Virus record (IMG/VR): IMGVR_UViG_3300027896_001999
Location: 2,470-66,469 of that record
DNA length: 64,000 bases
DNA from: a virus
Strand: one strand, 5' to 3'
Position numbers and translations under genes: made by a program
The notes under the pieces: generated by a model
What the model was told of the DNA's origin: nothing
Seen by the model: the letters and a program-made list of their open reading frames with translations, nothing else
Database searches by the model: none
Part shown: piece after piece, positions 1-64,000 of the stretch
Numbering within the stretch: position 1 is the first letter of the stretch
Layout: every line of letters begins with the position of its first letter

Positions 1-1662
1 GTATAAATCCTGCCTAACTTGCGCATCCGTAGTATATACAACTGTCGGCTCTGATTGTAAACAAGCAACCAATCTTACAGTGGTTGCAACCGTACCGCCG
101 ACTGTTATTGTAGTCGGCACAACTCCCCAAACAATATTCTGCCTATGCGTTCCTCCAAGCGCCACTCCGTTTGCATAAACATTCAATTCTGAAAGTAAAG
201 TACATCGAACGAACTGACCTGCCGCATTGATATAAAAGAATCCCCCGGCGGCTGTGACTGCATTGCCGGCGGTCATTTTAAAAATACCGTTCATAAAATT
301 TCCGACTGCTATACTGAGAGCCACCGCCGTAACTGTCGGCAAGAATCCATCTATATATAAAGTCCCGCTTTCTTCAAACCTCTGAATTACTCTTTTAACG
401 AAGCTATCGATTTCATATCGATTTCTACTATAAGCGTAAGATGTATAATTAACGCCCGCGACCGCGCCGATTATAAAAGTTGCAACATCTATATGTACCT
501 CTGTCGGATAAATCGCCGAGGCTGTCATAGTCGGAGTATTTCCAACCAATCTGAAATAAACATAATTAATAACTGGCGCAAGGTCTGTACCACCAGTCAA
601 AACAACCGAAGCGGAATTAACTTCGTTAGGATAAACAATACCATTAAAATTAAAAGTCCCTTTTCCAAAAATTGCATATAAAGTATAGGTGAGAACTCCA
701 CCCACGCAAGTTAAAGCACTGCACGACTTATCAAGAAGCGTGTCCATTTGCTCTTCACTTAAATGCTGTGCCATGTGCGCTAATCTTCTTGGGTGTCCTC
801 TTGAGTCATGGAAGTTTATTTCGTTAAGAACATCTAAAACTCCATCTGACATTTCTTTGACAGATACTAACGTAATGACTCCCGCAAAATTGGCATCAGG
901 TGTAAAGATTAAATTTCCGGTTGTGAATGGAGAATAGTGAAGATGTACCACTTGATTACCGGAAAGAAGCGTACTCACAACTCCTCCCAAAGTGCAGGTT
1001 ATGTATCCCGCCGTCCAACCCGAAATGGTAAATTCAACCACGTAATCTTTTGTAATATTCGGTACTATCGGAATTGTCGGTACTAATGTCGTAACTGCCG
1101 AAACACCTCTTGTCGCTGTGCCTAAACCATCATTTATCGTCCAGCCTGCGCCCCCAGTCCATAACGCTTGAGTTATTGCTGGAGCAAGTTCTGCTCCTTG
1201 CTTTGCCACTATATTTACATTACCAGCAACCGCAGAAGTTCCGACTGTGACTGTACCTGTAAAAAAAGGATTATCAACTGGAGGCAATTCTATCCATATT
1301 GCCGCAGTTGCAGTATTATCTTTACAAATAAATATCCCATCATCCCCTGTATTTATCCATATATCACCTCTACTAAAAAGAACACCACCTCCCGCAGTAT
1401 CCACATTATCGTTATTCGCCGTAGGATCTGCCGCAATTTCAACTGTTCGACCTATTCTTTTCCATAAGGTATTTCCCGCGCCATATTTCTCCCATGTCAC
1501 AGGTCTTTTCCCCGCAGGCACCTGAATCAATATTGACCCTTCGGGCGCTTCTGTCCCGCCTCCGGTAGAAGGATCTGAACCAACATAGCCGAAACCTATA
1601 TTGTCCCCTATTGTGAGTCCTGTTTCAACTCTGGTTGCTTTTGCAAAAAAACCTGCCAGCAT
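1..1662 (-). CDS. Virion fibre/structural protein, partial (runs off left edge, >554 aa)
   Basis: Translated by hand: ATG at 1662 with GAGGA RBS, open to position 1 (MLAGFFAKATRVETGLTIGDNIGFGYVGSDPSTGGGTEAPEGSILIQ...); absent from the ORF track because it has no stop; N-terminus resembles the next ORF. Confidence 0.8.
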   Translation of the reverse strand, partial: MLAGFFAKATRVETGLTIGDNIGFGYVGSDPSTGGGTEAPEGSILIQVPAGKRPVTWEKYGAGNTLWKRIGRTVEIAADPTANNDNVDTAGGGVLFSRGDIWINTGDDGIFICKDNTATAAIWIELPPVDNPFFTGTVTVGTSAVAGNVNIVAKQGAELAPAITQALWTGGAGWTINDGLGTATRGVSAVTTLVPTIPIVPNITKDYVVEFTISGWTAGYITCTLGGVVSTLLSGNQVVHLHYSPFTTGNLIFTPDANFAGVITLVSVKEMSDGVLDVLNEINFHDSRGHPRRLAHMAQHLSEEQMDTLLDKSCSALTCVGGVLTYTLYAIFGKGTFNFNGIVYPNEVNSASVVLTGGTDLAPVINYVYFRLVGNTPTMTASAIYPTEVHIDVATFIIGAVAGVNYTSYAYSRNRYEIDSFVKRVIQRFEESGTLYIDGFLPTVTAVALSIAVGNFMNGIFKMTAGNAVTAAGGFFYINAAGQFVRCTLLSELNVYANGVALGGTHRQNIVWGVVPTTITVGGTVATTVRLVACLQSEPTVVYTTDAQVRQDLY

Positions 1663-1677
1663 AAATTCCTCTTTCGC

Positions 1678-2892
1678 TTATGAAAGTATTCTTTCTATTC
1701 TTATGTCGAGATTATTTGTAGCGTAAATCTGTAATTCAACATTGGCAACATTTATTGCAGGTTCTATTGTCAATCCTGCAATCACAGCGCCCAACTCTAC
1801 CACGGCGAACTTATCCCAATCTATAACCGCTCCCGCCCATGCACAATTCATAACTAACGAGTGAACATTCGCCGGAGTTCCTGTCTCCCTCACTGTTATT
1901 TTCCACAACGCCGACCAATAATTTGCCAAAACAACTGAATCCGCCACAAATGCGGGATCGCAGTCTTGATTCGGAATTACTATTTTATACGGATTCCGTG
2001 CTTTCAATTCAGCATCAAGGGCGGATAGATTTTCGTTTGTCGTTTTATTCGTCTTTACGATATTCGTGCTTACAAGGTGAGCATCCGTACCAATTGCGGC
2101 GTCAAGAGCAGATACATTACTGTTCACTGTTCCGGCGTCGGTTCCAGGAACGGACGCATCAGGAGTACAATTCAGCCCAGAAGCTCCGAAAAGATCAACC
2201 GCTCCTCCTGCTGTCAAAGCAATACTTGAAGTCGCCCCTTTGTCTAAAGAGGTAATCCTGAAATCGCCTGCAACTATTGTCATTAAAGCAATTGCACTGA
2301 TCTGAGTATTTACCAATGCCATCAATGCGGTATTGGTGATTGGACCAGCAGCGACCGTAATTGTATATCCAACCGCAGCATGACCGTCTTTTGCCATTTT
2401 AAACTTATATGTCGCATCCGCCAGAGGGCTATTATTTCCTGCTATGATCCCGGCCAGCCCGAATTCCTGATAACCCGGAGTCGGAGTCGCTATTGGATTT
2501 TGTGTTCTTGCTACCGGAGTCGGATCTTCTCCAAGATAAGTATCGAGTTTACTGATTGCCAAAGCAAGCGAATCGCCATCTATAATATGCCATTCATCCG
2601 TATAGACCGGAGTTTCACTGCCAAGCCCTGTCTTTCCGGTATAGGCATTTTGATAACCGTCTTCAGTAGACGCTCCTGCCGAATCCAGCATCTTGCTCCA
2701 TATCGTGTCCCCAGCAGCAGTCTTATGCCATAACTCTCCCGTCGCGCCGTTTTTCCTTAAATACAGAGAACCGAGATTTGCTACAACTCCAAGACCCGCA
2801 GTAGGGTCAGCAGTTCCGTAAAGAACTTCAACTTGGTCTGCCCCGACGATTATTCCAAGCCCTTTAAATATTTTAGTTACTACTAATGGCAT
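1678..2892 (-). CDS. Virion fibre/appendage protein
   Basis: Ala/Gly/Thr-rich; short coiled segments (AISKLD, NVSALD, NLSALD); beta-rich C-terminus; in the late block. Confidence 0.65.
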   Translation of the reverse strand: MPLVVTKIFKGLGIIVGADQVEVLYGTADPTAGLGVVANLGSLYLRKNGATGELWHKTAAGDTIWSKMLDSAGASTEDGYQNAYTGKTGLGSETPVYTDEWHIIDGDSLALAISKLDTYLGEDPTPVARTQNPIATPTPGYQEFGLAGIIAGNNSPLADATYKFKMAKDGHAAVGYTITVAAGPITNTALMALVNTQISAIALMTIVAGDFRITSLDKGATSSIALTAGGAVDLFGASGLNCTPDASVPGTDAGTVNSNVSALDAAIGTDAHLVSTNIVKTNKTTNENLSALDAELKARNPYKIVIPNQDCDPAFVADSVVLANYWSALWKITVRETGTPANVHSLVMNCAWAGAVIDWDKFAVVELGAVIAGLTIEPAINVANVELQIYATNNLDIRIERILS

Positions 2893-2902
2893 TGAATTTC
2901 TC

Positions 2903-3271
2903 CTATACGAAAATTCTTACAAACTTTATAATGATTGAACTGCCTTCGTTGTTTGTAATAGACAATTTCATTTCAAGACCATCTATCACTACATCTAAAG
3001 CATAATTTATATAGTCCCCGGATACACCATATCGGATATGTTCAATGTCCGCAAGAGTTTTAATCCCTGCGACAATACTATGTTCTGACTTGGTACCGCA
3101 AACGACTTGTAATATCCATGTATTGCTTAAACTGGTTGTAAACAATATCGCGTCTACCGTTTCCGTGGCAGTGGTCAGTATGGTTTTTTGGCCACCATGC
3201 AACTTAATCCCAATGTCTACATTTTCCAGCATTTCAACACATCCAATAAATGATATATATTGCCATTGCAA
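2903..3271 (-). CDS. Small structural protein resembling the C-terminal domain of 1678-2892 (start possibly 3232)
   Basis: Similar beta-strand pattern to the last ~100 aa of the neighbouring ORF. Confidence 0.5.
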   Translation of the reverse strand: MQWQYISFIGCVEMLENVDIGIKLHGGQKTILTTATETVDAILFTTSLSNTWILQVVCGTKSEHSIVAGIKTLADIEHIRYGVSGDYINYALDVVIDGLEMKLSITNNEGSSIIIKFVRIFV

Positions 3272-3316
3272 ACATTACAATAACCCATGCTATAAACAAT
3301 TCTTTTTGAGATTCTT

Positions 3317-3979
3317 TCATTTCAGTAATGCTTTTGAAATCTCTGTTTCATAGTTGTCAATACAATGATCTTCTTTCTTTTTGACCAAACTTATCTTATC
3401 TAACAAAGTAATTTTCCCTAATGCTATGTGACCTTTCGTATGTGAGAAATTCATCCAGGATGCAGGGAGATGTGGTACTATGTCGCTCTTATAAGTAAAT
3501 CTTTTAGACATTTCTATACTCTTATCGTAATACCTGGCCGTTCTGTAGTCCATCACACGTAAAGATCCGAACGTATTCACACGGAATCTCTTCTTATCTA
3601 TATAATCAATTGCTGCTCTTTGCGCCAATCCCCCACCAAGGGAGTGCCCATTGAATATGAAATCATTTTCTTTTTCTAAAATTCTATAGACCAATGGCTT
3701 AATGGTATCCCATTGTTCGTCAACACCATGATGGAACTTAGCCAGAAAGGTTTTCATCTTTTCTTTTTCTTTACAGAACTTAAGATCATCTAAGGCATCG
3801 GCTGTTCCATCTGTGCCCATGAAAGTCAATATTGGTCTATCTTCGTAATAGCCAAAAGAAAATTGCGTATGCCCTCTTTCAAAGACACCACATTTTTCTA
3901 AGATTTTTTGATTTTCATTGTGGTAAAGATTTTTTGATTCTCTTGCACAAATTAAATCAAGATTATCGATTCTGTTCAT
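3317..3979 (-). CDS. Class 3 lipase (alpha/beta hydrolase)
   Basis: GHSLGG nucleophile elbow, FMGTD, HHG, TFGS.RV, DIVPHLP and late His; start moved to ATG 3979 (GGAGG RBS, ATGA overlap with upstream ORF). Confidence 0.9.
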   Translation of the reverse strand: MNRIDNLDLICARESKNLYHNENQKILEKCGVFERGHTQFSFGYYEDRPILTFMGTDGTADALDDLKFCKEKEKMKTFLAKFHHGVDEQWDTIKPLVYRILEKENDFIFNGHSLGGGLAQRAAIDYIDKKRFRVNTFGSLRVMDYRTARYYDKSIEMSKRFTYKSDIVPHLPASWMNFSHTKGHIALGKITLLDKISLVKKKEDHCIDNYETEISKALLK

Positions 3980-4161
3980 TTGGAACCTCCCAAACTCTTT
4001 GGTATTGGCATAGGGTCTTTTTGAAACCATTTGGTTGTGAACGTACCAAATATGCACATGAAAGCAATAACTAAAGTGAATATCAAAGCTATCAACTTCC
4101 ATGTATGCTTTTCTGCCATTTCCCAGAATCCTTCCCAAAATGGTTTTAGATTTTTATGCAT
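3976..4161 (-). CDS. Small single-TM membrane protein (holin/lysis accessory candidate)
   Basis: Hydrophobic LIALIFTLVIAFMCIFGTF; overlaps both neighbours. Confidence 0.5.
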   Translation of the reverse strand: MHKNLKPFWEGFWEMAEKHTWKLIALIFTLVIAFMCIFGTFTTKWFQKDPMPIPKSLGGSK

Positions 4162-4381
4162 TCTGTTTCATAGCTCCTTTCATTTCATGTACAATTTTTG
4201 AAAGATCGTTCTGCTCTGTTTCAACTTTCCCTATACGACCGGTGCAGTTTTCTTTACAGTCCTTTATCTTATCGCGGAAAGAGTTGATGATGAAAGCGAA
4301 ATAACTCCCGACAATACCAACAAACAGGCCAACAATAATAACAAGGATGCTAATAAACGTCCCATCAGAATTATCTTGCAT
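4154..4381 (-). CDS. N-terminal TM plus coiled-coil protein (holin-like)
   Basis: TM segment followed by a short coiled coil; GGAG RBS. Confidence 0.5.
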   Translation of the reverse strand: MQDNSDGTFISILVIIVGLFVGIVGSYFAFIINSFRDKIKDCKENCTGRIGKVETEQNDLSKIVHEMKGAMKQNA

Positions 4382-4450
4382 TCACTTATCTCCTTCATTT
4401 CATAACCTCATGCAGTATAGTTTATCCTATTGTCCCACCTGAGTACACCG

Positions 4451-4564
4451 TCAATCTGGAAGTGGTGGGGTCTGTCGCAAAGACCAATCTTCAGCAAATT
4501 GATATGCTGATAAATTGACAGTGAAAATTATCATCATTATTAACATTAGCACCATCTTCTTCAT
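4451..4564 (-). CDS. 37-aa ORF with signal-peptide-like N-terminus
   Basis: Hand translation MKKMVLMLIMMIIFTVNLSAYQFAEDWSLRQTPPLPD; GGAG RBS; below the ORF-track cutoff. Confidence 0.35.
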   Translation of the reverse strand: MKKMVLMLIMMIIFTVNLSAYQFAEDWSLRQTPPLPD

Positions 4565-4585
4565 TTGTTTATCTCCCAATATATC

Positions 4586-6331
4586 CTATGTCCAGTATGT
4601 TGCATGACTGCTAAATTGTGCTACTATTGCTACATCTGTTGTATCAATATTAGTGTTCAACGTATTACCAGTAGCATCGGGAAGCAAAGAAGAACCATAA
4701 GAACAGCTATGGAATCCTTCATGGACATTGCCCAAAATGGTGCCAGTAGCACATGCAGAAAGTACATTACAATTTTCAAACCCATATCCTAAGTCACCTG
4801 CACCTGCACCGCCAGTAACTCCATGAGCAAAACATCCTGACATATATGAACAAGTCTTAAACCCAGTAGCATGAGTGTTGGTCGATACAATATCACTTGC
4901 TCCGCACCCTGACATTGTATAACATAAACTGTGTCCAACAGATATCCCATTTGTAGACCTGCTATCATCCACCTGACAAGCAGACATTTGGTTACAAGAA
5001 TAAAAACCATAGACCGCACCATCTGTTGATGTTAAACCACTGGCGAAACATCCTGTTATTTGAGTGCAACCATAGAAGGCTCTAATCTCTGGAGTTGTCG
5101 TTGTTATGGTTTTTATCATACATCCTGTCACTTGGGAGCATTGATAAAATCCATACACAATATCCCCTGTTCCAGTTATGTTATAAACTAAGCAATTTGA
5201 TAAATTGCCACAATCTTTAAATCCGTAAATCTTATCTGTTCCATTAATCGCAAAAACTGAGCAATCTCTGTACTTACTTGTCGTGTTATGTAATGCCGTT
5301 CCACTTCCCTGAAATCCTACAAAATCAACGTTACTCAATCTATTGCTTGTCTTGCAGTTATCAAACGTAACATAATTTGCACCAAGTTTAAATGATTCAG
5401 TTATGCTCGCTACTGTCACACCTGTTCCTTTTATCCAGACATTTTTAAGATAGCAATGGTCTGTATTGACAGTCATATTCCCTTTCAATTCAGCAGCACC
5501 AGCACCACTCGCACTAAATTGGATAAATGTTCCAGATTCCATCGTGACCTCAGAACAAGCATTGGTATATAAGTCACCCCACGTATCACCACCGGATAAT
5601 AAACTGTATGGTTGATACCCTCCTGACAAATATCTGAAGTGAATTGATTTTATATGAGGCTTGAGATAATAAGCATTTGCACCAAACCGATAAAAAGCAT
5701 TATTGAAAGAGGTCTGGTCATACACAACCACTTGTGAATTTTTATTCCCAACTTTGTGAGGCATATATTGGGAAAATGTAAAAGTGCTTCCTGCTTCAGT
5801 AAATGTGCAAAGGCATAATTCATAAGCAGTTGGAGCAACAGTTGATGCCGTGAACACAAATGACGGTGATGAATCATATGCCCATGTTCCTGCTTTCTTT
5901 GCTCTGGACCTTGCAGTACCATCCAGATCCACATAAGCAACCTTCAAATAATTGACTGCACCACCAGCAGTCCATCCAGCAATCGTTAGATCTGTCTGAG
6001 CTGTCCATGCTACTCTGATTGCTTCAACATCCTCATCCTGAGTGGTTGGTGGTGTTGGCACATAACTCAAGACAGTCTGAAAAGATTTTTTGACATATCC
6101 CACTCCAGCGGTGATATTAAAGTTTGTACCAGCACCCTGAGATGCTTCACCGCCTTCAGTATGGAAAGGAATTTGTTTTAGCTGGTCTTTGAAGGAAAGA
6201 CCCACCCTGTCCATTAGATACAGCAGGTCTCTCATCAAGTCTTGTGAATAATACCGGTCACCCGCACCATCAGGCACTCCATTCGGTGCAACAGCATCAA
6301 AGCCCCAGTTGATTTTCTTTTTTATAGCCAT
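4586..6331 (-). CDS. Tail fibre/tailspike with Cys-rich beta-helix repeats
   Basis: Follows the baseplate genes; repeated GFxxCxxxxxC units in the C-terminal half. Confidence 0.8.
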   Translation of the reverse strand: MAIKKKINWGFDAVAPNGVPDGAGDRYYSQDLMRDLLYLMDRVGLSFKDQLKQIPFHTEGGEASQGAGTNFNITAGVGYVKKSFQTVLSYVPTPPTTQDEDVEAIRVAWTAQTDLTIAGWTAGGAVNYLKVAYVDLDGTARSRAKKAGTWAYDSSPSFVFTASTVAPTAYELCLCTFTEAGSTFTFSQYMPHKVGNKNSQVVVYDQTSFNNAFYRFGANAYYLKPHIKSIHFRYLSGGYQPYSLLSGGDTWGDLYTNACSEVTMESGTFIQFSASGAGAAELKGNMTVNTDHCYLKNVWIKGTGVTVASITESFKLGANYVTFDNCKTSNRLSNVDFVGFQGSGTALHNTTSKYRDCSVFAINGTDKIYGFKDCGNLSNCLVYNITGTGDIVYGFYQCSQVTGCMIKTITTTTPEIRAFYGCTQITGCFASGLTSTDGAVYGFYSCNQMSACQVDDSRSTNGISVGHSLCYTMSGCGASDIVSTNTHATGFKTCSYMSGCFAHGVTGGAGAGDLGYGFENCNVLSACATGTILGNVHEGFHSCSYGSSLLPDATGNTLNTNIDTTDVAIVAQFSSHATYWT

Positions 6332-6340
6332 TTCTTTACC

Positions 6341-6982
6341 TCATCCCATAATTGCATAAACTGTCCATATCGATACATTAAAATATCCTAACACCACTCG
6401 AAAATACACAGGCACAACATCTGTTAAAGAAACAACCAGCTGTTCCACTTGAAGCACTGTGAGGAAACCATTATCAACGTCTATCCACACTACTCCAGCA
6501 ATCTCACACTCATCTCCAGCACCAATCAAGTCAATACCAAGCTCATCATCAACACCATCTGTACCAATAGTTGCCGTATAATCTGAAGAGTCCGTACTTT
6601 CCTTTGCCCACAACAACCAATCAGCATTATAGTAGGACGAGACAATTACAGAACTGCCACCTGCGATGGAATCAATGATAATCTTTGCATCATTTACCCA
6701 ACTCCCACGATTCTTATGTCTCTGTACGGCAGTATATATTTTTATTCTTTTTGCTGTTTCTGCGTCAAATGGTAAAATATTTGCTGAAAGCATATAACCG
6801 AGTTCATCAAGTAGATGTGATGGACATCTTTCCGCTAATTTAAGAAATGCCATTTCAGTGATTTCCTTTTTCCAATCTGCTACATGAGTATCAGACTTGG
6901 CAATCAGGGCTATTGCAGAAAGATCAGATGTCGCTGTCTTTTTTAACAGTTCTGGAATGTCTCTTGAAAATTCTGGCAACAT
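6341..6982 (-). CDS. Baseplate wedge protein (P2 gpI-like)
   Basis: Immediately downstream of the J-like gene; LLDELGYML...KR.KI..AV..HK.RG pattern. Confidence 0.7.
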   Translation of the reverse strand: MLPEFSRDIPELLKKTATSDLSAIALIAKSDTHVADWKKEITEMAFLKLAERCPSHLLDELGYMLSANILPFDAETAKRIKIYTAVQRHKNRGSWVNDAKIIIDSIAGGSSVIVSSYYNADWLLWAKESTDSSDYTATIGTDGVDDELGIDLIGAGDECEIAGVVWIDVDNGFLTVLQVEQLVVSLTDVVPVYFRVVLGYFNVSIWTVYAIMG

Positions 6983-6984
6983 AC

Positions 6985-8745
6985 TTAAATCTCCGTAAGT
7001 GTCATAACACCATCTGTGCTGATTTCATCTATTGCATTAGTGAAAGGGAACGCCGGAGCTGCCCAAGTAACGTAATCACATCCGTCTATGAACATATTTA
7101 TAAACCCAAGAGTTTCACTTTGGTCATGAGTTTGCCCAAAATATGGTGCAAGGCCACGACCATCTATTTCATCAAGAAACACTTGAATTTGAGGATAGTC
7201 CTCTGAGACGAACGTAGTAGTCCATTTTGCATTTATCAAAGTCACAGCACTTTCAATTCCATTGGTAAAATAATCGTTTATTATTTCTGTAGTATACTCA
7301 CTCATAAGTAGCCGAACACAGAGAGTATAAAAAGGCAACATATCTGCAAACACGAATCCGGTCTTTACCTTCATGGCTGAAGTGACGTTTCTTGTGTTAT
7401 AAGTTGGGTCTTCTACTCTAACATCTATAGATCCAAGTATAGTTCTATCTATCAAATAATTTTGAAGAGCTGTTTTAAATGCCCCAGAAGGAACTCCTCC
7501 CCCCGTTGGAACAACCACAACCTGGGCAGAAAGAAGACCATAGACATTCTTATTGACCGCAACTATAGAGACTCCTCCGTAAGCTTCTGCCAATGCTTGT
7601 CCATCTTCTACTGTTATAAATCTATCACGAGCCTTTAAAAGAAGCGGGGCAAGTCTTTTTGCAGATTCAATAGACTCTTCGTCACTACCACCAGTAAAAG
7701 TAGCAGGGTTAGAAACACCTTCTATATTGGCATCAGAACCAGAATACATGGAAACTCTATTCACAACACTCACATTCCCGTCTAAGCCGCCACCATGAGC
7801 GTACATCGCATAGACCGGAAATGCACCAGGAAGAACTCCGTACACTCCGTCACCAAATCTTATTTTGCTTTTCCCATTCTTATCGTAAAGAATCTTGTAA
7901 TGAGTATCCGCTACTCCTGAATTAACAAAAGTGTCTACTCTTGTCCAAACGACAGCATTTATAGTTATCACCAAGGTATTCTCCAACACCCATAAATGAG
8001 GCAAGGCAAACTCCTGCCATTCTGTGATAGCATCAGCAGTGCCAAGAGATATAGATGCAGATAAAGAATCTTGTTGATAACAAGTGACTGGGAATGAATA
8101 GAGATGGATTATGTGAGCAGGAGTCCCTGCATCAAGAATATCTATGTATGTGCCTGCGTAAGCACCCGCGAGGGTGGTTGATAGACGAATATGAGTAGCA
8201 TCTACATAGATAACGTAATAGTCTGTATTTATCAAAAGAGGAGAAGGCAAGTCTGCTGCTGCGGTGGTCAATCGTACCTTTTCACCGGTCGTGTACACTC
8301 TGGCAACAGTGAGTTTATCGTCTCCAGCAACAGCTACAAAAGTTTCACTTGAAGCCGCAATGGTAACCGCAGCTCTTGCTTCATATTTCTTACCAACCAT
8401 CACGGAGGAACCAACAGTCTTCCCTGATAAGTTTGCAGGGACTATTGTTACAGGGAACACAGTTGCTCCCTTAAGATAAAATAAAAGAATGCCCGAACTC
8501 TCTACTTGTGGTGTCAAGTCATAGTCTATCAATTCACATAGATCTATAACGGCTTGACGAGTGAATGCTGTTCTTAGATATGCTTGATTGGCAGATGCAT
8601 TTTCTATCATAGATAACATATCACCAACTCCAGCCCAAATACGTTTGAACCATTCTGGTTTGTCTACCAGATATGGATCGGAGTTGATATCATTCATAAT
8701 AGTAGAGAATGTTCTTGAGGTATAACGAATTGGACTGGTTGTCAT
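6985..8745 (-). CDS. Baseplate J-like wedge protein
   Basis: YTSRTF start, ANQAYLRTA, IRFGDG.YG, TGGSDEES and RFITVED motifs. Confidence 0.92.
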   Translation of the reverse strand: MTTSPIRYTSRTFSTIMNDINSDPYLVDKPEWFKRIWAGVGDMLSMIENASANQAYLRTAFTRQAVIDLCELIDYDLTPQVESSGILLFYLKGATVFPVTIVPANLSGKTVGSSVMVGKKYEARAAVTIAASSETFVAVAGDDKLTVARVYTTGEKVRLTTAAADLPSPLLINTDYYVIYVDATHIRLSTTLAGAYAGTYIDILDAGTPAHIIHLYSFPVTCYQQDSLSASISLGTADAITEWQEFALPHLWVLENTLVITINAVVWTRVDTFVNSGVADTHYKILYDKNGKSKIRFGDGVYGVLPGAFPVYAMYAHGGGLDGNVSVVNRVSMYSGSDANIEGVSNPATFTGGSDEESIESAKRLAPLLLKARDRFITVEDGQALAEAYGGVSIVAVNKNVYGLLSAQVVVVPTGGGVPSGAFKTALQNYLIDRTILGSIDVRVEDPTYNTRNVTSAMKVKTGFVFADMLPFYTLCVRLLMSEYTTEIINDYFTNGIESAVTLINAKWTTTFVSEDYPQIQVFLDEIDGRGLAPYFGQTHDQSETLGFINMFIDGCDYVTWAAPAFPFTNAIDEISTDGVMTLTEI

Positions 8746-9152
8746 TTCACTCCTGCCATTGGTACGTTTATCGTTCTGTAATTATTGAAATTGTAATAAG
8801 GAATAAACAAGACTATTACGTCTAATTCTCCGCCAGACTTAAGAAAACTGATACTGGTTTGACTCACTGCAATTCTACGATCTGGAAGACCGTTCAAACC
8901 ATCCGCAACAACACTATTCTTCCATGCAATAGCATTGGCGGCATTATATCTTATATTCACTTGAAGACCAAGGTCGTTCGGATGATTTTCATACCCAGAA
9001 ACCCCACCCGACTCTCTTCTGTCGTAGTACAAACTTCTATCCCGTTGATACATAAGCAACATCAAATCTGAACTCAGTTCTAAGTCCAAATTATTTTTTC
9101 CGTAATAGAAAAATATATCCCAACTGCTGAGTTCATCTATAGAATAATCCAT
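8742..9152 (-). CDS. Baseplate wedge/sheath initiator (gp25/gpW position)
   Basis: Size and position between spike and J. Confidence 0.55.
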   Translation of the reverse strand: MDYSIDELSSWDIFFYYGKNNLDLELSSDLMLLMYQRDRSLYYDRRESGGVSGYENHPNDLGLQVNIRYNAANAIAWKNSVVADGLNGLPDRRIAVSQTSISFLKSGGELDVIVLFIPYYNFNNYRTINVPMAGVK

Positions 9153-9749
9153 CTATTTTCCTTTCAAGAGTAAACTTATGATCGTACTCAGATTCGTCCT
9201 TATTGCCACAAATGCAGCAACATTAACAGGAACCCCTGAAGGGACCCCTCCAGTAACCACAGTCAAAGCTTCTATGGCAGATATCAAGTTCGTAAGAGTT
9301 GTCTTCAAGATATTACCTAAGACGAAAGGTTCAGTCCCTTCCAAGAAGACCAACTCTTTGGTGTCGTCACTATACTTTATACTTTCTTTAGTGATAGGAC
9401 TTTCAAAAATCACTCTTGTTGCCGGCTGGCCATCAAACTTTGATGGGATCATGCTGTCCATTTCACTTGCGTAATGTAGATATCGAGGCTTATTCGGATC
9501 ACCCGAAGCAAAGTACACATCTACCCAGGAACCTTTCTCTGGGACACTCATAGAGTTCCCTTGTCTTGGAAAGCACCACATCCCTTTGTCTTCTGTATAG
9601 AAACCCAGTTCCGGTATGACGACCTTCACTCGCCCTTTCTTTAAAGTATCAAAGTTGTTTACGACTTCAGATTCGTAATGCCTCAACCATTTAGTCTCTT
9701 CACGAATAACCTGATCAAGCTGAGCTCGGACATCTCTTTGAAAACTCAT
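9153..9749 (-). CDS. Baseplate central spike (gpV/gp5 OB-fold)
   Basis: V..N.D..KKGRVKV.IP, PEKGSWVDVYF..GDP.KP motif; VPSGVPVN tip. Confidence 0.88.
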   Translation of the reverse strand: MSFQRDVRAQLDQVIREETKWLRHYESEVVNNFDTLKKGRVKVVIPELGFYTEDKGMWCFPRQGNSMSVPEKGSWVDVYFASGDPNKPRYLHYASEMDSMIPSKFDGQPATRVIFESPITKESIKYSDDTKELVFLEGTEPFVLGNILKTTLTNLISAIEALTVVTGGVPSGVPVNVAAFVAIRTNLSTIISLLLKGK

Positions 9750-10993
9750 ATAATAAAGCTTCCTCCGGTATATGTAAGAGTGTCCATCGCTTCTGCTGAA
9801 ATACGATAACCGTCTTTGTCTATGGTGTGATCAACTTTCGATAAAAATAATGGTGCCATATAGTTTGACAAATTGTCTGGAAAACCCTTTCCAAATTTAG
9901 CAAGTATTGGGGGAGTGATCATCGGATTTCCAAGCATCTGTAGATTCACGCTGTATCCAATTCCTTGTGGGGCGGTCGTTTCATCATAAGGAACAAATAT
10001 ACCTTTCTTGACCAATTCACCGAAGTCTGTTACGTCCATCGCCCATTTCATATAGTCATTCATTGAAGATATACCGCCTTTGGAATTTCTTCTTTTAAGT
10101 TCATCACTTATTTTTTCTGGAACGAACCTATATGCTTTCACCGTTTCAGTTTCAGCTATGTATCTAATGAATGTGGTCTTACCATTTATCATGACCAGTC
10201 TTACATTATCACCGGTCCCTGATTCCCCCATATGATTTTGCCAAGAATAACTTGTGACATTAGCCAAACCCCATTTGTAATCCAAATAGATGGAGTTTCC
10301 GTATGATGCCCCTGTTACTTCCTTATTAAATTGTACCAAATTAAATTTGTCATGATCAACGAACATTCCATATAGAAGTCCACTTGGAGTAGCCCCAACT
10401 CTAAATATGCAGTGCCAATCCCTTGCACATCTTTGAAGGAATTTGAAGTCGGATTCCCACTGAAGAATCTGTGTATCTTCTTGAATACGTTCAGATCCTT
10501 TCTCAAACATGATATCCCAAAAAGAAACTCCCATACGTGTGAATATTTCTACAACCACGCTGGTCTTATCTCCTGTGGTATAAACTTTTTGTTCTTTCGT
10601 CTTACTCCATTCAGTCCCAATGAAATTACAATTATATTGGATACGTCCATCTTGGCTACCAGACCCAGAAGGAGCCATTATGTATCCAGTCATTCCTTCA
10701 CGAACCATGCTTCCACCCATTTCTTGTGGGTTCTTAACCAAGGCCAATGCTGTTCTTATATTCGTATCTACATCTTTATATCCCCAAGCTATTTTCACTT
10801 TCATCCCCATTCTAAGAAGACGGGGATAGTTCGCATTGGGATCAAACAGAGACAGAGTTCCAGAGGAAGCTTTTTGAATCTCTTCCGTCACGGTCAAACT
10901 TATGATGTCTTGACTTATTATTTTCTTTTCTATACCAACATCTTCTATCTCAACACTAAAGAAAGAAGAGTCAGCATTGTATAGACCAATCAT
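9746..10993 (-). CDS. Baseplate hub (gpD/gp27-like)
   Basis: Q.ESDFKFL.R.A motif, GNP, final V.H.I..GY; position before the spike. Confidence 0.85.
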   Translation of the reverse strand: MIGLYNADSSFFSVEIEDVGIEKKIISQDIISLTVTEEIQKASSGTLSLFDPNANYPRLLRMGMKVKIAWGYKDVDTNIRTALALVKNPQEMGGSMVREGMTGYIMAPSGSGSQDGRIQYNCNFIGTEWSKTKEQKVYTTGDKTSVVVEIFTRMGVSFWDIMFEKGSERIQEDTQILQWESDFKFLQRCARDWHCIFRVGATPSGLLYGMFVDHDKFNLVQFNKEVTGASYGNSIYLDYKWGLANVTSYSWQNHMGESGTGDNVRLVMINGKTTFIRYIAETETVKAYRFVPEKISDELKRRNSKGGISSMNDYMKWAMDVTDFGELVKKGIFVPYDETTAPQGIGYSVNLQMLGNPMITPPILAKFGKGFPDNLSNYMAPLFLSKVDHTIDKDGYRISAEAMDTLTYTGGSFII

Positions 10994-11830
10994 TTATATC
11001 TCGTCCAATATAATCTTATACTTATTTTTACCAGTAGACACCAAGTTCTTCACCTTCCATTTTGTCTTTGAAGAATGAAGGACCTCGTTTTCTTTTCTAT
11101 GAGAAGACATAGACTTTAAGGAAATGCCTTTTTTATTGGGGCTTTCAAAAACTATAGAGATAGAGTCACCTATTCCAGTGCCTTCGGAAAATTTTTCAGC
11201 AATTCTATGATCTGACGACCAAGAAGATAATCCTTTCATGTCCACTGTAGAGCCTTTTCTAAAGGTATTATTTACATCAAAATCCGACCATCCTTCTGCT
11301 AAATCCAAACTGACTCCTCTATAAATTTTACTGTATCTATCTTTATAGACAGGGTAAAATTCAAACAGATTTTCTATTTTGTTTACATCATCTTTGTATT
11401 GCTTTTTACGGGACTCTGAACCATCAAACTTTCCCTGTTGAATTAATCTAAAGTCTGAAGGATCATTAGACCAACTTAAACAAGATTGATAATATTCTTT
11501 TGCTTTTTGTTTTGTTATTGGAAATTTTGCGTCTAAGGCACAATTCATTAAATCTTTTATAGAATCTTCTTCTCCATAAATTGTATCTATGTGCCCTCTT
11601 TCCCCTCGCACGGATTTCCCAGGAATGTTATTTGGGTCTTCTTTTTTCCCAGAAGACCGTTCTTTCGGAACTTCTTTCTTCGGACCCGCCTTGTCCGGGA
11701 CCCATTTGCTTCCAGCGTAATGAAACGGACGACCGAAGATCATCTTCTTTTGACCTTCCTCCGCTTTCATGACATTAAGAAGTTCCATCACTATGGCTTT
11801 CTGTAGTTTAAAAGAATTTTTATTTATCAT
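10994..11830 (-). CDS. Shared-leader protein with C-terminal ADP-ribosyltransferase (R-S-ExE, VIP2-like)
   Basis: KIYRGV, LSSWSSD and KENEVL catalytic motifs; N-terminal 50 aa match 32065-33123 and 27896-28345. Confidence 0.85.
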   Translation of the reverse strand: MINKNSFKLQKAIVMELLNVMKAEEGQKKMIFGRPFHYAGSKWVPDKAGPKKEVPKERSSGKKEDPNNIPGKSVRGERGHIDTIYGEEDSIKDLMNCALDAKFPITKQKAKEYYQSCLSWSNDPSDFRLIQQGKFDGSESRKKQYKDDVNKIENLFEFYPVYKDRYSKIYRGVSLDLAEGWSDFDVNNTFRKGSTVDMKGLSSWSSDHRIAEKFSEGTGIGDSISIVFESPNKKGISLKSMSSHRKENEVLHSSKTKWKVKNLVSTGKNKYKIILDEI

Positions 11831-12096
11831 CTTATGGGTATCTTCAACGACCTTATTTTTGATAAATCAAAACCGGCTTCAAATAGATCTTCAATATTAT
11901 GTTCTACAGCTTTATAGACTTCGCCCTCGGTCCCATCTCCATATCTTGCCGTAACAATTTCATCTATGGCATCACCAACTCGAATATTAGACAAAGAAGC
12001 CGTAGAATATTTCGGGTATTCCCTTAGATCCTTCACTGCGTAATGATCTCCATAAATATCTATGAAAGGAACAGTTTCTATCGTTTGATATCTCAA
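11827..12096 (-). CDS. gpX/LysM-like baseplate protein
   Basis: GDAIDEI...YG...LKIP pattern; position. Confidence 0.65.
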   Translation of the reverse strand: MRYQTIETVPFIDIYGDHYAVKDLREYPKYSTASLSNIRVGDAIDEIVTARYGDGTEGEVYKAVEHNIEDLFEAGFDLSKIRSLKIPIR

Positions 12097-12683
12097 TATG
12101 ACTTCTCTCCGTTCATGCTTTTGTAAATATCGTAAGCCCCATACACCATCCCAGTAAGAGCCGCCATCTTTCTGAAAATTTCTTCAGACTTGTACAACGG
12201 ATTCGTTTCGTCTAACCAAAGTTCCATACTTATCTCAGAGTACTGAGGTTGCCCAAGAGCGTTCACCCATCCTTGTTTATGGGAAGCATCACATTTCTTC
12301 ACCCAATAAACCAATGGAACTGAACCGGTCCCCCAATAATACAGAACTCTCGGGGTAGTTTCAAACTGATCAGAAAAGAAATCCGTAAGACCAACTGCAT
12401 TCTGTCTAAGCATGTCAAATTGCTTTAGCATAAGAACATTGCCAACGGTATTATTTCGTTTCATAAGTGGCAAAGTAAAAGCAATTTTCCGATTCCCGGC
12501 TCCGCCAGGAGTGATCGGTGAAAAGTTTAAGCCGGGAATCGGAGTTTCACTTAAGACTATATCTTTAGTGTCAGATATATCCCCAGGAATGGTTACGCTG
12601 GTTATCAATTGATAATTGTCTATATCAAACAAGAACCATGGAATATGAAAAGAATACCTTGCTATGTCTAAACTCAGTTTCAT
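12093..12683 (-). CDS. Tail tube initiator (gpU/gp48-like)
   Basis: Follows the tape measure; IPGLN..P..G.GNRKI.F, P.VL..WG motifs. Confidence 0.7.
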   Translation of the reverse strand: MKLSLDIARYSFHIPWFLFDIDNYQLITSVTIPGDISDTKDIVLSETPIPGLNFSPITPGGAGNRKIAFTLPLMKRNNTVGNVLMLKQFDMLRQNAVGLTDFFSDQFETTPRVLYYWGTGSVPLVYWVKKCDASHKQGWVNALGQPQYSEISMELWLDETNPLYKSEEIFRKMAALTGMVYGAYDIYKSMNGEKSY

Positions 12684-14002
12684 TTGTGGGCAACTCCCTC
12701 CCCTTCAAAACCAAGATTGTTTCTTAGACCATCCTTAAGGCTCCAAGCAATTCCCGCTCCAACTTCTACACCAACTTGTTTCGCATTTGACGGAGCAGAA
12801 ACATTGACATTTATCGTACTGTCTATCTTGCTATTTATATTAGTCGAACTTGAAGATTTCTTTGCCAGAACCTCCTTTGTTGGTTCTGATACAAATGTTT
12901 CTTTTATATCTTTAAGGTTATTTGCCCAACCCTTCCAATTCGCATCTCCTAATGCCTTGAATCTCTTTTGATACTCATCGGCCATTTTTTCTTTTTCTTC
13001 ATACAGTCTTTTCATCTTTACACGATCGTTTTCTCGCCATGCCGAAAACATTTCACCTGCGTTCACTGCTCTTTCTATAGTGAAAGCCAATACATCAAAG
13101 ATCAATGCCAAAAGTCTTATAGCCGGTGCAAGAATCATTCCCACCAAGTTTCCTATCGTTCTAAAGAGAGCAACCACAAATCCTCCTTTGGTCAATACCT
13201 TGTCCAATGCTTCGTACAGTCTTACGAAAGAACCTACGAAAGATGCGATCAAAGGTCCTGCATCTTCAAATCCTTTTGAAAGACCGATAACAAACGCACC
13301 CACCCATTCAATCAGTTTTGCCCACCGGCTGGTGAGTGTTTCAAAGAAAGGTTTCATGACTTCCAATATGTAAAGTGCTACCACAGTAATCTTAAACATT
13401 ATGATATTTATAATATCGCTCATTGTCTTTGTAGTTCTACCAAAGATGGCTTCTAATTTTCGTGTCAGAGACTCCATCATAGTATGAACGACATCTACTA
13501 TTGCCTTTACAATAGTATAGACCGCCCTAAAAGCATTAGCGATCATCACTCCCCACTTTACGAACATCACTCGGTGTTCTCTTGTCCAGTCTAAAATCTT
13601 TTGTAATATCGGAATGAGTAGTCTTCGTAAAGGCCAAAAAAGACTTCTTTGTATGATGTCCCCCACGTGGGAGAATGTTCTTCCTATTTCAGGGACACCT
13701 TTCATCACAGACTGAAGACTGACATATGCCGTAGCAAGGCCAACAAGTTTCTTGGTCAATGCAGATATCATTGCACTGGACCCTTCAGAAAAATTACTGA
13801 CACTGGTCTTTAGTGCACTGCTGGCTTCTTTTGTCTTAGTCTTAGTCTTTCCAGTGACTTCATCAACACCAGATCGTATTTTCTCCCCTGCGCTGGTGGT
13901 CATGCTTTCAATGGTGTTCTTCAAACCGACCATGCTGTCCGCAATGGTGTTTATAGAACTTTGCATAGACTTTGTATCAAATGTGAATATCGCATCTTCC
14001 AT
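12680..14002 (-). CDS. Tape measure protein (short, 440 aa)
   Basis: Amphipathic helical composition; between the chaperone and the tube initiator. Confidence 0.8.
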   Translation of the reverse strand: MEDAIFTFDTKSMQSSINTIADSMVGLKNTIESMTTSAGEKIRSGVDEVTGKTKTKTKEASSALKTSVSNFSEGSSAMISALTKKLVGLATAYVSLQSVMKGVPEIGRTFSHVGDIIQRSLFWPLRRLLIPILQKILDWTREHRVMFVKWGVMIANAFRAVYTIVKAIVDVVHTMMESLTRKLEAIFGRTTKTMSDIINIIMFKITVVALYILEVMKPFFETLTSRWAKLIEWVGAFVIGLSKGFEDAGPLIASFVGSFVRLYEALDKVLTKGGFVVALFRTIGNLVGMILAPAIRLLALIFDVLAFTIERAVNAGEMFSAWRENDRVKMKRLYEEKEKMADEYQKRFKALGDANWKGWANNLKDIKETFVSEPTKEVLAKKSSSSTNINSKIDSTINVNVSAPSNAKQVGVEVGAGIAWSLKDGLRNNLGFEGEGVAHK

Positions 14003-14031
14003 TCAAACCACCTTCGTATTGTCACTTTTAC

Positions 14032-14182
14032 CCTGTAAAACGTTAAAACCGGTCTTTTACCTGTTTTAATACCGTTTTATACAGCACCGGTGACTCCCAG
14101 CAAGGTTTTATAAAGTTCCCGCTCATAAGGGTATTATGCTAAAAATAAAACCTTTATTTATTGATATGTATAGTAAAAAAGA
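14032..14182 (-). repeat. 151-bp non-coding element, copy 1
   Basis: Reverse complement matches 62362-62512 with about 6 mismatches (hand alignment). Confidence 0.95.
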
Positions 14183-14185
14183 TGA

Positions 14186-14398
14186 CTACTCCGATTGATC
14201 TGTGTCTTTTCTTTTTTGTAAAGCATCTGCGTAATTCACCGTGAACAAATAATCTTTCATGCTCATGTCACAAATGTCTTTCATTGTAATCCCACCACTA
14301 CTCTGTCTACATATAAGAAAGCTTTCTTTGACAATGTCTTGGAACTCTACATCAATATGACAAACATTAGAAAACAACCATAACCAGTCAGGACTCAC
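14186..14398 (-). CDS. Tail assembly chaperone C-terminal part (likely -1 frameshift extension)
   Basis: Lies in the -1 frame of 14404-15237, open back to the slippery site; no convincing RBS. Confidence 0.65.
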   Translation of the reverse strand: MSPDWLWLFSNVCHIDVEFQDIVKESFLICRQSSGGITMKDICDMSMKDYLFTVNYADALQKRKDTDQSE

Positions 14399-14403
14399 CC
14401 ATC

Positions 14404-15237
14404 TTAGAGAGTAAGTCCGGAAACGAAAAAATTTGACAGATTGATCGGAACTCTAAATTTTTTGTCGCAAGAGGGACAGACTTTGTCAACGTTCGGATTG
14501 ATACCATATTTTGAGACTTCGGTATTGAGTGCCCCCAAGTCTACTCGTGCATCTTTGATATTTTCAAATATCAATATGCCATATAGACTTTTATCTTTCT
14601 TTTCAACTTCCATCCCGTTTATCTTTTCCATGGCTTCTACATACATAGCAAACTGCATACGCACACTATCGTTAGAGCCATATTTTCTTTCTGCAACCAT
14701 ACAGTCATTTAGAGTCGGATGACGAAGTGTCATGGACTCTACGGACAAAAGAACATCTTTTGTACTTTGATTTATTATATTCACGGGCTGAGAAAGACTT
14801 ACCGTAAAATTTGGGACTATCTCTTCCATGAAAGTCGTTTCAAGTTGAGAAATGAAATCTCTTGTGTCAATCTCCATTTCCCCTTCTTTCACAAATTCAT
14901 TCACAATTCTAAACCCGCAACGAGGGCATCTATAAACCCCTTCCGCTCCATCATTGTCTGGGTCATATAGAATCATAATCTGAATCATGCAAAATTCTGC
15001 CGACCGATATGGTATAAATCCTACCATATTCTTAATATCCGTCTTATCTGAAATAACCCTTTCGTCACTTTTAATAGATTCTATGCAACCAGATAAGAAA
15101 GACTTGACAGCGGACATGACCATACCGCTGTCAATGAATTTCTTAGCATCAGCTATGACTATCGCCTTTGGACGAACTATCTCTACTTCAGTAAAAATAT
15201 TTCCTGAGGGCATAAAGACAGGAATTGGTAATTTCAT
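14404..15237 (-). CDS. Tail assembly chaperone / baseplate-hub assembly protein
   Basis: Between tube and TMP; two CxxC pairs; LRHPT.D; ends ..SNFF.. Confidence 0.75.
   Translation of the reverse strand: MKLPIPVFMPSGNIFTEVEIVRPKAIVIADAKKFIDSGMVMSAVKSFLSGCIESIKSDERVISDKTDIKNMVGFIPYRSAEFCMIQIMILYDPDNDGAEGVYRCPRCGFRIVNEFVKEGEMEIDTRDFISQLETTFMEEIVPNFTVSLSQPVNIINQSTKDVLLSVESMTLRHPTLNDCMVAERKYGSNDSVRMQFAMYVEAMEKINGMEVEKKDKSLYGILIFENIKDARVDLGALNTEVSKYGINPNVDKVCPSCDKKFRVPINLSNFFVSGLTL
14425..14434 (-). promoter_or_regulatory. Predicted -1 ribosomal slippery site (A AAT TTT TTC)
   Basis: Two overlapping X XXY YYZ heptamers in frame 0 near the chaperone 3' end; the -1 frame reads into 14186-14398. 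Confidence 0.65.
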
Positions 15238-15246
15238 AAATACTCC

Positions 15247-15669
15247 TTATACGGCATCAATCGGCGTTATTTCCCATGGCAGTATTGTAATGGCCATCTG
15301 GGCATAAGCCGGATTGGCTAAATCTGTGTCGGGCATCAATTGGATTTTCAGACCTTCACATTGAGATAAAAGAACTCTACCGAACTCCGCTCCATGGGCG
15401 TCTGTCCGAACTATAACAACATCTTTTATCTCATCATCTAAAAACCAGTTCGTAAGAAACTCTTTGGTGTTGGTTCCTCGATTGAGTTTGTATTTCAACT
15501 CGTATGGAGGATACTTGATAATACCATTTTGGATATTTCTTATCCTACGAAACTCGGGTATTTCAACTGAACCCTTTTCCAAAAGCATTTCCCCGGCAAA
15601 TACAAGTCCTGCAAGCTCTACTCCATCTATTAGGACTTTTTTCTTTTCTACCATTTCATTTGGTTGCAT
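15247..15669 (-). CDS. Tail tube protein
   Basis: 140 aa directly after the sheath gene. Confidence 0.8.
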   Translation of the reverse strand: MQPNEMVEKKKVLIDGVELAGLVFAGEMLLEKGSVEIPEFRRIRNIQNGIIKYPPYELKYKLNRGTNTKEFLTNWFLDDEIKDVVIVRTDAHGAEFGRVLLSQCEGLKIQLMPDTDLANPAYAQMAITILPWEITPIDAV

Positions 15670-15680
15670 CTATTTTCTCC

Positions 15681-17501
15681 TTAACTTAAAAGTAATATAC
15701 CAACACCAATCTTAATGCTTCCAGCCGGTGCAGGATAAGAAAACCAAACATCCAAGTTTCTTTCTCCTGCTTGAATGCTTGTCTGTGGATTATTTATGGC
15801 ATCTGCCTGAACCTGGAGATGGTCTGACCATTTCGTAGGCTTGCCATTCACATCTTCAGATTGGCCAAAGGTTTCCCCTTCTGTCACATATCCGGTTGAT
15901 CCCTTTAACCATAAGCGTAATAGGAACTGCAATATTGCATCCCTATCTGATAAGATTCTATTGAAGCTGTTTGGCGTGTTCTCGGAAGACTGAAGTGAAT
16001 CTACCGCAGAAACTTTTATAAACTCTCTCATAAGAATTCCATTGCCAAACTGAAACTCAACACTTGTTGAAGGTGTGAAGAAATTCCTTATTACAAATCC
16101 TGAACCGTTTATAAAATCGATTACGTTCACACCATTCTTTGCCAAGTCTGTACGATCCGTATCACTCCACATGGTTGTCCTAACAATATTGTTGATACCA
16201 TAAAGAGGGATTTCTTTTACTGCAGGAATAACATGAATACCCAACTTAGATATCGTTCGTATCCATGCGCCCATCACATGACCAACACTGGGGATTTCTC
16301 TATCTGCGGCCAATGCAGAAGAAGCAAATGGGTCATTAACCTTCAGCCAATCACAAACAATAACTCCAAGAACATCGTCTGATCTCTGGTAACCATTTCC
16401 TATGGTTATGTATTGAGCCTTCGTTTGATTTTCGGCCACATTATAAATAACTTTTGGCAAGTCCCATCTTGTCCTGGAATATACTTCAATCGCCTTCTGA
16501 AGAGCGACATCAGTCGTTTCCGGATTGGCTATGAATCTTATGGGCAACAAATTAAAGGCAAGCAAATCACTTGCCCAATGCGCCACAGTCGTAGGTGCCG
16601 TTCCGTTCGCTCCTGTTGTCAAATACGTAACGGTAGCAACTGTAGCGGGAAGAGTAGTCCCAAGAGCTCCAATAGAATGTAGATCTGTCACTTTGACATA
16701 TTTGCTACTTGCAAACACGTTTTCAACAAAGTAGTCAGATACAGCATCTTCCATCGTACAATAAATTTTGCCAAGTTCTTCTTCCACCTGAGTGATTATG
16801 CCAAGAGGAGACTTTCGCCATATCTTAAGTTGAAAACCTGGAACCGTGACTATGTCATTGTCTTTAAGATAAGCAGCTGCGTCGAATGCTGCAGCAAATG
16901 TTATTTTCCCCAAGGTTTCATCAACCGTTAAGACAATTTTATAGACGGTCACTACCGCATCTCCGGTCGCCATAAACTTTACGACATCCCCGACCTTGAC
17001 ATCAGAAACACTGTCAAGGATAGCCCAAGTGTTTGTCTTCACTCCAGACCCACTGGCGGCAGTAGTAAACCTTGAACCCTGTGTGATAGTGTACCCTGTT
17101 CTATTACCCCATGTGGAATAGTCAAGAGCACCTTCGTAAGCTGAATCTAAACGAAACGAGGGCAATGCTGTGTCCAATATAGTATTGCCTGTGGTAGCAA
17201 CCACTCCGTCTATTGCCGCAGCAAACCCTACATGGCTGCAAACATACAGTTTCGCATCTACACCAGCAACATTGTCAAAAAAACCTTTAACCGAGTCCCA
17301 TCCGTAATATGTAGACGTTTCTTGATTGCCAAATATCTGAGCAAACTCTGTAATATTGTTGCAAAGTTTTGGCAGAACGTATTTCCGTTCAAACAGTCCA
17401 AGAATTCCCCCAATATTGAAATCAGAAGCACGAACGGTCTTTGACTTCTTGGTAGGGAGAGAATCTCCATATACTCCGAGTCTTCTTAAATTTGTAGGCA
17501 T
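15681..17501 (-). CDS. Tail sheath protein
   Basis: GVY N-terminus, F..IFG, GFFDN, IPSVGHVMG, GVN.I, NP...IQAG..N.DV.F..PAPA..I motifs. Confidence 0.93.
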   Translation of the reverse strand: MPTNLRRLGVYGDSLPTKKSKTVRASDFNIGGILGLFERKYVLPKLCNNITEFAQIFGNQETSTYYGWDSVKGFFDNVAGVDAKLYVCSHVGFAAAIDGVVATTGNTILDTALPSFRLDSAYEGALDYSTWGNRTGYTITQGSRFTTAASGSGVKTNTWAILDSVSDVKVGDVVKFMATGDAVVTVYKIVLTVDETLGKITFAAAFDAAAYLKDNDIVTVPGFQLKIWRKSPLGIITQVEEELGKIYCTMEDAVSDYFVENVFASSKYVKVTDLHSIGALGTTLPATVATVTYLTTGANGTAPTTVAHWASDLLAFNLLPIRFIANPETTDVALQKAIEVYSRTRWDLPKVIYNVAENQTKAQYITIGNGYQRSDDVLGVIVCDWLKVNDPFASSALAADREIPSVGHVMGAWIRTISKLGIHVIPAVKEIPLYGINNIVRTTMWSDTDRTDLAKNGVNVIDFINGSGFVIRNFFTPSTSVEFQFGNGILMREFIKVSAVDSLQSSENTPNSFNRILSDRDAILQFLLRLWLKGSTGYVTEGETFGQSEDVNGKPTKWSDHLQVQADAINNPQTSIQAGERNLDVWFSYPAPAGSIKIGVGILLLS

Positions 17502-17502
17502 T

Positions 17503-17802
17503 TCAATTCTCCTTTACTATAAAATATTTTGCTTGACTTTGAAAATCTGGATGGGTCAATACACTACGAGGAACAGACACACTGCTTCCTCTTCCGTAAA
17601 AAATATAGATCACCCCATCAATGTGCAATTCTTTTTTACGATCTTGATTAAAGTACAGAATGACTCTTCTTAAAATCGGAGTAATCTGCCCTTCCTGAGT
17701 TGCTTCATATCTATCCTCCTTGGTATTTTCATATACATCTTCTAAACCGGTTCCACTTGGAAATTCGTTGTCGTCACCAGAGGTAAACTTGCCCTTTCCC
17801 AT
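17503..17802 (-). CDS. Small late protein upstream of sheath (start uncertain)
   Basis: ORF ends next to the sheath start; overlaps the upstream gene. Confidence 0.5.
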   Translation of the reverse strand: MGKGKFTSGDDNEFPSGTGLEDVYENTKEDRYEATQEGQITPILRRVILYFNQDRKKELHIDGVIYIFYGRGSSVSVPRSVLTHPDFQSQAKYFIVKEN

Positions 17803-18929
17803 AATTCCTCCTTCAATTCTAAACTACATTCATACTGAATCTTTGGTATAATGTCGTAAGCCTCAGTTGGTTCTACGTTTGAGGGAACTCCCTCAAATTT
17901 CACTGTCATCTTTCTATTGTTCAACCATAATTCTTCTCTTCCTATAAACTTTCTAACTATTTCTGAACAAAGAGCAACGAGTTCACTTTCCCTTGCTTCA
18001 CAGTCTATAAGAACATTGAACTTCAGTATCTGACCTTCTTGTCGTTCCGATACCCCGGAAGCAAGATTCCAACTGTCGTATATCTTTTCCAACTTACTAC
18101 CCCTCAATATAAATTGAGGACTCATTCCCCATATAGATATAGAAGGGAGCATTATTTCTCTTTCATAGTTTCCGAAACTCACAGGAATCTGAAGATAAGT
18201 ATTCGCGGCAGTGTATTTATGGAGTGTCTCTTTTCCATCAAACAGAGTTCCAAATATACAAGCACCGTCAGAGATTTCTTGAACCTGATGAATCTCTGAG
18301 TTGGTTATATCCTTTATTTTCAATACAGAATATCTTTCTAAGAATCCCACGTAATTGTCTATAGATACATTCTTTTCCCCCAATAGAGTAGTGATGGTCC
18401 CAATAAGAATTCCATCACCTACGACTGCCGTAATGTCTAATTCTAATTGATCTTTGATTGCAACAAATATATCGTAAGGGAATTCATCTTTAACTGCCAT
18501 CACTTGAGACACAATTATATAATCTTCATCGTTGTGAAGGGCAGTTATGGTTATTTCAGTTAGAGTAGCCAATGAAGATATATCAAGAACTACGTAATTC
18601 AATTGGCTCTTGGTTTCTATATAATATTCTACTCCTACCGCAAGTTTTATTTTATAGTAGTAGTCTGACACCTTTGTGAAGGTTTCGCTCTTCTTGTTTC
18701 TACTCCATATATGCAACACCAATTCATCGTATGCGGAAACATTCACATTAAAGGTCTTAGTGACATACCCATTAAGACAACCATCAGGGAACTCAAATAT
18801 AACAGAATTGGCATTCCCACCTGCAATAAATTCTTTATGTTGATTAAGACCATAAATGATTGGAATTGGTAATGCTACAGAAGCACTCCATCCCGCTGAC
18901 GCATTCATATTGTCTATAAGTAGTTTCAT
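17742..18929 (-). CDS. Tail completion/terminator-like protein
   Basis: Position; LPSISIW...motif in the C-terminal domain. Confidence 0.55.
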   Translation of the reverse strand: MKLLIDNMNASAGWSASVALPIPIIYGLNQHKEFIAGGNANSVIFEFPDGCLNGYVTKTFNVNVSAYDELVLHIWSRNKKSETFTKVSDYYYKIKLAVGVEYYIETKSQLNYVVLDISSLATLTEITITALHNDEDYIIVSQVMAVKDEFPYDIFVAIKDQLELDITAVVGDGILIGTITTLLGEKNVSIDNYVGFLERYSVLKIKDITNSEIHQVQEISDGACIFGTLFDGKETLHKYTAANTYLQIPVSFGNYEREIMLPSISIWGMSPQFILRGSKLEKIYDSWNLASGVSERQEGQILKFNVLIDCEARESELVALCSEIVRKFIGREELWLNNRKMTVKFEGVPSNVEPTEAYDIIPKIQYECSLELKEELWERASLPLVTTTNFQVEPV

Positions 18930-19573
18930 ACTTGCTCAAATTTCTTTCCCAGTTTTCTGAACCCTGTTATGACCTTAATCAAGTTCGTATCCCCGGTTTC
19001 TGCATATATCTGAATTGCTTTTCTCATTTCCTTAATTCTGGTCTTATGAAGACTCTTGGCCTCTTTTCTACCCTTCTTTACAGAACAACTAAAAGCAGGA
19101 CGAGCCGGAATTCTTATTACCATTGTAGTTGGCTTCAGGTGCAACCCAATATAATGTAAGAATCCCCTCATTTTTTCCGTGACTTTTATAATGGCTCCAT
19201 GTTCATGGATAGCAAACAAATCACTCATCTTCATATTCGCTGTATGATGCTTTTCTTCTGAAACAAAGACCCGAGATCCATTGGGCAACTTTTCTAATCT
19301 TAGACTATTATATATAGACTTCTTATCGGATGGACCTTTTCCCATCAAAGGAATTCTGGGGAACTTGTAACCCATTTCTTTTTTTCTCTGAATAGTCAAA
19401 GGATGAAGCTCTTTAAGGTTATACATATTCTTTTTCAGACTGCTCTGAAAATCTACAATCGTACTGAACGCATCCATGTGAGCATAACCAAGTACCATTC
19501 CTTCCATAAACTCGGAAGCCTTCTTATATCGTTCTACTTTTTTCTTAAGCCCTTTCAATTCTACATTGATCAT
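18926..19573 (-). CDS. Neck/tail completion protein (virion morphogenesis family)
   Basis: L.P.TI.RK, AIHEHG and IRIPARP motifs. Confidence 0.7.
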   Translation of the reverse strand: MINVELKGLKKKVERYKKASEFMEGMVLGYAHMDAFSTIVDFQSSLKKNMYNLKELHPLTIQRKKEMGYKFPRIPLMGKGPSDKKSIYNSLRLEKLPNGSRVFVSEEKHHTANMKMSDLFAIHEHGAIIKVTEKMRGFLHYIGLHLKPTTMVIRIPARPAFSCSVKKGRKEAKSLHKTRIKEMRKAIQIYAETGDTNLIKVITGFRKLGKKFEQV

Positions 19574-19998
19574 ATCTTAGTAAGTCCAAAAGTGACGTAA
19601 AGAAAAGATGTAGTAAATCTGTCACTGTATCCTTTCTCTTTCATTCGAAAACTGCACCCATCCATCAATATGGTCATTCGGGTCAAGTCTAAGGCATCTA
19701 CATCATAACCAAAATCTGACCAGTCCTTATAAGCGGTATGAATCATACACTCACAAACTTCTTTCAACCCTGCCTTTTCAATTTGCTTTCTGCTTGGAGA
19801 ATATTCTACAGGGAATGCCTTGAACTGCAATGTTACGCTGTCCGCTCCAATTCTTCTCTTAATAGAATTATACTTATCTCTTGTTATATCTGGCTCTCCA
19901 GAAATAACTATTTCAATCTCCGTTCCATACTCATTCACTACACTTTGAGTATCTATTAAAGCATTTTCTACTTCTAATTCAACACCAACTGGAATCAT
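19570..19998 (-). CDS. Head closure protein (putative)
   Basis: Size and position after the adaptor. Confidence 0.55.
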   Translation of the reverse strand: MIPVGVELEVENALIDTQSVVNEYGTEIEIVISGEPDITRDKYNSIKRRIGADSVTLQFKAFPVEYSPSRKQIEKAGLKEVCECMIHTAYKDWSDFGYDVDALDLTRMTILMDGCSFRMKEKGYSDRFTTSFLYVTFGLTKI

Positions 19999-20615
19999 CC
20001 AACAATCCTTGTAATATATTTACTAAGAATAGAATGTGCTTGCCTGGCCAAGTCATTTCTAATGTCTTGATATTTTCCACGATTACCAAAATTCCTATTG
20101 TACGCATGAACACCAAGAGAACCGCCACCGGTCCTTGCTCCAACGAATCCGAGTATCTGTTCGCAAGCCAAATATATCATAGCCTCTTTGACATCAGCCG
20201 GAGGGGATGCATAACCATATGTATAGGTTATTTTCAGATTTCGTTTTCCTTTTGCAAAGACGGGCAACATATATGTTTCATCATAATTAGCTTTTGATTT
20301 AATGACTCCCTCAGAGTTGATCTGTTCTACTCTGGTCAAGTCTATAAATCCCTGAACATTGCTCCCAAGAACATAGCTTATCGCAGTTATAGCAACTATC
20401 GGTCTGCGATTCAGTATCAATATGTTTGATCCATTCCCACTATAATATTCAGTGACAGAAGCAACTGCATTGAAACTCTGACGAGTGACTCTTTCTACAT
20501 AAGGAACAATGAACCCAGTTATCCGGTCTTCTATCCACTTATCGGAAAGTTTCGCAGAGTCTATTCCATAGCCTTCAAGGAAAGCTCTCACCTCTGTTGG
20601 TGTTGGTAAAGGCAT
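19995..20615 (-). CDS. Head-tail adaptor
   Basis: EYYSG.G..L.L.RRPI, F.KG.RN..ITYTYGY..PP.DVK.A motifs. Confidence 0.8.
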   Translation of the reverse strand: MPLPTPTEVRAFLEGYGIDSAKLSDKWIEDRITGFIVPYVERVTRQSFNAVASVTEYYSGNGSNILILNRRPIVAITAISYVLGSNVQGFIDLTRVEQINSEGVIKSKANYDETYMLPVFAKGKRNLKITYTYGYASPPADVKEAMIYLACEQILGFVGARTGGGSLGVHAYNRNFGNRGKYQDIRNDLARQAHSILSKYITRIVG

Positions 20616-20618
20616 CAG

Positions 20619-20984
20619 TTACTCCTTCATATCATAAACTATAGAATAAGGCACATCTCTCACCGCCGTTTCGTCTACCCCTTCTATATAACGAACCTCA
20701 AGATCATTCGTTATTCCCATGTTCAGATCAATATACAATCCATCAGGGTCTGTCAAAACAACGAATGCATATGATCTAAAAAGTCTATAGTTCGTTCCAT
20801 CAATCTTGTAATACAATCTTACCGTTCCGTTCTGTGTCATGTTCACAAGATCAAGCCAAATACCTGAAATCAGTTTCCGAGTCGTTGTGGCTATTTTGAT
20901 TACAACTTGTTCTCCCCCAGCATCCGTATAAGAATAGATACCGGAAGAATCATTGGAACCGTTTATCTTTTCATGACCACCCAT
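20619..20984 (-). CDS. Virion accessory protein, paralogue A
   Basis: Shares YSYTDAGGEQ, MTQNGTV and YYKIDGTNYR with the next ORF. Confidence 0.7.
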   Translation of the reverse strand: MGGHEKINGSNDSSGIYSYTDAGGEQVVIKIATTTRKLISGIWLDLVNMTQNGTVRLYYKIDGTNYRLFRSYAFVVLTDPDGLYIDLNMGITNDLEVRYIEGVDETAVRDVPYSIVYDMKE

Positions 20985-21382
20985 TACTTAGACTCCTGAA
21001 ATTTATTTTCATATCCAAAATTATAAGGAATAGCACGGACAGCACCTTCATTGCTCTCTTCAGTATACGTCACTTTTAAAGAATGATTAAAAGCAAAGTA
21101 AAGGTCTATATGAACTCCGTCTAAACTCACTCCCTTTGTAAAAGAAATAGATTTAATTTCCCTGTAATTGGTTCCGTCTATCTTATAATAGACCTTTACA
21201 GTTCCATTCTGAGTCATAGTTGTTAAGTCTATGAATATTCCACGTAATATCTTTCCTCTACTCTTAGTACTGACCAACTCGTATACTGTCTGTTCCCCAC
21301 CTGCGTCAGTGTAGGAATAAGAACCTTCTTTAAAAGGAAAACCAACCCATATGAAAGCACCCATTACATTATCTCCTTCCAA
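20984..21382 (-). CDS. Virion accessory protein, paralogue B
   Basis: Tandem paralogue of 20619-20984. Confidence 0.7.
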   Translation of the reverse strand: MEGDNVMGAFIWVGFPFKEGSYSYTDAGGEQTVYELVSTKSRGKILRGIFIDLTTMTQNGTVKVYYKIDGTNYREIKSISFTKGVSLDGVHIDLYFAFNHSLKVTYTEESNEGAVRAIPYNFGYENKFQESK

Positions 21383-21609
21383 AGAATTGATATATCAAGA
21401 CCTTCTCCACCGTAATTGCAAGCACATTTTGCATACACTGGATATCCTCTTTGTATGATCCCAGTATGAATCGGAACAGAACGACCGCCTACGACTGGAC
21501 CATTAAACCAAGACAATGGAATCGCTGTTCTTGTTCTCCCAAGTTCTATTGTGCATAAGGCATCTCCGTATAGCACTATTTCAAATACCAGTCCTTCCCA
21601 AGTTGCCAT
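21364..21609 (-). CDS. Hypothetical late protein
   Basis: TAATG-coupled to the upstream ORF, GGAG RBS. Confidence 0.55.
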   Translation of the reverse strand: MATWEGLVFEIVLYGDALCTIELGRTRTAIPLSWFNGPVVGGRSVPIHTGIIQRGYPVYAKCACNYGGEGLDISILWKEIM

Positions 21610-21833
21610 TACAGTTCTCCTTCGTCAATCCAGGCGGACAGATCACATTCAATAATGACATCCGTCACAATGAAGTTCCTGGAAGCAGTATTTGCATCCA
21701 TAATCTTTACTGCCGATCCAAGAACCCAATCAACTGGATCAGACACCAGTGTCTTGCCATATTCGAGAGAAGGGGCACATTTCCCCGCAGTCAAGTCTGA
21801 TCTTTGATGAACTATCTTTTCGTGTATTCCCAT
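21609..21833 (-). CDS. Hypothetical late protein
   Basis: TAATG-coupled on both sides; starts MGIHEKI. Confidence 0.55.
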   Translation of the reverse strand: MGIHEKIVHQRSDLTAGKCAPSLEYGKTLVSDPVDWVLGSAVKIMDANTASRNFIVTDVIIECDLSAWIDEGEL

Positions 21834-22189
21834 TACTGCGCCCTCACTGTCAACTTAGAAGCACCCGCCCCGACCTGGGTCATTTTCAAAGCAGTTACAG
21901 GATAGAACACTCCCCCAGTTGCTACAATTACAGCCCCAGCAGCCCACGGAACCCAGGTCACGGTTCCTGCCACAATTGCCTTAACTACAGAAACAGGGTC
22001 TGTCGTAGAATAGATAGTTGCTGTTGCTCCACCTGAAGCTTCCGCTGTGACAGAAATACCTTGAACATCGTCAGGCATAATTATATCTTTTGTAGAACCC
22101 GCAGCAGCCAGTGATCTTGAGATCTCGAATGCGAAACCTTTCTCCCCTCCATCACCAGTTGGGGCAACTTGTAATTCTTCCCAAGCCAT
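21833..22189 (-). CDS. Small beta-rich virion protein
   Basis: AAGGAG RBS; Ala/Gly/Thr-rich. Confidence 0.65.
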   Translation of the reverse strand: MAWEELQVAPTGDGGEKGFAFEISRSLAAAGSTKDIIMPDDVQGISVTAEASGGATATIYSTTDPVSVVKAIVAGTVTWVPWAAGAVIVATGGVFYPVTALKMTQVGAGASKLTVRAQ

Positions 22190-22215
22190 TTTATTTCTCC
22201 TTTAATTTATTTTAG

Positions 22216-22249
22216 AAAGAAGAAGAACCGCGTGAGCCGGCTCTTCCTC
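22216..22249 (-). terminator. Intrinsic terminator after the capsid-associated genes
   Basis: GAAGAGCCG-GCTCACG-CGGTTCTTC followed by a T-rich run on the minus strand. Confidence 0.6.
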
Positions 22250-22282
22250 AAACTGAATTAAATTAGTGTTTACAATTTACAA

Positions 22283-23290
22283 TTATCCCTGAACCACCCC
22301 AAGACCAGCGGAATCATCACCAAGATAGCTATTGGTGATAAGAACATTGTTGGAGGATCCAGACCATGCACTTACTCCCGCAGCTCTACATTGATCAAGA
22401 ATAATTTTCCCCACTGTGGGTGCTGTCAGTAGCACAGACACTCCTGTAGACAATGCCAAAAAAGAGCATTCTTTGAAATGAACATAACCAGGAGGATTGC
22501 CACCACCTATGTCTACCGCTGCCTTTATTGCAACAAGTCCAGCTTTATCGGTATTGACTATAAGAGTACATCTGTCAAACAAGGTTCCTGCATTGACTCC
22601 CTTAAAATCGATTAATGCCCCAGTTGATGCTGAAGGAGCAGCTGTCCAGTCTCCAAACGTACATTCAATGAATTTATTTGATCTTGCTCCGATAGGAGTT
22701 GATGCTGTGCCTCCTAAGACAAGAACTCTGTATGCTTGAGCTCCTTCTGTAGCATTAAGAGGAGAATCAAAATGGCAATTTATGAACGTATTGTAATTTG
22801 CCGTTTCATCAACCCATAAACAATTGATGTTCGTTGAACTGCCTCTTCCTTGCTGCCAATGAATATTTTTAAAGAGGCAACCATTTGCCTTGACGGTGAA
22901 TAAAGTAGTGAAATTGGCGTTATGACCAATTCTTGCACGACCATAAGCACCCCCCGCACAGAGACCAACAAGGTGAGTATAAGACTTCTCCCATGAAAAT
23001 GTCACTGCCAGATTTAATGCTGATGCTCCCCCCACTATATAAAGAGTTTCGTTCTTATTTGCTGTAAGAAGAGCATAACCCACTGGAAAAGATTTAACTG
23101 CTGTGGCATAACTGAGCCCATCATTGGAATCATTTCCGTTGACAGGATCTATATAAAACTTTTTTCCGATTGGCGTAAGACCAAAAAGAGCCTGTTGCAA
23201 TTTGCTGCCCACTCTTATGTTTTGATTTCCAGGCATCAAATTATTAAAGACATCAGCCTCCGCATCGGATAAGAACATATTATTATCCAT
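22283..23290 (-). CDS. Beta-helix (pectin-lyase-like) virion protein, possible head fibre/decoration
   Basis: FYIDPVNGNDSNDGLS...K motif and repeated F.NC.F units. Confidence 0.7.
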   Translation of the reverse strand: MDNNMFLSDAEADVFNNLMPGNQNIRVGSKLQQALFGLTPIGKKFYIDPVNGNDSNDGLSYATAVKSFPVGYALLTANKNETLYIVGGASALNLAVTFSWEKSYTHLVGLCAGGAYGRARIGHNANFTTLFTVKANGCLFKNIHWQQGRGSSTNINCLWVDETANYNTFINCHFDSPLNATEGAQAYRVLVLGGTASTPIGARSNKFIECTFGDWTAAPSASTGALIDFKGVNAGTLFDRCTLIVNTDKAGLVAIKAAVDIGGGNPPGYVHFKECSFLALSTGVSVLLTAPTVGKIILDQCRAAGVSAWSGSSNNVLITNSYLGDDSAGLGVVQG

Positions 23291-23304
23291 GTGTCTTCTC
23301 CCTA

Positions 23305-23631
23305 TTATAAGTCTTTGCGAAGCATGAGAAGGAACCCTTGTGCTACAAGTTTATCCTTCACTTCATCGCTGTCTGTTATTACTCTTCCCCCGACAATCGG
23401 AAGTTCTACTTTCTTCTTACCAAGTTCTACAATAAACATTCCCTTGTTACTGAAGCATCTATCCGTGTCGGGATGGAGCAATCTATATTCAAACCTCGGA
23501 ACAGCAACCTTTTCCATTGGTTTAATAATGATTTCCGGTTCGCTGTTCTTCGGTTTGACGGTCTCAAGTTTATTTTTCTTCTTAGAGACCTTGGAGTCTT
23601 GCGACTCCTTGTACGTCATTACTTTACGCAT
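23305..23631 (-). CDS. Small basic protein after the major capsid gene
   Basis: Starts immediately after the MCP stop. Confidence 0.65.
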   Translation of the reverse strand: MRKVMTYKESQDSKVSKKKNKLETVKPKNSEPEIIIKPMEKVAVPRFEYRLLHPDTDRCFSNKGMFIVELGKKKVELPIVGGRVITDSDEVKDKLVAQGFLLMLRKDL

Positions 23632-25080
23632 TTATACGACCCTGAGACCCCTGACCATCGCGCAAGTGGCTTCGAATGAATCCGCCAGAGCTCCGTATGT
23701 CTTGATAAGGAACGGTAAGAAGTCATCAGTCCTTGCAAGGTCTTCAATTGTAACAAGACCATTGAACTGTGAACCGCCTTCGTTCGTATAAGGCATACGA
23801 CCAATTCCCTGGAACTCGTCTAAGTCCCAAAGAACGACCACTTCCGGGGGTATTAGAGCTGTCAAATTCAGAGGAATGTCCAGCCTCATTCCGACGGGAA
23901 CTTCTGCACCCACAGTGGCCGGAGTTGTCTGAAACCTCATAGACGTAACGTTTCCATTGGCGTCTGAAGTCCATCTCTTGTCGGCTGCTGCCGATATGTC
24001 GGTGTCTGAAACTGTCTTTGTTCCGTTTGCATCGTATGTGAACCCCGGAATTATGTGCCTCAGATATACTGTGCCGGCAACTGTTCCGACATATATCTTA
24101 TAGCGATAACACTGAGTGTTCGCCGCCCATGTGAGGGTGATGTAATTATCGTTACCACCACCACCAGCGGTCGTGACAGTCACTTCGGCGCAAGCAATTT
24201 CTTCACCGTTTTTTGTGATTCCGGCAACCTGGAAAAAGAAAGGAAGATTATCTGCGATAGCACCGGTTCCGATAACTGCCGCCGGAGTTACCACAGGCAT
24301 CGTGGTCTTAGGTCTGCAACCACTGGAGACTATGATCGGAACATCCCGATAAGCATTTAATCTCCATCCACCCGGGATATCAACCTGTGAGAAAGATCCG
24401 CTCAGACCCTGATTCAACCTGACGTTGGTTAGGAGTTGCGAAAACTTTGATAACATCTGAGGGGACATAACGAATGCTTTTTTATGAGCCATCCCCTGAA
24501 GTTCAAAGTTCGCATCAATCAGGTCATCAAGCTCTTTCAGATTGGTAGGAACGACCCCACCTGAAGTTTTATTGAATCTGTTGGTGGCGATGAAAGTGTC
24601 CAGACCGCTGTATTCCCACGGATTCGCTACTGCGTTTCCATACATATTGTAATTACAGAGGTCATGAACATGCGAAATGAGTTCCGACTCAATGTTTGTC
24701 GCGGCGGAATCCACATTCTTTTTGCTGGCATTCTGTAAGAAGTTGGTTGTTGCTCCCTTCCTTCTTACGACTTTCAGAGCAACATTCGCTCTTGTGAAAG
24801 TCGGCTGAGTTACTGGCGTTACTGCACTTTCGCCCATCGCTCCACCGATCCCGCCGAGTGCCGTTAATCGGTTAAACTCATGAGTTGACTGATTGTCAAA
24901 CTGAGGTGTGACCATCGCTAATTCCGGGGAAATCCTCGGTAAAGCGTTGGTTATGATTGCTTCCAAGTGCTGTGGGATAAGAGCTCCGCCGGAGTTCGCT
25001 GCTCCAGTCAAGGCTTTCGCCAACTGGCTCTTATTCTCACCAGCCCAACGATTAAATTGCTGAATTATCTCGTTGTTCAT
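23632..25080 (-). CDS. Major capsid protein
   Basis: GGALIPQHLE N-arm, YGN....EYSGL, FVMSP; follows protease and scaffold; strong RBS; inserted beta-sandwich. Confidence 0.9.
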   Translation of the reverse strand: MNNEIIQQFNRWAGENKSQLAKALTGAANSGGALIPQHLEAIITNALPRISPELAMVTPQFDNQSTHEFNRLTALGGIGGAMGESAVTPVTQPTFTRANVALKVVRRKGATTNFLQNASKKNVDSAATNIESELISHVHDLCNYNMYGNAVANPWEYSGLDTFIATNRFNKTSGGVVPTNLKELDDLIDANFELQGMAHKKAFVMSPQMLSKFSQLLTNVRLNQGLSGSFSQVDIPGGWRLNAYRDVPIIVSSGCRPKTTMPVVTPAAVIGTGAIADNLPFFFQVAGITKNGEEIACAEVTVTTAGGGGNDNYITLTWAANTQCYRYKIYVGTVAGTVYLRHIIPGFTYDANGTKTVSDTDISAAADKRWTSDANGNVTSMRFQTTPATVGAEVPVGMRLDIPLNLTALIPPEVVVLWDLDEFQGIGRMPYTNEGGSQFNGLVTIEDLARTDDFLPFLIKTYGALADSFEATCAMVRGLRVV

Positions 25081-25141
25081 ATTTTAGATTCTCCTTTAAT
25101 GTGATTTTACTTATTTAGAAAGAACTCCGATTGAACCCTTT

Positions 25142-25975
25142 CTACTTCTTTAACGTATTTTTTGCGTTGATAGCGAATATGGACGCAAGGCCAAGGCCAT
25201 TGTTGTCTGTCAAGGATTTTCTTAATGAATTGTTCCCATTGTCGGGAGCAGCCACATCGGAATTCCCTCTAACACCAAGAGCGGTCTTAAGAAAGTCAAG
25301 GGTCTTTTGAAGATCCTGTGAATCGTTAGGAACCTTGCGAGCTTCCATGGACTTCTTTAATTCTGTCTCTTGAATCTTCACCTGTTCCGCAATACCCATT
25401 CCTTCAAGTATATTGGAAAGAGCTTTTTTGATTTCATGATTTTCCGCTCTTACAGATTCAAGGGATTTCCTTAGCTTAAGATTTCCTTTTGACGTTTTCT
25501 GTACTGTTCTTTTTGAGGACTTTCCGCCCATCAGGCTCTTTACAATAGCTTTCGCCACTGCATCGATGTTCTTGTCATTGATATCACCGAGATCATTAAC
25601 GACCTCTTCAGCATCATCTGATGCATTGGTGCCTTCATCTGACTTATCAACATCTTCGTCCTCATCTTCGTCATCGGACTTTCCGAGTTCGTCATCATCT
25701 TCGTCCTCATCTTCGTCCTCTGCTTTTTTCAAGTCTTCGTCTTCATCTTCGTCCTTTGCTTTTTTCAAGTCTTCGTCTTCATCTTCGTCCTTTGCAGGAC
25801 CATCGGACTTCTGTAGCCATTTAAGAACAGATTTCGCCACTTCAGGACTCATCTCAGCTTCCCCAGGTTTTTTCCCGGGTTCAAGAGGCTCATTACCGGT
25901 CATCATCTTGGCTTCTTCTACAAGAGAGCCGATATTTGAAAGAACGGTATTCAATTCTGGTTTTTCCATAAACAT
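25142..25975 (-). CDS. Scaffolding protein with acidic tandem repeats
   Basis: Between protease and MCP; (K/E)DEDEDEDLKKA repeats; many K-[S/A] motifs. Confidence 0.75.
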   Translation of the reverse strand: MFMEKPELNTVLSNIGSLVEEAKMMTGNEPLEPGKKPGEAEMSPEVAKSVLKWLQKSDGPAKDEDEDEDLKKAKDEDEDEDLKKAEDEDEDEDDDELGKSDDEDEDEDVDKSDEGTNASDDAEEVVNDLGDINDKNIDAVAKAIVKSLMGGKSSKRTVQKTSKGNLKLRKSLESVRAENHEIKKALSNILEGMGIAEQVKIQETELKKSMEARKVPNDSQDLQKTLDFLKTALGVRGNSDVAAPDNGNNSLRKSLTDNNGLGLASIFAINAKNTLKK

Positions 25976-25980
25976 TCTCC

Positions 25981-26892
25981 TTAATTTAAAGATTTGATCA
26001 GAGTATCTATCTCTGATATTAAAGATTTGATTACAACGATCTTGTTGTTCGGATTATGAACTTTCTCTTCTTGAGACTTCTTGTAATCAAATATACTTTC
26101 GGAACCAACAATAAGATCCGTCATCACGGATCCGTACTCGCTAAACAATCTCCCAAGAGCTTCTCTCTTGTCTCTGAGGCTCTTGTTCACCATAATGCTT
26201 TCTATCATATCTTCGAACTTATCTTGGTACTGATATCTCTTTTTATAATAAGTGCCTTGAATATTGTCAGCTTCCAATGAAGCCTTGAACGTGTTAATTT
26301 CTTTGTCCAAAAGATAAGGGGAATTCTCTCCCAGTGCCTTGAAAACGGCATGAGCCACGGATGTCTTATAGGCTGGCCTCGGAACAACCACAGCTCCGTC
26401 TAAAGCTACATCGTCGATCACTCTTCGTCCGTCGCTTGCCATTGAAAGAATACCGTTTGGTGGAATGTACCCTTCTACTGAAAACCCCTTCTGTTTGGGA
26501 ACTGCATAAGGCGGGAGTCCAAGCATCTGTTTCCACATCTTATCACACCTTTCTAAAGTGTTTGCCCCAACATCATCCGATTCATCGTACAATCTCCACT
26601 CCGCGTACCAGTCATTTTCAGGGGTGATCGCTGATGAAGTCAGTATACCTATGTCATCCGTGAATCGGATTCCATGCTTATCCGCGTAAAGAAGAAGACA
26701 ACCTTTATTGGCTTGTTCATGAAAGGACTTTATGCACTTTTCTGTAATCCTTTCGCCCTGTCCGTCGGTCTTCGTTCCAGATACGATACCTTTCAAGTAT
26801 CTTCTCTTCCGTCCTCCTTCGTCTTTTTCAACATAATGCCCTTTGTTGTCAAAGTCAAACGGCTGATACTGGAACTCTATTCTTTCTTCCAT
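25981..26892 (-). CDS. Prohead protease
   Basis: R.LKGI.S..TDGQGERI, His in DKHG, GFSVEG serine motif, VV.RPA. Confidence 0.88.
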   Translation of the reverse strand: MEERIEFQYQPFDFDNKGHYVEKDEGGRKRRYLKGIVSGTKTDGQGERITEKCIKSFHEQANKGCLLLYADKHGIRFTDDIGILTSSAITPENDWYAEWRLYDESDDVGANTLERCDKMWKQMLGLPPYAVPKQKGFSVEGYIPPNGILSMASDGRRVIDDVALDGAVVVPRPAYKTSVAHAVFKALGENSPYLLDKEINTFKASLEADNIQGTYYKKRYQYQDKFEDMIESIMVNKSLRDKREALGRLFSEYGSVMTDLIVGSESIFDYKKSQEEKVHNPNNKIVVIKSLISEIDTLIKSLN

Positions 26893-26934
26893 CGTCTTTC
26901 CTCACTCTTGTATTGTTAAGACCAATTGAGGTCT
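26890..26934. repeat. 45-bp direct repeat R1, copy 1 (includes RBS and ATG of the protease)
   Basis: Identical to 29367-29411. Confidence 0.95.
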
Positions 26935-27127
26935 CTATTTACTGATTTCGGAGTTTCTTTCTTCCCACCAGCTCCGCCCTTATCAGAGACCCACTTGCCT
27001 CCGGAATACGTGAAAGGTTTTCCGAAGATCATTTTCTTTTGACCTTCGTTTGCCTTCATGATGCAATTTACAAACTCCTCGCGATTGCTTTCCGAAGTCT
27101 GGACTTCACAGACTTTTGCACTTTCAT
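26916..27127 (-). pseudogene. Shared-leader cassette, frameshifted, almost no cargo
   Basis: MKVQKSVKSRLRKAIA / 1-bp deletion at ~27078 (ATG to AG) / EFVNCIMKANEGQKKMIFGKPFTYSGGKWVSDKGGAGG...NWS*; near copy of the start of 27896-28345. Confidence 0.8.
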
Positions 27128-27157
27128 TTCACGCCCTCTTTATAAGATATTGAACTT
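27121..27157. repeat. 37-bp direct repeat R2, copy 1 (3' end of MuF-like gene plus leader start)
   Basis: Matches 28339-28375 with one mismatch. Confidence 0.9.
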
Positions 27158-27896
27158 CACAATTACAGTTTATCTTTTCCCCAATAGGGAGACCCGTCCA
27201 ATGAGGATGTGGAGTCTTATACACTTTCTTATCTTTCGAATTCAGTATGAACATGTCTTGAAACATGATCGGGTCTCTTTTCGCTATGTCTCTATGATGT
27301 TCACGTGGAACCTTAGAAAGTCTTGCATTATGAATCCACCGTTTCATGACAGCGGAATCTTTATTTTGCTTTATAAACTCCCTGAAATAGTCGTGCTTAG
27401 ACTCATTTGAGGCAGTTCGTAAAGCTGTCGTTGCTATGCCTTTACAGTTCTTCGGAACTCCGAATACCTTGTCTATCTTAGTGTAATTCTTAAAGATCCG
27501 TTTCGTTTCGTCCTGAAACTGCTTTATCGTATTTTTCTTCGTCGTACCGGCTCTCACTCCGGTTCGTACGTCTACCTTAGAATCATTAAGTATTCCGGTT
27601 AATCTACTGTTCAGTATCCGTTTCAGTTCGTCTGTTATGGAATTCCCAGTTTCTGTGCTCTTTATTCTATTGAACTGATGTGTTGGCTTGATCACCCTGA
27701 TCTCAGGCAAATTCATCCTTTTTGAAGTGTCACTTATCCTTGCATTTTGAGCGGAAAAGAAATCATCGAACATCCTTAAAGTCAGGTCTTGAATCTTCTC
27801 TGTATTATACTGTAGAACCCGCTGTATGATCCCACGATACGAGCCGGTCGTGAAATCATAACGCATGGATAATCTTTTCTTATGTATCTTTCCCAT
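27129..27896 (-). CDS. MuF/SPP1 gp7-like minor head protein
   Basis: IATT..R.A.N, KRWIH, PREHH, PHP and INCNC motifs; between portal and protease. Confidence 0.78.
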   Translation of the reverse strand: MGKIHKKRLSMRYDFTTGSYRGIIQRVLQYNTEKIQDLTLRMFDDFFSAQNARISDTSKRMNLPEIRVIKPTHQFNRIKSTETGNSITDELKRILNSRLTGILNDSKVDVRTGVRAGTTKKNTIKQFQDETKRIFKNYTKIDKVFGVPKNCKGIATTALRTASNESKHDYFREFIKQNKDSAVMKRWIHNARLSKVPREHHRDIAKRDPIMFQDMFILNSKDKKVYKTPHPHWTGLPIGEKINCNCEVQYLIKRA

Positions 27897-28345
27897 CAGC
27901 TACTAATATCAAAGTCTGGATTTTGGTAAGCATTCATTTCAGCTTTCATTTGCATAATTTGATCTTTCACTTCAGAGTGAACATCCTTTAGTCTTTTCTT
28001 ATCTTTTGGTGTCAAAGATTTATCGTTCTGCAGTACGTGAGATAATTTTTTATGGTATCTCTTTAAGTCATCTCCATCCATCCGATAAACATCGTCAACT
28101 TTCAAATCTCTTACCTTTGGTTCATTGGCTTCATTTATACTTCGTCCAGAATCTTCTGTTTCTTGGGAAACATCTTTCTTCCTACCAGCTCCGCCCTTAT
28201 CAGAGACCCACTTTCCTCCGGAATACGTGAAAGGTTTTCCGAAGATCATTTTCTTTTGACCTTCATTTGCCTTTGTGATATAGCTCACCAACTCCATCGC
28301 TACTGCCTTTCGGAGTCTGGACTTCAGGTTCTTTTGTACTTTCAT
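27896..28345 (-). CDS. Shared-leader protein with short helical cargo
   Basis: Intact leader followed by ~90 unrelated residues. Confidence 0.8.
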   Translation of the reverse strand: MKVQKNLKSRLRKAVAMELVSYITKANEGQKKMIFGKPFTYSGGKWVSDKGGAGRKKDVSQETEDSGRSINEANEPKVRDLKVDDVYRMDGDDLKRYHKKLSHVLQNDKSLTPKDKKRLKDVHSEVKDQIMQMKAEMNAYQNPDFDISS

Positions 28346-28375
28346 TTCACACCCTCTTTATAAGATATTGAACTT
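28339..28375. repeat. Direct repeat R2, copy 2
   Basis: Orphan copy of the MuF-like 3' end in front of the 28345 leader gene. Confidence 0.9.
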
Positions 28376-28391
28376 TCGCACTATTTGATAT

Positions 28392-29369
28392 TTACTCTAT
28401 ATCCATCTTCTGGCTCTTCGGCTTGCTTATTTCTTCATTACGTTTACTCAAGTACTCATCTTCAAGATAATTCGACAAAGATTGAAATTCCTTACTCTCA
28501 TCATTATCAAGGCTCTTGTACCCACTCCGTTTAACGGTCGCCCATGCTTGCTTGGAACAAACTTCCTTATTTCCTCCACCTGAACGACATGATTCATAAA
28601 CGTGTTGAAGTTGTCTTGCTCCTTTCGGCTCCATCCCTTTTCCAGGGGAAAGACCTTCTTTGACTTTCTTACCGCAGCCTTTGTCCACATTTTCAAGACC
28701 TTTGTCTTTGGATTCAAGGTTTTTCTTTCCACAATTCTTTTCTATCTTGCTAACAAAATTGTCGAGTTCTGGGAACATCCCTTTCTCTTTGCCTTCGCTG
28801 TAATACTTTGGATTCTCCGTCAGATGATCATTAACAATCTTCTTTATTAAAACAGGGTCAGCCGTATGTTCCGCTTCAACTATCATTCCCATAGCAACTT
28901 CATCTGAATCATGCGTTCCTTCGTCTCCCTTCGACGTTCCTCCTGCGAGGAAGCTCTTTAAGATTTCATATATCTTATCTTCGACCTGGGAAGGTTCGAT
29001 CCTCAATTTAACGGCCAATCCATGAATGTCGGAGTCCGTTGGGTTCTTAACCAAACGGAACAACTTCAGTATTTCTTTTTCGAGTGAGTCGTCTTTTCGT
29101 TCTTCTTTCTTCAAAAGAAACTGAAGCTGTCCTTTACAGACAACAAGTTTATTTCTCAGTTCCGCCTTCCTTATGTCTTGGTAAGAAACTCCCGACTTAC
29201 GCATCCCATAAGCGATCGCCTCTGAATGTTCTACAATAGGTTTATTGTTCTCATCTTTTAGAACACCATTCTTATAGTCTATCATAGCTTTCGTAAAATA
29301 GTTGGTCATCGTATTTCGTTTCGCTTTACGATTTCGTCTATCCTGAGAGTTCTTAAACTGTTTACTCAT
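28392..29369 (-). CDS. Mosaic head-region protein (DUF6496-like, DUF5661-like and ChaB-like segments)
   Basis: M.DYKNG.L...SEAIAYG; MGM.VEAEH....KIV.DHL.E.P.YYS; A...QHVYES...SKQAWATVK. Confidence 0.6.
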   Translation of the reverse strand: MSKQFKNSQDRRNRKAKRNTMTNYFTKAMIDYKNGVLKDENNKPIVEHSEAIAYGMRKSGVSYQDIRKAELRNKLVVCKGQLQFLLKKEERKDDSLEKEILKLFRLVKNPTDSDIHGLAVKLRIEPSQVEDKIYEILKSFLAGGTSKGDEGTHDSDEVAMGMIVEAEHTADPVLIKKIVNDHLTENPKYYSEGKEKGMFPELDNFVSKIEKNCGKKNLESKDKGLENVDKGCGKKVKEGLSPGKGMEPKGARQLQHVYESCRSGGGNKEVCSKQAWATVKRSGYKSLDNDESKEFQSLSNYLEDEYLSKRNEEISKPKSQKMDIE

Positions 29370-29411
29370 CGTCTTTCCTCACTCTTGTATTGTTAAGACC
29401 AATTGAGGTCT
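29367..29411. repeat. 45-bp direct repeat R1, copy 2 (includes RBS and ATG of 28392-29369)
   Basis: Identical to 26890-26934. Confidence 0.95.
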
Positions 29412-29418
29412 TTATGTT

Positions 29419-29911
29419 TTACCATTCACTATCACCACTGTTTCTTCTTTTCCAATCTTCACTAAGATCCCTATGCGCACTCTTTATTTCTTTAGGGCTC
29501 ATTGTTGAAAGTTCTTTCGGTGTGAACATCATAACCGACTCCAGTTCTTCTGCCATGTCTTGAACCTTAAAACTTCTTTCTTCTTTGCCTTTTGGTTCAA
29601 TCTTCTTTGGTGCTTCCATAGATCTCCCGGAACTTTTCCCACCAGCTCCGCCCTTATCAGAGACCCACTTTCCTCCGGAATATGTGAAAGGTTTTCCGAA
29701 GATCATTTGCCTTTCCAACACAATTAAGCACTTCCATCGCGACCGCCTTCCGTAGCTTGGACTTCAGGTTCTTCTTTGCTTCTTTGTATGAAATCTTATT
29801 AGTTCTGTCAGCTGTTCCGTCGTGTATCAGTTTCCCATCTTGATCATACACAGCGAAAATGGAATCAGTCTTTTGTCTTTCCTTTAAATTCTCTTTTGTT
29901 CTTGCCATCAT
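29419..29911 (-). pseudogene. Cargo-leader-cargo gene split by a 17-bp deletion (ORFs 29657-29911 and 29419-29721)
   Basis: KNLKSKLRKAVAMEVLNCVGKAN / MIFGKPFTYSGGKW; relative to 28345 it lacks AGGTCAAAAGAAAATGA between two AAATGA copies at ~29705. Confidence 0.75.
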
Positions 29912-29912
29912 A

Positions 29913-30092
29913 CTACTCCTCAAATAATTTATCAACAGCTTTAATCATTTCTTCGGGCGTCTTATCTTCATCAAGAATTCCATATACAGAATCTTCAATG
30001 AGTTTAAAGACCGCCATAAGATCAAGCTCCAACGGAGACTGAAGATCATCGAACTCCGATTGAGTTGTTTTGGGAATCTTAAATTCACTCAT
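29913..30092 (-). CDS. 59-aa acidic protein
   Basis: Hand translation MSEFKIPKTTQSEFDDLQSPLELDLMAVFK...VDKLFEE; fills the gap after the portal. Confidence 0.6.
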   Translation of the reverse strand: MSEFKIPKTTQSEFDDLQSPLELDLMAVFKLIEDSVYGILDEDKTPEEMIKAVDKLFEE

Positions 30093-30211
30093 TTTTGCCT
30101 TATAGCAAAGGGAGCAAAGAAGTATCGTGCTTTTTTATTTGTCGGTCTCCCAACCTCTTGATCCAGATACTCTTTGCTTCCCCAACTTTCATTTATGCTA
30201 CTGACTTCAAT

Positions 30212-31801
30212 TTATTGTTGCCCACCGACGTTCTTCATATTGAAAGGATTTCCGCCTGAACCATCTGGAGGCTGTCCCCCCGGTTGCCCTGAAGGCTTAT
30301 CAAACTGTTCACCTTCAAATGGATCATCCCCGCGTTCTCCACGCAACTCGTTGATAGCAAACACTCCCGTCTGGACCTTCATTTGAAGTATCTCTAAATC
30401 TTCCTTGTCTGACTTCCCGCCTCTGTATTCCACTTTCCAACCAACTCCGTAACGAAACGGTAAGATCTCCCGATTATACAAAGTTTCAATCGTCTTAACG
30501 ATAGGAAGAACAGCTTTAGAATGATACATCTGACTCTGAATCTCTGACGTAGAACGACCTGACGTATTGTCGCTCCCCGCCAAGTTCATTTCCATCGGAG
30601 TTGCTTGAAACACAAGACCGACTTCTTCGCGTATATCTTTTTGTCTTTGCATCTGAATACTCATCGTATCTCGTCTTGACAAATCTACAACCTGCACATT
30701 ATTCCCACTGAAGGTCATCACTGCTCCGAACTTCGGAGTATTGATTTTTTCCTCAAGACGATTTTGCTCGGTCACTTCCATCGGAGCCTCAAACTCCTTT
30801 GACAAATCTCCGAACGGTGATTGTTCCGTAACAATTACAAGTTTCTCCGGAGGACGAGTTCCATCGGACTCTTCTGCCATAAGCCGATCAAAGAACAGCG
30901 TTTCAATTATAAGATTTATAAGTGCTTCCAAGGGAACGAGTCCGTACGCTCTTGCAGTAGTCGGAATATAGTTTGCGAAAGCAATTTCATCGCTGAAGTA
31001 TATCTGAGGCTGATCATAGCCATGGATTACTTGAACGTATGCATTAGGACCTCCGACAGTCTTAGTTTTCAACGGAAGGACCGTTCCTCCGGGAAGTGCG
31101 TATATGTTCTCCAGTCTATTGTCTTCATGTTGTTTATAAAGAGCGATAGAACCGTGAATCATCAAATCAAACACCATAGCTTTGACGAATTCTTCGTATC
31201 TATAGTTTATATTGGGCTCAGCCATCCATTCTTTAATGATTTCAGATTGATCTGTCTTTTGATTCTGTATTTTTTTCTTCCATCTCAACAGAGATGTATC
31301 AAAATTAGAAAGATCAGGGAGCGCATCGGTAAGCGTCTCCCTGATCTCTTTCACCAGGAAGGTTCGTGCTACTAAGAACTTCGGTTCGGTCGACTTAGCA
31401 TATTCTTTATATAAATTACGATAATTTTTTAATCTCTGTGCAATGCGATCTTCGTCTTTCTTGTCAGATACAATATCAAATTCCATGGTAGATATTGTAT
31501 GCATTCTTGAAGCGACCACCGCGTGGACTGGAACGCACATACGAAACATCATTATCCGTTCTTCAAGTGTCAAAAAGAACAGAGACTGATCATAAGAGCC
31601 GGTGATCAATCGTCCGTCTTTGTCAGTACCAGATATGTTTCTTAGCTGTGAAGTCGTATAGACCTGAACTCCACGTTCGGGCTTCCTATGACCAAACCCG
31701 GACAGAGGCTGAATGGAGTCGTTCGTTGTGGCTAAAGACTTCTGAACTGTGTCTTTCTTCGCCGGTAGAACTCTATTTCTTATAGTTTGTACTATACCCA
31801 T
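30212..31801 (-). CDS. Portal protein
   Basis: PN..Y....F...MV.DL.IHG, YGLVPLE.L, F...P.EM, INELR.E.G.DP..G..D.P motifs. Confidence 0.92.
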   Translation of the reverse strand: MGIVQTIRNRVLPAKKDTVQKSLATTNDSIQPLSGFGHRKPERGVQVYTTSQLRNISGTDKDGRLITGSYDQSLFFLTLEERIMMFRMCVPVHAVVASRMHTISTMEFDIVSDKKDEDRIAQRLKNYRNLYKEYAKSTEPKFLVARTFLVKEIRETLTDALPDLSNFDTSLLRWKKKIQNQKTDQSEIIKEWMAEPNINYRYEEFVKAMVFDLMIHGSIALYKQHEDNRLENIYALPGGTVLPLKTKTVGGPNAYVQVIHGYDQPQIYFSDEIAFANYIPTTARAYGLVPLEALINLIIETLFFDRLMAEESDGTRPPEKLVIVTEQSPFGDLSKEFEAPMEVTEQNRLEEKINTPKFGAVMTFSGNNVQVVDLSRRDTMSIQMQRQKDIREEVGLVFQATPMEMNLAGSDNTSGRSTSEIQSQMYHSKAVLPIVKTIETLYNREILPFRYGVGWKVEYRGGKSDKEDLEILQMKVQTGVFAINELRGERGDDPFEGEQFDKPSGQPGGQPPDGSGGNPFNMKNVGGQQ

Positions 31802-31804
31802 TAT

Positions 31805-32068
31805 TTATTTCTCTTCCAGTGTCTTTCGGCAATCGCCCATAAGAGCCTTACGGATGTTTGACTTGATAGAAAGCTTCTTAATCAGGTCTTCCTCTGAAGC
31901 TCCCTCCGATAATCTGTATCCCCATTTAGCAACAAGAGCGAGCGCATAATTAGGATTATCTACCTTCGGGTATTCCTTCTTGTCCTTCTTATCTTTTTTA
32001 TTTTGAACGATCCACTTGTCTCCGTCATCATAGACGTCATACGAACCGTTCTCACAGAGTTTCTTCAT
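31805..32068 (-). CDS. Small protein with the helical half of the shared leader at its C-terminus
   Basis: Ends SIKSNIRKALMGDCRKTLEEK, compare SVKNNLRKALISDCLSVLKAEE at the start of 32065-33123. Confidence 0.7.
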   Translation of the reverse strand: MKKLCENGSYDVYDDGDKWIVQNKKDKKDKKEYPKVDNPNYALALVAKWGYRLSEGASEEDLIKKLSIKSNIRKALMGDCRKTLEEK

Positions 32069-33123
32069 ATTTGAGCCCTTTCAAACTCTATTCCATTTTC
32101 TTTAGCAAACTTTTCTAATTGTGCCTTTTCTTTTTCCCAACCTGTATCATGTCTTGGAACCACTATTTTTGCAATATGCTCTTTCAGTTGAATCCCGCCA
32201 TGAATCTGTGCTTCAATGTACCCTTTGCCGGACTTTGTCTGTTCTACATTGTGCACAGACATATCCAACCAATTTCTTCTGAATTGGTCTTTCACATCAA
32301 ACAACTTTTTGGCCTGTCCTCTTACAAATGCTCCCGACGCATCGGAAGAATCTGAAGGGGTGAATGTGGATCTGTCTTTTATGTCATCTTTAAAAACAAG
32401 TTGGACATCTCCGTATTGAGAAGTATTGAACTTCCCAGAAGAAGTAGCTATAAAGCCATACAAAGGTTTAGAGGCAGGATGACTGTTAAAGTATTCATCT
32501 TTCTCTAATTCTGAATCACTCTGATTCATTTCTTTTTCATAATTTCCATCGTCAATAATTCTATGCTCCCAATGATTTCTGCCTTGTCTGGACAAACTCC
32601 CACCACTTGTCCTGGTTTCCCACTGATTCTTTAATTCTCCTGAAGCCAAAATAGATTCTACGTTTTGAAAATCCACTCGAATCATGATTGGATTTTCTTC
32701 AATAGAATTGTCTAAATAATCTACCCAATCTTTAAGGTCTTCTTCATATGGTTCTTTAGAACCTGTAGAAGATCGAAGATTCGGGTCTTCCAAGTCTTTT
32801 GCTATATCCTCTATAGACCGATCAGTGCTATTATTCTTCTTAGCAGTTTCAAATCTTTCTAAACCTATTTTATATTGCTTTTGACGTTCTACTTTCTCCT
32901 TTTCTTTCTTCTCTTTAGGAGAATCCGTCCATCCTCCGTCTTCTTCTTTTTTAGACCGTTCTTTTGAACCCTCTTCCTTCTGACCTTCCTTGTCTGGAAC
33001 CCACTTGCCTCCGGCGTAATGAAACGGACGTCCGAAGATCATCTTCTTTTGTCCTTCCTCTGCTTTCAGTACACTAAGACAATCGGAAATGAGTGCTTTT
33101 CTTAAATTGTTTTTTACACTCAT
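32065..33123 (-). CDS. Shared-leader protein with DUF3626-like (predicted ART-fold) domain
   Basis: IL.SG.LKNQWET.TSGG, R...E, P.YG, QYG....FK, RSTFT..DS, YIEAQIHGG motifs. Confidence 0.75.
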   Translation of the reverse strand: MSVKNNLRKALISDCLSVLKAEEGQKKMIFGRPFHYAGGKWVPDKEGQKEEGSKERSKKEEDGGWTDSPKEKKEKEKVERQKQYKIGLERFETAKKNNSTDRSIEDIAKDLEDPNLRSSTGSKEPYEEDLKDWVDYLDNSIEENPIMIRVDFQNVESILASGELKNQWETRTSGGSLSRQGRNHWEHRIIDDGNYEKEMNQSDSELEKDEYFNSHPASKPLYGFIATSSGKFNTSQYGDVQLVFKDDIKDRSTFTPSDSSDASGAFVRGQAKKLFDVKDQFRRNWLDMSVHNVEQTKSGKGYIEAQIHGGIQLKEHIAKIVVPRHDTGWEKEKAQLEKFAKENGIEFERAQI

Positions 33124-33126
33124 ATA

Positions 33127-34755
33127 TCAAGTTGCCATCGTTAAGATTTTCTTAGCTAAGCACATATAATTGAAGGCATGAAAATAGTGATCCGGACCCG
33201 ATTCCACCCATTCATACCTATCTTTCTCTTCATTATAGCTTCGTACGGAACTGGACATCTGATCATACAAATCTTTGATACTCCGCGCATTCGCCGGTAG
33301 AACCATCTTCTGTAAGACAAACGACTCCTTCAACGTATCTAATGACACCGTTCTATCGGCACTCAAAATACAGTCTTTCACATTCACTATGAGTTCTTTC
33401 TTGAACTGGCTGTAATAACAAAGGAATCCGACCTTATACAAAGAGCTCAGTTTCCGTGCGAACCTGGTTTCAGGAAGAGCGTCTATGACGTATATCTTTA
33501 CTCTGAACCGCTTAAATATTTCAATGATTTCGTAAGGCTCTTGAATCGGAATCTCTGCGACGTACACTATTCGTATCGTGTCGTTCACCGGAAGACCGAT
33601 GACAATGTGACAGAGCGTTCCAACGTCGATGCCCGCAATAGTTGGATACGTACACGATTCGGGCATGTGATACGTTTCGTCTACACAATCATCTAAAGAC
33701 TGTTCAGTGAGCCTGGATCCTTCCGCGGTAAACGATTCACCAAGATCGGAGTTATAGAACCGCTGAAGCTTATAATCATTCTCAAGTGCTTTTGAAAAAT
33801 TATCAACCAGCCCAAGTAGAGTTGAAGCGCCACTGAACAAGCGCGATACATGCTTTCCGCTGAACTCCGCTTGATCTACCTCATTCACATACTCGCCGTA
33901 CCCAAATCGGTCAAAAGGCTTATCGCATATATCACAGATCGGGCGGACGTCTCGTCCAACACCGATCTCAAACTTCTTGTCTCGAATTACATAAGTGTTG
34001 TCTTCAACTTGTCTAACAACATGCTTAAAGAAGTCTATCTGAATTCTATGACCACAATCAGCATTGATGAACCACCTGGACTTCGTTGACAGGTTAAACT
34101 TTTGATCTAAGAAAGACCCGACGAATGTTGGGTTTCCTACATAGATTTCATGTGGATCGCTGGAATGACCCAACCGCTCTAAGCCCATCTGAAGACGGTT
34201 CGCATCGCACTTATCTGCTTCGTCAACTATAAAGAAGTCCGCCGGAATTTCAATGAAGGGTACATCGCTCCCGCTTCCAGCGAAGTTGATCACTCCTTTC
34301 CCTATATCTTTAAGCGATCGGTTATCAATGTTTTCCTTTCTGTAAGCCTGACTCCGTCCTATCGCTCTTTGAGTTCTGTAATGATCTGTATAGAATAAAG
34401 ACTTTTCAAATCGGTTAGAAACGAATCTGTTCTTGAGTTGATCTGTTGGTAAGACATAGAACACTACGAAACCCTCGTTCGCTGCGTTCCAACTTATTAT
34501 AATCAAACACTCAGAGATACCGCCCTGAGTGGACTTCTTCAGGACACGCTTTTTAGCAGTGTCCATTAAGATTGCCTTTAAGTAGAAGTGACCCTTGAAG
34601 GTCATCTTTTTGTTTGTATGAGTACGATGATGATTCACGGCAAGCCAGAGGGTCTTGTGTCTATGCTCTAAGTAGATTCCGAACTCCTTTGCACCGATGA
34701 CTCCATCATCCTTCATTGTTTGTTTTCTTGTCTTTAAACTTTTTTGGGTTACCAA
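33127..34755 (-). CDS. terL: Terminase large subunit (lambda gpA-like)
   Basis: KSTQGGISE Walker A variant, IVDEAD, NPT, CGH..C..C, FYN..LG, AGIDVG and DHYFHA. Confidence 0.93.
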   Translation of the reverse strand: MVTQKSLKTRKQTMKDDGVIGAKEFGIYLEHRHKTLWLAVNHHRTHTNKKMTFKGHFYLKAILMDTAKKRVLKKSTQGGISECLIIISWNAANEGFVVFYVLPTDQLKNRFVSNRFEKSLFYTDHYRTQRAIGRSQAYRKENIDNRSLKDIGKGVINFAGSGSDVPFIEIPADFFIVDEADKCDANRLQMGLERLGHSSDPHEIYVGNPTFVGSFLDQKFNLSTKSRWFINADCGHRIQIDFFKHVVRQVEDNTYVIRDKKFEIGVGRDVRPICDICDKPFDRFGYGEYVNEVDQAEFSGKHVSRLFSGASTLLGLVDNFSKALENDYKLQRFYNSDLGESFTAEGSRLTEQSLDDCVDETYHMPESCTYPTIAGIDVGTLCHIVIGLPVNDTIRIVYVAEIPIQEPYEIIEIFKRFRVKIYVIDALPETRFARKLSSLYKVGFLCYYSQFKKELIVNVKDCILSADRTVSLDTLKESFVLQKMVLPANARSIKDLYDQMSSSVRSYNEEKDRYEWVESGPDHYFHAFNYMCLAKKILTMAT

Positions 34756-35134
34756 GCAAGGTTCCGTACTCTTCTTCTATCCTCTTGGTTTCTTCTGGAT
34801 CTTCTTTGTTCAAGTTCACATTGACATTGAGATCCTTAACTCCTTTCCCAAGAGCGGTAAAGAAGTCCTTATACAGCACCTGAGCAAGGTCGGTCGTCGC
34901 TTTAAACGCGGTCTTTTCATCTTCCGAGTCCATGAACCTACGAAGCTTAGCAATTATCTTTTCTCGTTCCTCAATTAAAAAAATAGCAAGGCGGTCTTGG
35001 AATTCTTTATCTTCGTCCGCCTCCGCTCGCTCTGTGTCAGTAAGACCAACCTTTACATACGCCATCTCCTTGTCGAAGGTCTTAGAATAAGATTGTACGA
35101 TTAACTCCTTTTGCTCGTCAGTGACCATCTCCAT
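34706..35134 (-). CDS. terS: Terminase small subunit (putative)
   Basis: First gene of the late arm, overlaps terL, helical 142 aa. Confidence 0.7.
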   Translation of the reverse strand: MEMVTDEQKELIVQSYSKTFDKEMAYVKVGLTDTERAEADEDKEFQDRLAIFLIEEREKIIAKLRRFMDSEDEKTAFKATTDLAQVLYKDFFTALGKGVKDLNVNVNLNKEDPEETKRIEEEYGTLLGNPKKFKDKKTNNEG

Positions 35135-35178
35135 TCACTCTTTGTCGTTCCTCTATTTTCTTCTGTTATTATATTTTT

Positions 35179-35208
35179 AATATAATAAAAAAACCGTACA
35201 CTTGACAA
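35179..35208 (-). promoter_or_regulatory. Candidate sigma70-type leftward promoter
   Basis: TTGTCA-18nt-TATATT on the minus strand upstream of terS; AT-rich region, so chance matches are likely. Confidence 0.4.
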
Positions 35209-35580
35209 GAAGTTTTTATAATTTTTTTAATATGTTTATTAGTGTATACATAATAAAAGATACTTCTACAAATAATGAACTCCAACTCCACTCAGTCGGA
35301 GTATTTACAATAACACTTTCTATAGACTCTTACAGACCTTTACACGGATTAGAGTAATAGGCTACTACTGGCTATGTCCTAAGAGCGTACAGACCTGCTT
35401 AAAGCAAACGGGGAATATATACTATAGTACAATATAACAGGGTTTTCCACCCTGTAAAAAGCTATTATATAGTAGACAACTCTCCAAAGGTCATAAACCT
35501 GAATTTTAAGTCCGTTATTTTAACTATTTACAAAAGTGCGAACTTTTTTTGAAGAAGCCCTGTTAAACGTAAAATTGTTC

Positions 35581-35609
35581 TTGCCAATAGTAAGAATGTA
35601 TATTATATT
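35581..35609 (+). promoter_or_regulatory. Candidate early sigma70-type promoter
   Basis: TTGCCA-17nt-TATATT, 50 bp before the first rightward ORF. Confidence 0.6.
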
Positions 35610-35659
35610 GTTGGTGTAAGGAAAGTTAAAAAATTAAAGAATAAAGGAAAGGTAAAGTT

Positions 35660-35890
35660 ATGAACAACAAATTAAACAAGGGCGAAAGAATAGTAAGAAT
35701 GGCTTCAGAAAAAAGAAATCTCAACGTTCGTCGGTCTTCAAGAAAATTAAATCAGAATGTTGATGCGTTCAAGCTTATGTTAAATCGCTTATCCAGGAAA
35801 GGTCTTATCAATTACACTGTGACCGGAAATCGCGTTCAGCTTCATCTCACACAAGAAGCCTATTACAGAAGAGCCTATGTTGTAATGTAG
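35660..35890 (+). CDS. Early basic protein
   Basis: First ORF after the promoter; purine-rich RBS. Confidence 0.7.
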   Translation: MNNKLNKGERIVRMASEKRNLNVRRSSRKLNQNVDAFKLMLNRLSRKGLINYTVTGNRVQLHLTQEAYYRRAYVVM

Positions 35891-35902
35891 ATTCCAATTC
35901 AA

Positions 35903-35958
35903 GCTGGTCGGAATTCAGCCGGTTCAACTCCGGCTCCAGCGAATGCCTCTTTAGAGGC
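35903..35958 (+). ncRNA. tRNA-like minihelix element 1 (closing stem, T-arm, hairpin)
   Basis: GCTGG..AGCCGG TTCAACT CCGGCT CCAGC GAAT GCCTC TTTA GAGGC; covaries with element 2. Confidence 0.7.
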
Positions 35959-35987
35959 GAGTAAATTAAAAACCAGGAGGCCTCAAA

Positions 35988-36437
35988 ATGGCTGAACAAA
36001 CAAAAGTAGAAGTAAAGGCAGTAAATCCGAAAAGGGAAGCACGGAAAGCTCTGAAGAACTCCGCTCTCGCAGTACTGAAAGAACTCTGCGATTCCCAAAA
36101 AGACGCGAAATATAAATCGGCTCTCGCGGCCATTCGCCCTTCATTGTACGGCGGGATGATTCGCACTTCAGGCGGAACCAGCTTCGCGAAATTCGTAGCC
36201 TTCGTAGCCGGGAAAGTAACGGTCAGCGAAGACGAAGTCTTCAAGACAATGAAGCTCGGAAGAAAGGACTGCGCCGGTATGATTCGCAAACATCTGAAGA
36301 AGTCCGCTCCGGCTGATCGGATATGGATCGTCTTCAATGCTGAAACCGGCATTTACAAAGTGGAAGGAAAGGGAGCTGTTCCCCCGAAGGGATATGCTGG
36401 CTTCATTCCGACAGACGAGAACACTCTTCTGAAATAA
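35988..36437 (+). CDS. Early basic protein, possibly abundant and DNA-binding
   Basis: AGGAGG RBS; Lys/Ala-rich; flanked by the two minihelices. Confidence 0.8.
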   Translation: MAEQTKVEVKAVNPKREARKALKNSALAVLKELCDSQKDAKYKSALAAIRPSLYGGMIRTSGGTSFAKFVAFVAGKVTVSEDEVFKTMKLGRKDCAGMIRKHLKKSAPADRIWIVFNAETGIYKVEGKGAVPPKGYAGFIPTDENTLLK

Positions 36438-36447
36438 GTTTTCACAA

Positions 36448-36505
36448 GCGGTATCGGTCGCTCGGCGGGTTCAACTCCCGCTACCGCGAATGCCTCGGAT
36501 GAGGC
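36448..36505 (+). ncRNA. tRNA-like minihelix element 2
   Basis: GCGGT..GGCGGG TTCAACT CCCGCT ACCGC GAAT GCCTC GGAT GAGGC. Confidence 0.7.
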
Positions 36506-36540
36506 GGAAAGAAAGAACTAAAGAATAAAGGAATAAAGGT

Positions 36541-36960
36541 ATGGGTTGGGAAAACGAACAAAGAATTCACACTATGAACGAAAGGAGGAACCGTCTGTTA
36601 AATCTCTCTTATGAAGAAGGGGAAAGAATAGCTTCGCAGATTGAAGATGAGGTCTTCAAAGCAAAGAATCCAGGGATAGATATAGAACCTCCGACTCCAC
36701 CCTCTGAAGAAGCGCAGGATAAAGTAAAGTATTGCCAATGTAAATGGATCTTAGCTTTTTACTGGAATGACCAAGTGAGCCTATTCTGCTTTGTAAATAT
36801 CTTCAATAGGCTCTCCAAAGTTTTGGGTTGGGTAGAAGTAGTCGTAAAAGAAGATGAGATCTACTGGGATTCCAACCTACAAATAGGCAAATGGGAATAC
36901 GCTAACCATGGATCTCCATGTAGAGCTGACCAAGTGTGGCAATTAAAAGAGGAAGAATAA
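36541..36960 (+). CDS. Early hypothetical protein
   Basis: Upstream TAAAGAATAAAGGAA leader shared with 35660. Confidence 0.7.
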   Translation: MGWENEQRIHTMNERRNRLLNLSYEEGERIASQIEDEVFKAKNPGIDIEPPTPPSEEAQDKVKYCQCKWILAFYWNDQVSLFCFVNIFNRLSKVLGWVEVVVKEDEIYWDSNLQIGKWEYANHGSPCRADQVWQLKEEE

Positions 36961-36984
36961 ACATTACCCGCTTACGAAACTTAA

Positions 36985-37012
36985 AAGAGCCCTGTAGAAA
37001 TACAGGGCTCTT
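36985..37012. terminator. 12-bp hairpin with GAAA loop ending the early operon
   Basis: AAGAGCCCTGTA GAAA TACAGGGCTCTT. Confidence 0.65.
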
Positions 37013-37421
37013 CGCGCATGTACCCTGTATCTTATTACAAGTAAATCTACGGACTCCTGTAGACTCTTTAAATCTGCCGGCCAATAGTACGCTACTGCTT
37101 TAATATTAAAACCCCGCCTGGACCTGCCTGGAGTCACTGTATAGCTATTTTAACAAGGTACAACAAGTTCTTCTATACACTACAATAAACGGCTCCGTGC
37201 TCTTTCTACAGACTCTTGTACGCTCTTTTAAATAGACGCCCAGTACAAGTCCACCCGCCCGGGAAACAAAGAGTCCCTATATAGGATATATTTACACAGT
37301 AGAGCCCTTATATGACAAATTTCCAGTTCCGGTCAAGTTGCTTTCTCAAACTATAAGAAGATGGTGTGAACGGACATGGAAGAATGTCCATCTCCGGTCG
37401 CTCTTCAAAATTTTTTTAAGG

Positions 37422-37776
37422 TTATGTAATTTTGTACTCAATGTACTCAAAAACGGGCAAGCCTTTACTATACAAATTTTTATAAAAACTATTTCTAAAA
37501 GCTCATAAAATAAAGGGCTCCGTCAATTACAAAAATTTTAAAAAAACCCTGTTGAGTACAAAATTACATAATTATACAGATTTTGGAGTCTAAAAAAATG
37601 AACCCCCAAAAATTAAGATTCCAAAAAGTGTATAATTATGTAATTTTGTACTCAAGAAAAAATTATAAAAAAGTAATTTTTAAAAGTGTAATGTTTTATG
37701 AGCTTTTGGAAAAAGTGACTATACAAATTTGTACGTTAGACTGAGTACAAAGTTCACCCCTTATAGCCGTACTCAA
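37422..37776. repeat. AT-rich nested inverted-repeat region (origin-like)
   Basis: Perfect 27-bp IR 37552-37578/37629-37655; third 20-bp copy 37422-37441; 14-bp IR 37497-37510/37694-37707; further GTACTCA boxes. Confidence 0.8.
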
Positions 37777-37860
37777 CGAACTGAAAACTTTAATTTTATA
37801 TATAAATTTATATATACAAAATAAACGGGAGTTTTTTTACAGGGTTTGTAAATAAAGTTC

Positions 37861-37890
37861 TTTACATATATATAATAAATAATGTATATT
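37861..37890 (+). promoter_or_regulatory. Candidate promoter for the second rightward operon
   Basis: TTTACA-18nt-TATATT; shares GTTCTT and AATGTATATT with the 35581 promoter. Confidence 0.4.
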
Positions 37891-37928
37891 TTACTTAATT
37901 ATTATTCTCACACAAGACGAACGGAGAT

Positions 37929-37984
37929 GGTTATTGGTTATTGGTTATTGGTTATTGGTTATTGGTTATTGGTCATTGGTTATT
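37929..37984 (+). repeat. Heptamer tandem repeat (GGTTATT)x8, seventh unit GGTCATT
   Basis: Counted directly. Confidence 0.95.
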
Positions 37985-37985
37985 T

Positions 37986-38399
37986 ATGAATAAAAGAAAA
38001 CTCACAGAAGAACAAGTACAAGAGATAAAAAGTTCCCCTTTTCATTATAGAGAACTTATGGAAATGTATAGAGTCAGTAGAAGCTGTGTCAGTAAGATAC
38101 GAAGAGGAGAAAGAAGAAAGGACTTTAGAGGAAACCTCACAGATGAACAAGTCCAAGAAATAAAAGTATTCCCCCTTATTCATCGTAAAGATCTTGCAGA
38201 AAAATATGGGGTCAGTGTCTCCTATATCGGTAAGATACGAAGAATGGGGTATAAAAGAAAACTTACAGACGAACAAGTACAAGAAATAAGGGATACCACA
38301 CTTCTTCAGTACAAAGATCTGGCGAAAATATACGGAGTCAGTAAAAGTTGCATAAGTAAGATCAGAGCGAACGGAGATGGTCAATGTCTACAAGTGTAA
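37986..38399 (+). CDS. Triple helix-turn-helix repeat protein
   Basis: Three LT[ED]EQVQEI...[EI].Y.VS.S...KIR units; ATG at 37986. Confidence 0.8.
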   Translation: MNKRKLTEEQVQEIKSSPFHYRELMEMYRVSRSCVSKIRRGERRKDFRGNLTDEQVQEIKVFPLIHRKDLAEKYGVSVSYIGKIRRMGYKRKLTDEQVQEIRDTTLLQYKDLAKIYGVSKSCISKIRANGDGQCLQV

Positions 38400-38842
38400 A
38401 CTTCAATAAGGGGAAAAGAAAGCTAACAGATTCTCAAATTCAATTCGTTCTATCTTCTACCCTACCATTGAAGACTCTCGCGAAAGGACTCAAAGTGAGT
38501 GTATCTTACATAAGCCATATCAGAACAGGAAAACGGCGACAGGGCGAACCCTGGGTTAATCGTAAGTGCGCCAAGACAGACCATAGAAAAAAGCTGACCG
38601 AAGATCAAGTGAAAGAGATAAGCGTATCCCCTCAGCCATTAAGAGAAATAGCGGAAAAGTACTCTATCTCCATTGCTTCTGTATGTAGAATAAAGTCGGG
38701 GTCACAAAGATTTTCTAAAGAAGATAATTTAGAACAGACTAAGATGTTCTATGACGCCATAAAAGAATTAGACGCCGACGACCGGCGAATGGACTTAGAA
38801 GATAAGACAGAAACGGAGATTGAACATGAAGGAACAAATTAA
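38384..38842 (+). CDS. Double helix-turn-helix repeat protein
   Basis: KLTDSQI...VSVSYISHIRTG and KLTEDQVKEI...ISIASVCRIKSG. Confidence 0.78.
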   Translation: MSTSVNFNKGKRKLTDSQIQFVLSSTLPLKTLAKGLKVSVSYISHIRTGKRRQGEPWVNRKCAKTDHRKKLTEDQVKEISVSPQPLREIAEKYSISIASVCRIKSGSQRFSKEDNLEQTKMFYDAIKELDADDRRMDLEDKTETEIEHEGTN

Positions 38843-38993
38843 AGAACACCATAAAAGCGGAGTTTACGAAACAGAGTACGGTAATGCTTGTAATTATTAC
38901 GAAGGGGACGAAACGGCTTACGATATAGATATGCTTGACACTATACCCATTGAGATGGTGGATTTCACAAAGTTCATAAGAGACTTTGAATAA
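38826..38993 (+). CDS. 55-aa acidic hypothetical protein
   Basis: Hand translation MKEQIKEHHKSGVYETEYGNAC...FIRDFE; GGAG RBS. Confidence 0.55.
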   Translation: MKEQIKEHHKSGVYETEYGNACNYYEGDETAYDIDMLDTIPIEMVDFTKFIRDFE

Positions 38994-39003
38994 GGATAGA
39001 CCT

Positions 39004-39432
39004 ATGACAAACGAAAATACCACATCAGGTTCTGTTGCCCCAAACGAACAAGAACTGAGTGTCTGTCCATATTGTAGAAAAGAACTACATGACCATAAGA
39101 AACAGATTTTTCAGTTTCAGGGGAAAGAGATTAGAATTCTCCGGGAAGGGGGAGAAATCTGGTACGTGGCGAAAGACGTATGCAAAGTGTTTGAGGTGAA
39201 AAGAATTAAAACGATTCTCAAGTTCATGAACCCAGAACAAAGGAAAGTTGTGGAGAAGTCCAAGGTCGCTCGCTTAGATAAAAGGGATTCTAATGGAAAT
39301 GCGAGTATAAACGTAATCCATGAGACTGGAGTGAGAAAACTTATTTCTATAGCAAGTAAAGAGGCCAACGCTTTAAAATTTGGTGAATGGATGGATGATA
39401 TGAGCAAGGTCTTAGAGGAGAACGGAGAATGA
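39004..39432 (+). CDS. BRO-N domain (antirepressor-like) protein
   Basis: FQFQGKEIRIL..GEIWYVAKDVC, I.E.G...LI..S....A..F..W. Confidence 0.85.
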   Translation: MTNENTTSGSVAPNEQELSVCPYCRKELHDHKKQIFQFQGKEIRILREGGEIWYVAKDVCKVFEVKRIKTILKFMNPEQRKVVEKSKVARLDKRDSNGNASINVIHETGVRKLISIASKEANALKFGEWMDDMSKVLEENGE

Positions 39433-39590
39433 AGATAGACGGTATTCGTAGTGTCTATATGGGAATGAAACAGAAAAGAAAGGTTATTTCTTTTAAGAAA
39501 AGAGTGGAAGCAATACAGGAAACGAACAGAATATTCGAAGTTTACGATAAGAACGGAAACTCCGTCTATTCTGGTGTTCCTAAGAAATAA
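39429..39590 (+). CDS. 53-aa basic hypothetical protein
   Basis: Hand translation; ATGA overlap with the BRO gene. Confidence 0.55.
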   Translation: MKIDGIRSVYMGMKQKRKVISFKKRVEAIQETNRIFEVYDKNGNSVYSGVPKK

Positions 39591-40507
39591 AAGAAAGGAG
39601 AACGAAGAATGAGTATTAAAATTAAGAACAGATTTAAAGGCACAGTAATTCTATCGGGAGAATATGAAAGTTTAAAGGATTGCTTAGAAAAAAATTCCGG
39701 AGCCGATTTATCCGGAGCCGATTTACCCGGAGCCAATTTATACAGAGCCAATTTATCCGAAGCCGATTTATCCGGAGCCGATTTATCCGGAGCCAATTTA
39801 CACAGAGCCAATTTACACAGAGCCGATTTATCCGGAGCCTATTTAACCGAAGCCTATTTAACCGGAGCCTATTTAACCGGAGCCAATTTATCCGGAGTCT
39901 ATTTAACCGGGGCCGATTTAACCGGAGCCCATTTATCCGGAGTCTGTTTAACCGGAGCCGATTTATCCGGAGCCCATTTAACCGGAGCCAATTTATCCGG
40001 AGCCAATTTAACCGGAACCAATTTATCCGGAGCCTATTTAACCGGAGCCAATTTAACCGGAGCCAAAGGAATAATCCTTCCCGTAATTTCAATATCCGGT
40101 ACTCGAAATAATTTTTATTATTACAATGGGATCGTAAGAATCGGATGCGAAAGCCATACAGTTGATGAATGGATGGAAAAATACGTAAAAATCGGCGCGC
40201 AGGCAAATTACACGGAATCGGAAATCTCTGAATATTATCAGTATATTAAATTTTGCGCGGGAATTAAAGTTTAAGTATTCCTAAGAAATAAAAGAAAGGA
40301 GAACGAAGAATGAACGAAAAGAAACAAGAAGCTATAAAGCACTATAAAGAGATGATAGAGTGGGCCAAGTGGATTCTGTTGTGATGGTTACTGGTCCAGG
40401 ATGAATGGTGCGAAATCTTGGGGTCAGTGGGTGCCCTATGCAGTTCTTGTCTTACGGCATATAGAAGAACATGGTTAAATAATAAAAGAAAGGAGAACGA
40501 AGAATGA
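39577..40507 (+). repeat. Start-associated direct repeat, three copies (39577-39612, 40278-40313, 40481-40507)
   Basis: TTCCTAAGAAATAAAAGAAAGGAGAACGAAGAATGA twice, last 27 bp a third time. Confidence 0.92.
39609..40274 (+). CDS. Pentapeptide repeat protein
   Basis: More than 20 tandem A[DNYH]L[ST]G-type units; C-terminal IGCE.H...W domain. Confidence 0.92.
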   Translation: MSIKIKNRFKGTVILSGEYESLKDCLEKNSGADLSGADLPGANLYRANLSEADLSGADLSGANLHRANLHRADLSGAYLTEAYLTGAYLTGANLSGVYLTGADLTGAHLSGVCLTGADLSGAHLTGANLSGANLTGTNLSGAYLTGANLTGAKGIILPVISISGTRNNFYYYNGIVRIGCESHTVDEWMEKYVKIGAQANYTESEISEYYQYIKFCAGIKV

Positions 40508-40947
40508 AGAAAGAAAAAGCAGGGAAAGAGTTAATTCTACAGGACATACGTCTGATGGCGATTGACGTACTCACTAAAAATCCAGAAGCCAAACAAAAAG
40601 TATCGGAACTGGTGGAAGATCTACCTTCCGAAGGAAGAGGGGCGACTCTAAAGTATCTCACAGAGGTTTACAATGGTCTTGAGAAATTGTTGCCAGCACA
40701 AAAAGATATATTCAAAGAAACAGTGGACTTCGTGATCAAGAATAGGTATAGGGCGGATATTCCTTCTTACTCTGATAAGATCAATTCCCCAACATCACTT
40801 CACTGGGAGCTCTACAACTTTATAATTCCGAAGTTACCACAAACGACGACCGTCGGTAGGGCAAGGGACATCATCGCTCTTCTGGAAGAGGAAATACGTA
40901 AAGAGTGGGTTGCGTGGAAAATATCAAAGATGAAGGTAAAGAAATGA
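40504..40947 (+). CDS. Hypothetical protein
   Basis: Starts within the third repeat copy, strong RBS. Confidence 0.7.
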   Translation: MKKEKAGKELILQDIRLMAIDVLTKNPEAKQKVSELVEDLPSEGRGATLKYLTEVYNGLEKLLPAQKDIFKETVDFVIKNRYRADIPSYSDKINSPTSLHWELYNFIIPKLPQTTTVGRARDIIALLEEEIRKEWVAWKISKMKVKK

Positions 40948-41213
40948 AAGTGATATACAAGTATCCCATACTAGTGGGGTCTGCCCATATTTATCTTAAC
41001 GAAGACGCAGAGTTGCTGTCTGTTGGTATTCAAAAAGATAAAATAGTTATTTGGGCCATAGTAGACCCTGAAAAATCTTTTCTCAAACTTTTTATTTTTC
41101 ATTGCTACAATACAGGAGGTCCATCCCGAGAGAAGTTCCTTGGGGAATACTTTGGTACAGTGACTTCTTCCAATGGAATAGTGTGGCATGTTTTCGTAGA
41201 GGAAGTGAAATGA
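40944..41213 (+). CDS. Conserved phage hypothetical protein
   Basis: M..IYKY.I...LLSVG.Q...IWA.VD...GTV....VWHVF pattern; ATGA coupling. Confidence 0.7.
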   Translation: MKVIYKYPILVGSAHIYLNEDAELLSVGIQKDKIVIWAIVDPEKSFLKLFIFHCYNTGGPSREKFLGEYFGTVTSSNGIVWHVFVEEVK

Positions 41214-41317
41214 AATTTAAGTTTGAACCACTTGCATGGTTGTTCACATCTCTATTGGTATTGGTCATAGTATGGAATATCTTTTTAATATTCCTTCTAT
41301 GTGGAGGTGTGAAGTGA
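41210..41317 (+). CDS. Small membrane peptide
   Basis: MKFKFEPLAWLFTSLLVLVIVWNIFLIFLLCGGVK; coupled on both sides. Confidence 0.5.
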   Translation: MKFKFEPLAWLFTSLLVLVIVWNIFLIFLLCGGVK

Positions 41318-42231
41318 ACAATGGGTACACGATGAAAATACGAGGCAAGTTCCCTCTTGCGGAACAAGCGAAGGAAAAGGGGAATCTTAGAGATGGGTTC
41401 TTCTCCGTCCCATTTGACTGGAGCAAAGACTATATATGCCAAGAGAAGCAAGATGGATGGAACGCGGTGGTCATAAAAGAGAACGAGGAAACACGATGGG
41501 ATGCGGAATGGTCGATGTATTCTGCTCTCCAAGCTATGTTGCCTACATTGAACAAGTATTTGCCAGACAACTCCATCCTTGTGGGCGAAGCAGGGTACGG
41601 AACGAATTCAGAGACAGAACTCGCATTGAAGAATGGTTATCATAGATTTGTAATATTTGATGTCATTCAATGGGAAGGGAAGAATGTTTGCTCATGGACG
41701 ACCGAGGAACGGCTTAAGATCATTCAGGAACATCAAGATAAGTATTCTCGGTATCCCAAAATACAAGTGGTACCAACTATCTATCTCACTGCGGGGAACA
41801 ATCAAGAAGCTTGCTGGTCGTTCTTTAAAAGTATTGTAGACCGGGGAGGAGAGGGTTGCGTTCTAAAAGAAATGGGTGCCCCATATATCATCGGTGGCGA
41901 AACGAAACAGATGTACAAGATAAAGAAATTTTTAACTAAAGATTTCGTGTTGCTGGGATTTGAAGGGACTGACTCACTCACGTATCTAGAACAGGGAATG
42001 ACTGTGAGTGCGATGTATTGCGGACTCTATGTGAATGGGGTATTGACGAACGTCACAAAGACCAGTGGATTTAATTTTAAATGGCGAAAGGCGTTCTCCG
42101 ATCATCCGGAGCTATATATTGGTAGAGTCGTAGAGCTGGGTGGGAATGAGATATTTAAGACAGGGGCGATGCGTCACTCATCGTTTTTAAGATTCAGAGA
42201 TGACCGGAAACCTGAGGAGTGTACGCTATGA
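41314..42231 (+). CDS. lig: ATP-dependent DNA ligase
   Basis: EKQDG motif I, GE, FDVI, EGCVLK, KIK, OB-fold ending F.RFRDDR; start approximate. Confidence 0.9.
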   Translation: MNNGYTMKIRGKFPLAEQAKEKGNLRDGFFSVPFDWSKDYICQEKQDGWNAVVIKENEETRWDAEWSMYSALQAMLPTLNKYLPDNSILVGEAGYGTNSETELALKNGYHRFVIFDVIQWEGKNVCSWTTEERLKIIQEHQDKYSRYPKIQVVPTIYLTAGNNQEACWSFFKSIVDRGGEGCVLKEMGAPYIIGGETKQMYKIKKFLTKDFVLLGFEGTDSLTYLEQGMTVSAMYCGLYVNGVLTNVTKTSGFNFKWRKAFSDHPELYIGRVVELGGNEIFKTGAMRHSSFLRFRDDRKPEECTL

Positions 42232-42383
42232 CAGTTGAAGCAAGAGTCGATGGTAAAGAATATATTTATATAGAAGAAGTAGATGTATGGCAATGCTGTT
42301 ACTGTGGTGTCCACGCTGATAAGATAGAGAACGTAAAGCATTATGATGGATGTAAAGAAGAACATTATGATTATAATGAATAG
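42228..42383 (+). CDS. 51-aa Cys/His protein
   Basis: Hand translation ...WQCCYCG...H..C; ATGA coupling. Confidence 0.5.
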   Translation: MTVEARVDGKEYIYIEEVDVWQCCYCGVHADKIENVKHYDGCKEEHYDYNE

Positions 42384-42538
42384 GTCAGGGCATGGTGGAA
42401 TAAGGCAACTCGTTTCCGGAAATAGGTTGTTAGACACGACCTGCAGTTCGCTACTGCTTTGCTACCAAGTGCAAATTGTGGAACTTGGTGTGAAGGTAGA
42501 ATTCCTACGGGAACTCAAGTCCTTCTGCCCTGACCTAT
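42380..42538 (+). ncRNA. tRNA-Leu-like structured RNA with hairpin insertions
   Basis: 13-bp terminal stem ATAGGTCAGGGCA/TGCCCTGACCTAT; TGGTGGAAT...TAGACACG D-arm; long variable arm; GAAGGT...TCAAGTCCTTC T-arm. Confidence 0.7.
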
Positions 42539-42583
42539 CCATTATATGGATGGTAAAAGAATAATACAAAAGGAGAAAGTCTT

Positions 42584-42946
42584 ATGGGAAAGAATTACAA
42601 AATGATGGTAGAAGGAAGAGAAGACAAAGACAATGTCTTATTGAAGACATTTGAAAACCTTGAACTGGAAGAAGCGAAGATCCAGGGAGAGAGTTTGATA
42701 ATGGACTGGGAGGAAGAATACGAAAACTTTATAGATGAACATGAAGATAACGAAACCATAAGCCTCGAGATGTTCTGCTCTAAGGTATTGCCTGAACTGA
42801 AAAGCGACGATGAGAGTGTGCTACTGCTCAGTGAAGATGGGGAAGAACAATTTATATACGAAGGGAATTGGGAACTCTATTCTGATGACATAGAAGTAGT
42901 TGATGACGATATAGAGGACGAAGACGAAGAAGAGGTGACTGAGTAA
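42584..42946 (+). CDS. Highly acidic small protein
   Basis: About one third Asp/Glu; AAGGAG RBS. Confidence 0.75.
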   Translation: MGKNYKMMVEGREDKDNVLLKTFENLELEEAKIQGESLIMDWEEEYENFIDEHEDNETISLEMFCSKVLPELKSDDESVLLLSEDGEEQFIYEGNWELYSDDIEVVDDDIEDEDEEEVTE

Positions 42947-43212
42947 TGTCTAACGTGATAAAGAAATATATGCCTTTCGCGTTAAGTCCTATGGATCTCT
43001 TTTTGTTGGACAAACGAGGAAGGTCCGAAGATGATCCACTGTATGGGATAGATATAGAAAAAGAATATCTACTCGTACAAGAAAAAAGAAGTGCCTTGTC
43101 CGCAAGGTTACGAAGACTGGTCGTATTGAGATATGAAAGAGCAAAGGCTATGGCGAAAGCAGAGGCGGACAGTGAAGCCAAAGAGAACACAGAAGAGGTG
43201 GTAAAAAAATGA
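42946..43212 (+). CDS. Hypothetical protein
   Basis: EY.L.Q.K.S.LS...R motif; TAATG coupling. Confidence 0.65.
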   Translation: MSNVIKKYMPFALSPMDLFLLDKRGRSEDDPLYGIDIEKEYLLVQEKRSALSARLRRLVVLRYERAKAMAKAEADSEAKENTEEVVKK

Positions 43213-43424
43213 AGACGCTGACATTTCTTAAAAAAGATGTAGTGAGCGGAATCATAAATACAGAAAGAATATCTTGTTGTGATGTATGTGGTTGTGATGA
43301 AGAATGCCCAAAGAGACGGAATTGCCACATATGGCACGAGTATTCTTCTAATCCAAATGAATGGAGAAAAGAATACATAGAAAGAATGGAGGAAATCTCA
43401 AATGGCTCTAAAAGTAAGGTGTGA
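43209..43424 (+). CDS. Small Cys-rich protein
   Basis: CCDVCGC..C....C; coupled. Confidence 0.55.
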   Translation: MKTLTFLKKDVVSGIINTERISCCDVCGCDEECPKRRNCHIWHEYSSNPNEWRKEYIERMEEISNGSKSKV

Positions 43425-43590
43425 AGTCTATTCCAGAGTAGTTGGGTACTTTAGACCGCTATCTCAATGGAATCCTGGTAAGCAAAAAGAATTCAAGGAC
43501 CGAAATACATTTAAGATCACGGAAGAAACAATAAATAAAGCAAGAAAGAGACAAGATGAAACTGTTTCCAAAGAACTAAAAGAATTTTAA
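43402..43590 (+). CDS. Stand-alone NrdD C-terminal glycyl-radical domain
   Basis: CEVYSRVVGYFRP..QWN.GK..EF.DR. Confidence 0.85.
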   Translation: MALKVRCEVYSRVVGYFRPLSQWNPGKQKEFKDRNTFKITEETINKARKRQDETVSKELKEF

Positions 43591-43613
43591 ATAAACTAAG
43601 AACGAGGTGAAAG

Positions 43614-44345
43614 ATGGGACGAGAGAACGATATAGTTAGGCACTCCTTTTCAGAGTTTGAAAAGTCATGGGGAATTCTCAAAGAAGCGACAAGAAGTGGT
43701 TCTATGAAATGCGTAATAGACAATGAAGAGTGTGTGGTAGATGTAATTGAAAGGTACGGATGGACTAAATGGGGCTTCGCGAAAAGAATACGATTCAAGG
43801 GGAATGATTTTAACATAGTTAGAAAAGAAGATATATGGGTTTCTTTAAAGGAATCCGCCCCATTAACCCCTCTCCCTGTGAAAGAACAGTGCAGGCAGGT
43901 CCCAGAGGAAGTCTTGATATTCCCACTGAATTGGGTTGGGGAAAACGTGCCAATGTTTTATTACGATTCCGAAAGATTCGGTCAAGTCACATGGTTGTCA
44001 AGAAGATGTAAAGAAGAAGGGATAAAGACTCACATGGAATCAGATTACATCCTTCTTTACGCCAAATCTAAGGCGGAAAGATTTAAGGAACTGGTGAAGG
44101 AATCCTTCAAATATGACGACATAAGACCCGCCCCCATTAAAGGAAAGAGTGCCACTTTTCACATAGGTCATGCACTTGCTTGTGTATTGGTGGGCGAAGA
44201 GTCTTTCGTTACAGAGCCACATGTCCCAGACTTGGTAGAATTCATATTCAAGAAACAGATACCCCACACCAAGGTGTTTCGTATCTTCCCCACCAAGGTT
44301 GAAATGGTGGAAGCATTGTTAAAAGAACATAGGATAATTGTATAA
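43614..44345 (+). CDS. Hypothetical protein
   Basis: 243-aa ORF with GAGGTG RBS. Confidence 0.7.
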   Translation: MGRENDIVRHSFSEFEKSWGILKEATRSGSMKCVIDNEECVVDVIERYGWTKWGFAKRIRFKGNDFNIVRKEDIWVSLKESAPLTPLPVKEQCRQVPEEVLIFPLNWVGENVPMFYYDSERFGQVTWLSRRCKEEGIKTHMESDYILLYAKSKAERFKELVKESFKYDDIRPAPIKGKSATFHIGHALACVLVGEESFVTEPHVPDLVEFIFKKQIPHTKVFRIFPTKVEMVEALLKEHRIIV

Positions 44346-44406
44346 ACAGAATAAAGAAATGATGAACGAATGGCGACAATAAAATTATTTCACTAAGAGG
44401 AAGGAT

Positions 44407-44742
44407 ATGCCAATCACGATAGAAGATGAAACCACTGTTAGTATAGAAGGGGAAGACTGTTGGACCGTGAAACAGTTTTCTGCATTGACAGAGAAAGAAC
44501 CCGGGACTATTCGTATGCTCGTCTCAAAAGGAAATCGAATAAGACGACTGAAAGTCATTAAGGTGGCCAACAAGCCATTCATATTGGCCAATGAATTATT
44601 CGACTTTCCTTTTGTTATTAATGGAAGACCTGATGGATTCGCGAACAGCACTTGCGTCACTCGTTACTTTATACGCGAGGATGGGGAACTGGTCAGTAAG
44701 GAAGAACAGTACAAACTTGCAGAAAAAATTGTTGATCAGTAG
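44407..44742 (+). CDS. Putative HTH DNA-binding protein
   Basis: WTVKQFS.L..K...TIR.L...GN..R.L pattern. Confidence 0.6.
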   Translation: MPITIEDETTVSIEGEDCWTVKQFSALTEKEPGTIRMLVSKGNRIRRLKVIKVANKPFILANELFDFPFVINGRPDGFANSTCVTRYFIREDGELVSKEEQYKLAEKIVDQ

Positions 44743-44822
44743 AATAAAGCCATTTCATTATTCTTTAAAATGTCTTATGAATATGATTAAAATAGCTTTA
44801 AGAGAAAGGACTACTGATCGTA

Positions 44823-46421
44823 ATGACAATAAGCCAAATGCAAATACAGAGCTTCATGAAATTCTTTACCGGAGCCCAACATTCATACGGAGAATGTCTA
44901 TACAGTGGTGAAAAGATAAAGGGAAAGTTGACAGGGGCATGTAGGACGATCACAGATAAGCTCATAACCATCAAAGATTACAAAGATCATTTAGAAGGAG
45001 TCCGGGGTCTTGGTATCGTTCCTATATCAGAAAACAGTAAATGCCTTTTTTCTGTAATAGACATAGACATATATGATGCGGATCTTTCTATCTATACAGA
45101 AGCCATAGAAAGAGGTGGTCTTCCCCTTATCCCATTCAGAAGCAAGAGTGGTGGTCTTCATATCTATATGTTTCTTAAGGAAGAAGAAAATGCTAAAGAT
45201 GTGATAGAAGTGATGCGTAAATTTTCTTTTCTTTTATCCATAGACTCTTTCGTTAGAAATAAGAAGAATGGGTTGGTAGAAATTTTTCCAAAGCAAACGA
45301 AACTGAAGAAGGGTGATGCGGGAAGTTGGATCAATCTTCCGTACTATGGAGCGGTTGAATCTTCCCAATACGCGATTCGGAATGGTTCTCCGTTATCTTT
45401 TAATGATTCTTTAACCTATATCGCAGAGAAGCAAACATCTTTGAGGCAGGTGGAAGACTTATTTGAAAACATGGTGTTCAATGATGCTCCACCTTGTCTA
45501 CAGCTATTGTATCTTCTTAACCCATTTGATTCTAATTCAAATCGCAATAATTTTTTATTTTCATTCGGAGTTTATCTAAAAAAGAAAGATGAAGATTTCT
45601 TTGAACAAAGTCTTAAGGAAATCAATGATAGCATAAGAGAACCATTGGAAGAGAAAGAAGTAGAAAGGACCATTCTTTCTTCTTTACGTAAAAAAGATTA
45701 TGTCTATAAGTGTAAAGAAAGTCCCTGTAAAGAATTCTGTAATAAAAAGGAATGCAGGAACCGGGAGTTCGGAATAGGAAAGAACGAGGGGTATTTCAGT
45801 TCTGTAGAAGTGGGTATTCTTTATCAATACAAGACTTCTTCCCCATACTACGAATGGGAAGTCCGTCTACAAGGGCAAGAGGAATTTAAGAGGTTACGAT
45901 TTAAGACTGAGGATGAAATAATAAGACAAGACATGTTCTTACGGCTGTGCATGAGGGAACTGTTTGAACTCCCTTCTAAGTTGAAACAGTCCGAATGGTT
46001 TGACAAAGTAAATAGTGCATTGAAAGCCATAGTTCCCGTGGTCGTAGAAAGGGAAGATGACACATCACCCTTTATGATGATTAAGAGCATGATAACGGAA
46101 TTCTTAACCGGTCGTGCTATGGCGGAAACTAAGGATCAAATAGAAGCCAAGAGAGTATTCTATGATAACACTACTGATGATTACCTATTTCGTACAAAGG
46201 ATTTATTGGAATATGTCTATGTTCAAAAGCAGTTCAAATACTTCAATCCATCGGAACTCCATGGCATATTAAAAGATCTGGGTTGCAGTTCAAGGAAACT
46301 AACTACTGAATCCAGGAAACAATTGAGAGTGACAACTATGGGTAAGAAAAACTTAGATCTGTACGAAGCGAAAGAATTATTCTCACCCGACTTTTCTAAA
46401 TTCTCAGAAGAAGATTTTTAA
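44823..46421 (+). CDS. AEP-family primase
   Basis: HL.G..GLGIVP, IDID, RSKSGGLHIY, EIFPKQ, INLPY, PPC and C-terminal Cys cluster. Confidence 0.88.
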   Translation: MTISQMQIQSFMKFFTGAQHSYGECLYSGEKIKGKLTGACRTITDKLITIKDYKDHLEGVRGLGIVPISENSKCLFSVIDIDIYDADLSIYTEAIERGGLPLIPFRSKSGGLHIYMFLKEEENAKDVIEVMRKFSFLLSIDSFVRNKKNGLVEIFPKQTKLKKGDAGSWINLPYYGAVESSQYAIRNGSPLSFNDSLTYIAEKQTSLRQVEDLFENMVFNDAPPCLQLLYLLNPFDSNSNRNNFLFSFGVYLKKKDEDFFEQSLKEINDSIREPLEEKEVERTILSSLRKKDYVYKCKESPCKEFCNKKECRNREFGIGKNEGYFSSVEVGILYQYKTSSPYYEWEVRLQGQEEFKRLRFKTEDEIIRQDMFLRLCMRELFELPSKLKQSEWFDKVNSALKAIVPVVVEREDDTSPFMMIKSMITEFLTGRAMAETKDQIEAKRVFYDNTTDDYLFRTKDLLEYVYVQKQFKYFNPSELHGILKDLGCSSRKLTTESRKQLRVTTMGKKNLDLYEAKELFSPDFSKFSEEDF

Positions 46422-46533
46422 AAGGAGTACAACATGAGTATAGCATTGCGATTTCAAAGGGGTAATAATCCACGCAGAAGCGGGATATATTATATTATCG
46501 GAATTACGTTCATCCGGGCAATGGAGTTGTCAA

Positions 46534-47952
46534 ATGAATAACATAAAAATGATCTTTGGCGCGCCAGGATGTGGAAAAACTACTTTTCTTTTGCATCTAT
46601 TAGAACAGATACTGGAAGAGAACGAACCGGGTAAGGTTGCCTTCGTTTCATTCACTAAGAAAGGTAGTTATGAAGGGCGAGACAGAGCGATGGACAGGTT
46701 CTCACTTAGAGAAGATGATCTACCCTTCTTTCGTACAATCCATTCCCTCGCATTCCGTGATCTTGGAGTTTCCAGGTATGATATGATATCAAAACGACAC
46801 TACAAGGAGTTCTCAACAGCGATGGGAATGAATTTCGTGGGATACTATACAACTGACTATAACCACGGAGACGATAGATATTTATTTATGGTTTCTTTAG
46901 AAAAGAATAATAAGTATGTCTTTGAAGCAATGGTAGATGATATGGACTTTGAAAAGTTCAGTGTGATAAGACGGAATTACGAAAGATATAAAAAGGAATA
47001 CGTAATAAAGGACTATGACGATCTTTTGGTAGAGTTTATAGACAAAGGAGAGTCTCTTCCAGTGGACATTGCAATCATAGACGAAGCACAAGATTTGACA
47101 TCCCTTCAATGGCGTTTCTGTGAGGTTGCCTTTAAAGATTGCAAAGAAGTCTATATTGCGGGGGACGATGATCAAGCGATATATGGATGGAGTGGGGCGG
47201 ATACTCCGTACTTTCTAAACAAGACAAAGGGAAATGATGTAGTGGTTTTAGATAAGTCTTATAGATTGAAAAAGAATATACTGGAACTGGCGAAGAGCGT
47301 GTCTAAGAAAATTTCTATGAGAATACCAAAAGACTTTTCTGCGGTAGAGGAAGGAGGAAATATATTCTACCATAACTGTATTGAAGACATTCCCATCAAT
47401 AGTGAAGAGTCTTATTATTTTCTATCACGCAATAACTATTTCTTACCCGCTATAGATAATCACTTAATGCGAATGGGTGTGGTGTTTTCTCATAAAGAAA
47501 AGCCAAGCGTGAATCCTGCTATTCTAAACGCAATAAGACGATATGAAGGTCTTAGAAAGAGTGCTCCATTAGAAATAGCCGGGGACAAACTTCTTTCTTT
47601 GTATCTTAAGAAAGACAGAATCAAGGGAGATCCTTGGTTCAGTTCTTTTAATCTTGAAATAAATGAAAGCAACTATTATAGGGATTTATTTAAGAATAAA
47701 ACAGATACAAGTGTCAATAGAATTATGGTGAACACAATTCATGGAGTGAAGGGTGGAGAGGCGGACAATGTGGTCGTTCTATTAGATATGACTAAGACAG
47801 TTTATAAGAATCTAACAGGGAGTACGTTAGGAATGGACTCGGAACTCCGATGTCTGTATGTGGCGCTCACAAGGACAAAAAAGAATTTGCACATAATCCA
47901 TGCTAATTCAAAATTTGGTTATGGAGAAATTATAAACGAGGTGAAAAAATGA
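46534..47952 (+). CDS. UvrD/Rep-like SF1 helicase
   Basis: GAPGCGKTT, TIHS, IDEAQD, GDDDQAIY, SYR, TIHGVKGGEAD, YVALTR. Confidence 0.93.
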   Translation: MNNIKMIFGAPGCGKTTFLLHLLEQILEENEPGKVAFVSFTKKGSYEGRDRAMDRFSLREDDLPFFRTIHSLAFRDLGVSRYDMISKRHYKEFSTAMGMNFVGYYTTDYNHGDDRYLFMVSLEKNNKYVFEAMVDDMDFEKFSVIRRNYERYKKEYVIKDYDDLLVEFIDKGESLPVDIAIIDEAQDLTSLQWRFCEVAFKDCKEVYIAGDDDQAIYGWSGADTPYFLNKTKGNDVVVLDKSYRLKKNILELAKSVSKKISMRIPKDFSAVEEGGNIFYHNCIEDIPINSEESYYFLSRNNYFLPAIDNHLMRMGVVFSHKEKPSVNPAILNAIRRYEGLRKSAPLEIAGDKLLSLYLKKDRIKGDPWFSSFNLEINESNYYRDLFKNKTDTSVNRIMVNTIHGVKGGEADNVVVLLDMTKTVYKNLTGSTLGMDSELRCLYVALTRTKKNLHIIHANSKFGYGEIINEVKK

Positions 47953-48161
47953 GTGATAGAATTAAGGGATTGTCTGTAGTCTTTACGAAAGATATAGGAG
48001 GAGAATATTGCCAAAAAATCATAGATGCCATTCTTATGATTAAAGGAGTTGAAAATGTGACTCCCAGTATTTCCGATTCCGATGACTGGATGAATAGGGA
48101 ACAAGTTAAAAGTGAACTACGAAAAAAGATATATTCCTTCTTTTCAGAAGGACTATTTTAA
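47949..48161 (+). CDS. Conserved small phage protein
   Basis: DRI.GL.V....DI.......I.DAI.MIKGV..V pattern. Confidence 0.65.
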   Translation: MSDRIKGLSVVFTKDIGGEYCQKIIDAILMIKGVENVTPSISDSDDWMNREQVKSELRKKIYSFFSEGLF

Positions 48162-48182
48162 TTTATAAAAAGAGGAAACAGT

Positions 48183-48359
48183 ATGAGCGATAAAAAAGTG
48201 TACTTGGGGGATTCAGTGTACGTAGAATACGATGGGTATAATTTTGTACTGACCACAGATAATGGTATGGGTGCATCAAACACCATTGTACTGGAACCGA
48301 CTGTGTACGTTGCACTAACAAGATTCGTAAACAATTTAAAGAATAAGGAAGGTGGATGA
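48183..48359 (+). CDS. 58-aa phage protein
   Basis: Hand translation MSDKKVYLGDSVYVEYDGYNFVLTT...IVLEP.V..AL; GAGG RBS. Confidence 0.65.
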   Translation: MSDKKVYLGDSVYVEYDGYNFVLTTDNGMGASNTIVLEPTVYVALTRFVNNLKNKEGG

Positions 48360-48360
48360 T

Positions 48361-49254
48361 ATGCCAATAACAAAAGATTTACTTGACAAGAAAAACTACA
48401 TGATCGGAATTCCGTCGAGAGAACGGAGCTTCATGATAAGGGAAAGAAAAGGTTTGTGGTTACACACAGACCCCATTGAGAAATACCCTGTGAGAGCCAT
48501 TGTGAGAGAAAGTGAAAAGGACAATTATGAAATGGTTCCGGCCATACTTTGTCCAGACTCTTGCACTATTGCTAACAAGAGACAAAGATTAATGGAATAC
48601 GCCATTGCTTGCAATTACGAATTTCTTTTTATCATAGATGACGACGTGGCGCTCTATTATAGGGATGAAAATTTATCCTCTAAATACACATCCAAGCGAG
48701 AGACATTTCAGGCTGAGGATTGCTTTAATCGTATTCTTTATGAAGCGATTATGCTCTGTGGGGAGAAGGCACCGATAATTGGACTTCCGTTGAAGTTGGG
48801 CAGTTTCGGACTGAAATGGAAATTCCCTAAAAATATTCCCGTAATAAGATTCGTCTGTTATCATGTTCCAACTCTGGTGAAAGAAAACATAAAGATGGAT
48901 GGCATGGGGACGATGTTCATGAGTGACAGATTCACTCACCTTTCACTTTTGAACAAAGGGTATTATTCACTAAGCAACTGCGGGTATGCAGTTGGGGATC
49001 AGGGGACTGGATATAAAGGAGGGTGCAGTGTAACCAGAACAGTCGAACTCCAGTCTGCCTCGGCCATTGCTTTAAGAGATGCTTTTCCGAATCATGTTGA
49101 ATTGAAAATTAAAAACAATGGGCTCTGGGACGCGGAAAGATTGGACTGCCGTATCTCATGGCGGAAGTTCTTAAAAGAAGGAGAAAGCAATTTCCTACCA
49201 GCAGAGGAAGGGAAAAGATTAATCGAAAGCGAGGGGTATAGATGCAGAATATAG
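48361..49254 (+). CDS. GT-A fold glycosyltransferase (TET/JBP-associated-like) 1
   Basis: IPSRER, I..KRQ, IDDD and GGCS..R motifs. Confidence 0.78.
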   Translation: MPITKDLLDKKNYMIGIPSRERSFMIRERKGLWLHTDPIEKYPVRAIVRESEKDNYEMVPAILCPDSCTIANKRQRLMEYAIACNYEFLFIIDDDVALYYRDENLSSKYTSKRETFQAEDCFNRILYEAIMLCGEKAPIIGLPLKLGSFGLKWKFPKNIPVIRFVCYHVPTLVKENIKMDGMGTMFMSDRFTHLSLLNKGYYSLSNCGYAVGDQGTGYKGGCSVTRTVELQSASAIALRDAFPNHVELKIKNNGLWDAERLDCRISWRKFLKEGESNFLPAEEGKRLIESEGYRCRI

Positions 49255-50105
49255 ATTTCAACCAAAAATTCTTAGACAAGTTCATTGAAGTCGCGATAGA
49301 GAGACATAAGATATATAAGCTCCGAGAAAGTGGAGCTCCCCGTCCTTGGACGAACAACGAAATTCTACGGGACTTCTTCTTTTGCAATCTCTTTCGGCAA
49401 TACGACAGATGTTCAAAATGGATTATAGAAAACATAGTTCCTTATGAAAGGTGGGATCTACTGGTTCTGTATCGTTTCATTTCAACGTACACCACATTTG
49501 AACATATAAAAGCATCATGCCAATTAGACAACTTACCACTTATCCATGATCTATTAAGAGAAATGAAAAATGCAGATTTGAAGATCTTCAGCGGATGTTT
49601 TATCCGGAATCCCAGAATCCCGGGTGGTTGGACTGAAACTTACAATGTTCCATTTGTTTTGATAGACGAAATAAAGAAAGATGGCACCATTGAATTGGTA
49701 ATAGCTCTTAATTCTTTAAAGAAGATGGTAGACTACTTTTCAAGATTCCCTGGTACAAAATTCTTCATGGGGTACGAATACGCATGTGATCTTGAATACA
49801 CCAAGTTCTTTAACCCAACCGATAAATTTACGTGGGCGAACATGGGGCCAGGAGCGATGAGAGGCATGAGTCTACTGCTCCATGGGAGTGCTTTCCAAAA
49901 GATGAAGCAAGACTTTTGGTTAGAGAAAGCACAAGAGCTACTGGGAATCATGACCAAGGAAGTCGGTTCCATATTCCCTGAGGAAACCATCACTATGCGG
50001 GAAGTAGAACATCAATTATGCGAATTCCAAAAGTATGTAAAATATGGTTCTATGTCCGAGGGAAGTGAAAGAGTGAAGCATAGAAAATTCAACGGGAGTA
50101 TATAG
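49242..50105 (+). CDS. 5-hmdU DNA kinase-like helical protein (aGPT-Pplase1 family)
   Basis: ERH.IY..RE.G.P.PWT..ILR..FFCN..R..DR.S.WI, FM.YE..CDL, GPGA.RG, E..LCEF.KY. Confidence 0.85.
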   Translation: MQNIDFNQKFLDKFIEVAIERHKIYKLRESGAPRPWTNNEILRDFFFCNLFRQYDRCSKWIIENIVPYERWDLLVLYRFISTYTTFEHIKASCQLDNLPLIHDLLREMKNADLKIFSGCFIRNPRIPGGWTETYNVPFVLIDEIKKDGTIELVIALNSLKKMVDYFSRFPGTKFFMGYEYACDLEYTKFFNPTDKFTWANMGPGAMRGMSLLLHGSAFQKMKQDFWLEKAQELLGIMTKEVGSIFPEETITMREVEHQLCEFQKYVKYGSMSEGSERVKHRKFNGSI

Positions 50106-50107
50106 AT

Positions 50108-50983
50108 ATGAAACACGCAACAATAATTCCGTCTAAAGACCGGTCTCATCTATTACTTAGATATGCGGATCTGCCGGCACGGAGATTCAATCATCCAATA
50201 TTCAATACAAAGTTATGGGTGAGCGAAAAGGAGTACGACACGTATAAGAAAGTGGTAGACGAACTGCGATTGGAACACGTGGAACTGATCGCCGACGATC
50301 ATGCTAATATAGCGGAATGCCGTCAGAATATCTTAATGTATTGCCACGAACATGGGTATGATTATTTATTCTCGCCGGATGACGATGTGCGGTTCCATGC
50401 AAGAGAAAGTAATTGGAAAGTAGTTCCATTAGAGCTGGAGGAAAACGTAAATCTCTTCAATCACATGTCGTCTATCTGTAGTACGGAAGTTCCTCTGGTT
50501 TCACTTCGATACAGATTCATGGTCCAGAATTGCAATACAGCTTATGAGAAGAATTATAAAATCATTATTTTGTATTTCGTTCACGTTCCAACGTTGGTGA
50601 ACAATGGCGTTTCTTTTAAGCATGAAGGGTTTCAATTCTACGAAGACAAATATATGCAACTACAACTCTATTCAAAGGGATTCCGTTCCTGCACTTCATC
50701 TATGTATGCGACATCTCAACGTCAGCCAGATAACACAGAAGGAGGTTGCTTCGCTTATAGAAACATAGAAGAGGCTAATCGTCACTCGCGGATTATGCAC
50801 GAAGAGTGGCCCGAGTACTCGAAGCTGGTGATTAAGAATAGTTGGAAGGAAGGTCCAAGGTTAGAGAACATATGGTACTTCAAAAAATTTTTAAAACCAG
50901 ATGAATTACGGTATTTCCCAAAAGAACAGATGGAACGATTTATGGGAAGAGAAGGTGCTTATAGGCTGGAGGTCCCTGTATGA
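50108..50983 (+). CDS. GT-A fold glycosyltransferase (TET/JBP-associated-like) 2
   Basis: IPSKDR, I...RQ.I, DDD, ED..MQLQL...G, GGC..YR; paralogue of 48361. Confidence 0.8.
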   Translation: MKHATIIPSKDRSHLLLRYADLPARRFNHPIFNTKLWVSEKEYDTYKKVVDELRLEHVELIADDHANIAECRQNILMYCHEHGYDYLFSPDDDVRFHARESNWKVVPLELEENVNLFNHMSSICSTEVPLVSLRYRFMVQNCNTAYEKNYKIIILYFVHVPTLVNNGVSFKHEGFQFYEDKYMQLQLYSKGFRSCTSSMYATSQRQPDNTEGGCFAYRNIEEANRHSRIMHEEWPEYSKLVIKNSWKEGPRLENIWYFKKFLKPDELRYFPKEQMERFMGREGAYRLEVPV

Positions 50984-51437
50984 TCTATGCGGAAGTGGTA
51001 GTTGGTAGAAGAAAAATAAGAGCCATAGAATACGAAGTCAATGAGAATGGGTGCTGGATCTGTACGAGTCACTGCTTAGCTTATGGGTATCCTGTAATAG
51101 AATTAAACGGAACTAAGAAGTTAAGCCGAGTTGTCTTGGAACGGTCTTTGGGAAGAAAAATAAAAGAAGGGCTTTGGGCTCTTCATAAGTGCAACAATCG
51201 TGCATGTATCAATCCAGAGCATCTGTATGAAGGCACTCCGGAGGAAAATACAAAGGATTCTATGGAAGCGGGAACCCTTGTTTCTAAGCTGACAGAAGCT
51301 CGGGTCTTAGAAATAAGAAAGTCTACTTTGTCTGGTTCTAAGTTGGGGAAGATTTATGGGTGACCAGAAAATGCATCAATGAGATTAAAAGAAGAGACAC
51401 ATGGAAGCACGTTAAGGAGAAACAAGATGGAGTATAG
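50980..51437 (+). pseudogene. HNH endonuclease with frameshifted C-terminal HTH
   Basis: GCW, LHKCNN..C.NP.HL..G...N; 1-bp deletion at ~51360; the shifted frame continues VTRKCINEIKRRDTWKH like paralogue 60189. Confidence 0.75.
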
Positions 51438-52503
51438 TAAAGAACGAGTAGAACAACTACGAAAAAACAAACTGACTGTCTTCGAAGACATTCATTATTT
51501 AAAAGTCGAACCCAGTCATATCTGTAATCGTAAATGCAATTTCTGTGGAATCTCCCACAGAGAGTCTGGCATGATGACTATGGAAACTTTTAATAATCTT
51601 ATAAATGGAGCAGGGAATTCCCTGAAAAGAATAGACTTTAGTCTTCAGGGAGAACCGACACTCAATCCCTTGCTACCAGACATGATTGAATTGGTTAGGA
51701 ACGATTATCCTGATTGCCAAATAATGGTTATATCTAACATGGACAAGATCAAAAGAGAAGGGATGGAATGGTTGTTTGATTTATATGACAGAGGTCTCAA
51801 TATTTTACAAGCAGATTTATATGACAACGACACAGAGCGATGGTTCTTAGATGATGTAAGAAAACATAAAGAGCACTTTATAAAACGAGACATAGCACTG
51901 CACAATGTATATGAAACTAACGATAACCCTTTCCACTATGCTGGACCAAAGAAGAAGGATATTTATTATATAGTAGAACGATCTGACCATGATGATATGG
52001 TTGGTAAAAAGAATTCGGCACGCAATATCCATACTTGGGGAGGCAATCTTCCTTTAGAGAAATGGGAACCCTATGGATTATCTTTATCTGACTTCCCTAT
52101 GAAAAAGAAATGTACGGAGCCTTTGAAATATGCCACTATCCGTTTCAATGGCGAGGTTGCTCCTTGTTGCTTTGACGGCGCATGCACAACGACTATTGGA
52201 AATGTTAATGACGAACCCATAAATGACATCTGGAAAGGCAAGAATTTCCAAATGATAAGATTAGTAGCTTCCCTCGGAATGCGAGAAATGATGCTCCCAT
52301 GTATTCTATGTAATAGATTAAGTTTTAGAATTGGTTTGAATCCATACTGGGGGAAAGAGTACTCTTTACAAGAAGTGATAGAAACTCTTAGAACTATCCA
52401 AGTTTTATACAAAGAAGAATCTTTATATGGAAATCTAATGGAATTGAGATCTACTCGTAATCTTCCTCTACATATACAGGAGTTGATAAGCAATGCTCGA
52501 TAA
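51427..52503 (+). CDS. Radical SAM enzyme with SPASM/twitch domain 1
   Basis: CNRKCNFC, GEP.L.P, C.EP....G.V..CC.D, C..C; start chosen by alignment to the paralogue. Confidence 0.9.
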   Translation: MEYSKERVEQLRKNKLTVFEDIHYLKVEPSHICNRKCNFCGISHRESGMMTMETFNNLINGAGNSLKRIDFSLQGEPTLNPLLPDMIELVRNDYPDCQIMVISNMDKIKREGMEWLFDLYDRGLNILQADLYDNDTERWFLDDVRKHKEHFIKRDIALHNVYETNDNPFHYAGPKKKDIYYIVERSDHDDMVGKKNSARNIHTWGGNLPLEKWEPYGLSLSDFPMKKKCTEPLKYATIRFNGEVAPCCFDGACTTTIGNVNDEPINDIWKGKNFQMIRLVASLGMREMMLPCILCNRLSFRIGLNPYWGKEYSLQEVIETLRTIQVLYKEESLYGNLMELRSTRNLPLHIQELISNAR

Positions 52504-53545
52504 AGAAAGAGTAGCCCATCTGAAGTCAAAGAATCTTACCGTATTCGAGGAAGTCTACAGCCTTCGCTTAGAGGTCTACAGCGGATGCAATCTAAACTGC
52601 TGGTCATGTGGTAGAGGAAGGACGAACCACGGTACGATGGATTTCTTTACGTTTGAAAAGATATTATCAGACCTCACTGATCGTTGCACTCGTATGGAAT
52701 TTGGGGTTCAGGGGGAACCATCCCTTCATCCGGGGTTGGTAGATTTTGTAGCAATGGCAAGAAAAAGATTACCCAAGGCACAACTACTTATAATTTCAAA
52801 TACAGAGGCTTTCCGTAATGATGGGCACTATACAGTAAAAAGTCTATTTGATGCAGGGTTGAACTTCCTTCACGCAGACATTTATAACGAAAGACAAATG
52901 GAGTGGATCTCAAAGTTGAACATAGAGGGAGTGTCTATTCAAGACTACTATAAACAGAATGTAAATGCCTTTTCTTACAAGGGAAATGCCCAAAAGACCA
53001 TGATTATCACAAACGAAATTGAAGGGTTCGGAGCTACAAGAAGCGCCACAAGAGTTCCCCATAATTTTGGTGGGAACCTTCCATATATGCATTGGCAAAA
53101 ATTGATAGGGATGCAGATAAAGGATTTTCCATTAGAAAAGACTTGCGTAGAACCTCTCAAGTATATGACAGTCAACTGGAACGGAGACGTAAACTTGTGT
53201 TGCCGGGAAGGGGCGAAAGCTGTCGTAGTTGGAAACACCAACAACGAAAACCTGCAAGACATATGGCAGGGTGAAGCAATGCAGAAGATACGACTATTGC
53301 TATGTAATAAGAAACGAAAGGATATCATACCTTGCGTACTGTGTAATGCAAGATCTTTCCGTTCAGGGCTCTATCCATATTGGGGACCGTCGTACGGATA
53401 TGAGGATATAATAAAAGACATTGATAAATATTTTTCTTTAAACAAAAAAGAACACATGCATGAAAATCTATTGAGTCTGTTGAGCATAAAAGAATTACCC
53501 ATACATATAACAAATTATCTAAGGAGGAAGGACGAATGCAGTTAA
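52493..53545 (+). CDS. Radical SAM enzyme with SPASM/twitch domain 2
   Basis: CNLNCWSC, GEPSLHP, C.EP....G.V..CC.E, C..C. Confidence 0.9.
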   Translation: MLDKERVAHLKSKNLTVFEEVYSLRLEVYSGCNLNCWSCGRGRTNHGTMDFFTFEKILSDLTDRCTRMEFGVQGEPSLHPGLVDFVAMARKRLPKAQLLIISNTEAFRNDGHYTVKSLFDAGLNFLHADIYNERQMEWISKLNIEGVSIQDYYKQNVNAFSYKGNAQKTMIITNEIEGFGATRSATRVPHNFGGNLPYMHWQKLIGMQIKDFPLEKTCVEPLKYMTVNWNGDVNLCCREGAKAVVVGNTNNENLQDIWQGEAMQKIRLLLCNKKRKDIIPCVLCNARSFRSGLYPYWGPSYGYEDIIKDIDKYFSLNKKEHMHENLLSLLSIKELPIHITNYLRRKDECS

Positions 53546-54126
53546 AAGATTATTTAGAAAAATATGATACCTTGAAGAACATCAAGCGTTTCAACATGGA
53601 AACGGTGATAGAGCCTCAAAATCTTTGCGACCATGGACATGGTGTCGGAACTTTGTATTATCTATTGTGCAAAGAAATGGGGGTGCTTATTTCCGTAGAC
53701 ACTTTGTTTATGGTCATGAATCACGACTTCGCGGAAGCATACACAAGTGACCTGAACAGAAGGGTGAAGGATAAGACAAAAAAGACTTCAGAAGCATGGA
53801 AAGTAATAGAAAATTCCAATCTTCCTTTGTCGTTGATTTGTTGGACAGATGAATCCATAAAGAGTTCATTGGGTGGGTTTGATGAATCTATCCGGTACAT
53901 GGTATTTCAAATCGCAGATGAATGGGAAGCCATGCAATATTGCTTAAGGGAAGTCAACAAAGGTAATTCTTATATGAAAAGACCTCTTGGGGTCTACATG
54001 GAAATGGTTAATGAAAAGATAAGATCCCTTAGATCTTGCGGTAAGAATTATGAAATATGCTGTGACTATCTTCTTTTACTTATAGAAAGAATAGACGTAG
54101 AATACGACTTGGGGGCAAATATATGA
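53536..54126 (+). CDS. HD-domain nucleotide hydrolase (YfbR-like)
   Basis: L..IKRF, N..DH, HDFAE..T.D, AD..E. Confidence 0.85.
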   Translation: MQLKDYLEKYDTLKNIKRFNMETVIEPQNLCDHGHGVGTLYYLLCKEMGVLISVDTLFMVMNHDFAEAYTSDLNRRVKDKTKKTSEAWKVIENSNLPLSLICWTDESIKSSLGGFDESIRYMVFQIADEWEAMQYCLREVNKGNSYMKRPLGVYMEMVNEKIRSLRSCGKNYEICCDYLLLLIERIDVEYDLGANI

Positions 54127-54959
54127 ATCACATTATTGATGAATATGAAAGCATGAATAAAGCATACTTATCTCTTCTCTTCCAATTACTTAATAGTCCC
54201 ACATATATTTCCACCACTCGGAAAGGGGAAACCATATCCGAGATGCTTAATGCGGGGTTCATTTTGAAAGATCCTACAAAATGTTTTGCCACTTGCAGGA
54301 ATATGTCTTTAAAGTATCTTGATGGGGAATTGGAGTTCTATTTAAGTGGAAGCCCTTATCTTAAGGACATAACCAAGCACTCTAAGTTCTGGGAGAAAGT
54401 CACAGATGATGATAGAACAGTGAATTCCAATTATGGGAAACTACTATTCTATGACAGAAACCATCACAACTACACTCAGTTTGAATATGCTAAACGAATG
54501 TTGTTGGAAAATCCAGACAGTAAGAAAGCGGTCATGGTCATTTACAGTAAAGAAAACGCACACGACAGCCAGGACAATCCATGTACGATGTTCCTGCAAT
54601 TTTTCATAAGGGAAAAGAAACTCCACCTCATAGTAAAGATGCGCTCATCAGACATATGGTATGGTCTTCCGTACGATGTACCATTTTTTGTTTTCGTTCA
54701 GTACAAGATGTTGCATGCTCTTGAAAGATATTATCCATCACTACGAATGGGTCTGTACAACCATCAGTCTGGTAGCCTTCATCTATACAGTAGGAATGCA
54801 TCGGTGGCTCACAGTACTCTGAAAAGAGATAGAGAGCTTTGGGAAAATCTAAGTCTGACTGAGGAGTTCTTAGATTTTTGTGAATCGATTCAAACAGAGC
54901 TCTTTATCAAGTATATTAAAACCAAAGTAGGGGAGGGGAAAGGAGATGTCGAATATTGA
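54123..54959 (+). CDS. Thymidylate synthase homologue, probable dCMP (hydroxy)methylase
   Basis: PCT..LQF, MRSSDIWYGLPYDV (Asp at the E. coli ThyA Asn177 position), H..GSLHLY. Confidence 0.82.
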   Translation: MNHIIDEYESMNKAYLSLLFQLLNSPTYISTTRKGETISEMLNAGFILKDPTKCFATCRNMSLKYLDGELEFYLSGSPYLKDITKHSKFWEKVTDDDRTVNSNYGKLLFYDRNHHNYTQFEYAKRMLLENPDSKKAVMVIYSKENAHDSQDNPCTMFLQFFIREKKLHLIVKMRSSDIWYGLPYDVPFFVFVQYKMLHALERYYPSLRMGLYNHQSGSLHLYSRNASVAHSTLKRDRELWENLSLTEEFLDFCESIQTELFIKYIKTKVGEGKGDVEY

Positions 54960-55224
54960 AAGAATCATAGACCATAGGAATGGGAAATTGTCTTATGTAA
55001 CCAAATCTTTGGTATTCCCCCCAGACGGAAGTGTGAAAAAGATTTGTTCAAAATGTAAAAAATCTTTACCAATAGAAAGTGGATTCCATGTGACTTCACG
55101 TATAAAAGGAGACACGAAATACTTGTATAATCATTGCAAGTGTAAAGAGTGTAGAAGAGCAGAAAGAAGAAGCTACTATAAAGATGGACCAAAGATAATA
55201 TCAAAAGGAGAAAAGAAGAAATGA
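54946..55224 (+). CDS. Zn-ribbon protein
   Basis: K.CSKC...LP...FH...CKEC. Confidence 0.6.
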   Translation: MSNIERIIDHRNGKLSYVTKSLVFPPDGSVKKICSKCKKSLPIESGFHVTSRIKGDTKYLYNHCKCKECRRAERRSYYKDGPKIISKGEKKK

Positions 55225-55700
55225 CTATACTCAAACCAAAAGATGTGGAAACTCTAATTCAAATGGCTCATGCTCAAACTCGTTTCTCTATGTGCCTTAA
55301 AAAGAAGGTTGGAGCAGCTCTATACAGCACCACCGATAGAGCCATCTACGGATTAGGTCATGGGGGACCAAAGATTCCATGTAAAGAATGTGTAAGAAAA
55401 AAGTATGAATGGACTCAAGATGGGTGTTGGTCCATTCATGCAGAGATACGTGCAATATTTGATTATTTCAAAAAAGAAGGGTACAACAATCCATTCATTT
55501 CTTGTGTCATGTTCACCACCCATGGTCCTTGTGATGGGTGTTTGAAATATATGAACTATTTTGGGATAGGTTCTGTTGTCTACGATATCCCTTATCACAA
55601 TGACTATTCAAAGTGGGTTGGAAAGATAAGAGTATTCTCTAAAGAAGAATATCTTAAGAACTGTTACGACATAGACGAACCATGGGAGCCAAAAGAATGA
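55221..55700 (+). CDS. dCMP deaminase
   Basis: C.K.KVGA, HAE..A and PC..C zinc motifs. Confidence 0.88.
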   Translation: MTILKPKDVETLIQMAHAQTRFSMCLKKKVGAALYSTTDRAIYGLGHGGPKIPCKECVRKKYEWTQDGCWSIHAEIRAIFDYFKKEGYNNPFISCVMFTTHGPCDGCLKYMNYFGIGSVVYDIPYHNDYSKWVGKIRVFSKEEYLKNCYDIDEPWEPKE

Positions 55701-57541
55701 AAACATATTATGACTTCAGAAAAGATCCATTGATAGCAGTTGATATAGAGTCTAAAGACCCTATGTTGAAAGAGAAAGGACCTGGAGTGTACAGAAAAGA
55801 CGGATATGTGATTGGGTGTTCTTTTTCAAATGGACCAGTGTCCGAATACTGTCCTATAAAACATCCTGACACTACCACGGAAGAATCTGAAAAGAATCGT
55901 AAGTATATGGAAGAGCAGTTATCGGGGACCAACAGAAAAGTCTTTGCCAATGGCTTATACGACCTTGATTGGTTAATAAACTTCGAAGGATTCAAAGTCA
56001 ATGGTACGTATGAAGATGTACAAATAGCAGAACCAATACTTGATGAATACAGAAGATCCTACTCTTTGAATTCATTGTCGGGTATCTATTTACAAGATGC
56101 CAAAGGCTATTCCCCTATAAGAGAGTATTGTCTACAGCAAGGATGGAAGATGGGTCCTAAGGATCAAGGAATAAATCATCTATGGAAAATTCCCTCTACT
56201 GTGGTAGAAGACTATGCAAGAAAGGACTCGGAACTGACTTTAAAGATATTCAAACTACAAGAAGAAGCCTTAAAAGAAAAGCATTTAGATTTTATATACA
56301 ATATGGAAATGAAGCTATTTCCTCTTCTATTACAAATGAGAAAGAACGGAGTTCGTTTGAATATGGGGAAATTGACTAAGACAGGGTTGGCCTTGGCGGA
56401 CTTGGCTTATGATATTCAAGAAGAATTGGAAAAGATCGATGGATCAGAAGTGAATCCTAATTCGTCCAATGACTTAGAAAGAATATTTATGAAGCTCCAT
56501 CTCCCTGTGCATTACGGTGAACCAACAGACTTGATGATGATGAAAGGTCTTACCAGGGGAAATCCTCGTTTTGATAAGAATACTTTGAACAGAATAGATA
56601 ATCCCATCGTAAGAAAGATATTAGAGCTTCGCCATATAAAGACTCTCCTAAGTCTGTTCATAAATCAATACCCGGAGTTAGTGACGGACGACCGTCTTCA
56701 TTGTCAATTCAATCAATTAAGAAGTGATGAATATGGAACGGTGACAGGAAGGTTCTCTTCTTCTAATCCAAATCTACAACAAGTGAGTTCTAAAGAAGAA
56801 GAAGACTATCTCCATTCCAACAGTGAAATACTGAGTGGATTAGTTATAAGAAAGTTGTTTGAACCTGAAGAAGGTTGTGATTGGCTACAAGGTGACTGGA
56901 ATCAGATAGAGTACAGACTAATAGCACATTATGCTTTGGGGGAAGGTTCAGAAAAGATAAGGAAAAGATACAATGAAGATCCCAATACAGACTATCACAG
57001 TGAACTTGGAATTATGACGGGAATAACTAATAGAAAGACTATCAAGACTCTGAACTTCGGAGCGGCTTACTCTATGGGTGCAAGACGGATGGCAGAAACT
57101 TATAGTTGGGATCTTGAAGAAGCCCGAGAAGTCTATAAGATGTATCACGACAAAGTCCCATTCATAAAAGAGACCAGCAACAGAGTTGGTATGAAGGCAA
57201 AGAGAGTTGGCTTCATAAGAACCATATGCGGTAGAAAGGCAAGAATCCCTTCTGAAGACAAGTCGTATGTAATGTTCAATAGACTAATTCAAGGGAGTGC
57301 TGCTGATATTATGAAGAAGGCTATGGTAGACGCTTATGAGGCAGGAATATTTGAAACTTTGGCACCTCATTTAACCATTCATGATGAATTGGATTGTAGT
57401 ATCCCACGTACAAAGGAAGGGACCGAAGCCGGTAAAGAATTAAAGCACATAATGGAAAATTGCGTAAAACTAAAAGTTCCCATCATAGCCAATTTTAAAA
57501 TTGGTCCAAATTGGGGAGAACTAAAAAATTGGGAGGAGTAA
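55697..57541 (+). CDS. polA: DNA polymerase family A (3'-5' exonuclease plus polymerase)
   Basis: AVDIE, TGRFSSSNPNLQQ, DWNQIEYR, KTLNFG..Y.MG, N.LIQGSAAD..K, IHDE. Confidence 0.95.
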   Translation: MKTYYDFRKDPLIAVDIESKDPMLKEKGPGVYRKDGYVIGCSFSNGPVSEYCPIKHPDTTTEESEKNRKYMEEQLSGTNRKVFANGLYDLDWLINFEGFKVNGTYEDVQIAEPILDEYRRSYSLNSLSGIYLQDAKGYSPIREYCLQQGWKMGPKDQGINHLWKIPSTVVEDYARKDSELTLKIFKLQEEALKEKHLDFIYNMEMKLFPLLLQMRKNGVRLNMGKLTKTGLALADLAYDIQEELEKIDGSEVNPNSSNDLERIFMKLHLPVHYGEPTDLMMMKGLTRGNPRFDKNTLNRIDNPIVRKILELRHIKTLLSLFINQYPELVTDDRLHCQFNQLRSDEYGTVTGRFSSSNPNLQQVSSKEEEDYLHSNSEILSGLVIRKLFEPEEGCDWLQGDWNQIEYRLIAHYALGEGSEKIRKRYNEDPNTDYHSELGIMTGITNRKTIKTLNFGAAYSMGARRMAETYSWDLEEAREVYKMYHDKVPFIKETSNRVGMKAKRVGFIRTICGRKARIPSEDKSYVMFNRLIQGSAADIMKKAMVDAYEAGIFETLAPHLTIHDELDCSIPRTKEGTEAGKELKHIMENCVKLKVPIIANFKIGPNWGELKNWEE

Positions 57542-58215
57542 TGGAAAAAGTCAAATCGTGTCTTGTCACAACGAGTTTGGTTGGAGCTGTGAAATGGAGT
57601 ATGACCGCCCCAAATATCGTCATTAAAGACGACAGAGGTGGCGATGGTCATTTGACATGGAGGGAAAAGGCCATTAAAGATTTAGAAAACACTTTGAACA
57701 GAGTCAAAGGAACTTTCCCAAAAGAAGCCGAACAGGGAATGGTGTTTGAAAAAATGGTTTACAATAATGCCAATAAGGATAAGCTGACAGGAACAGAAAA
57801 ATTTCAAAGAGTGTGCAAGGAAGTGAAAGGGTATGAATTCTATAAGAAAGGTGGTATAGAAGAAACCATTCAAGGGGAAAAGTGTTATCTGTACGCAAAA
57901 TATGATGCCATAGTAAAACTGCCAGAAGTGAAGTTGAAAGATATAAAGACCACCGGTTCATACAGTCCTGGTAAGTACTTGAATGGGTTTCAGCATAAAT
58001 TGTATTGTCTTATTTCTGGGGCAAACGAGTTCGACTATGTGATCGCAGAGTGGCTTCAATACCCTGTAATCAAAGATATATACATAGAAAGATTCATAGT
58101 AGAAGACAGAGAAAAGATGAAGAATGAAGTGATAACAGAGATTGAAGAGTGTTTCAATGTAATTAAGGACCTGGAGTTATGGGAAACTTATAGAACAAAA
58201 TTTTGCTTGTATTAG
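57541..58215 (+). CDS. PD-(D/E)xK nuclease-like protein
   Basis: AKYDA...DIKTT...QH.LY. Confidence 0.72.
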   Translation: MEKVKSCLVTTSLVGAVKWSMTAPNIVIKDDRGGDGHLTWREKAIKDLENTLNRVKGTFPKEAEQGMVFEKMVYNNANKDKLTGTEKFQRVCKEVKGYEFYKKGGIEETIQGEKCYLYAKYDAIVKLPEVKLKDIKTTGSYSPGKYLNGFQHKLYCLISGANEFDYVIAEWLQYPVIKDIYIERFIVEDREKMKNEVITEIEECFNVIKDLELWETYRTKFCLY

Positions 58216-58230
58216 AAAGGAGATGGTGTC

Positions 58231-58521
58231 ATGAAAAAACTTTTAATTTTTATTAGTCTAACCATAGCCGTATCCGTATTCGCGGACAGAAGATCTTTCT
58301 TAGAAGGGTGGAATCAACAGATGAGGGACTACTATAAGTTATATAGTGGAGGGGACAATATAGATGAAAAACAATTATCTATTTGTCGCACCATCCTGAT
58401 TCAATGCCTAACAGAAGTTTCTTTTGTCCATGACAAGACACTTGAAGCTCAACTCGGGTCTACTTGTTTCGCAGAAGCAAGAGTCTGTGTTGGTTCCATT
58501 TATGCCAATACAATAAAATAA
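58231..58521 (+). CDS. Exported protein with signal peptide
   Basis: MKKLLIFISLTIAVSVFA-D; four Cys. Confidence 0.7.
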   Translation: MKKLLIFISLTIAVSVFADRRSFLEGWNQQMRDYYKLYSGGDNIDEKQLSICRTILIQCLTEVSFVHDKTLEAQLGSTCFAEARVCVGSIYANTIK

Positions 58522-58535
58522 AGAAAGAGGAACGA

Positions 58536-60176
58536 ATGAACGAAGAAAAGAATGTACCAAAATTATATCAACACCAAATAGATGCTCTAAAGTTTATAGA
58601 AGATAAAAGTATCTTCGCTCTCTTCATGGAGATGGGAACAGGGAAGACGAAGATCATCATAGAGAGAGCTCATGATCTATTCGTAAAAGGGAAAATCAAC
58701 TGTGTGATTATCATAAGCCCAAATGCGGTGAAAGAGCAATGGATAACGGAGCAGTTCCCTGAACATTGTCCTTCCGAAAATTGGACTGGATATGTTTGGG
58801 ACAAAATCAAATCTCAAAAGTCTAAAGATACTTATTCTATTGCTGGAAACAAGGAAAACAGTCTGTTTGTCCTGTCAGTCAACGTTGAGGCATTTCAGAC
58901 AGACAAGGTAGACCCCTTCATTAAGGAGATTCTTGCTAAGAAGAAGGTCTTTGTGGTAATAGACGAAAGTACAAGGATAAAGAGCGGTCGCAGAAAACCT
59001 GCGAAAGGCAAACGAGGTGGTGCGAAGAGAACTAATAAGATAATAGACCTGTTTAAGAATGTGCAGTATAAGGCTATTCTGACAGGTACCCCAACTCCTA
59101 ATAATCCGTTTGACCTATGGAGTCAGTTTGAGTTCTTGAAGTTTGACTTCTTTAGAATGGACCATTTTCTGTTCACCCATTACTATGGAATCATGGTACA
59201 GAAAGCAACCCAGGAAGGACGGAGATACACTACTGTCCTGGATGAAAAGACTTTTAATATTGTAAAGAGCCGGCTCAAGAAACATGAAAAGTTGACTCCG
59301 TCTATTGTAGAAGAGATATCCATTTCCTCTGGTATCAAGACGAAGGATATTATTCTTATTAACAATATGACCGTTTACAATGGGTACAAGAACTTGGAGG
59401 AACTCCGAAAGAAGATCGGCGAAATCACTTTCTTTGTGAAAAAGAAAGACTGCCTGGACCTGCCAGAAAAGGTCTACGAAAAGTTATATTGTAAAATGTC
59501 AGACAAACAGATGGATATCTATAAGACCTTGAAGAGTACGATGTACGCAGAATATATGGGATCGGAACTAACTGTGAATACAAAGATGGTGATGTATCTT
59601 CGTCTTCAGATGGTCACCGGTGGTCTTTTTCCGTATTCAAATTCTGTAATAAAAATAGATCAAGACGGAGAGGAATTCTTCGATTTTTCTTACGAGCACA
59701 AAAAAATAGAGAACAGCGTGAAGTTGAACGTCCTATTAGAAGATCTGGAAGAAGTGAGTGAGGAAACTTCCATAATCGTCTGGGCACGTTTCCGTGGGGA
59801 AATCGAGATGATTAATGATAGATTATTGGAAGCAGGATATAGCAGTGAGAAATATTATGGCGGTTCAAGCGGAGATGTGATTGACAGATTCAAAGCTGGG
59901 GAAACGAAGATCCTGGTGGCTAATCCGTTGAAGGGGGGAGAAGGGTTAAATCTTCAAATTGCCACTTTGCATTATTTTTATAGCAACTCATTCAAGGCAG
60001 ATAGCAGGCTCCAGGCTGAAGATAGAAGCCATCGTATTGGGCAAATGAATAAGGTTACTTATAAAGATATTCTGTGCAGAAATACCGTTGATGAGAGAAT
60101 ATACCAGGTGCTCAAAAATAAAGAGAATCTAATAAATTATTTCCGAACACGAAGCGACTCGGAAATCTTTGAATAG
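58536..60176 (+). CDS. SNF2-family helicase
   Basis: HQ, MEMGTGKT, IDES, LTGTP, DLP.K, GEGLNL, QAEDR.HRIGQ. Confidence 0.93.
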   Translation: MNEEKNVPKLYQHQIDALKFIEDKSIFALFMEMGTGKTKIIIERAHDLFVKGKINCVIIISPNAVKEQWITEQFPEHCPSENWTGYVWDKIKSQKSKDTYSIAGNKENSLFVLSVNVEAFQTDKVDPFIKEILAKKKVFVVIDESTRIKSGRRKPAKGKRGGAKRTNKIIDLFKNVQYKAILTGTPTPNNPFDLWSQFEFLKFDFFRMDHFLFTHYYGIMVQKATQEGRRYTTVLDEKTFNIVKSRLKKHEKLTPSIVEEISISSGIKTKDIILINNMTVYNGYKNLEELRKKIGEITFFVKKKDCLDLPEKVYEKLYCKMSDKQMDIYKTLKSTMYAEYMGSELTVNTKMVMYLRLQMVTGGLFPYSNSVIKIDQDGEEFFDFSYEHKKIENSVKLNVLLEDLEEVSEETSIIVWARFRGEIEMINDRLLEAGYSSEKYYGGSSGDVIDRFKAGETKILVANPLKGGEGLNLQIATLHYFYSNSFKADSRLQAEDRSHRIGQMNKVTYKDILCRNTVDERIYQVLKNKENLINYFRTRSDSEIFE

Positions 60177-60188
60177 GGGGAAATAGAT

Positions 60189-60671
60189 ATGATCTATGCG
60201 GAAGTGGTCAGTTTAAGGAAAGGGTACAAAAGAAAATCCATTGAATACGAAGTCAATGAGAATGGGTGCTGGATCTGTACGAGTCATTACTTAAGAGATG
60301 GGTATCCTCAAATAGAGTCAAATAGAGAAATGAAAAACTTGAACCGAGTCGTCTTAGAACGGTCTTTGGGGAGAAAGATAAAAGAAGGGTTTGGGGCTCT
60401 TCATAAATGTGGCAACAGAGTATGCATCAATCCAGATCACATCTATGAAGGTTCTCGTGAAGACAATGCAAGGGATTCTAAAAGACATGGTACTTTCGTA
60501 CAAGGAGAAGATCATCCAAAATCTAAGTTGACGGAAGCTCAGGTCTTAGAGATAAGAAAATCCATTTTGTCTGGACCGGAGTTGGGTAAGATTTATGGTG
60601 TGGGAAGAGGTTGCATCAATAATATCAAAAGAAGAGTCACATGGAAACATCTTAAGGATCAACCATCATGA
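60189..60671 (+). CDS. HNH homing endonuclease with C-terminal HTH
   Basis: GCW, LHKCGN..C.NP.H...G...N..D, GE.HP.SKLTE.QV.EIR. Confidence 0.88.
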   Translation: MIYAEVVSLRKGYKRKSIEYEVNENGCWICTSHYLRDGYPQIESNREMKNLNRVVLERSLGRKIKEGFGALHKCGNRVCINPDHIYEGSREDNARDSKRHGTFVQGEDHPKSKLTEAQVLEIRKSILSGPELGKIYGVGRGCINNIKRRVTWKHLKDQPS

Positions 60672-61021
60672 CCGAGAGCGAACTGTATCAGCATCATGTA
60701 AAACCTTATTGTAAGAAGTTGGGGATATTGTGCATTCGTTTCGAAAGTCCCGGAGTCCCTGACATCTATCTAAGTAAGAACAACAGAGTGATATGGGCAG
60801 AGATGAAATGCATAAACAATCCGCAAAGTTTGATCTGTCCGTCTTGGCGACCGGGTCAGCTTGCATGGATTAAGAAACATGAAGAATATGGTTGTTTCAA
60901 TATATGTTTGGTATTATTTTATTACGGTGGAATCTATGTACTACCACCGAAAGAATTTTATAACCAGGAGGAATTAGTATGTCAGAAGGAAATCTATTTG
61001 AAGATGCTAAAGAGGATTTGA
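60668..61021 (+). CDS. VRR-NUC/Holliday junction resolvase-like nuclease
   Basis: E..L, GVPD, W.E.K, RP.Q..W. Confidence 0.82.
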   Translation: MTESELYQHHVKPYCKKLGILCIRFESPGVPDIYLSKNNRVIWAEMKCINNPQSLICPSWRPGQLAWIKKHEEYGCFNICLVLFYYGGIYVLPPKEFYNQEELVCQKEIYLKMLKRI

Positions 61022-61530
61022 ACGGAGACTCTTTAAAAATCTTGTCAGATCTATGTGACAAGTATTTGAATCTAAAAAGAGGGATCGAAGAACGAGAAGA
61101 AGAACTAAAAACATGGAAGGAATCTTTAGAAGAAGTCTCAAGAATATCTATTCCCGCTATAATGAATAGCAGTGGACTGTCAGACGTTAGACTGGCCACG
61201 GGACAAAAGATAGAAGTGAGGGACAAGCTGAAGGCCAGCGTAACAGAATCAAATTACTCGCTGGCATATAGAAACATGACGAACGCAGAAGGAGGTGATG
61301 CAAATGCCACAAAGATCGTAGATTCATTATTCAAAAGTCAAGTAGTAATCGAAAACACTTCAGATGAAGTGCTCGAGTTGCTACTGGAAAACGACATACC
61401 ATATGAAACGAAACGGTCAATCCACTGGCAAACTCTCAACAAGTATTGTAGAGAGAAGCTGGACAAAGGTGAACCGATTCCGGAAGGTATATCAACATTC
61501 CAGTATCAAGAAACAACAATAAAAATTTAA
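60979..61530 (+). CDS. Conserved replication-module protein
   Basis: IP.IM...G....L..G, IH.QTL..Y..E....G..IP pattern, upstream of the SSB-like gene. Confidence 0.7.
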   Translation: MSEGNLFEDAKEDLNGDSLKILSDLCDKYLNLKRGIEEREEELKTWKESLEEVSRISIPAIMNSSGLSDVRLATGQKIEVRDKLKASVTESNYSLAYRNMTNAEGGDANATKIVDSLFKSQVVIENTSDEVLELLLENDIPYETKRSIHWQTLNKYCREKLDKGEPIPEGISTFQYQETTIKI

Positions 61531-61546
61531 AGAAAGGGAAAAATTT

Positions 61547-62293
61547 ATGGCACCAAAAACGAAGAATGAAGTGGCAGTAAGAACGGACACGAACTTAGAA
61601 ATCTTTGAAGGTATGGACTCAGGGTTTGAAAAGACTGATGCATCGACCTTTAAAACACCATTCTTAAAGGTTCTCCAGGCGATGAGCCCTGAGCTAAAAA
61701 AGAGCGACCCAAAGTATGTATCTGAGGCAGAACAGGGCGATTTCTGTAATTCGGCTACTCAACAGATATACAAAGATATCGATGTGGTCGTTCTGAAGGT
61801 AGAACATACTCTTGTTGCATGGAAGCCCGATAGAGGTGGGTTCATGGGAAGGTATTCTAAGTCCAGGGAAGAGGAGATAGTAAAGGATAAAGAAGGACTA
61901 AAGAAATGGGATGCTGACGGAAATAACATCGTCGATACAATAGAATTTTATTGTATGAATATTAACGACCCAACAGACATCTTCATTTTCCCAATGTCTA
62001 CTGCTTCTCTTAAACATGCAAAGTCTTTCGCTACCAGATTACGTCTATTAAAGTCTGATGGCAAGCCGGTCAATGTATCCTGGGCGGGAGTTTGGAAAAT
62101 TTCAACTGCCGAAGACTCTAATGAAAAGGGAACCTGGTACACGTTGGGTTCTACCCCGGAGTTTATGAGGTTCATTACAAAAGAGGAACGAGATACGATG
62201 GTGGTCCCGGCAAAAGAAATGCTTAAGACAGCCGAAACAGATTACTCTGCGTTGGCCGATGGTCATGAAGAGAAGGAAGGTCCTTCTTTTTAA
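61547..62293 (+). CDS. Single-stranded DNA-binding protein (putative)
   Basis: GFE......PFLK.LQ.MSP, W.P...GG, M....LK..K, N.KG.W, acidic tail ending in F. Confidence 0.75.
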   Translation: MAPKTKNEVAVRTDTNLEIFEGMDSGFEKTDASTFKTPFLKVLQAMSPELKKSDPKYVSEAEQGDFCNSATQQIYKDIDVVVLKVEHTLVAWKPDRGGFMGRYSKSREEEIVKDKEGLKKWDADGNNIVDTIEFYCMNINDPTDIFIFPMSTASLKHAKSFATRLRLLKSDGKPVNVSWAGVWKISTAEDSNEKGTWYTLGSTPEFMRFITKEERDTMVVPAKEMLKTAETDYSALADGHEEKEGPSF

Positions 62294-62330
62294 ATTTTAA
62301 AGAATAAGTATAGTGGTTAAGAAATAAAGG

Positions 62331-62369
62331 AAGAGCCCTTCACACAGAATGGAGGGCTCATTCTTTTTT
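62331..62369 (+). terminator. Intrinsic terminator after the SSB-like gene
   Basis: GAGCCCTTCA-CACAGAA-TGGAGGGCTC then ATTCTTTTTT. Confidence 0.7.
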
Positions 62370-62512
62370 ACTATACATATCAATAAATAAAGGTTTTATT
62401 TTTAGCGTAATACCCTTATGAGCGGGAACTTTATAAAACCTTGCTGGGAGTCACCGGTGCTGTATAAAACGGTATTAAATAGGGTAAAAGACCGGTTTTA
62501 ACACTTTACAGG
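62362..62512 (+). repeat. 151-bp non-coding element, copy 2
   Basis: Inverted near-identical copy of 14032-14182. Confidence 0.95.
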
Positions 62513-62532
62513 TAAAAAATACAAATAATGGA

Positions 62533-62943
62533 GTGAACGTGATGAAAGACGAAAGACGAAAGATGAAAGAAAAAATAAGGACAATTCAATTGAAATTGTC
62601 TAAGCATTTTAATAATAACAGCAGAAAAGAAATTTCTCTTATTAGAAAAATGTATAATGAAGAATTACAAAAGTACGTTAAGAATGTAGAAGATCTGTAT
62701 AAGAACAAGCTTCAAAATCTAATGGACATAAATTCAAGACTTCGTGTAGAAAATTCAGAACTACGAAAATGCTATAAGCTGTACAGACAATTGAAAGAAG
62801 AACACGAAAGAGTGGCTTCTGTCTTTGATACAACTTTTTTAAGAAATGAATTGAATAAATTCATTTCTATAATAGATAAGACAAAGGATAAGATAGATCT
62901 ATTAGACTATAAAGACAGTAAGTTGAAACTCCCCTCACAATAG
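62533..62943 (+). CDS. Coiled-coil protein
   Basis: Lys/Glu/Leu heptads; AT-rich; last rightward ORF. Confidence 0.6.
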   Translation: MNVMKDERRKMKEKIRTIQLKLSKHFNNNSRKEISLIRKMYNEELQKYVKNVEDLYKNKLQNLMDINSRLRVENSELRKCYKLYRQLKEEHERVASVFDTTFLRNELNKFISIIDKTKDKIDLLDYKDSKLKLPSQ

Positions 62944-63429
62944 AAATCTGTCTGTGTCTCTGATCTCTAATCTTATAGACTCTCTATTGTCTAACCAGAA
63001 CCCTGTCGCAGACACAAGATCAGCATATGCGTTTACAGAATCAGAAAGAAAAGCGGATTCTTTGCTATTGTTATTCACCATATTCCCAACAAGAACACAT
63101 CCATCTGTGTCTTTCTCTATATTCCCTGGGTGAAAAAGAATACTACTAAAATTAAGAACGTTCATTATTTCAAGAACTCCGTATTTCTCTGTGAACGATC
63201 TTATTATTTCAATTTTTGATTTAAGAAGGGTTTCATATACTCTTCCGCCTTTACGAGGAATTACATCGTAAAATCCTGCAGGTATACGAGTTTCCCCCGT
63301 CTTCTTCACCTCTCTAAATTCATCTTCAAGTGTATATACATATTTTATATCAGAAAGATGATTTCTAAAATACAGTAGACCAAGAGTATCGTTTTTATTA
63401 TCGTAATACCGGGGAAGAAAGAGTTTCAT
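62935..63429 (-). CDS. DUF5675-like protein (endolysin candidate)
   Basis: T.G.L...YTLED....K..GETRIPAG.Y, V.NF..IL.HPGN...DT.GC.LVG. Confidence 0.8.
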   Translation of the reverse strand: MKLFLPRYYDNKNDTLGLLYFRNHLSDIKYVYTLEDEFREVKKTGETRIPAGFYDVIPRKGGRVYETLLKSKIEIIRSFTEKYGVLEIMNVLNFSSILFHPGNIEKDTDGCVLVGNMVNNNSKESAFLSDSVNAYADLVSATGFWLDNRESIRLEIRDTDRFLL

Positions 63430-63807
63430 TTAGGGCTTCCTTATAGTGTCTTGCACCAAATCAATGGTATCTATAGTTTTCTTATTTTCTTTTATATAGA
63501 CCTCTTGTATATTGGTAGCAGAATACTCAATTTGAAGAGCCATGTAATAGGTTTGAACAGTGAGTAATTCCGTGTCTGCAGAGTTTATGACAATAGTGAT
63601 ACTGCCCACTATTGGGTCATTCACAGTTATTCCGGAAGACAGTGTCTTTGTCAAGACTGCGGATATATCTGGATCGTCTTGGTATATCTTTAACATGAAG
63701 CGAACAGCTGGGGCACCCGCAAGATTAGTCACAACAACTTTATTGTAATCAAGAATTGGCCCAACGACCAATTTCATGTAGTTCCCTTTCCTAAGATTCA
63801 TAACCAT
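63430..63807 (-). CDS. BppU N-terminal-like virion protein
   Basis: L.GA...F.LK, I...DP..G.I.I.I.S.DT..L....YY...Q. Confidence 0.6.
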   Translation of the reverse strand: MVMNLRKGNYMKLVVGPILDYNKVVVTNLAGAPAVRFMLKIYQDDPDISAVLTKTLSSGITVNDPIVGSITIVINSADTELLTVQTYYMALQIEYSATNIQEVYIKENKKTIDTIDLVQDTIRKP

Positions 63808-63952
63808 ATTCTCCTGACAATTCTGTGACTTCTATTATCTCCCCTTCAAGTTCCGCAACCTCTACTATTTCTGCTTCTAATGGCAATAAGAAATCCGTTC
63901 GTACAGGGGCTTGCCCACCTCCGGTCAACCAACCTTTGCTTGCAGTAATCAT
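63791..63952 (-). CDS. Small late protein (MITASKGWL...)
   Basis: ATG at 63952 follows the TAA of an upstream ORF (..GYECTSYLVTKD*) that runs off the right edge. Confidence 0.5.
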   Translation of the reverse strand: MITASKGWLTGGGQAPVRTDFLLPLEAEIVEVAELEGEIIEVTELSGEYGYES

Positions 63953-64000
63953 ATTTAGTCCTTTGTCACCAAATAACTGGTGCATTCATATCCTGAAAAA

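Follow-up and report, generated by a model that had tools for sequence, protein, structure and literature searches.

The module-bearing genes and their genomic context

The window analysed here is a 64,000-nt stretch of the viral record IMGVR_UViG_3300027896_001999, from an uncultured tailed phage, in which three intact genes, two broken genes and one helix-only remnant carry all or part of one conserved module. These six loci were reported in a first-pass annotation of the DNA, and all are present on the minus strand at the coordinates given here. The c1 gene (10994–11830) encodes a 278-aa protein with the module in its first ~50 aa (11681–11830), followed by a charged linker and a putative ADP-ribosyltransferase (ART) cargo. 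The c2 gene (32065–33123), between terL and the portal gene, encodes 352 aa comprising the module (32974–33123), a linker and a DUF3626 cargo, and the c3 gene (27896–28345), whose stop overlaps the MuF start, encodes 149 aa with the module (28184–28345), a linker and a 95-aa helical tail. The three intact leaders have 26 invariant columns in common. Two of the five full modules are broken. The c4 copy (29419–29935), in which a 42-aa N-terminal extension precedes the module, lacks 17 nt inside it, as judged against c3, c5 and the intact orthologue in locus L014; P0011 is an intact protein orthologue of c4. The c5 copy (26916–27127), between the MuF and protease genes, is cargo-less with a tail of only 17 residues, lacks 1 nt in the module, and ends at its 3´ side in a repeat of the 3´ flank of c4. 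Same-sample contigs agree with the break in c4; the region is fully covered only by contigs of one probable source run, so the evidence for the c4 and c5 frameshifts comes from a single source. c3, c4 and c5 have common flanks and are 91–99% identical in DNA, which indicates that they are recent copies. The remnant, ORF87 (31805–32068), has at its C-terminus the module's helical half, including an [IVL]xKA site; its N-terminus resembles that of c4, and its overlap with the c2 stop is 4 nt. A profile built from the copies matches exactly seven pieces at these six loci (E values from 1.6e-34 to 6.6e-6) and nothing further in the whole 66,469-base record. The window's DNA contains no tRNAs. ORF87 follows c2 in an immunity-like position.

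Five of the six loci (c2, c3, c4, c5 and ORF87) lie between terL (33127–34755; phrog_675, 9.1e-60) and the protease gene (25981–26892), as first reported, and c1 belongs to the tail module, where the tape-measure region and the baseplate genes flank it. The same interval holds the portal gene (30212–31801; Pfam and PHROG matches), ORF59 (29913–30092), which encodes a detached MuF N-terminal helical piece, the gene of a 325-aa DUF5661-like head-module protein between c4 and c3 (28392–29369; PF18905, 3.1e-5, below the cut-off), and a short MuF core of 255 aa (27129–27896; phrog_2468, 5.9e-10). An acidic scaffold (25142–25975) with four [IVL]xKA motifs and a major capsid protein (MCP; 23632–25080; TIGR01554, 1.3e-6), which has the HK97 fold and no delta domain, follow the protease; all these genes are on the minus strand. 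Gene 25981–26892 has no Pfam, PHROG, NCBIfam or PDB sequence match, and its assignment as an S78-like prohead protease is a lead taken from its position, its conserved residues and its Atlas look-alikes (S78/S77 at 0.94–0.96, 10 of 10 in one clan). A conserved V-F-K-A-L-G-E follows its catalytic domain.

The order terL-portal-ORF59-slot-MuF-protease-scaffold-MCP is conserved in the window and in 15 comparison loci, which were themselves found with the protease. Module genes lie between terL and the protease in the window (four copies), L008, L009 (two), L010, L013 (three), L014, L015, L016, L020/L022 and L034. Nearly all contexts thus belong to one type of head module, in agreement with the placement first proposed; the only two cases in a tail module are c1 and the L011 copy, which occupies the same place. 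Leader genes adjoin MuF in the window (c3 and c5), L015 and L034, and the window MuF gene ends 2 nt before c5. The module is absent from five relatives in which the portal-to-protease interval is fully covered (L018, L023, L024, L026 and L031), which indicates that it is dispensable for head assembly and that its partner cannot be deduced from co-occurrence. Alternative tags are seen in L018, L026, L028 and L029.

Architecture and distribution of the module

The module is 30–45 aa long and consists of a helix, a K-A pair, a three-stranded β-meander with the consensus G-[DQ]-x-K-x-I-F-G-[KR]-P-x-x-[YF]-x-G-G-K-W, and a charged linker, which is K/E/P/S-rich across the family at large, as had been noted for the window. 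In the AF2 model of c3, the helix spans residues 3–24 and the strands span residues 31–34, 37–42 and 45–48. The leader folded alone reaches a pLDDT of 87–91, and the module is accordingly predicted, with confidence, to be an autonomous fold. Within a 28-codon core, c1 and c2 differ by 7 synonymous and 2 non-synonymous codons, and either of them differs from c3 or c5 by 9–10 synonymous and 6–7 non-synonymous codons; this synonymous excess indicates that the protein sequence of the module is under selection. Between orthologues, the tag is retained even where the cargo has diverged.

A profile search of 1.84 billion representative proteins gave 67 matches at E≤0.001, of which 63 are credible and four are spurious multi-stretch proteins. 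The same residues are kept in these 63 divergent proteins, whose flanks defy alignment, which bears out the earlier view of a portable module conserved on many cargoes. The term 'leader' holds for the intact genes of the window, where the module is N-terminal, but is too narrow for the family, since the module is internal in 22 of 69 proteins. One subfamily has K-Y in place of K-A and almost no propeptide. Relatives also contain tandem arrays and leader-to-leader joints, which indicate cassette shuffling.

The module is not covered by Pfam, PHROGs, NCBIfam or PDB sequences, consistent with its first description as an unrecognised leader. A Pfam search at E≤10 gave only SOUL (E = 0.12), a chance match; PHROGs, NCBIfam and the LPD families held in Pfam gave no match, and the best PDB profile match had an E value of 0.23. 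The best ESM Atlas look-alike reached 0.75, with nothing usable. Among structures, Foldseek of the P0059 model against the PDB gave no match at E≤0.001, and VIA-align of a 54-aa leader against 48,161 chains gave a best Z of 2.8 with no nameable fold; these results imply neither novelty nor the lack of a known counterpart. No match to two leader types was found by tblastn at E≤1 in 50,697 GenBank phages, in which the matches of whole c2 start only at residue 128. A pattern scan for prophages in 185,579 species genomes, run with narrow patterns, gave 40 matches, none of which was confirmed. No description of the module was found in literature searches or in the text of PMC5576092, PMC5512222 and PMC9503650; it might still correspond to an LPD without a name. 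As far as these libraries and this literature reach, the module is apparently undescribed.

The candidate cut site, the cargoes and the fusions

The [IVL]-x-K-A motif opens the module and is located, in the AF2 model of c3, in the loop between the helix and the first strand. At the three positions just before the meander, the family has [VIL] in 59 of 66, K in 63 of 67 and A in 55 of 67 proteins. In the MCP, K22-A23 is invariant (12 of 12) and sits about where HK97 loses its 103-residue scaffolding domain. The scaffold of the window contains four [IVL]xKA motifs against 0.51 expected. In relatives not used to define the motif, 26 are observed in scaffolds against 4.9 expected (about five-fold) and 22 in proteases against 3.3, compared with 6 against 3.2 in portals, 3 against 2.1 in terL and 8 against 5.0 in MuF; these counts concern a four-residue motif with a chance expectation of about 0.3 per protein, which was chosen after the leader and the MCP were seen, and homologous scaffolds and proteases are non-independent samples. 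The K-A pair singled out in the first-pass annotation is therefore part of a motif common to three classical protease substrates (MCP, scaffold and protease). Since it marks the MCP N-terminus, occurs where the protease catalytic domain ends and is enriched in scaffolds, [IVL]-x-K-A is probably the cut site of the prohead protease, as judged from sequence. The leader helix was also considered as a mimic of the scaffold and protease C-termini and rejected, because the similarity is not significant over 10 comparisons (the best scores are matched by 1.3–1.5% of 1172 control windows, and those of the other pairs by 4–48%).

The c1 cargo matches PF03496 (E = 0.0015) and PF01129 (E = 0.0026), both under the Pfam cut-offs, and phrog_16619, a minor head protein, at 3.8e-11 inside a 1440-position profile; its orthologue P0003 carries PF03496. 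The c1 translation contains Y-R-G, S-S-W-S and E-N-E, which may correspond to the R, S-x-S and E-x-E catalytic motifs of ARTs. The c2 cargo matches DUF3626 (PF12294) at 49.8 bits against a gathering threshold of 27 (E = 3.3e-13), with a best stretch that spans only profile positions 19–115 of 301, and it matches the terminal parts of Streptococcus and Lactococcus phage 'minor capsid proteins'. Salmonella SopF, presumably itself an ADP-ribosyltransferase, also belongs to DUF3626, so the two toxin-like cargoes of c1 and c2 may be distantly related in fold. The original description of the cargoes as unrelated is to that extent slightly overstated, although their kinds do vary. Among 55 family proteins scanned, nine contain an ART domain and 40 contain no Pfam family; pentapeptide repeats are the cargo in L010, and strong acidity (net charge −20 to −143) characterises 20 of the 63 family tails that have at least 60 residues. 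ART, DUF3626, LPD3, pentapeptide repeats and polyacidic tails are the cargo kinds of the family, and, in line with the earlier expectation, such kinds are known from MuF toxins and polyvalent proteins.

In relatives, the module also joins domains within one polypeptide. P0059 contains MuF (residues 23–243), the module (247–278) and LPD3 (345–429), and one protein of L009 combines a MuF core, a degenerate module and a DUF3626-like cargo; L009 also has a free, canonical module. P0070 consists of an ORF59-like piece, InPase, the module and ART. The ORF59-like piece is fused to MuF in P0077 and to InPase-module-ART in both P0049 and P0070. The internal module follows InPase, HNH-like or 'RCM' domains too, and among the 22 internal cases 10 carry an RCM domain and one a MuF core. 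The first-pass annotation held that the leader acts independently of MuF fusion. This does not stand: the module lies directly behind the MuF core in P0059 and L009, only 2 nt separate the window MuF from a leader gene, and ORF59 corresponds to a detached N-terminal part of MuF. From these features, the window system appears to be a split form of the MuF/polyvalent architecture and not a separate system. Docking of the module on MuF in cis was considered from the P0059 fusion model, in which the module has a pLDDT of 92–94, and was rejected; the leader alone is modelled nearly as well (87–91), so the high confidence in the fusion is no sign of docking.

A candidate capsid-loading tag for effectors

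The module may be a tag by which injected effectors are loaded into the capsid and processed, and would then represent the split-gene counterpart of MuF and polyvalent fusions and a functional analogue of the T4 CTS; we put the probability of this reading at about 55%. We infer loading, cleavage, injection and host targets as follows. The tag would belong to one lineage of HK97-type, MuF-bearing myophages and would comprise an amphipathic helix (a whole N-terminal domain in longer proteins), an exposed [IVL]-x-K-A, the meander and a flexible charged linker, behind which any cargo could sit. Late in infection, tagged proteins would join the prohead with MuF, scaffold and protease. The prohead protease would cut them at K|A, as it would the capsid protein, the scaffold and itself, and thereby release the cargo, which would then begin with the meander, from the propeptide, MuF or a neighbouring cargo domain. 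The cargoes, namely ADP-ribosyltransferases, the DUF3626 enzyme, and DNA-mimic-like and acidic proteins, would then leave the capsid along with the DNA and target the host ahead of all phage gene expression. Several observations sit uneasily with the tag reading: c1 is encoded among tail genes, two of the five full modules in the window are broken, five relatives lack the module, a K|A cut would leave the meander, the most conserved part, on the cargo with its role unexplained, and the K-Y subfamily has almost no propeptide.

A broader proposal is possible but tentative: helix, K-A, meander and linker would form a general portable loading-and-release code, in which the meander docks non-covalently on a conserved head component (MCP inner face, MuF or portal) and brings in whatever protein follows it, K|A is cut by the prohead protease, and related lineages have interchangeable tags of different sequence at this junction. 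If this were true, sequence would reveal which proteins uncultured phages inject, a single system would exist in a fused (MuF, polyvalent) and a split (tagged) state of its effectors, and foreign proteins could be loaded into HK97-type capsids by means of the tag. Even in the narrower form, a conserved tag in an HK97-type head, equipped with a candidate protease site, would supply a rule for a lineage known from metagenomes only and would connect 'fused' MuF/polyvalent effectors with free-standing genes. It would also flag early-acting candidates for host takeover or counter-defence, namely the ART variants, the DUF3626 enzyme, and the pentapeptide-repeat and polyacidic proteins, which may be DNA mimics.

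The same genes could instead encode split MuF toxins, in which the meander docks in trans on the short MuF core or the portal-MuF vertex and cleavage is secondary, so that tagged proteins ride unfused on MuF like effectors on VgrG/PAAR in type VI secretion. The two independent fusions with the module directly behind the MuF core, the leader genes that abut MuF (c3, c5, L015 and L034) and the presence of ORF59, a MuF N-terminal piece, at the head of P0049 and P0070 all fit this idea, as does L009, where the fused module is degenerate and the free one canonical, as expected if fusion relaxes a docking constraint. However, InPase, HNH-like and RCM domains precede the module as well, and among the 22 internal cases 10 carry an RCM domain against one with a MuF core; adjacency may explain the fusions, because loss of one stop suffices where MuF and c5 are 2 nt apart; and the confidence of the fused module is matched by the leader alone. 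We therefore regard docking on MuF as rather unlikely.

Somewhat less probable still is a structural or assembly role inside the head, in scaffolding, DNA condensation or charge balance, with the module as a capsid- or DNA-binding domain and the proteins degraded or retained in the head. The acidic tails, which recall the acidic stretch of the scaffold, the many members without an enzyme domain, and the helix-plus-strand build, reminiscent of the helix-turn-strand of the HK97 scaffolding domain on the capsomer described in PMC10275583, would suit such a role. Yet ART, DUF3626, InPase, LPD3 and pentapeptide repeats are cargoes whose role would lie only in a host cell, the module is missing in close relatives with the same head proteins, and the cargoes turn over fast and form tandem arrays. 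The position of c1 among tail genes would agree with late cytoplasmic or lysis-released factors outside the virion, e.g. toxins against competitors, in which the module serves folding, stability or oligomerisation; head-module placement in nearly all contexts and covalent MuF fusion in relatives make this very improbable. The view that the shared stretch is a functionless DNA-level relic or recombination handle of recent duplications draws on the shared flanks and near-identical DNA of c3, c4 and c5, the two copies broken inside the module and the leader-to-leader joints in relatives, but is largely refuted, at the level of sequence and model, by the synonymous excess between subfamilies, the residues conserved in 63 divergent proteins and the confident autonomous fold.

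The tag reading can be set beside several known systems. The T4 CTS has about 10 residues with a hydrophobic-x-Glu end, is cut by an S77 protease and is removed whole. The module shares with it the use of one tag on variable, unrelated cargoes, but has 30–45 residues, a helix plus β-meander and a K-A site in place of the short T4-type tag and site; it occurs with an S78-like, HK97-type head with MuF, lies inside the protein in 22 of 69 cases, and would leave its most conserved part attached to the cargo. In T4 IPI-III and Alt, one conserved N-terminal element is reported to be common to diverse, rapidly evolving anti-host proteins, which enter the prohead, undergo cleavage by its protease and are injected (PMC3012670). 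About 30 N-terminal residues of P1 DarB are reported to suffice to carry a foreign protein into a myophage capsid (PMC9024508, PMC12810830). The P1 Dar cargo is anti-restriction, and the Dar proteins have no consensus signal according to PMC9024508, in contrast to the one conserved module reused on many cargoes in the window lineage.

MuF toxins have the same cargo kinds (ART, DUF3626) and the same place in the head module as the genes of the window. They combine MuF and toxin in one polypeptide, whereas the short MuF of the window stops before c5 and the cargoes have separate genes; the single-polypeptide architecture is met only in the relatives P0059 and L009, through the module. They are also reported almost only in temperate phages (PMC5576092), while the window phage may be lytic and has its own replication genes. 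In the text of PMC5576092, 'linker' and 'cleav' are absent and no such junction element is described. Packaging is assumed for ARTs whose genes neighbour head genes (PMC9503650). Polyvalent proteins are described as strings of InPase, LPD3, ART, MuF and portal-linked domains that are predicted to be packaged in the virion, with processing proposed via built-in zincin-like peptidases (PMC5512222). P0049 and P0070 qualify as small polyvalent proteins, in which the module separates domains. The module proteins differ in having no zincin-like peptidase; a candidate head-protease site and the meander mark the junctions instead. The window genes, with one cargo per gene in place of two effector domains, represent the fully split state. 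In HK97, the end of the delta domain forms a helix-turn-strand on the inner capsomer surface beside the S78 cut that frees the mature MCP (PMC10275583). That element lies within the MCP and before the cut, whereas in the module the helix precedes and the meander follows the candidate cut, on separate cargoes; the window MCP keeps the invariant K-A at the place that matches the HK97 cut.

Copies of the module in the late region

The first-pass annotation had proposed that six late loci share all or part of a module of ~45 aa; all six loci were borne out and match its description. The module comprises a helix, a K-A pair, a β-meander and a charged linker. A profile of the module copies run against the whole genome returned seven pieces (E = 1.6e-34 to 6.6e-6) and no others. 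Three genes carry an intact copy: c1 (10994–11830, ART cargo), c2 (32065–33123, DUF3626 cargo) and c3 (27896–28345, helical tail). Two copies are broken within the module, c4 (29419–29935) lacking 17 nt and c5 (26916–27127) lacking 1 nt. Intact orthologues of c4 exist in the family protein P0011 and the related locus L014. c5 is without cargo, and its 3´ terminus is a 98% match to the sequence 3´ of c4 (repeat pair D12), which gives it the look of a remnant in decay. The same broken forms of c4 and c5 are found in contigs of one run, which is probably the source sample and hence gives no independent support. ORF87 (31805–32068) holds only the helical half of the module, at its C-terminal end, and this half bears an [IVL]-x-K-A site. 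The N-terminus of ORF87 resembles that of c4, and the gene overlaps the c2 stop by 4 nt, a position where MuF toxins have immunity genes.

The window covers positions 2470–66469 of an IMG/VR virus record of 66,469 bases that is rated 100% complete, and the runs that contain the phage are labeled as freshwater and sediment metagenomes. Every late gene lies on the minus strand, in the order terL (33127–34755), c2, ORF87, portal (30212–31801), ORF59, c4, a 325-aa DUF5661-like protein, c3, a short MuF core (27129–27896), c5, protease (25981–26892), acidic scaffold (25142–25975) and HK97-fold MCP (23632–25080), followed by neck, sheath (15681–17501), tube, tape measure (12680–14002) and baseplate genes. 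The replication and nucleotide-metabolism genes occupy the plus strand from ~35,600 onward, and the phage looks like a lytic myophage. An esterase/lipase-like gene (3317–4138, minus strand; phrog_21992, 2.8e-17) sits amid the tail-fibre and baseplate genes. Where the late arm gives way to the early arm, two 45-nt repeats (35915–35959 and 36462–36506, 80%, D13) have a tRNA T-arm-like look; ARAGORN finds no tRNA. The plus-strand interval 48352–55700 encodes two glycosyltransferase-like proteins (phrog_842), a dNTP triphosphohydrolase-like protein, a ThyA-like protein and a dCMP deaminase, a gene set for which hypermodified DNA is possible. Two HNH endonuclease paralogues (50980–51363 and 60189–60671, plus strand), with 79–85% DNA identity (D3, D8 and D11), are probably homing endonucleases.

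A module family with a predicted fold and many cargoes

Word-based searches with c2 residues 1–50 and c3 residues 1–54 returned just 8 and 6 proteins, respectively. All of these are close relatives with a barely altered tag, behind which the ART cargo and other tails have diverged. When 1.84 billion representatives were searched with a profile, 67 proteins reached E ≤ 0.001 and 19 of them E ≤ 1e-10; four multi-stretch oddities (P0017, P0024, P0060 and P0065) were set aside. Profile matches and near relatives together make a family of 69 proteins, in which the module is N-terminal in 47 and internal in 22 (the position in P0053 being assigned from its HMM range). The consensus is [VIL]-x-K-A-[EK]-[ES]-G-[DQ]-[KT]-K-[MST]-I-F-G-[KR]-P-[FY]-[TE]-[YF]-x-G-G-K-W-V-P-D-x-G-G, and a stretch of 25 or more residues with abundant K, E, P and S follows. 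Pfam has no model that covers the module, whether 59 proteins are scanned at E ≤ 0.001 or the leaders by themselves at E ≤ 10. No match came from PHROGs, NCBIfam, PDB sequences or the ESM Atlas, none of 50,697 GenBank phage records matched two leader types at E ≤ 1, and no description turned up in the papers searched. The module is a widespread, unnamed family.

The 54-residue c3 leader was modeled with AlphaFold2 from a 33-row alignment (mean pLDDT 79.7). The model contains a helix (residues 3–24, pLDDT 70–83) and a three-stranded antiparallel meander (residues 31–34, 37–42 and 45–48, pLDDT 87–91). The natural fusion P0059 has these three strands as well (residues 257–274, pLDDT 92–94), between poorly ordered linkers, so the module is predicted to fold on its own as a mini-domain. 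Comparison with solved structures gave nothing above noise.

Among named cargoes ART is the most frequent, with 9 of the 55 proteins scanned in addition to c1 and its orthologues. Other cargoes include DUF3626, LPD3 and strongly acidic tails (20 of 63), which may be DNA mimics or scaffold-like. SopF of Salmonella is an ART. The DUF3626 family includes SopF (PMC6682159). In locus L010 the module precedes pentapeptide repeats (2.2e-50). A pentapeptide-repeat protein (PF00805, E = 3.9e-70) is also encoded in the early region of the window (39591–40271, plus strand; 15-nt periodic DNA, D1), so that the same kind of protein would be either expressed early or delivered with the head.

Fusions and gene context in related phages

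Several fusions join the module to MuF and polyvalent proteins. P0059 consists of MuF (phrog_2468, 23–243), module (247–278) and LPD3 (345–429). In the 866-aa MuF of L009, the MuF core is followed by a degenerate copy of the module, then an acidic linker and finally a cargo resembling DUF3626, and the same phage has a canonical free tag protein directly before the protease. P0070 runs from an ORF59-like piece through InPase and the module to ART, and P0049 adds an endonuclease-like stretch after InPase and ends, behind the module, in one more domain. ORF59 itself (29913–30092, minus strand) is the N-terminal helical piece that heads the P0077 MuF; it is free-standing, and is kept after the portal gene in nine related loci. 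For c1, the cargo aligns with an interior stretch of a 1440-position 'minor head protein' profile; for c2, it aligns with the terminal parts of 'minor capsid proteins' and of ParB-like polyvalent proteins from cultured phages. InPase and LPD3 were defined on polyvalent proteins with predicted packaging (PMC5512222), and ARTs encoded next to head genes are regarded as packaged, injected proteins (PMC9503650). The window thus shows a MuF/polyvalent effector set in fully split form, each tagged cargo having a gene of its own. Only 2 nt separate MuF from c5, so fusion and fission would be one mutation apart.

A small N-terminal domain with two cysteines ('RCM'; M-P-x-P-K-x-G-E ... F-x-S-R-C-M ... 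Q-R-x-A-x-C), unmatched in Pfam, begins 10 of the 22 internal-module proteins and heads the L023 protease. It occurs at L008:9431–9590, L023:4594–4750 and in slot genes of L024 and L026, including slot proteins that have no module.

The protease profile retrieved 15 IMG/VR loci (41–55% identity). These and the loci found through the module share the order terL, portal, ORF59, a variable slot, MuF, protease, scaffold and MCP, with module genes in the slot or beside MuF in L008 (=L017, L019), L009 (=L032), L010, L016, L020/L022, L014, L015 and L034/L033. Only c1 and its L011 orthologue lie in a tail module. In L013 (3–2715), three tandem tag-ART genes each follow a remnant of the portal gene 3´ end, which suggests a cargo array expanding through duplication of portal end plus cargo. 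The module is present in four of the 15 protease loci (L019, L020, L022 and L032) and absent from five that cover the portal-to-protease interval (L018, L023, L024, L026 and L031); the other six (L021, L025 and L027–L030) are too short or partly informative. Module-bearing and module-free phages are intermixed on the protease tree (L020 is sister to L029, support 100/99), which, with the absences, argues that the tag is accessory and is frequently gained, lost or replaced. Module-free relatives have other short hairpin-like (Trp/Gly) motifs and charged linkers at the same MuF-cargo junction (L018:7800–7900, L026, L028:1–60 and L029), immediately after V-E-K-A in L018 and ahead of ART in L028 (PF03496, 6.3e-15). 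Tags may be interchangeable.

A candidate protease site and the proposed role of the module

The libraries searched gave no match to the window protease; its Atlas look-alikes, the S78/S77 prohead proteases, provide a lead. The MCP aligns from residue 8 onward to the HK97 capsid model from position 88, and so has no delta domain. In HK97, the delta domain is lost after residue 103 (PMC10275583). MCP K22-A23, in an [IVL]-x-K-A setting, is invariant in 12 of 12 aligned relatives (L026 was excluded, having no start near the N-terminus in its reading frame) and would fall near HK97 model position 102–103, subject to possible differences in numbering between model and protein. The same motif starts the meander in the family ([VIL] in 59/66, K in 63/67, A in 55/67), within the loop that is predicted to join the helix to the first strand, and a second copy lies within the helix of c1, c2, c3 and ORF87. 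The window scaffold has 4 motifs against 0.51 expected from shuffles, the protease has one past its catalytic domain, and for late proteins that do not belong to the head-interior set the count is 8, with 6.84 expected. In relatives that were not used in choosing the motif, observed and expected counts are 26 and 4.9 for scaffolds, 22 and 3.3 for proteases (with a site near residue 190 in 11 of 12) and 13 and 4.1 for MCPs, compared with 6 and 3.2 for portal, 3 and 2.1 for terL and 8 and 5.0 for MuF, counts in which the homologues are non-independent and the motif was picked after the fact. MCP, scaffold and protease are the classical prohead protease substrates. The enrichment falls on exactly these three, and cleavage between K and A of [IVL]-x-K-A by the prohead protease is likely.

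We consider the module a real feature that probably belongs with capsid-targeted, protease-processed injected proteins, and give slightly better than even odds (about 0.55) to its being a loading-and-release tag. The helix or N-terminal domain would serve as propeptide or anchor, the cut would fall between K and A, and the meander and linker would remain on the cargo. A resemblance between the leader helix and the C-termini of scaffold and protease did not reach significance and was discarded. One subfamily has K-Y in place of K-A and almost no propeptide, and this points to the meander itself as the loading element. The leading rival, in which the meander docks in trans on MuF or the portal vertex, is considerably less probable; the P0059 fusion model is silent on docking and was rejected as evidence for it.

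Somewhat less probable again is that the module proteins are structural internal proteins. That they are late proteins outside the virion appears improbable. Codon differences between the c1/c2 and c3/c4/c5 subtypes, of 28, are 9–10 synonymous versus 6–7 non-synonymous, and those between c1 and c2 are 7 versus 2. This excess argues that the module is conserved as a peptide and not at the DNA level alone, and we give very little credence to the shared stretch as a mere recombination relic. Upstream of the module, P0018, P0028, P0071 and L018:6028–6474 have a G-E-A-L-V-P-Q-K-L-V-G motif, a copy of the conserved N-arm motif of the MCP.

Follow-up and report, generated by a model that had tools for sequence, protein, structure and literature searches.

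Between two genes of an uncultured freshwater phage, the plus strand can form a very stable fold of about 160 bases, which raises the question of what this element is and whether it still has anything to do with translation. An earlier note on this DNA had described it as a tRNA-Leu-like RNA with extra hairpins in the D and T loops, not decoding but kept as a tRNA mimic. The phage DNA that was analysed is a stretch of 64,000 nucleotides, hereafter the window. Every sequence string quoted in the earlier note was found at its place, and the coordinates of the element and its flanking genes are given in Table 1.

Gene neighbourhood of the element

The genes around the element, all on the plus strand, comprise the ligase, small ORFs and the primase, with the primase and helicase genes on the other side of the element from the ligase. 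About 200 nt of non-coding DNA are retained at the element within this tightly packed operon. Two ORFs overlap it (73 aa on the plus and 87 aa on the minus strand), and their best PHROG match reached only E = 0.018. A promoter and terminator scan revealed no promoter- or terminator-like site flanking the element, and we therefore infer that it is made as part of the early/replication-gene transcript, in which it lies between the ligase operon and the next ORF. No tRNA gene was found in the 64-kb window with ARAGORN.

The iterons and AT-rich tract of the window are located at 37.4-38.0 kb, with none at the element. Two paralogous folds made of tRNA pieces were observed elsewhere in the same phage, between early genes (35903-35958 and 36448-36505). 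Their T arm is canonical, three of their pairs show compensatory changes, and the 29-nt motif of the two T-arm elements gave 0 matches in the viral collection.

Table 1. Positions of the element's parts and of the adjoining genes within the window
Feature	Position	Strand	Details
Upstream gene, ATP-dependent ligase	41236..42231	+	PF01068 (9.5e-10), PF09414 (2.2e-6), phrog_114; same strand and operon as the element
Small ORF	42228..42383	+	51 aa from ATG; stop codon TAG (42381-83) within the 5' strand of the closing helix; no family match
Closing helix, 5' strand	42375..42392	+	Outer 4 bp 42375-78; mismatch 42379; 13 bp 42380-92; pair probabilities 0.66-1.0
Acceptor CAGGGCA	42386-42392	+	Paired with TGCCCTG 42526-42532, 7/7 bp
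D-arm region overall	42393..42442	+	
D arm, 5' part	42393-42401	+	TG 42393-94 (positions 8-9); GTG 42395-97; GAAT 42398-42401
D-loop insert	42402-42430	+	29 nt
D arm, 3' part	42431-42442	+	TAGA 42431-34; CAC 42435-37; G 42438; then extra ACCT up to 42442
Predicted D-region hairpins	42396-400/42414-18; 42424-30/42436-42	+	p 0.35-0.59; p 0.82-0.90
Hairpin at anticodon-arm position	42443..42457	+	GCAGT-TCGCT-ACTGC; GCAGT/ACTGC 42443-47/42453-57; 5 bp, 5-nt loop; p 0.85-0.90
Hairpin at variable-arm position	42464..42489	+	ACCAAGT/ACTTGGT 42464-70/42483-89; 7 bp, 12-nt loop; p 0.83-1.0
T-arm equivalent	42492..42525	+	GAAGG 42492-96/CCTTC 42521-25 around T 42497, 17-nt insert and TCAAGT 42515-20; p 0.79-0.89
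T-loop insert	42498-42514	+	17 nt; contains TTCC-TACG-GGAA
Closing helix, 3' strand	42526..42543	+	TGCCCTG; discriminator A 42533; CC 42534-35; then TAT, C mismatch, CATT
Downstream ORF	42584..42946	+	120 aa, no family; AAGGAG before ATG; ATG 45 nt past the element

Predicted fold and its stability

The two ends of the element are joined by a long helix. As had been stated before, the acceptor stem extends to 13 bp: 13 perfect pairs connect 42380-92 with 42526-38, and beyond a 1x1 mismatch four more pairs follow (42375-78/42540-43). The observation that no CCA follows the stem is correct insofar as the sequence reads A-CC-T and a full CCA is absent, but a discriminator A and CC are encoded and are paired with the 5' leader GGT. 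As had been pointed out, both inserts are at the elbow, each in one of the two tRNA loops that build it. In the T-loop insert, the predicted structure GA-A-TTCC-TACG-GGAA-C-TC (42499-42516) has a C(UACG)G tetraloop (42506-09) at its tip. The 29-nt insert hairpin as drawn earlier (GCAAC/GTTGT and TTTCC/GGAAA) received a pair probability of only ~0.1. The ensemble preferred TGGAA/TTCCG and AGGTTGT/ACGACCT in the D region, the latter with p = 0.9, and the pair probability of a tRNA D stem was ~0, so that a rearranged D region is thermodynamically favoured over the D stem of a tRNA. The D region also contains a near-duplicate of the D-loop start (GGAATAAGG and GGAAATAGG).

The minimum free energy of the element is -65.7 kcal/mol (z = -5.5), and none of 200 shuffled sequences was equally stable. 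A local-fold scan of both strands of the window, limited to spans of <=180 nt, returned the element as the most stable structure (-69.5 versus -59.9 for the next on the plus strand). All modelled pairs are canonical, and the C(UACG)G tetraloop is formed on the plus strand only. The minus-strand and DNA folds are as stable as the plus-strand RNA (z = -7.1, -5.2 and -6.1).

Relation to leucine tRNA genes

The D, T and 3'-end motifs of real tRNA-Leu genes occur in the element in the correct order and register: TGGTGGAAT..TAGACAC, GG-T..TCAAGTCC, and A-CC after the stem. Once the inserts are disregarded, TGGTGGAAT with TAGACAC and the following G, as well as GG-T..TCAAGTCC, are identical to E. coli leuZ/leuU, which bears out the earlier tRNA-Leu-like assignment. 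By arithmetic from composition-based figures, chance would place the three tRNA-Leu motifs in this arrangement and at these distances ~2e-6 times per window strand. A search of 596 Gb of prokaryote genomes with the same composite pattern gave only 25 matches, and 23 of these lacked paired stems. Judged from these motifs, the element clearly derives from a class II leucine tRNA gene. The parts of the tRNA-Leu frame that are kept, as read from the sequence, are the 7-bp acceptor with A-CC, the leuZ/leuU-type D-arm sequences, and the T stem with TCAAGT. It had been proposed that removing the two inserts restores the D and T consensus. This holds at the level of the motifs, but cutting the inserts as delimited loses any GG for positions 18-19.

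Tests as a decoding tRNA

Each arm of the element departs from that of a decoding tRNA. At the acceptor, an unpaired discriminator and a free (C)CA end are expected; the 7/7 stem, the A and the CC are present but are paired with the leader in the 13-17-bp helix. A D arm has a 3-bp stem and a loop of 8-11 nt with GG, and here GTG/CAC and GAAT/TAGA match leuZ/leuU, yet the loop measures 37 nt. The anticodon arm, for which a 7-nt loop with U33, a Leu anticodon and a purine at position 37 is expected, is represented by a hairpin with the 5-nt loop UCGCU and extra nucleotides on both sides; the alternative 7-nt loop UUCGCUA offers CGC and U37, and again no Leu anticodon. In place of a T arm of 5 bp with a 7-nt TTCRANY loop, the stem is complete (5/5) and the loop is 24 nt long with an internal hairpin. 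All three sites that proteins read on a tRNA are altered in the modelled fold: the 3' end is locked in a helix, the elbow loops carry hairpins, and a short hairpin that lacks an anticodon stands for the anticodon arm.

Searches with tRNA finders and models gave a consistent picture. ARAGORN and Rfam gave no match on the element, and no known Rfam family was obtained at the gathering score or, with the 170 nt alone, at E <= 10. A tRNA-Leu covariance model of our own scored it at 9.8 bits (E = 2.7, rank 6 of 9). When the inserts were deleted in silico, 0 of 1729 variants were called as a tRNA by ARAGORN at the default threshold; a relaxed threshold yielded weak Ala(cgc) calls in 143 and Lys(ctt) calls in 73, and none of the 10 calls examined with coordinates spanned the element's real ends. 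A simple in-house scan for strict bulge-helix-bulge motifs returned six, no enrichment over 200 shuffles (mean 4.1), and none of the six coincided at its boundaries with either the D insert (42402-30) or the T insert (42498-514). These results agree with the earlier view of a non-decoding RNA. A working tRNA was rejected on account of the failing tRNA finders and models, the 5-nt loop at the anticodon position and the lack of a splice motif at the inserts. A tmRNA was also rejected, as ARAGORN detected none and Rfam gave no tmRNA match on the element.

Search for homologues

Near and distant searches of GenBank phage DNA gave no match, and no close relatives were found among viral contigs via the ligase, the 120-aa ORF or the primase. 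Homologues of the ligase were collected as 16 proteins and 104 profile-based loci. The closest were 75-76% identical, on contigs of 1.1-2.3 kb, and 57% identical on a 14-kb contig; one contig ended inside the ligase gene. BLASTN and nhmmer searches with the element against 107 loci returned self matches only. No equivalent fold was seen in the gaps 3' of the ligase (five stretches of four loci), and ARAGORN found no tRNA directly 3' of the ligase in the closer relatives. A single-sequence model of the element (R1) recovered only the element itself from 50 sources (the window and 49 loci) and five virus records. BLAST against 1.34 Mb of loci with RNAs of the tRNA-Leu-frame type described below gave chance words only. 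The exact 21-mer of the T-loop/acceptor end had 0 matches in the genome and viral collections, and thus no source tRNA or attB-like site was found. Among sequencing runs, none of RNA was listed for this DNA; one DNA run, probably the source of the contig, contained the source contig only and no variants of the element. As no homologue was found for covariation analysis, the case for maintenance is limited to the helices: that all of them are flawless in the model is the only argument that the element is maintained by selection.

Comparison with known tRNA-like RNAs

Phages are known to encode stable RNAs that resemble tRNAs. RNA1 and RNA2 of phage T5 (NC_005859, 30501-30644 and 32959-33083) are annotated as 'tRNA-like stable RNA with unknown functions', and rnaC of phage T4 (species 1 RNA; NC_000866, 70908-71046) as 'small, stable RNA'. 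None of the three belongs to an Rfam family at the gathering score. Like the element, the T5 RNAs are phage-encoded; they are 125-144 nt long, with a larger folded domain at the site of the anticodon arm. RNA1 carries the D arm CCG-GAAUUGGUAGA-CGG, of tRNA-Leu type, and its T arm, GAAGG-UUCAACU-CCUUC, has the stem letters of the element. In contrast to the element, both T5 RNAs are located in a tRNA cluster; their D and T loops are intact, their acceptor end is open, and they have been seen as stable RNAs. In the element, hairpins interrupt both loops, the ends are closed by a helix of 13-17 bp, and no tRNA genes surround it. T4 rnaC (139 nt) shares with the element the long hairpins that replace most of the tRNA and has a canonical T arm, CCGGG-UUCGAAU-CCCGG, adjacent to its 3' end. 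It differs in its location at the end of the T4 tRNA cluster, its intact T loop, and the absence of the tRNA-Leu D-arm motif pair. No sequence homology of the element to the T5 RNAs was detected, a MAFFT alignment of five sequences including T5 RNA1/RNA2 and T4 rnaC (one row with wrong coordinates) being uninformative. Among the features of phage tRNA-like stable RNAs, the element displays the top-half motifs (acceptor, Leu-type D arm, T arm) and the non-decoding middle; no homology to the members was detected in the loci and records searched, and the element does not lie in a tRNA cluster.

A larger group of RNAs was encountered in viral contigs. Eight of 10 viral pattern matches were tRNA-Leu frames with a D-loop hairpin of 18-39 nt between GAAU and GG and no canonical anticodon arm. 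The frame they share is AGUCAGG-UG-GCG-GAAU..ACAGG-UUCGAAU-CCUGU-CCUGACU-A. When 80 of 120 loci, the first ones, were examined with a 16-mer seed from this frame, 90 copies were counted, one of the 90 with a D-loop hairpin insert. Enough flanking sequence was available for 86 copies, and 65 of these had a T arm and matching end (73-160 nt, median 107); ARAGORN missed 48 of the 65. A T-loop hairpin was present in 0 of the 128 viral frame copies examined. These RNAs resemble the element in combining a conserved tRNA-Leu top half with a non-decoding middle of variable size. They differ in the conserved frame sequence, which is absent from the element, in lying mostly in tRNA clusters, and in an acceptor end that is extended by only 1-2 pairs.

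The bacterial Y RNA YrlA consists of a tRNA-like module and a Ro-binding stem, with a long helix formed from the two RNA ends and D- and T-like features. Its long stem replaces the anticodon stem and not the acceptor end, unlike in the element. Identity with YrlA or another Y RNA was rejected, as the element had no Rfam match at E <= 10 and no TROVE/Ro gene was found in the phage.

A further analogy is offered by the t-elements of plant mitochondria, tRNA-like processing signals beside mRNAs (PMC1920247). They too are folds derived from a tRNA that separate or adjoin coding regions in a polycistronic setting, which served us as a working model for the element's role; they differ in being cleaved by RNase P/Z at an open acceptor end (PMC1920247), where the element's end is closed. 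In the literature searched, including passages of PMC7609411, PMC10690425 and PMC4810235, no account was found of hairpins inserted into the D or T loop of a phage tRNA-Leu-like RNA, although the supplements of PMC10690425 may list candidates. The literature searched also yielded no printed description of the viral tRNA-Leu-frame RNA family.

Alternative explanations

A dying tRNA-Leu pseudogene, which gained insertions, lost its anticodon arm and has no present function, would agree with a singleton for which no homologue was found, with a window free of other tRNA genes and with the failure of tRNA finders; the near-duplicated D-loop start is what a local duplication would leave behind. Decay should, however, break helices, and the 13+5+7+5 stem pairs and the insert hairpins are all intact. 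Far from being eroded, the end helix has become longer, the fold is the most stable in 64 kb, and the non-coding DNA has been kept in a tightly packed operon. We judge a pseudogene to be unlikely. The direction of the tRNA-Leu motifs, which is that of transcription, together with the UACG tetraloop and G-U pairs that favour the plus-strand RNA, makes a DNA-level signal in the replication module, be it an origin-type multi-hairpin for single-strand initiation or a cruciform, very improbable, even though both strands fold equally well as RNA and DNA and the element lies between the ligase and the primase/helicase genes. The iterons and AT-rich tract are moreover situated elsewhere in the window.

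The element could also act as a decoy shaped like a tRNA, or as a sponge, and tie up a host factor with affinity for tRNA-Leu: a defence nuclease, a tRNA-modifying toxin or LeuRS, for example. A decoy was the main idea of the earlier note. The tRNA-Leu-specific D, T and discriminator motifs speak for it, as does the wide retention of non-decoding tRNA-Leu frames by phages. Bacterial LeuRS does not read the anticodon, which also counts in its favour. A decoy for anticodon nucleases is nevertheless unlikely because the anticodon position, whether as UCGCU or as UUCGCUA with U37, lacks a Leu anticodon, and a synthetase decoy would be hampered by a 3' end locked in a 13-17-bp helix and an interrupted elbow. 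The predicted fold also drops the D stem. No tRNA-repair or other tRNA-related gene was identified among the 30 window proteins scanned against Pfam, and the adjoining ligase looks, by its sequence, like a DNA ligase (PF01068, KxDG). Taken as a whole, we find the decoy distinctly unlikely. Least credible is an interrupted yet functional tRNA whose inserts are removed after transcription, close to the non-canonical introns that had also been suggested. Restoration of the D/T consensus at the motif level and the weak relaxed-threshold ARAGORN calls are what can be said for it, against the absence of default calls and of calls spanning the real ends, the absence of bulge-helix-bulge motifs at the insert boundaries, the extra nucleotides flanking the anticodon hairpin and the U at position 37. 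Splicing of short introns from tRNAs is not known in bacteria.

Proposed nature and role of the element

We consider it moderately probable that the element is a structured plus-strand RNA which descended from a class II tRNA-Leu gene, no longer decodes, is akin to the phage tRNA-like stable RNAs and constitutes a processed intercistronic fold. By analogy, its kin in kind are best read as T5 RNA1/RNA2, T4 rnaC and the viral tRNA-Leu-frame RNAs, of which it would be an atypical and so far unique variant. What appears to be new in it are the inserts in both elbow loops, the closed 13-17-bp end helix and the location outside a tRNA cluster.

The element most likely acts at the RNA level, as a fold between cistrons. 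Host RNase III, acting on the long end helix, or RNase P/Z, acting on the stack of acceptor and T stem, may cut it out or stop at it. Such cutting or stalling would punctuate or stabilise the flanking mRNAs and could release a compact, nuclease-resistant RNA of 150-170 nt. Leader-trailer pairing makes a poor RNase P substrate, which counts against RNase P processing of the element. With changes in the elbow, the 3' end and the anticodon alike, tRNA-binding enzymes would find little to recognise, and both a mimic and a mechanism through RNase P/Z become less probable.

More tentatively, phages may widely use the tRNA-Leu top half as a portable frame for non-decoding domains, an uncatalogued class with T5 RNA1 as its first example. 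The element might then be an extreme form, with elbow and 3' end rebuilt and no tRNA handling, that is made within an early mRNA and not in a tRNA cluster, and that either provides an inert scaffold resistant to nucleases or traps a host factor binding the tRNA-Leu body.

The tRNA-Leu-frame RNAs in viral contigs, together with the element, indicate that RNAs of this sort occur commonly, are diverse and escape tRNA finders. The element is a sharp test case among them, a variant that lacks all three classical tRNA recognition sites while its helices are flawless. Should it prove to be made and stable, what is conserved in such RNAs would be the fold itself and not tRNA-like handling. The element also signals that RNA elements derived from tRNAs can be embedded in the mRNAs of a phage that has no tRNA genes.

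Position and stability of the element

The tRNA-Leu-like element lies in a 200-nt gap separating two plus-strand ORFs of an uncultured freshwater phage, whose IMG/VR record (66,469 bases, 64,000 of them in the window) is rated complete by CheckV. All strings quoted in an earlier note, made from the sequence alone, were found at their coordinates, and the extended 13-bp acceptor stem described there was recovered in full and continues past a mismatch. The stop codon of the upstream small ORF falls within this closing helix. A scan found no promoter- or terminator-like sites flanking the element, and it is therefore probably part of the operon transcript.

The plus-strand RNA had a minimum free energy of -65.7 kcal/mol (z = -5.5), and 0 of 200 shuffles were equally stable. 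In a local-fold scan of both strands with spans up to 180 nt, positions 42372-42547 gave the top fold of the whole window (-69.5, vs -59.9 for the next on the plus strand); a fixed-window scan passed over the element owing solely to window phase.

Features of the element and of the surrounding phage genome (window coordinates)
Feature	Position	Strand	Description
tRNA-Leu-like element	42380-42538	+	about 160 nt; outer pairs reach 42375-42543
Closing helix	42380-92 / 42526-38		13 perfect pairs, then 1x1 mismatch, then 4 further pairs
D insert	42402-42430	+	29 nt
T insert	42498-42514	+	17 nt, with TTCC-TACG-GGAA
Remodelled D region, hairpin 1			TGGAA/TTCCG; pair probability 0.35-0.59
Remodelled D region, hairpin 2			AGGTTGT/ACGACCT; pair probability 0.82-0.90
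Upstream small ORF		+	51-54 aa, directly after ATP-dependent ligase gene
Downstream ORF		+	120 aa, own AAGGAG and ATG
Paralogous T-arm element, copy 1	35903-35958	+	intercistronic, same early region as the tRNA-Leu-like element
Paralogous T-arm element, copy 2	36448-36505	+	intercistronic, same early region
AT-rich region	37422-37733 and 37928-37983		GC about 0.21, long inverted repeats
Inverted-repeat arms	37552-94 / 37613-55		43-nt arms; also 20-nt perfect arms
Pentapeptide-repeat protein	39609-40274	+	221 aa, early operon (PF00805, 2.8e-70)
Thymidine-hypermodification set	48352-55700	+	5-hmdU DNA kinase, thymidylate-synthase homologue, dCMP deaminase, HD phosphohydrolase, two TAGT-like glycosyltransferases, two radical-SAM/SPASM proteins

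Relationship to leucine tRNA genes

The element was aligned with tRNA-Leu genes, five of them from E. coli K-12, one from T4 and two others from phages. The proposed likeness to tRNA-Leu was borne out, with agreement outside the inserts in three motifs. The D arm of leuZ/leuU, TGGTGGAAT-YGG-TAGACAC, corresponds to TGGTGGAAT-[29 nt]-TAGACAC-G, the T arm GG-TTCAAGT-CC to GG-T-[17 nt]-TCAAGT-CC, and the 3' end ..A-CCA to A-CC-T following the 7-bp stem. Singly, these motifs were no more frequent in the window than expected by chance. Their joint occurrence in the element's order and spacing (the composite pattern) has a chance expectation of about 2e-6 per strand, by arithmetic from the single-motif frequencies. 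In 596 Gb of prokaryote genomes this pattern had just 25 matches, and in 23 of these the acceptor and T stems were unpaired. The only reasonable reading of the motifs is therefore that the element descends from a class II leucine tRNA.

The element is nevertheless non-decoding, as had been proposed. ARAGORN called no tRNA genes in the 64-kb window, and Rfam gave no match on the element at gathering score; relaxing the cut-off to E <= 10, on 1 kb or on the 170 nt alone, did not change this. An unfiltered covariance model of the eight real tRNA-Leu genes matched it partially (9.8 bits, E = 2.7, rank 6 of 9). Removal of the two inserts had been said to restore the tRNA consensus; this holds for the flanking D and T motifs, but none of 1729 in-silico double deletions around the inserts was called by ARAGORN at its default threshold. 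At a relaxed threshold 216 weak calls were obtained (143 Ala(cgc), 73 Lys(ctt)), and none of the 10 with coordinates examined spanned the real ends. The anticodon-position hairpin has a 5-nt loop with extra nucleotides on either side; it can alternatively be read as 4 bp with a 7-nt loop, UUCGCUA, giving CGC with a pyrimidine at position 37.

Pair probabilities were 0.8-1.0 for the closing helix, both hairpins in the middle and the T arm with its extension, and about 0 for the tRNA D stem. The 29-nt hairpin expected in the D insert fared poorly (only about 0.1), and a cloverleaf-type D arm was 7.6 kcal/mol costlier than pairing of the insert with both former D-stem strands. The T insert folds into a 7-position hairpin that takes in the TC of TCAAGT, so that a long rod, interrupted by a 2x4 internal loop, is predicted in place of a T loop.

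Homologues and related RNAs in viral contigs

No homologues were found in the collections and loci searched. The nearest relatives examined shared just 43-53% ligase identity and had nothing comparable in sequence or fold downstream of the ligase, and a covariance model built from the single element sequence had no match in three of them searched as whole records. The sole sequencing run with this DNA, probably its source, contained no variants. The exact 21-mer from the T-loop/acceptor end was absent from both large collections, one of genomes and one viral; this speaks against a host tRNA end copied as a phage attachment site.

With 10-40 nt required between GAAT and TAGAC, the composite pattern matched 10 viral contigs. 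Eight (L114, L116, L118-L123) were tRNA-Leu frames in which a hairpin of 18-39 nt sits in the D loop, between GAAU and GG; their T arm is intact, and their middle is enlarged and has no canonical anticodon arm. In L115 the D loop was normal and the middle enlarged, and L117 was rejected as a chance overlap. Since these eight cases compare with at most one among the 25 prokaryote matches, the D-loop hairpin insert in tRNA-Leu-like genes is a phage trait. Of the nine tRNA-like elements, several are located in tRNA clusters of phages; neither ARAGORN nor Rfam tRNA at its gathering score called any of the nine. Two of the tRNA-rich regions also hold another RNA, about 0.8-0.9 kb away from the aberrant genes: a GOLLD RNA in L119 (11667-12074, minus strand, 268 bits) and a phage tmRNA in L120 (2169-2485, minus strand, 84.7 bits).

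A 16-mer from the frame common to five of the nine elements matched at least 120 viral loci (L150-L269 being those listed). This very common frame, AGUCAGG-UG-GCG-GAAU(U)GGUAGACGC ... ACAGG-UUCGAAU-CCUGU-CCUGACU-A (e.g. L159, L190, L118, L122), has a highly variable, mostly non-decoding middle and occurs in up to five copies within 5 kb. The first 80 of these loci held 90 copies, 86 with enough flank, and a T arm with matching acceptor end was present in 65 of the 86 (73-160 nt, median 107). ARAGORN called 17 of the 65 and missed 48, and only some reached the Rfam tRNA score. Across the 120 loci listed, 98 of 128 copies had the standard end and none had a T-loop hairpin. One locus, L201 (minus strand, position 4099 of the reverse complement), carries an "empty" frame: CCTGTCCTGACTA follows the 5' half AGTCAGGTGGCGGAAT without a break, as would result from deletion of the entire middle and the T arm. 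Copies in L122 (5575-5663, plus strand; called tRNA-SeC(tca) by ARAGORN) and L159 (minus strand, at 4590) have UCA in a short anticodon-position loop, and may be opal-suppressor-like or non-decoding variants.

Genomic context

The two paralogous elements share one layout: a stem of 5 bp and a linker of 10-12 nt are followed by a canonical T arm whose loop reads TTCAACT, then by GA and another hairpin, GCCUC-NNNN-GAGGC. Three pair changes, all compensatory, separate the copies (GCUGG/CCAGC vs GCGGU/ACCGC; GCCGG/CCGGC vs GCGGG/CCCGC), and one matches the Rfam tmRNA T arm locally (E = 2e-4). The window has two such T-arm hairpins vs 0.23 in shuffles; their 29-nt motif had no match in viral contigs. 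Therefore, the phage maintains tRNA-piece folds between early genes.

The phage encodes PolA, an AEP primase, UvrD-type and SNF2 helicases and a gpA-type terminase, and its gene content suggests that its DNA is probably hypermodified. No tRNA-related enzymes were seen among 30 window proteins scanned against Pfam, and no Ro/TROVE gene was found. The pentapeptide-repeat protein could be a DNA-mimic or anti-defence candidate. The AT-rich repeat region at 37.4-38.0 kb is probably the operator or origin of the early operon; eight tandem TGGTTAT heptamers occur at the first HTH gene start.

Proposed function and alternatives

The element is a tRNA-Leu-derived, exceptionally stable, non-decoding fold between genes on the transcribed strand, and the phage has other tRNA-piece folds in the same operon. 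On balance, we lean towards a genuine RNA element, one of the tRNA-like stable RNAs of phages. That it is instead a decaying pseudogene, as its lack of homologues might suggest, is unlikely beside the perfect pairing of its closing helix. Proteins read tRNAs at three places, the elbow, the 3' end and the anticodon, and taken at face value the predicted fold has lost all three; a decoy for a tRNA-Leu-binding host factor, to which the tRNA-Leu motifs might point, is thus a still weaker candidate.

The minus-strand and DNA-parameter folds are as strong as the plus-strand RNA fold, so the strand cannot be told from stability alone. Three features favour the plus strand: its C(UACG)G tetraloop, its G-U pairs and the orientation of the tRNA motifs, which is that of the surrounding genes. 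We regard a DNA-level signal as improbable. A spliced functional tRNA, with the inserts as the non-canonical introns once suggested, is scarcely credible: a simple scan found no bulge-helix-bulge whose boundaries coincide with those of the inserts, and such motifs were not enriched (6 vs a mean of 4.1 in shuffles).

For the favoured stable-RNA reading, processing or stability is the leading mechanism. The element would act as RNA, and its end helix of 17 bp, which would stack on the T-arm rod, is a plausible RNase III target. If the RNA were cut there, or if exonucleases stalled on the fold, the mRNAs on either side would be punctuated or stabilised and a compact RNA would be set free.

Annotations of T4 and T5 already include RNAs of this kind, which has neither a catalogued family nor an assigned function: RNA1 and RNA2 of T5 bear the label 'tRNA-like stable RNA with unknown functions', and rnaC of T4 is labelled 'small, stable RNA'. 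None of the three matches an Rfam family at gathering score. In T5 RNA1 the D arm is of the tRNA-Leu type, and the T arm reads GAAGG-UUCAACU-CCUUC. The literature searched held no description of such hairpin inserts (for t-elements, see PMC1920247). New in the element, and without equal among the RNAs compared, are the hairpins in both elbow loops and the closed end helix, together with its place inside an operon of replication genes in a phage that has no tRNA genes.

Follow-up and report, generated by a model that had tools for sequence, protein, structure and literature searches.

In the genome of an uncultured freshwater phage, a thymidylate synthase (TS) homolog of the cytosine type lies beside a dCMP-deaminase-family gene and among genes of thymine-modifying phages. 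The question raised by this locus is which pyrimidine is modified, cytosine or uracil, and by what order of reactions. To our knowledge, all hydroxymethyl-uracil (hmU) phages studied so far make hm-dUMP directly from dUMP by an Asn-type enzyme. A first-pass annotation made from the sequence had offered two readings: either the genome contains 5-hydroxymethylcytosine (hmC) and an associated DNA kinase has switched to it, or hm-dCMP is deaminated by the adjacent deaminase to give hm-dUMP. DNA hypermodifications affect how well phages resist restriction and CRISPR, and are a source of epigenetic sequencing tools. The stretch analyzed, referred to here as the window, is 64,000 nucleotides long (positions 2,470 to 66,469 of IMG/VR record IMGVR_UViG_3300027896_001999).

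The proposed hypermodification module

The region 48352-55700, with all genes on the plus strand, is best explained as a phage module for DNA pyrimidine hypermodification. Two glycosyltransferase genes are found near its start. Glycosyltransferase 1 (48352-49254) is of GT-A type and TAGT-like (PHROG 842, E 6e-18; Pfam TAGT, E 6.8e-4), and glycosyltransferase 2 (50108-50983) belongs to the TAGT family (Pfam TAGT, E 7.3e-7; PHROG 842, E 8e-20). With the Pfam TAGT model (PF20691, cut-off 27.5) the second scores above the cut-off at 29.8 bits and the first below it at 20.1 bits; an ortholog of the first is present in all 6 group-A loci. Glycosyltransferases of the TAGT and PHROG 842 families are known mainly from hmC systems. 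Two paralogous radical-SAM/SPASM enzymes follow, enzyme 1 at 51379-52503 (Pfam SPASM, E 1.1e-12; Radical_SAM, E 5.6e-8) and enzyme 2 at 52493-53545 (E 2.2e-12 and 6.5e-7). A single ortholog of enzyme 2 occurs in 4 of the 6 group-A loci, and enzyme 1 matches no NCBIfam equivalog at its cut-off. The HNH homing-endonuclease-like gene at 50980-51363 (Pfam HNH_3, E 2.7e-7; PHROG HNH families, best E 2.5e-20) is inserted in the cluster, is absent from all 27 related IMG/VR loci compared, and probably stands outside the pathway.

Directly 3' of the deaminase gene lies a conserved neighbor, a family A DNA polymerase (PolA; 55682-57541, + strand; Pfam DNA_pol_A, E 8.3e-60), whose nearest cultured relatives are ~36% identical. 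The order TS-deaminase-PolA is kept in most of the 27 related loci. A nucleotide search with 53500-56000 against cultured phages gave zero matches; among the sequencing runs searched, the window DNA was present only in the probable source run. The genome has no DHFR, ThyX or second TS, and neither a PRA-PH/MazG dCTPase nor a dNMP kinase was found in it. With no phage dNMP kinase found, phosphorylation of either candidate product must depend on the host.

The thymidylate synthase homolog

The TS homolog (278 aa; 54123-54959) is the sole gene of the genome that matches Pfam Thymidylat_synt (PF00303; E 2.2e-22, 79.9 bits, cut-off 24.3). Its best solved-structure match is T4 dCMP hydroxymethylase, gp42 (PDB 1b49/1b5e; E 4.8e-22), though the identity is only ~30%; the CMP hydroxymethylase MilA comes next (3.6e-21), and canonical TS scores 1.6e-13 or worse. 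The first-pass annotation had placed Asp at the position of ThyA Asn177, and the alignments agree. The peptide RSSDIWYGLPYDV (54642-54680) contains both Asp177, at the Asp169 site, and Asp185, at the Asn177 site. When the protein is aligned by MAFFT with a canonical T4-like td TS (motif RSVDVFLGLPFNI), Asp185 falls in the column of the TS Asn. In the HMMER alignment to 1b49 it pairs with the Asp of the T4 enzyme, which we take to be residue 179, so that Asp185 corresponds to E. coli ThyA Asn177 and T4 gp42 Asp179. Asn is found in this column in entries 6l18 and 6a9a, presumably D179N mutants of T4 dCMP hydroxymethylase. An equivalent of Asp185 is kept in 120 of 120 homologs (the best 120 of 300 matches, E <= 0.001) and is invariant in both curated alignments (21 and 28 sequences); with such conservation, the residue is neither chance nor a feature of the assembly.

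Other residues of the active site point the same way. Asp151 occupies the E. coli Leu143 site, three residues ahead of the catalytic Cys154 (Asp151-Asn-Pro-Cys154, 54573-54584), and Thr155 follows the Cys. Asp151 is invariant in the curated alignments, as is Asp177, which retains the Asp169 site within RSSD. Also invariant are C154, E69, R174, S175, D177, H220 and Y222, the equivalents of E. coli C146, RSxD, E58 and H207/Y209. The Cys-Thr pair and the motif NSNYG are common to the window enzyme and T4 gp42. Elsewhere the catalytic Cys is followed by His (TS), Asn (five dUMP hydroxymethylases) or Pro (the PaMx74 5mC synthase). All 10 dUMP-type hydroxymethylases examined (SPO1, SP10, ViI, phiW-14, M6-like, Epa5, phiRSL1, Sonora, PhiJL001 and nACB2) have Asn together with Cys-Asn. 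A maximum-likelihood tree of 25 rows joins gp42 to the window family (99/99) and PaMx74 to td (100/98), and sets the dUMP hydroxymethylases apart in a clade of their own (100/99). The gp42 branch is very long in this tree.

In a recent preprint, replacement of Leu143 by an acidic residue (L143D/E) is linked to water access and a hydroxymethyl rather than methyl product (bioRxiv 10.1101/2025.06.16.659550). The published scheme assigns N177D to a dCMP substrate and treats D169N as diagnostic of 5-hydroxy-dCMP synthases (RB69 gp48 / DLP3 gp80). Published mutagenesis of both enzyme types shows that the residue at the Asn177/Asp179 site sets the preference for C versus U. By these published residue marks, assignment of the TS homolog as a 5-hydroxymethyl-dCMP synthase of the T4 gp42 type is well supported at the sequence level. 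The first-pass reading of the Asp as the mark of a cytosine-type enzyme is thus reinforced by further diagnostic residues and by the tree.

The deaminase and its linkage to the synthase

The interval 54123-55700, on which the first-pass annotation centered, spans three ORFs: the TS homolog, a Cys-rich zinc-ribbon ORF of 92 aa (54946-55224) and a zinc deaminase of the dCMP-deaminase family (55221-55700). The 92-aa ORF has no Pfam match, a weak PHROG HNH match (E 8e-4) and no homolog in the 27 related loci; it appears to be a window-specific insertion. The deaminase matches PF00383 (E 1.7e-10, 41.1 bits, cut-off 25) and, among PDB entries, 2hvv, 1vq2 and 4p9c. Its H73, E75, C104 and C107, which belong to the H-A-E and P-C-x-x-C zinc/catalytic motifs, are invariant.

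Many relatives of the synthase carry the deaminase in the same polypeptide: 50 of 120 homologs (the best 120 of 300 matches) are TS-deaminase fusions with the TS domain first. The window deaminase and the fused domains share the motifs CLKKKVG, CxxCxR, HAE, THGPCDxC and YDxPY, which identify the former as an ortholog of the C-terminal domain of the fusions. Among the 27 IMG/VR loci, the two are fused in 14 (loci that are not independent, since 10 of the 14 come from one metagenome), a deaminase gene is immediately downstream in 6, a divergent deaminase ORF is next in 3, and there is none in 4. Synthase and deaminase are therefore adjacent or fused in 23 of the 27 related loci, and adjacent in the window. 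This pattern supports a functional tie between the deaminase and the Asp-type synthase. Of the earlier proposal that hm-dCMP is deaminated by the adjacent enzyme, the coupling has held up, with a deaminase directly downstream in 9 loci besides the 14 with fusions. The linkage across loci makes deamination of hm-dCMP to hm-dUMP a serious candidate, and the conversion itself is put forward here as a conditional step. A complex prediction for synthase and deaminase gave a score of 0.00, which neither supports nor opposes binding.

Asp-type TS genes paired with deaminases were described before in a 2024 preprint from NEB, in which deaminases in cis with Asp-type TS were enriched in modified contigs (bioRxiv 10.1101/2024.12.05.627091). 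More than 60% of 56 active deaminases favored 5mdCTP and/or 5hmdCTP, and an XP12-type conversion of 5mdC nucleotides into dT was described. In an in vivo screen, 5hmdU was produced by only 7 of 90 deaminases, and all 7 were linked to predicted 5mdCMP, not 5hmdCMP, synthases. The same study called modified-dC selectivity among deaminases polyphyletic, and with a trait of this kind homology is unable to decide preference for 5-modified dC nucleotides. The window deaminase is about equidistant from PaMx74 cd (29 bits) and an M6-like cd (22 bits). No sequence feature of it could be tied to reading of C5, and an ordinary dCMP deaminase is also compatible. Asp-type TS genes and neighboring deaminase and PolA genes were also enriched by MetaGPA in modified-cytosine DNA, which suggests that phages of this kind place modified C itself in DNA. 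In the literature searched, no description of an hm-dCMP to hm-dUMP route in phages was found, the NEB preprint being the nearest.

The HMUDK_hel protein and the HD phosphohydrolase

The first-pass annotation paired the synthase with a hydroxymethyl-uracil-type kinase. The gene so named (49242-50105) falls outside 54123-55700 and encodes a stand-alone protein of M6 gp55 type, whose sole Pfam match is HMUDK_hel (PF18723; E 1.1e-41, profile positions 2-273 of 281) and which has tblastn matches to M6-like gp55-type proteins. Its homolog M6 gp55 is dispensable for in vitro reconstitution. The P-loop 5-hmdU DNA kinase family, HMUDK_HMUD1 (PF18748), has no match at E <= 1 anywhere in the complete genome; the same model detects the kinase in phage Sonora and matches the M6-like kinase at E 7.4e-18. 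The M6-like kinase protein likewise matches nothing in the complete genome, i.e., a homolog of M6 gp54 is absent. Judged from these searches, the HMUDK_hel protein is not a kinase and the genome lacks a partner kinase. The claimed pairing thus fails, and with it the suggestion of a kinase family turned to hmC, since the genome encodes no such kinase.

Longer HMUDK_hel proteins with a fused domain were looked for and not found, which is weak evidence; the best 150 of 4395 profile matches are almost all 260-330 aa long, and the longest, of 476 aa, is without a kinase domain. A rescan based on the HMUDK_hel alignment added nothing to the 6 contigs known before. All six cultured HMUDK_hel phages examined (M6-like PAC9, Epa5, phiRSL1, Sonora, PhiJL001 and nACB2; 6 of 102 matching records) have Asn-type 'PCN' hydroxymethylases.

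No PDB chain matches the protein in sequence. Its AF2 model (pLDDT 87) has as top match 8z2m, the PaMx11 gp46 glycinyltransferase (Z 10.3, rmsd 4.4, 217 aligned, 8% identity), followed by ~20 helix-hairpin-helix (HhH) DNA glycosylases. For a helical protein with Z under 13, as here, the likeness to 8z2m may be one of fold only. Foldseek with the model gave nothing at E <= 0.001, the 8z2m match coming from a wider structure search. The predicted fold is probably of the HhH DNA glycosylase / gp46-transferase type, closest to PaMx11 gp46. Transferases of this type (M6 gp51, PaMx11 gp46) depend on an essential Cys with a Glu nearby and on 5-PmdU, a substrate phosphorylated by a partner kinase; in the HMUDK_hel family C48, C57, C119, C182 and C260 are invariant.

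The HD gene at 53536-54126 encodes a YfbR-like protein (Pfam, E 2.3e-12). Its family profile matches E. coli YfbR (PDB 2paq) at E 6.5e-17 over 156 positions, versus 1.5e-8 for OxsA and 1.2e-4 for DatZ; fold probability with YfbR is 1.0, although identity is ~16%. R18, H33, H63, D64, E67, D72 and D128 are invariant and align with the RW / H / HDxxE / D / D residues of YfbR, where they make up the H...HD...D metal site and the Arg, Glu and Asp of the active site. These data support a nucleotide phosphohydrolase of the YfbR 5'-deoxynucleotidase type, in line with the first-pass view of the HD enzyme. A fold search did not separate YfbR, OxsA and DatZ, and since OxsA and DatZ do equally well on fold, the protein may also have triphosphate activity. 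In M6-like phages a YfbR-like HD gene adjoins the hydroxymethylase; by pairwise BLASTP the window and M6-like proteins are not significantly related (E 0.69) and are joined only through Pfam and intermediate sequences. A tblastn search of cultured phages gave 1 weak match.

Proposed route

The T4-type synthase, its tight coupling to a deaminase and the presence of thymine-modifying-phage genes together make hmU DNA reached through an hmC-nucleotide detour probable. For the complete route, from dCMP via hm-dCMP to hm-dU nucleotides and then to glycosylation and radical-SAM tailoring at the DNA level, we put the chances at about even. The TS homolog would use methylene-tetrahydrofolate to convert dCMP to 5-hydroxymethyl-dCMP, like T4 gp42, a step that is well supported. 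The deaminase would then convert 5-hydroxymethyl-dC mono- or triphosphate to the 5-hydroxymethyl-dU nucleotide, which the phage polymerase would insert opposite A. Such a route would parallel, with a hydroxymethyl group, the deamination of 5-methyl-dC nucleotides to dT nucleotides in XP12/PaMx74, and would take the place of the enzyme that hydroxymethylates dUMP directly in phages of the SPO1 and M6 types; some hm-dC may enter DNA as hmC. The YfbR-type HD nucleotidase would dephosphorylate one of the canonical dNMPs that compete, dTMP being the most plausible. On the DNA, the TAGT-like glycosyltransferases, the HhH-fold HMUDK_hel protein and the radical-SAM/SPASM enzymes would elaborate the hydroxymethyl group without a phospho-intermediate kinase. 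If the deaminase does act on hm-dC nucleotides, this phage lineage enters hmU differently, avoiding competition for dUMP with the host thymidylate synthase. The 5hmdCTP deamination seen in vitro in the 2024 preprint would then have a biological role as well. A broader scheme, which we think unlikely, has one synthase feeding both hmC and hmU, with C and T positions hydroxymethylated, glycosylated and remodeled by kinase-independent HhH-fold and SPASM radical-SAM enzymes into one or more undescribed bases.

Alternative explanations and known systems

The main rival to the hmU route is a T4-like hmC genome. Here, hm-dCMP would be phosphorylated, replace C and be glycosylated, an ordinary dCMP deaminase would feed dUMP to host ThyA and keep dTTP supplied, and the HMUDK_hel and radical-SAM proteins would act on hmC derivatives. 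Feeding host ThyA would be useful since there is no phage TS. T4, too, has a dCMP deaminase gene in addition to gp42, and in T4, as proposed from the genes of the window, glycosylation of the hydroxymethyl group follows at the DNA level. The gp42-like signature with its Asp, the hmC-system type of the glycosyltransferases, the clustering of dCMP deaminases with TS and PolA genes in contigs obtained by modified-cytosine selection, and the association of 5hmdU-producing deaminases with 5mC rather than hmC synthases all favor such a genome. Yet T4 cd is unlinked to the gp42 gene, whereas the deaminase is adjacent in the window and fused in relatives, and fusion of competitors for a substrate is less expected than fusion of consecutive steps. 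In ATCCB and VPE25, cultured phages with an Asp-type enzyme beside a beta-glucosyltransferase, no deaminase was found within 8 kb of the TS gene. The dCTPase, dNMP kinase, TS and DHFR of T4 have no counterparts in this genome, which instead has the HhH-fold protein, radical-SAM enzymes and a YfbR-type nucleotidase; the lack of a PRA-PH/MazG dCTPase speaks against a T4-like scheme, and a YfbR-type dNMP nucleotidase, if acting on dCMP, would remove the substrate of the synthase. Finally, HMUDK_hel goes with dUMP-type hydroxymethylases in 6 of the 6 cultured phages examined. On balance a T4-like genome is possible but doubtful.

The other explanations assign a different product or order to the same gene pair. 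In XP12 and PaMx74, as in the window, an Asp-type TS is followed by a dCMP-deaminase-family gene (thyA(Asp) then cd in PaMx74), and a deaminase of this type is proposed to convert a C5-modified dC nucleotide to the corresponding dU nucleotide, an activity demonstrated in vitro for mSCD-B5 (bioRxiv 10.1101/2024.12.05.627091). The window enzyme could by analogy make 5-methyl-dCMP, with deamination yielding dT nucleotides and 5mC in DNA functionalized by the radical-SAM enzymes; the missing second TS and the 5mdCTP selectivity demonstrated for deaminases of this context would fit. We nevertheless consider this improbable and reject a methylase identity on the diagnostic residues, as Asp151 is a hydroxymethylase mark and the window enzyme has the Cys-Thr and NSNYG of gp42, not Cys-Pro. 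PaMx74 clusters with canonical TS, apart from the window family, and scores 145 bits with the Pfam TS model versus 80 in the window. PaMx74 adds a PRA-PH hydrolase and a DHFR, its frd adjoining cd, whereas in the window an HD nucleotidase is present and DHFR is missing. The glycosyltransferases and HMUDK_hel protein, moreover, require a hydroxyl acceptor. Ordinary T is the deamination product in XP12/PaMx74; in the window it would be hmU. A 5-hydroxy-dCMP synthase of the RB69 gp48 / DLP3 gp80 type, with sugars placed on 5-hydroxycytosine, would share N177D and L143D/E and have glycosyltransferases nearby, but the diagnostic D169N is lacking and Asp177 is invariant in the family; this identity was rejected and is the most improbable of those considered. 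Also compatible with deaminase-hydroxymethylase coupling, and with the hmU-phage type of the downstream genes, is the classical SPO1 order despite the Asp, dCMP being deaminated to dUMP and then hydroxymethylated. It too has a very small chance of being correct. The window enzyme, with Asp and Cys-Thr, does not fit a dUMP hydroxymethylase of the SPO1 gp29 type, the Asn and Cys-Asn of which are uniform in the dUMP-type enzymes examined and which lie in a separate clade. The Asp is likewise uniform among the best 120 of 300 family members, the published mutagenesis ties this residue to C versus U preference, and the deaminase is the second domain of the fusions.

The hmU route preferred here shares several genes with the thymidine hypermodification clusters of M6, PaMx11, ViI, SP10 and phiW-14 (Lee et al., NAR 2021, PMC8989533). 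An HMUDK_hel gene of M6 gp55 type, a dCMP deaminase in the genome, a YfbR-like HD gene by the hydroxymethylase and, in M6, a radical-SAM enzyme are common to both, and the predicted fold of the window HMUDK_hel protein may resemble that of amino-acid:DNA transferases of gp46/gp51 type. These phages use Asn-type dUMP hydroxymethylases, unlike the Asp-type enzyme of the window, and combine the P-loop kinase (PF18748) with aGPT-Pplase2 and PLP or FAD enzymes, whereas the window has neither kinase nor PLP enzyme and adds two TAGT-like glycosyltransferases. An HhH-fold protein, glycosyltransferases and SPASM radical-SAM enzymes without a DNA kinase point to a DNA hypermodification of possibly new chemistry. 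The radical-SAM enzymes themselves differ in type, being SPASM in the window and SPL-like in M6 gp53.

The modification gene cluster

The window covers 64 kb of a linear virus record, which is 66,469 bp long and rated 100% complete. The minus strand encodes a contractile-tail structural module, and the plus strand carries, from about 35 kb, a replication and modification module. The genes around the TS homologue are tightly packed, some overlapping, and all on the plus strand: a glycosyltransferase (48352-49254), the HMUDK_hel protein (49242-50105; Pfam PF18723), a second glycosyltransferase (50108-50983), an HNH endonuclease (50980-51363; Pfam HNH_3, E 2.7e-7), two radical-SAM/SPASM paralogues (51379-52503 and 52493-53545), an HD protein (53536-54126), the TS homologue (54123-54959), a Cys-rich zinc-ribbon ORF of 92 aa (54946-55224), a dCMP-deaminase homologue (55221-55700), and a family A DNA polymerase, PolA (55682-57541).

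The glycosyltransferases, like the radical-SAM/SPASM genes, form a paralogue pair; the related locus L018 has a single gene of each kind. Two other relatives, L021 and L023, lack the radical-SAM gene, and the L021 cluster has a 428-aa ORF in its place. A second HNH_3 homing-endonuclease-like gene lies in the replication module (60189-60671; E 3.3e-6); neither HNH_3 gene has a match in the related loci.

Identity of the TS homologue

The segment 54642-54680 encodes RSSDIWYGLPYDV. Asp185 of this enzyme aligns with the Asn of the canonical T4-like td TS (motif RSVDVFLGLPFNI) and with the Asp of T4 dCMP hydroxymethylase; the same column is Asn in 6l18 and 6a9a, which we take to be D179N mutants (residue number 179). 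It is kept in all 120 homologues listed (the best 120 of 300 from a large protein search) and is invariant in two alignments. Thus the Asp that the first-pass annotation had placed at the Asn177 site of E. coli ThyA is confirmed and is not due to chance.

Asp at this site is shared by three kinds of TS homologue that experiments have told apart: i) 5-methyl-dCMP synthases (XP12, PaMx74); ii) 5-hydroxymethyl-dCMP synthases (T4 gp42); and iii) 5-hydroxy-dCMP synthases, described for RB69 gp48 and DLP3 gp80 (bioRxiv 10.1101/2025.06.16.659550). By the diagnostics in that preprint, in E. coli ThyA positions, N177D indicates a dCMP substrate, an acidic residue at Leu143 accompanies a hydroxymethyl product, and D169N is specific to the 5-hydroxy synthases. 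Asp185 of the window enzyme is combined with Asp151, which lies three residues N-terminal of the catalytic Cys154, while Asp177 is retained; the enzyme thus has the hydroxymethyl-dCMP signature. A Cys-Thr pair and NSNYG are common to it and gp42; the catalytic Cys is followed by His in TS, by Pro in PaMx74, and by Asn in five dUMP hydroxymethylases from phages proven to contain hmU. A maximum-likelihood tree with 25 rows recovered a single clade of dUMP hydroxymethylases (100/99), grouped PaMx74 with td (100/98), and placed gp42 with the window family (99/99), but on a very long branch. In a search of solved structures, every TS trailed T4 hydroxymethylase and the CMP hydroxymethylase MilA by eight orders of magnitude. 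The genome encodes no DHFR, ThyX or second TS, whereas the methylase system of PaMx74 has a DHFR beside its deaminase. Taken together, these features make it very probable that the window enzyme converts dCMP to 5hm-dCMP.

The HMUDK_hel protein

The product of 49242-50105, previously read as an hmU-type kinase, matches PF18723 ("HMUDK_hel, 5-hmdU DNA kinase, helical domain") across the whole profile and no other Pfam family. Its cultured homologues are M6 gp55-type proteins. In the M6 reconstitution, as reported, product was still formed without gp55; the role of kinase belonged to the P-loop protein gp54 (PMC8989533). The P-loop kinase constitutes a separate family, PF18748; neither this family nor an M6-like kinase sequence had a match in the complete genome, and the PF18748 model does detect the kinase in phage Sonora. 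With 4395 representatives at E <= 0.001, the HMUDK_hel family is a large one, and the best 150 of these are almost always stand-alone proteins of about 300 aa. Since PF18723 is the only match, the P-loop family is absent, the M6 kinase is gp54, and the relatives stand alone, the protein is not a kinase.

An AlphaFold model of the protein (pLDDT 87) found its best structural match in the 5-PmdU glycinyltransferase PaMx11 gp46 (8z2m; 217 residues aligned) with a Z of 10.3, only suggestive for a helical protein. A queuine-salvage protein and then about twenty HhH DNA glycosylases came next; Foldseek alone returned nothing significant with this model. The protein is most likely a DNA-binding, base-flipping enzyme or partner. 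A homologue accompanies an Asn-type, Cys-Asn hydroxymethylase in all six cultured phages checked (of 102 matching records). In three of five cultured phages with both genes, namely PhiJL001, phiRSL1 and nACB2 (records L058, L060 and L061), no PF18748 kinase was seen at E <= 0.001; thus the "kinase helical domain" family is also found without a recognised kinase in hmU-type phages.

Linkage of synthase, deaminase and HD protein

The synthase is fused to a dCMP-deaminase domain, in that order, in 50 of the best 120 of 300 homologues. Among 27 related IMG/VR loci, 14 have the fusion, 6 a separate deaminase directly downstream, 3 a deaminase ORF at that position that has diverged further, and 4 no deaminase; the fusion loci are not independent, as ten come from a single metagenome. 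The window deaminase shares the motifs CLKKKVG, CxxCxR, HAE, THGPCDxC and YDxPY..DY..W with the fused domains, so the window holds a split version of the fusion. The 92-aa zinc-ribbon ORF (54946-55224) separates the two genes, overlapping both, and has a homologue in none of the 27 loci. It may be the remnant of a homing-endonuclease insertion that separated the two halves. This ORF shows a weak PHROG HNH match (E 8e-4).

In a third subgroup, the Asp-type synthase is followed by a deaminase homologue of 227-242 aa (L038:10842-11567 and L041:10843-11523) with a C-terminal extension. The extension looks MazG/PRA-PH-like by eye (acidic E..E / D..E motifs); the Pfam match is to PF00383 only.

A profile built from nine HD family members matched E. 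coli YfbR (E 6.5e-17) ahead of OxsA (1.5e-8) and the dATPase DatZ (1.2e-4), three proteins that were indistinguishable as matches in a fold search. The invariant positions are Arg, His, His-Asp, Glu, Asp and Asp. A role as dNMP nucleotidase would fit, by analogy, the classical dTMPase described for hmU phages (PMC8989533). A nucleotidase acting on dCMP would be counter-productive. PaMx74 has a MazG/PRA-PH dCTPase upstream of its synthase; no such enzyme was found in the window genome.

A possible route through hydroxymethyl-dC deamination

Several observations favour a deaminase that acts on the synthase's product. It is the second domain of a fusion, and there is a precedent in PaMx74 and XP12: in XP12-type phages 5-methyl-dC nucleotides are deaminated to dT nucleotides (bioRxiv 10.1101/2024.12.05.627091). 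The same preprint reports that modified metavirome contigs are enriched in dCMP-deaminase genes encoded in cis with an Asp-type TS (104/149 vs 17/277), and that more than 60% of 56 active deaminases prefer 5mdCTP and/or 5hmdCTP. The cultured phages ATCCB and VPE25 have an Asp-type enzyme beside a beta-glucosyltransferase but lack a deaminase within 8 kb of TS, which points the same way. So do the neighbours of hmU-phage type, HMUDK_hel and the YfbR-like HD protein; in M6-like phages, as in the window, a YfbR-like HD gene lies beside the hydroxymethylase.

In the proposed pathway the synthase converts dCMP to 5hm-dCMP, a step supported to the extent that sequence allows, and the coupled deaminase would turn the hm-dC nucleotide into the hm-dU nucleotide. 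The HD enzyme would remove a competing dNMP. The product would be phosphorylated by host enzymes, incorporated, and tailored on DNA by the glycosyltransferases, the HhH-fold protein and the SPASM radical-SAM enzymes. This route, counting a version of it that incorporates hmC as well, has in our judgement about an even chance of being correct.

Possible, though rather doubtful, is a T4-like system with hmC only, in which the deaminase is an ordinary dCMP deaminase. The window's glycosyltransferases are of the TAGT/PHROG 842 type typical of hmC systems; the TAGT family also contains the base-J hmU glucosyltransferase. Just such a set of genes is enriched by MetaGPA, which is described as selecting for modified cytosine in DNA. 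Furthermore, an in vivo screen is reported to have yielded 5hmdU from 7 of 90 deaminases, all from predicted 5-methyl systems (bioRxiv 10.1101/2024.12.05.627091). Improbable even when taken jointly are a methylase, a 5-hydroxy synthase, and an enzyme that uses dUMP after all. The diagnostic residues of the window enzyme are those of the hydroxymethyl-dCMP kind.

Earlier papers and preprints already cover the change from Asn to Asp, the occurrence of Asp-type TS homologues in modified phages, and the linkage of these homologues to deaminase and PolA. Our literature search found no description of a gp42-type hydroxymethylase with such a deaminase as the entry to a kinase-less M6-like downstream set, or of a gene set combining glycosyltransferase, HhH protein and SPASM radical-SAM enzymes.

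Other features of the genome

The 221-aa product of 39609-40274, in the early region, is a pentapeptide-repeat protein (Pfam Pentapeptide, E 2.8e-70) that may serve as a DNA mimic or anti-defence factor. Between PolA and a SNF2 helicase lies a conserved 234-aa protein (57511-58215), present in most related loci; it has no Pfam match and shows, by eye, a PD-(D/E)XK-like motif (YAKYDAI...KDIKTT). The primase (44823-46421) combines a "TOTE conflict system" archaeo-eukaryotic primase domain (E 1.5e-14) with PriCT_1 and adjoins a UvrD-like helicase, an arrangement kept in all related loci.
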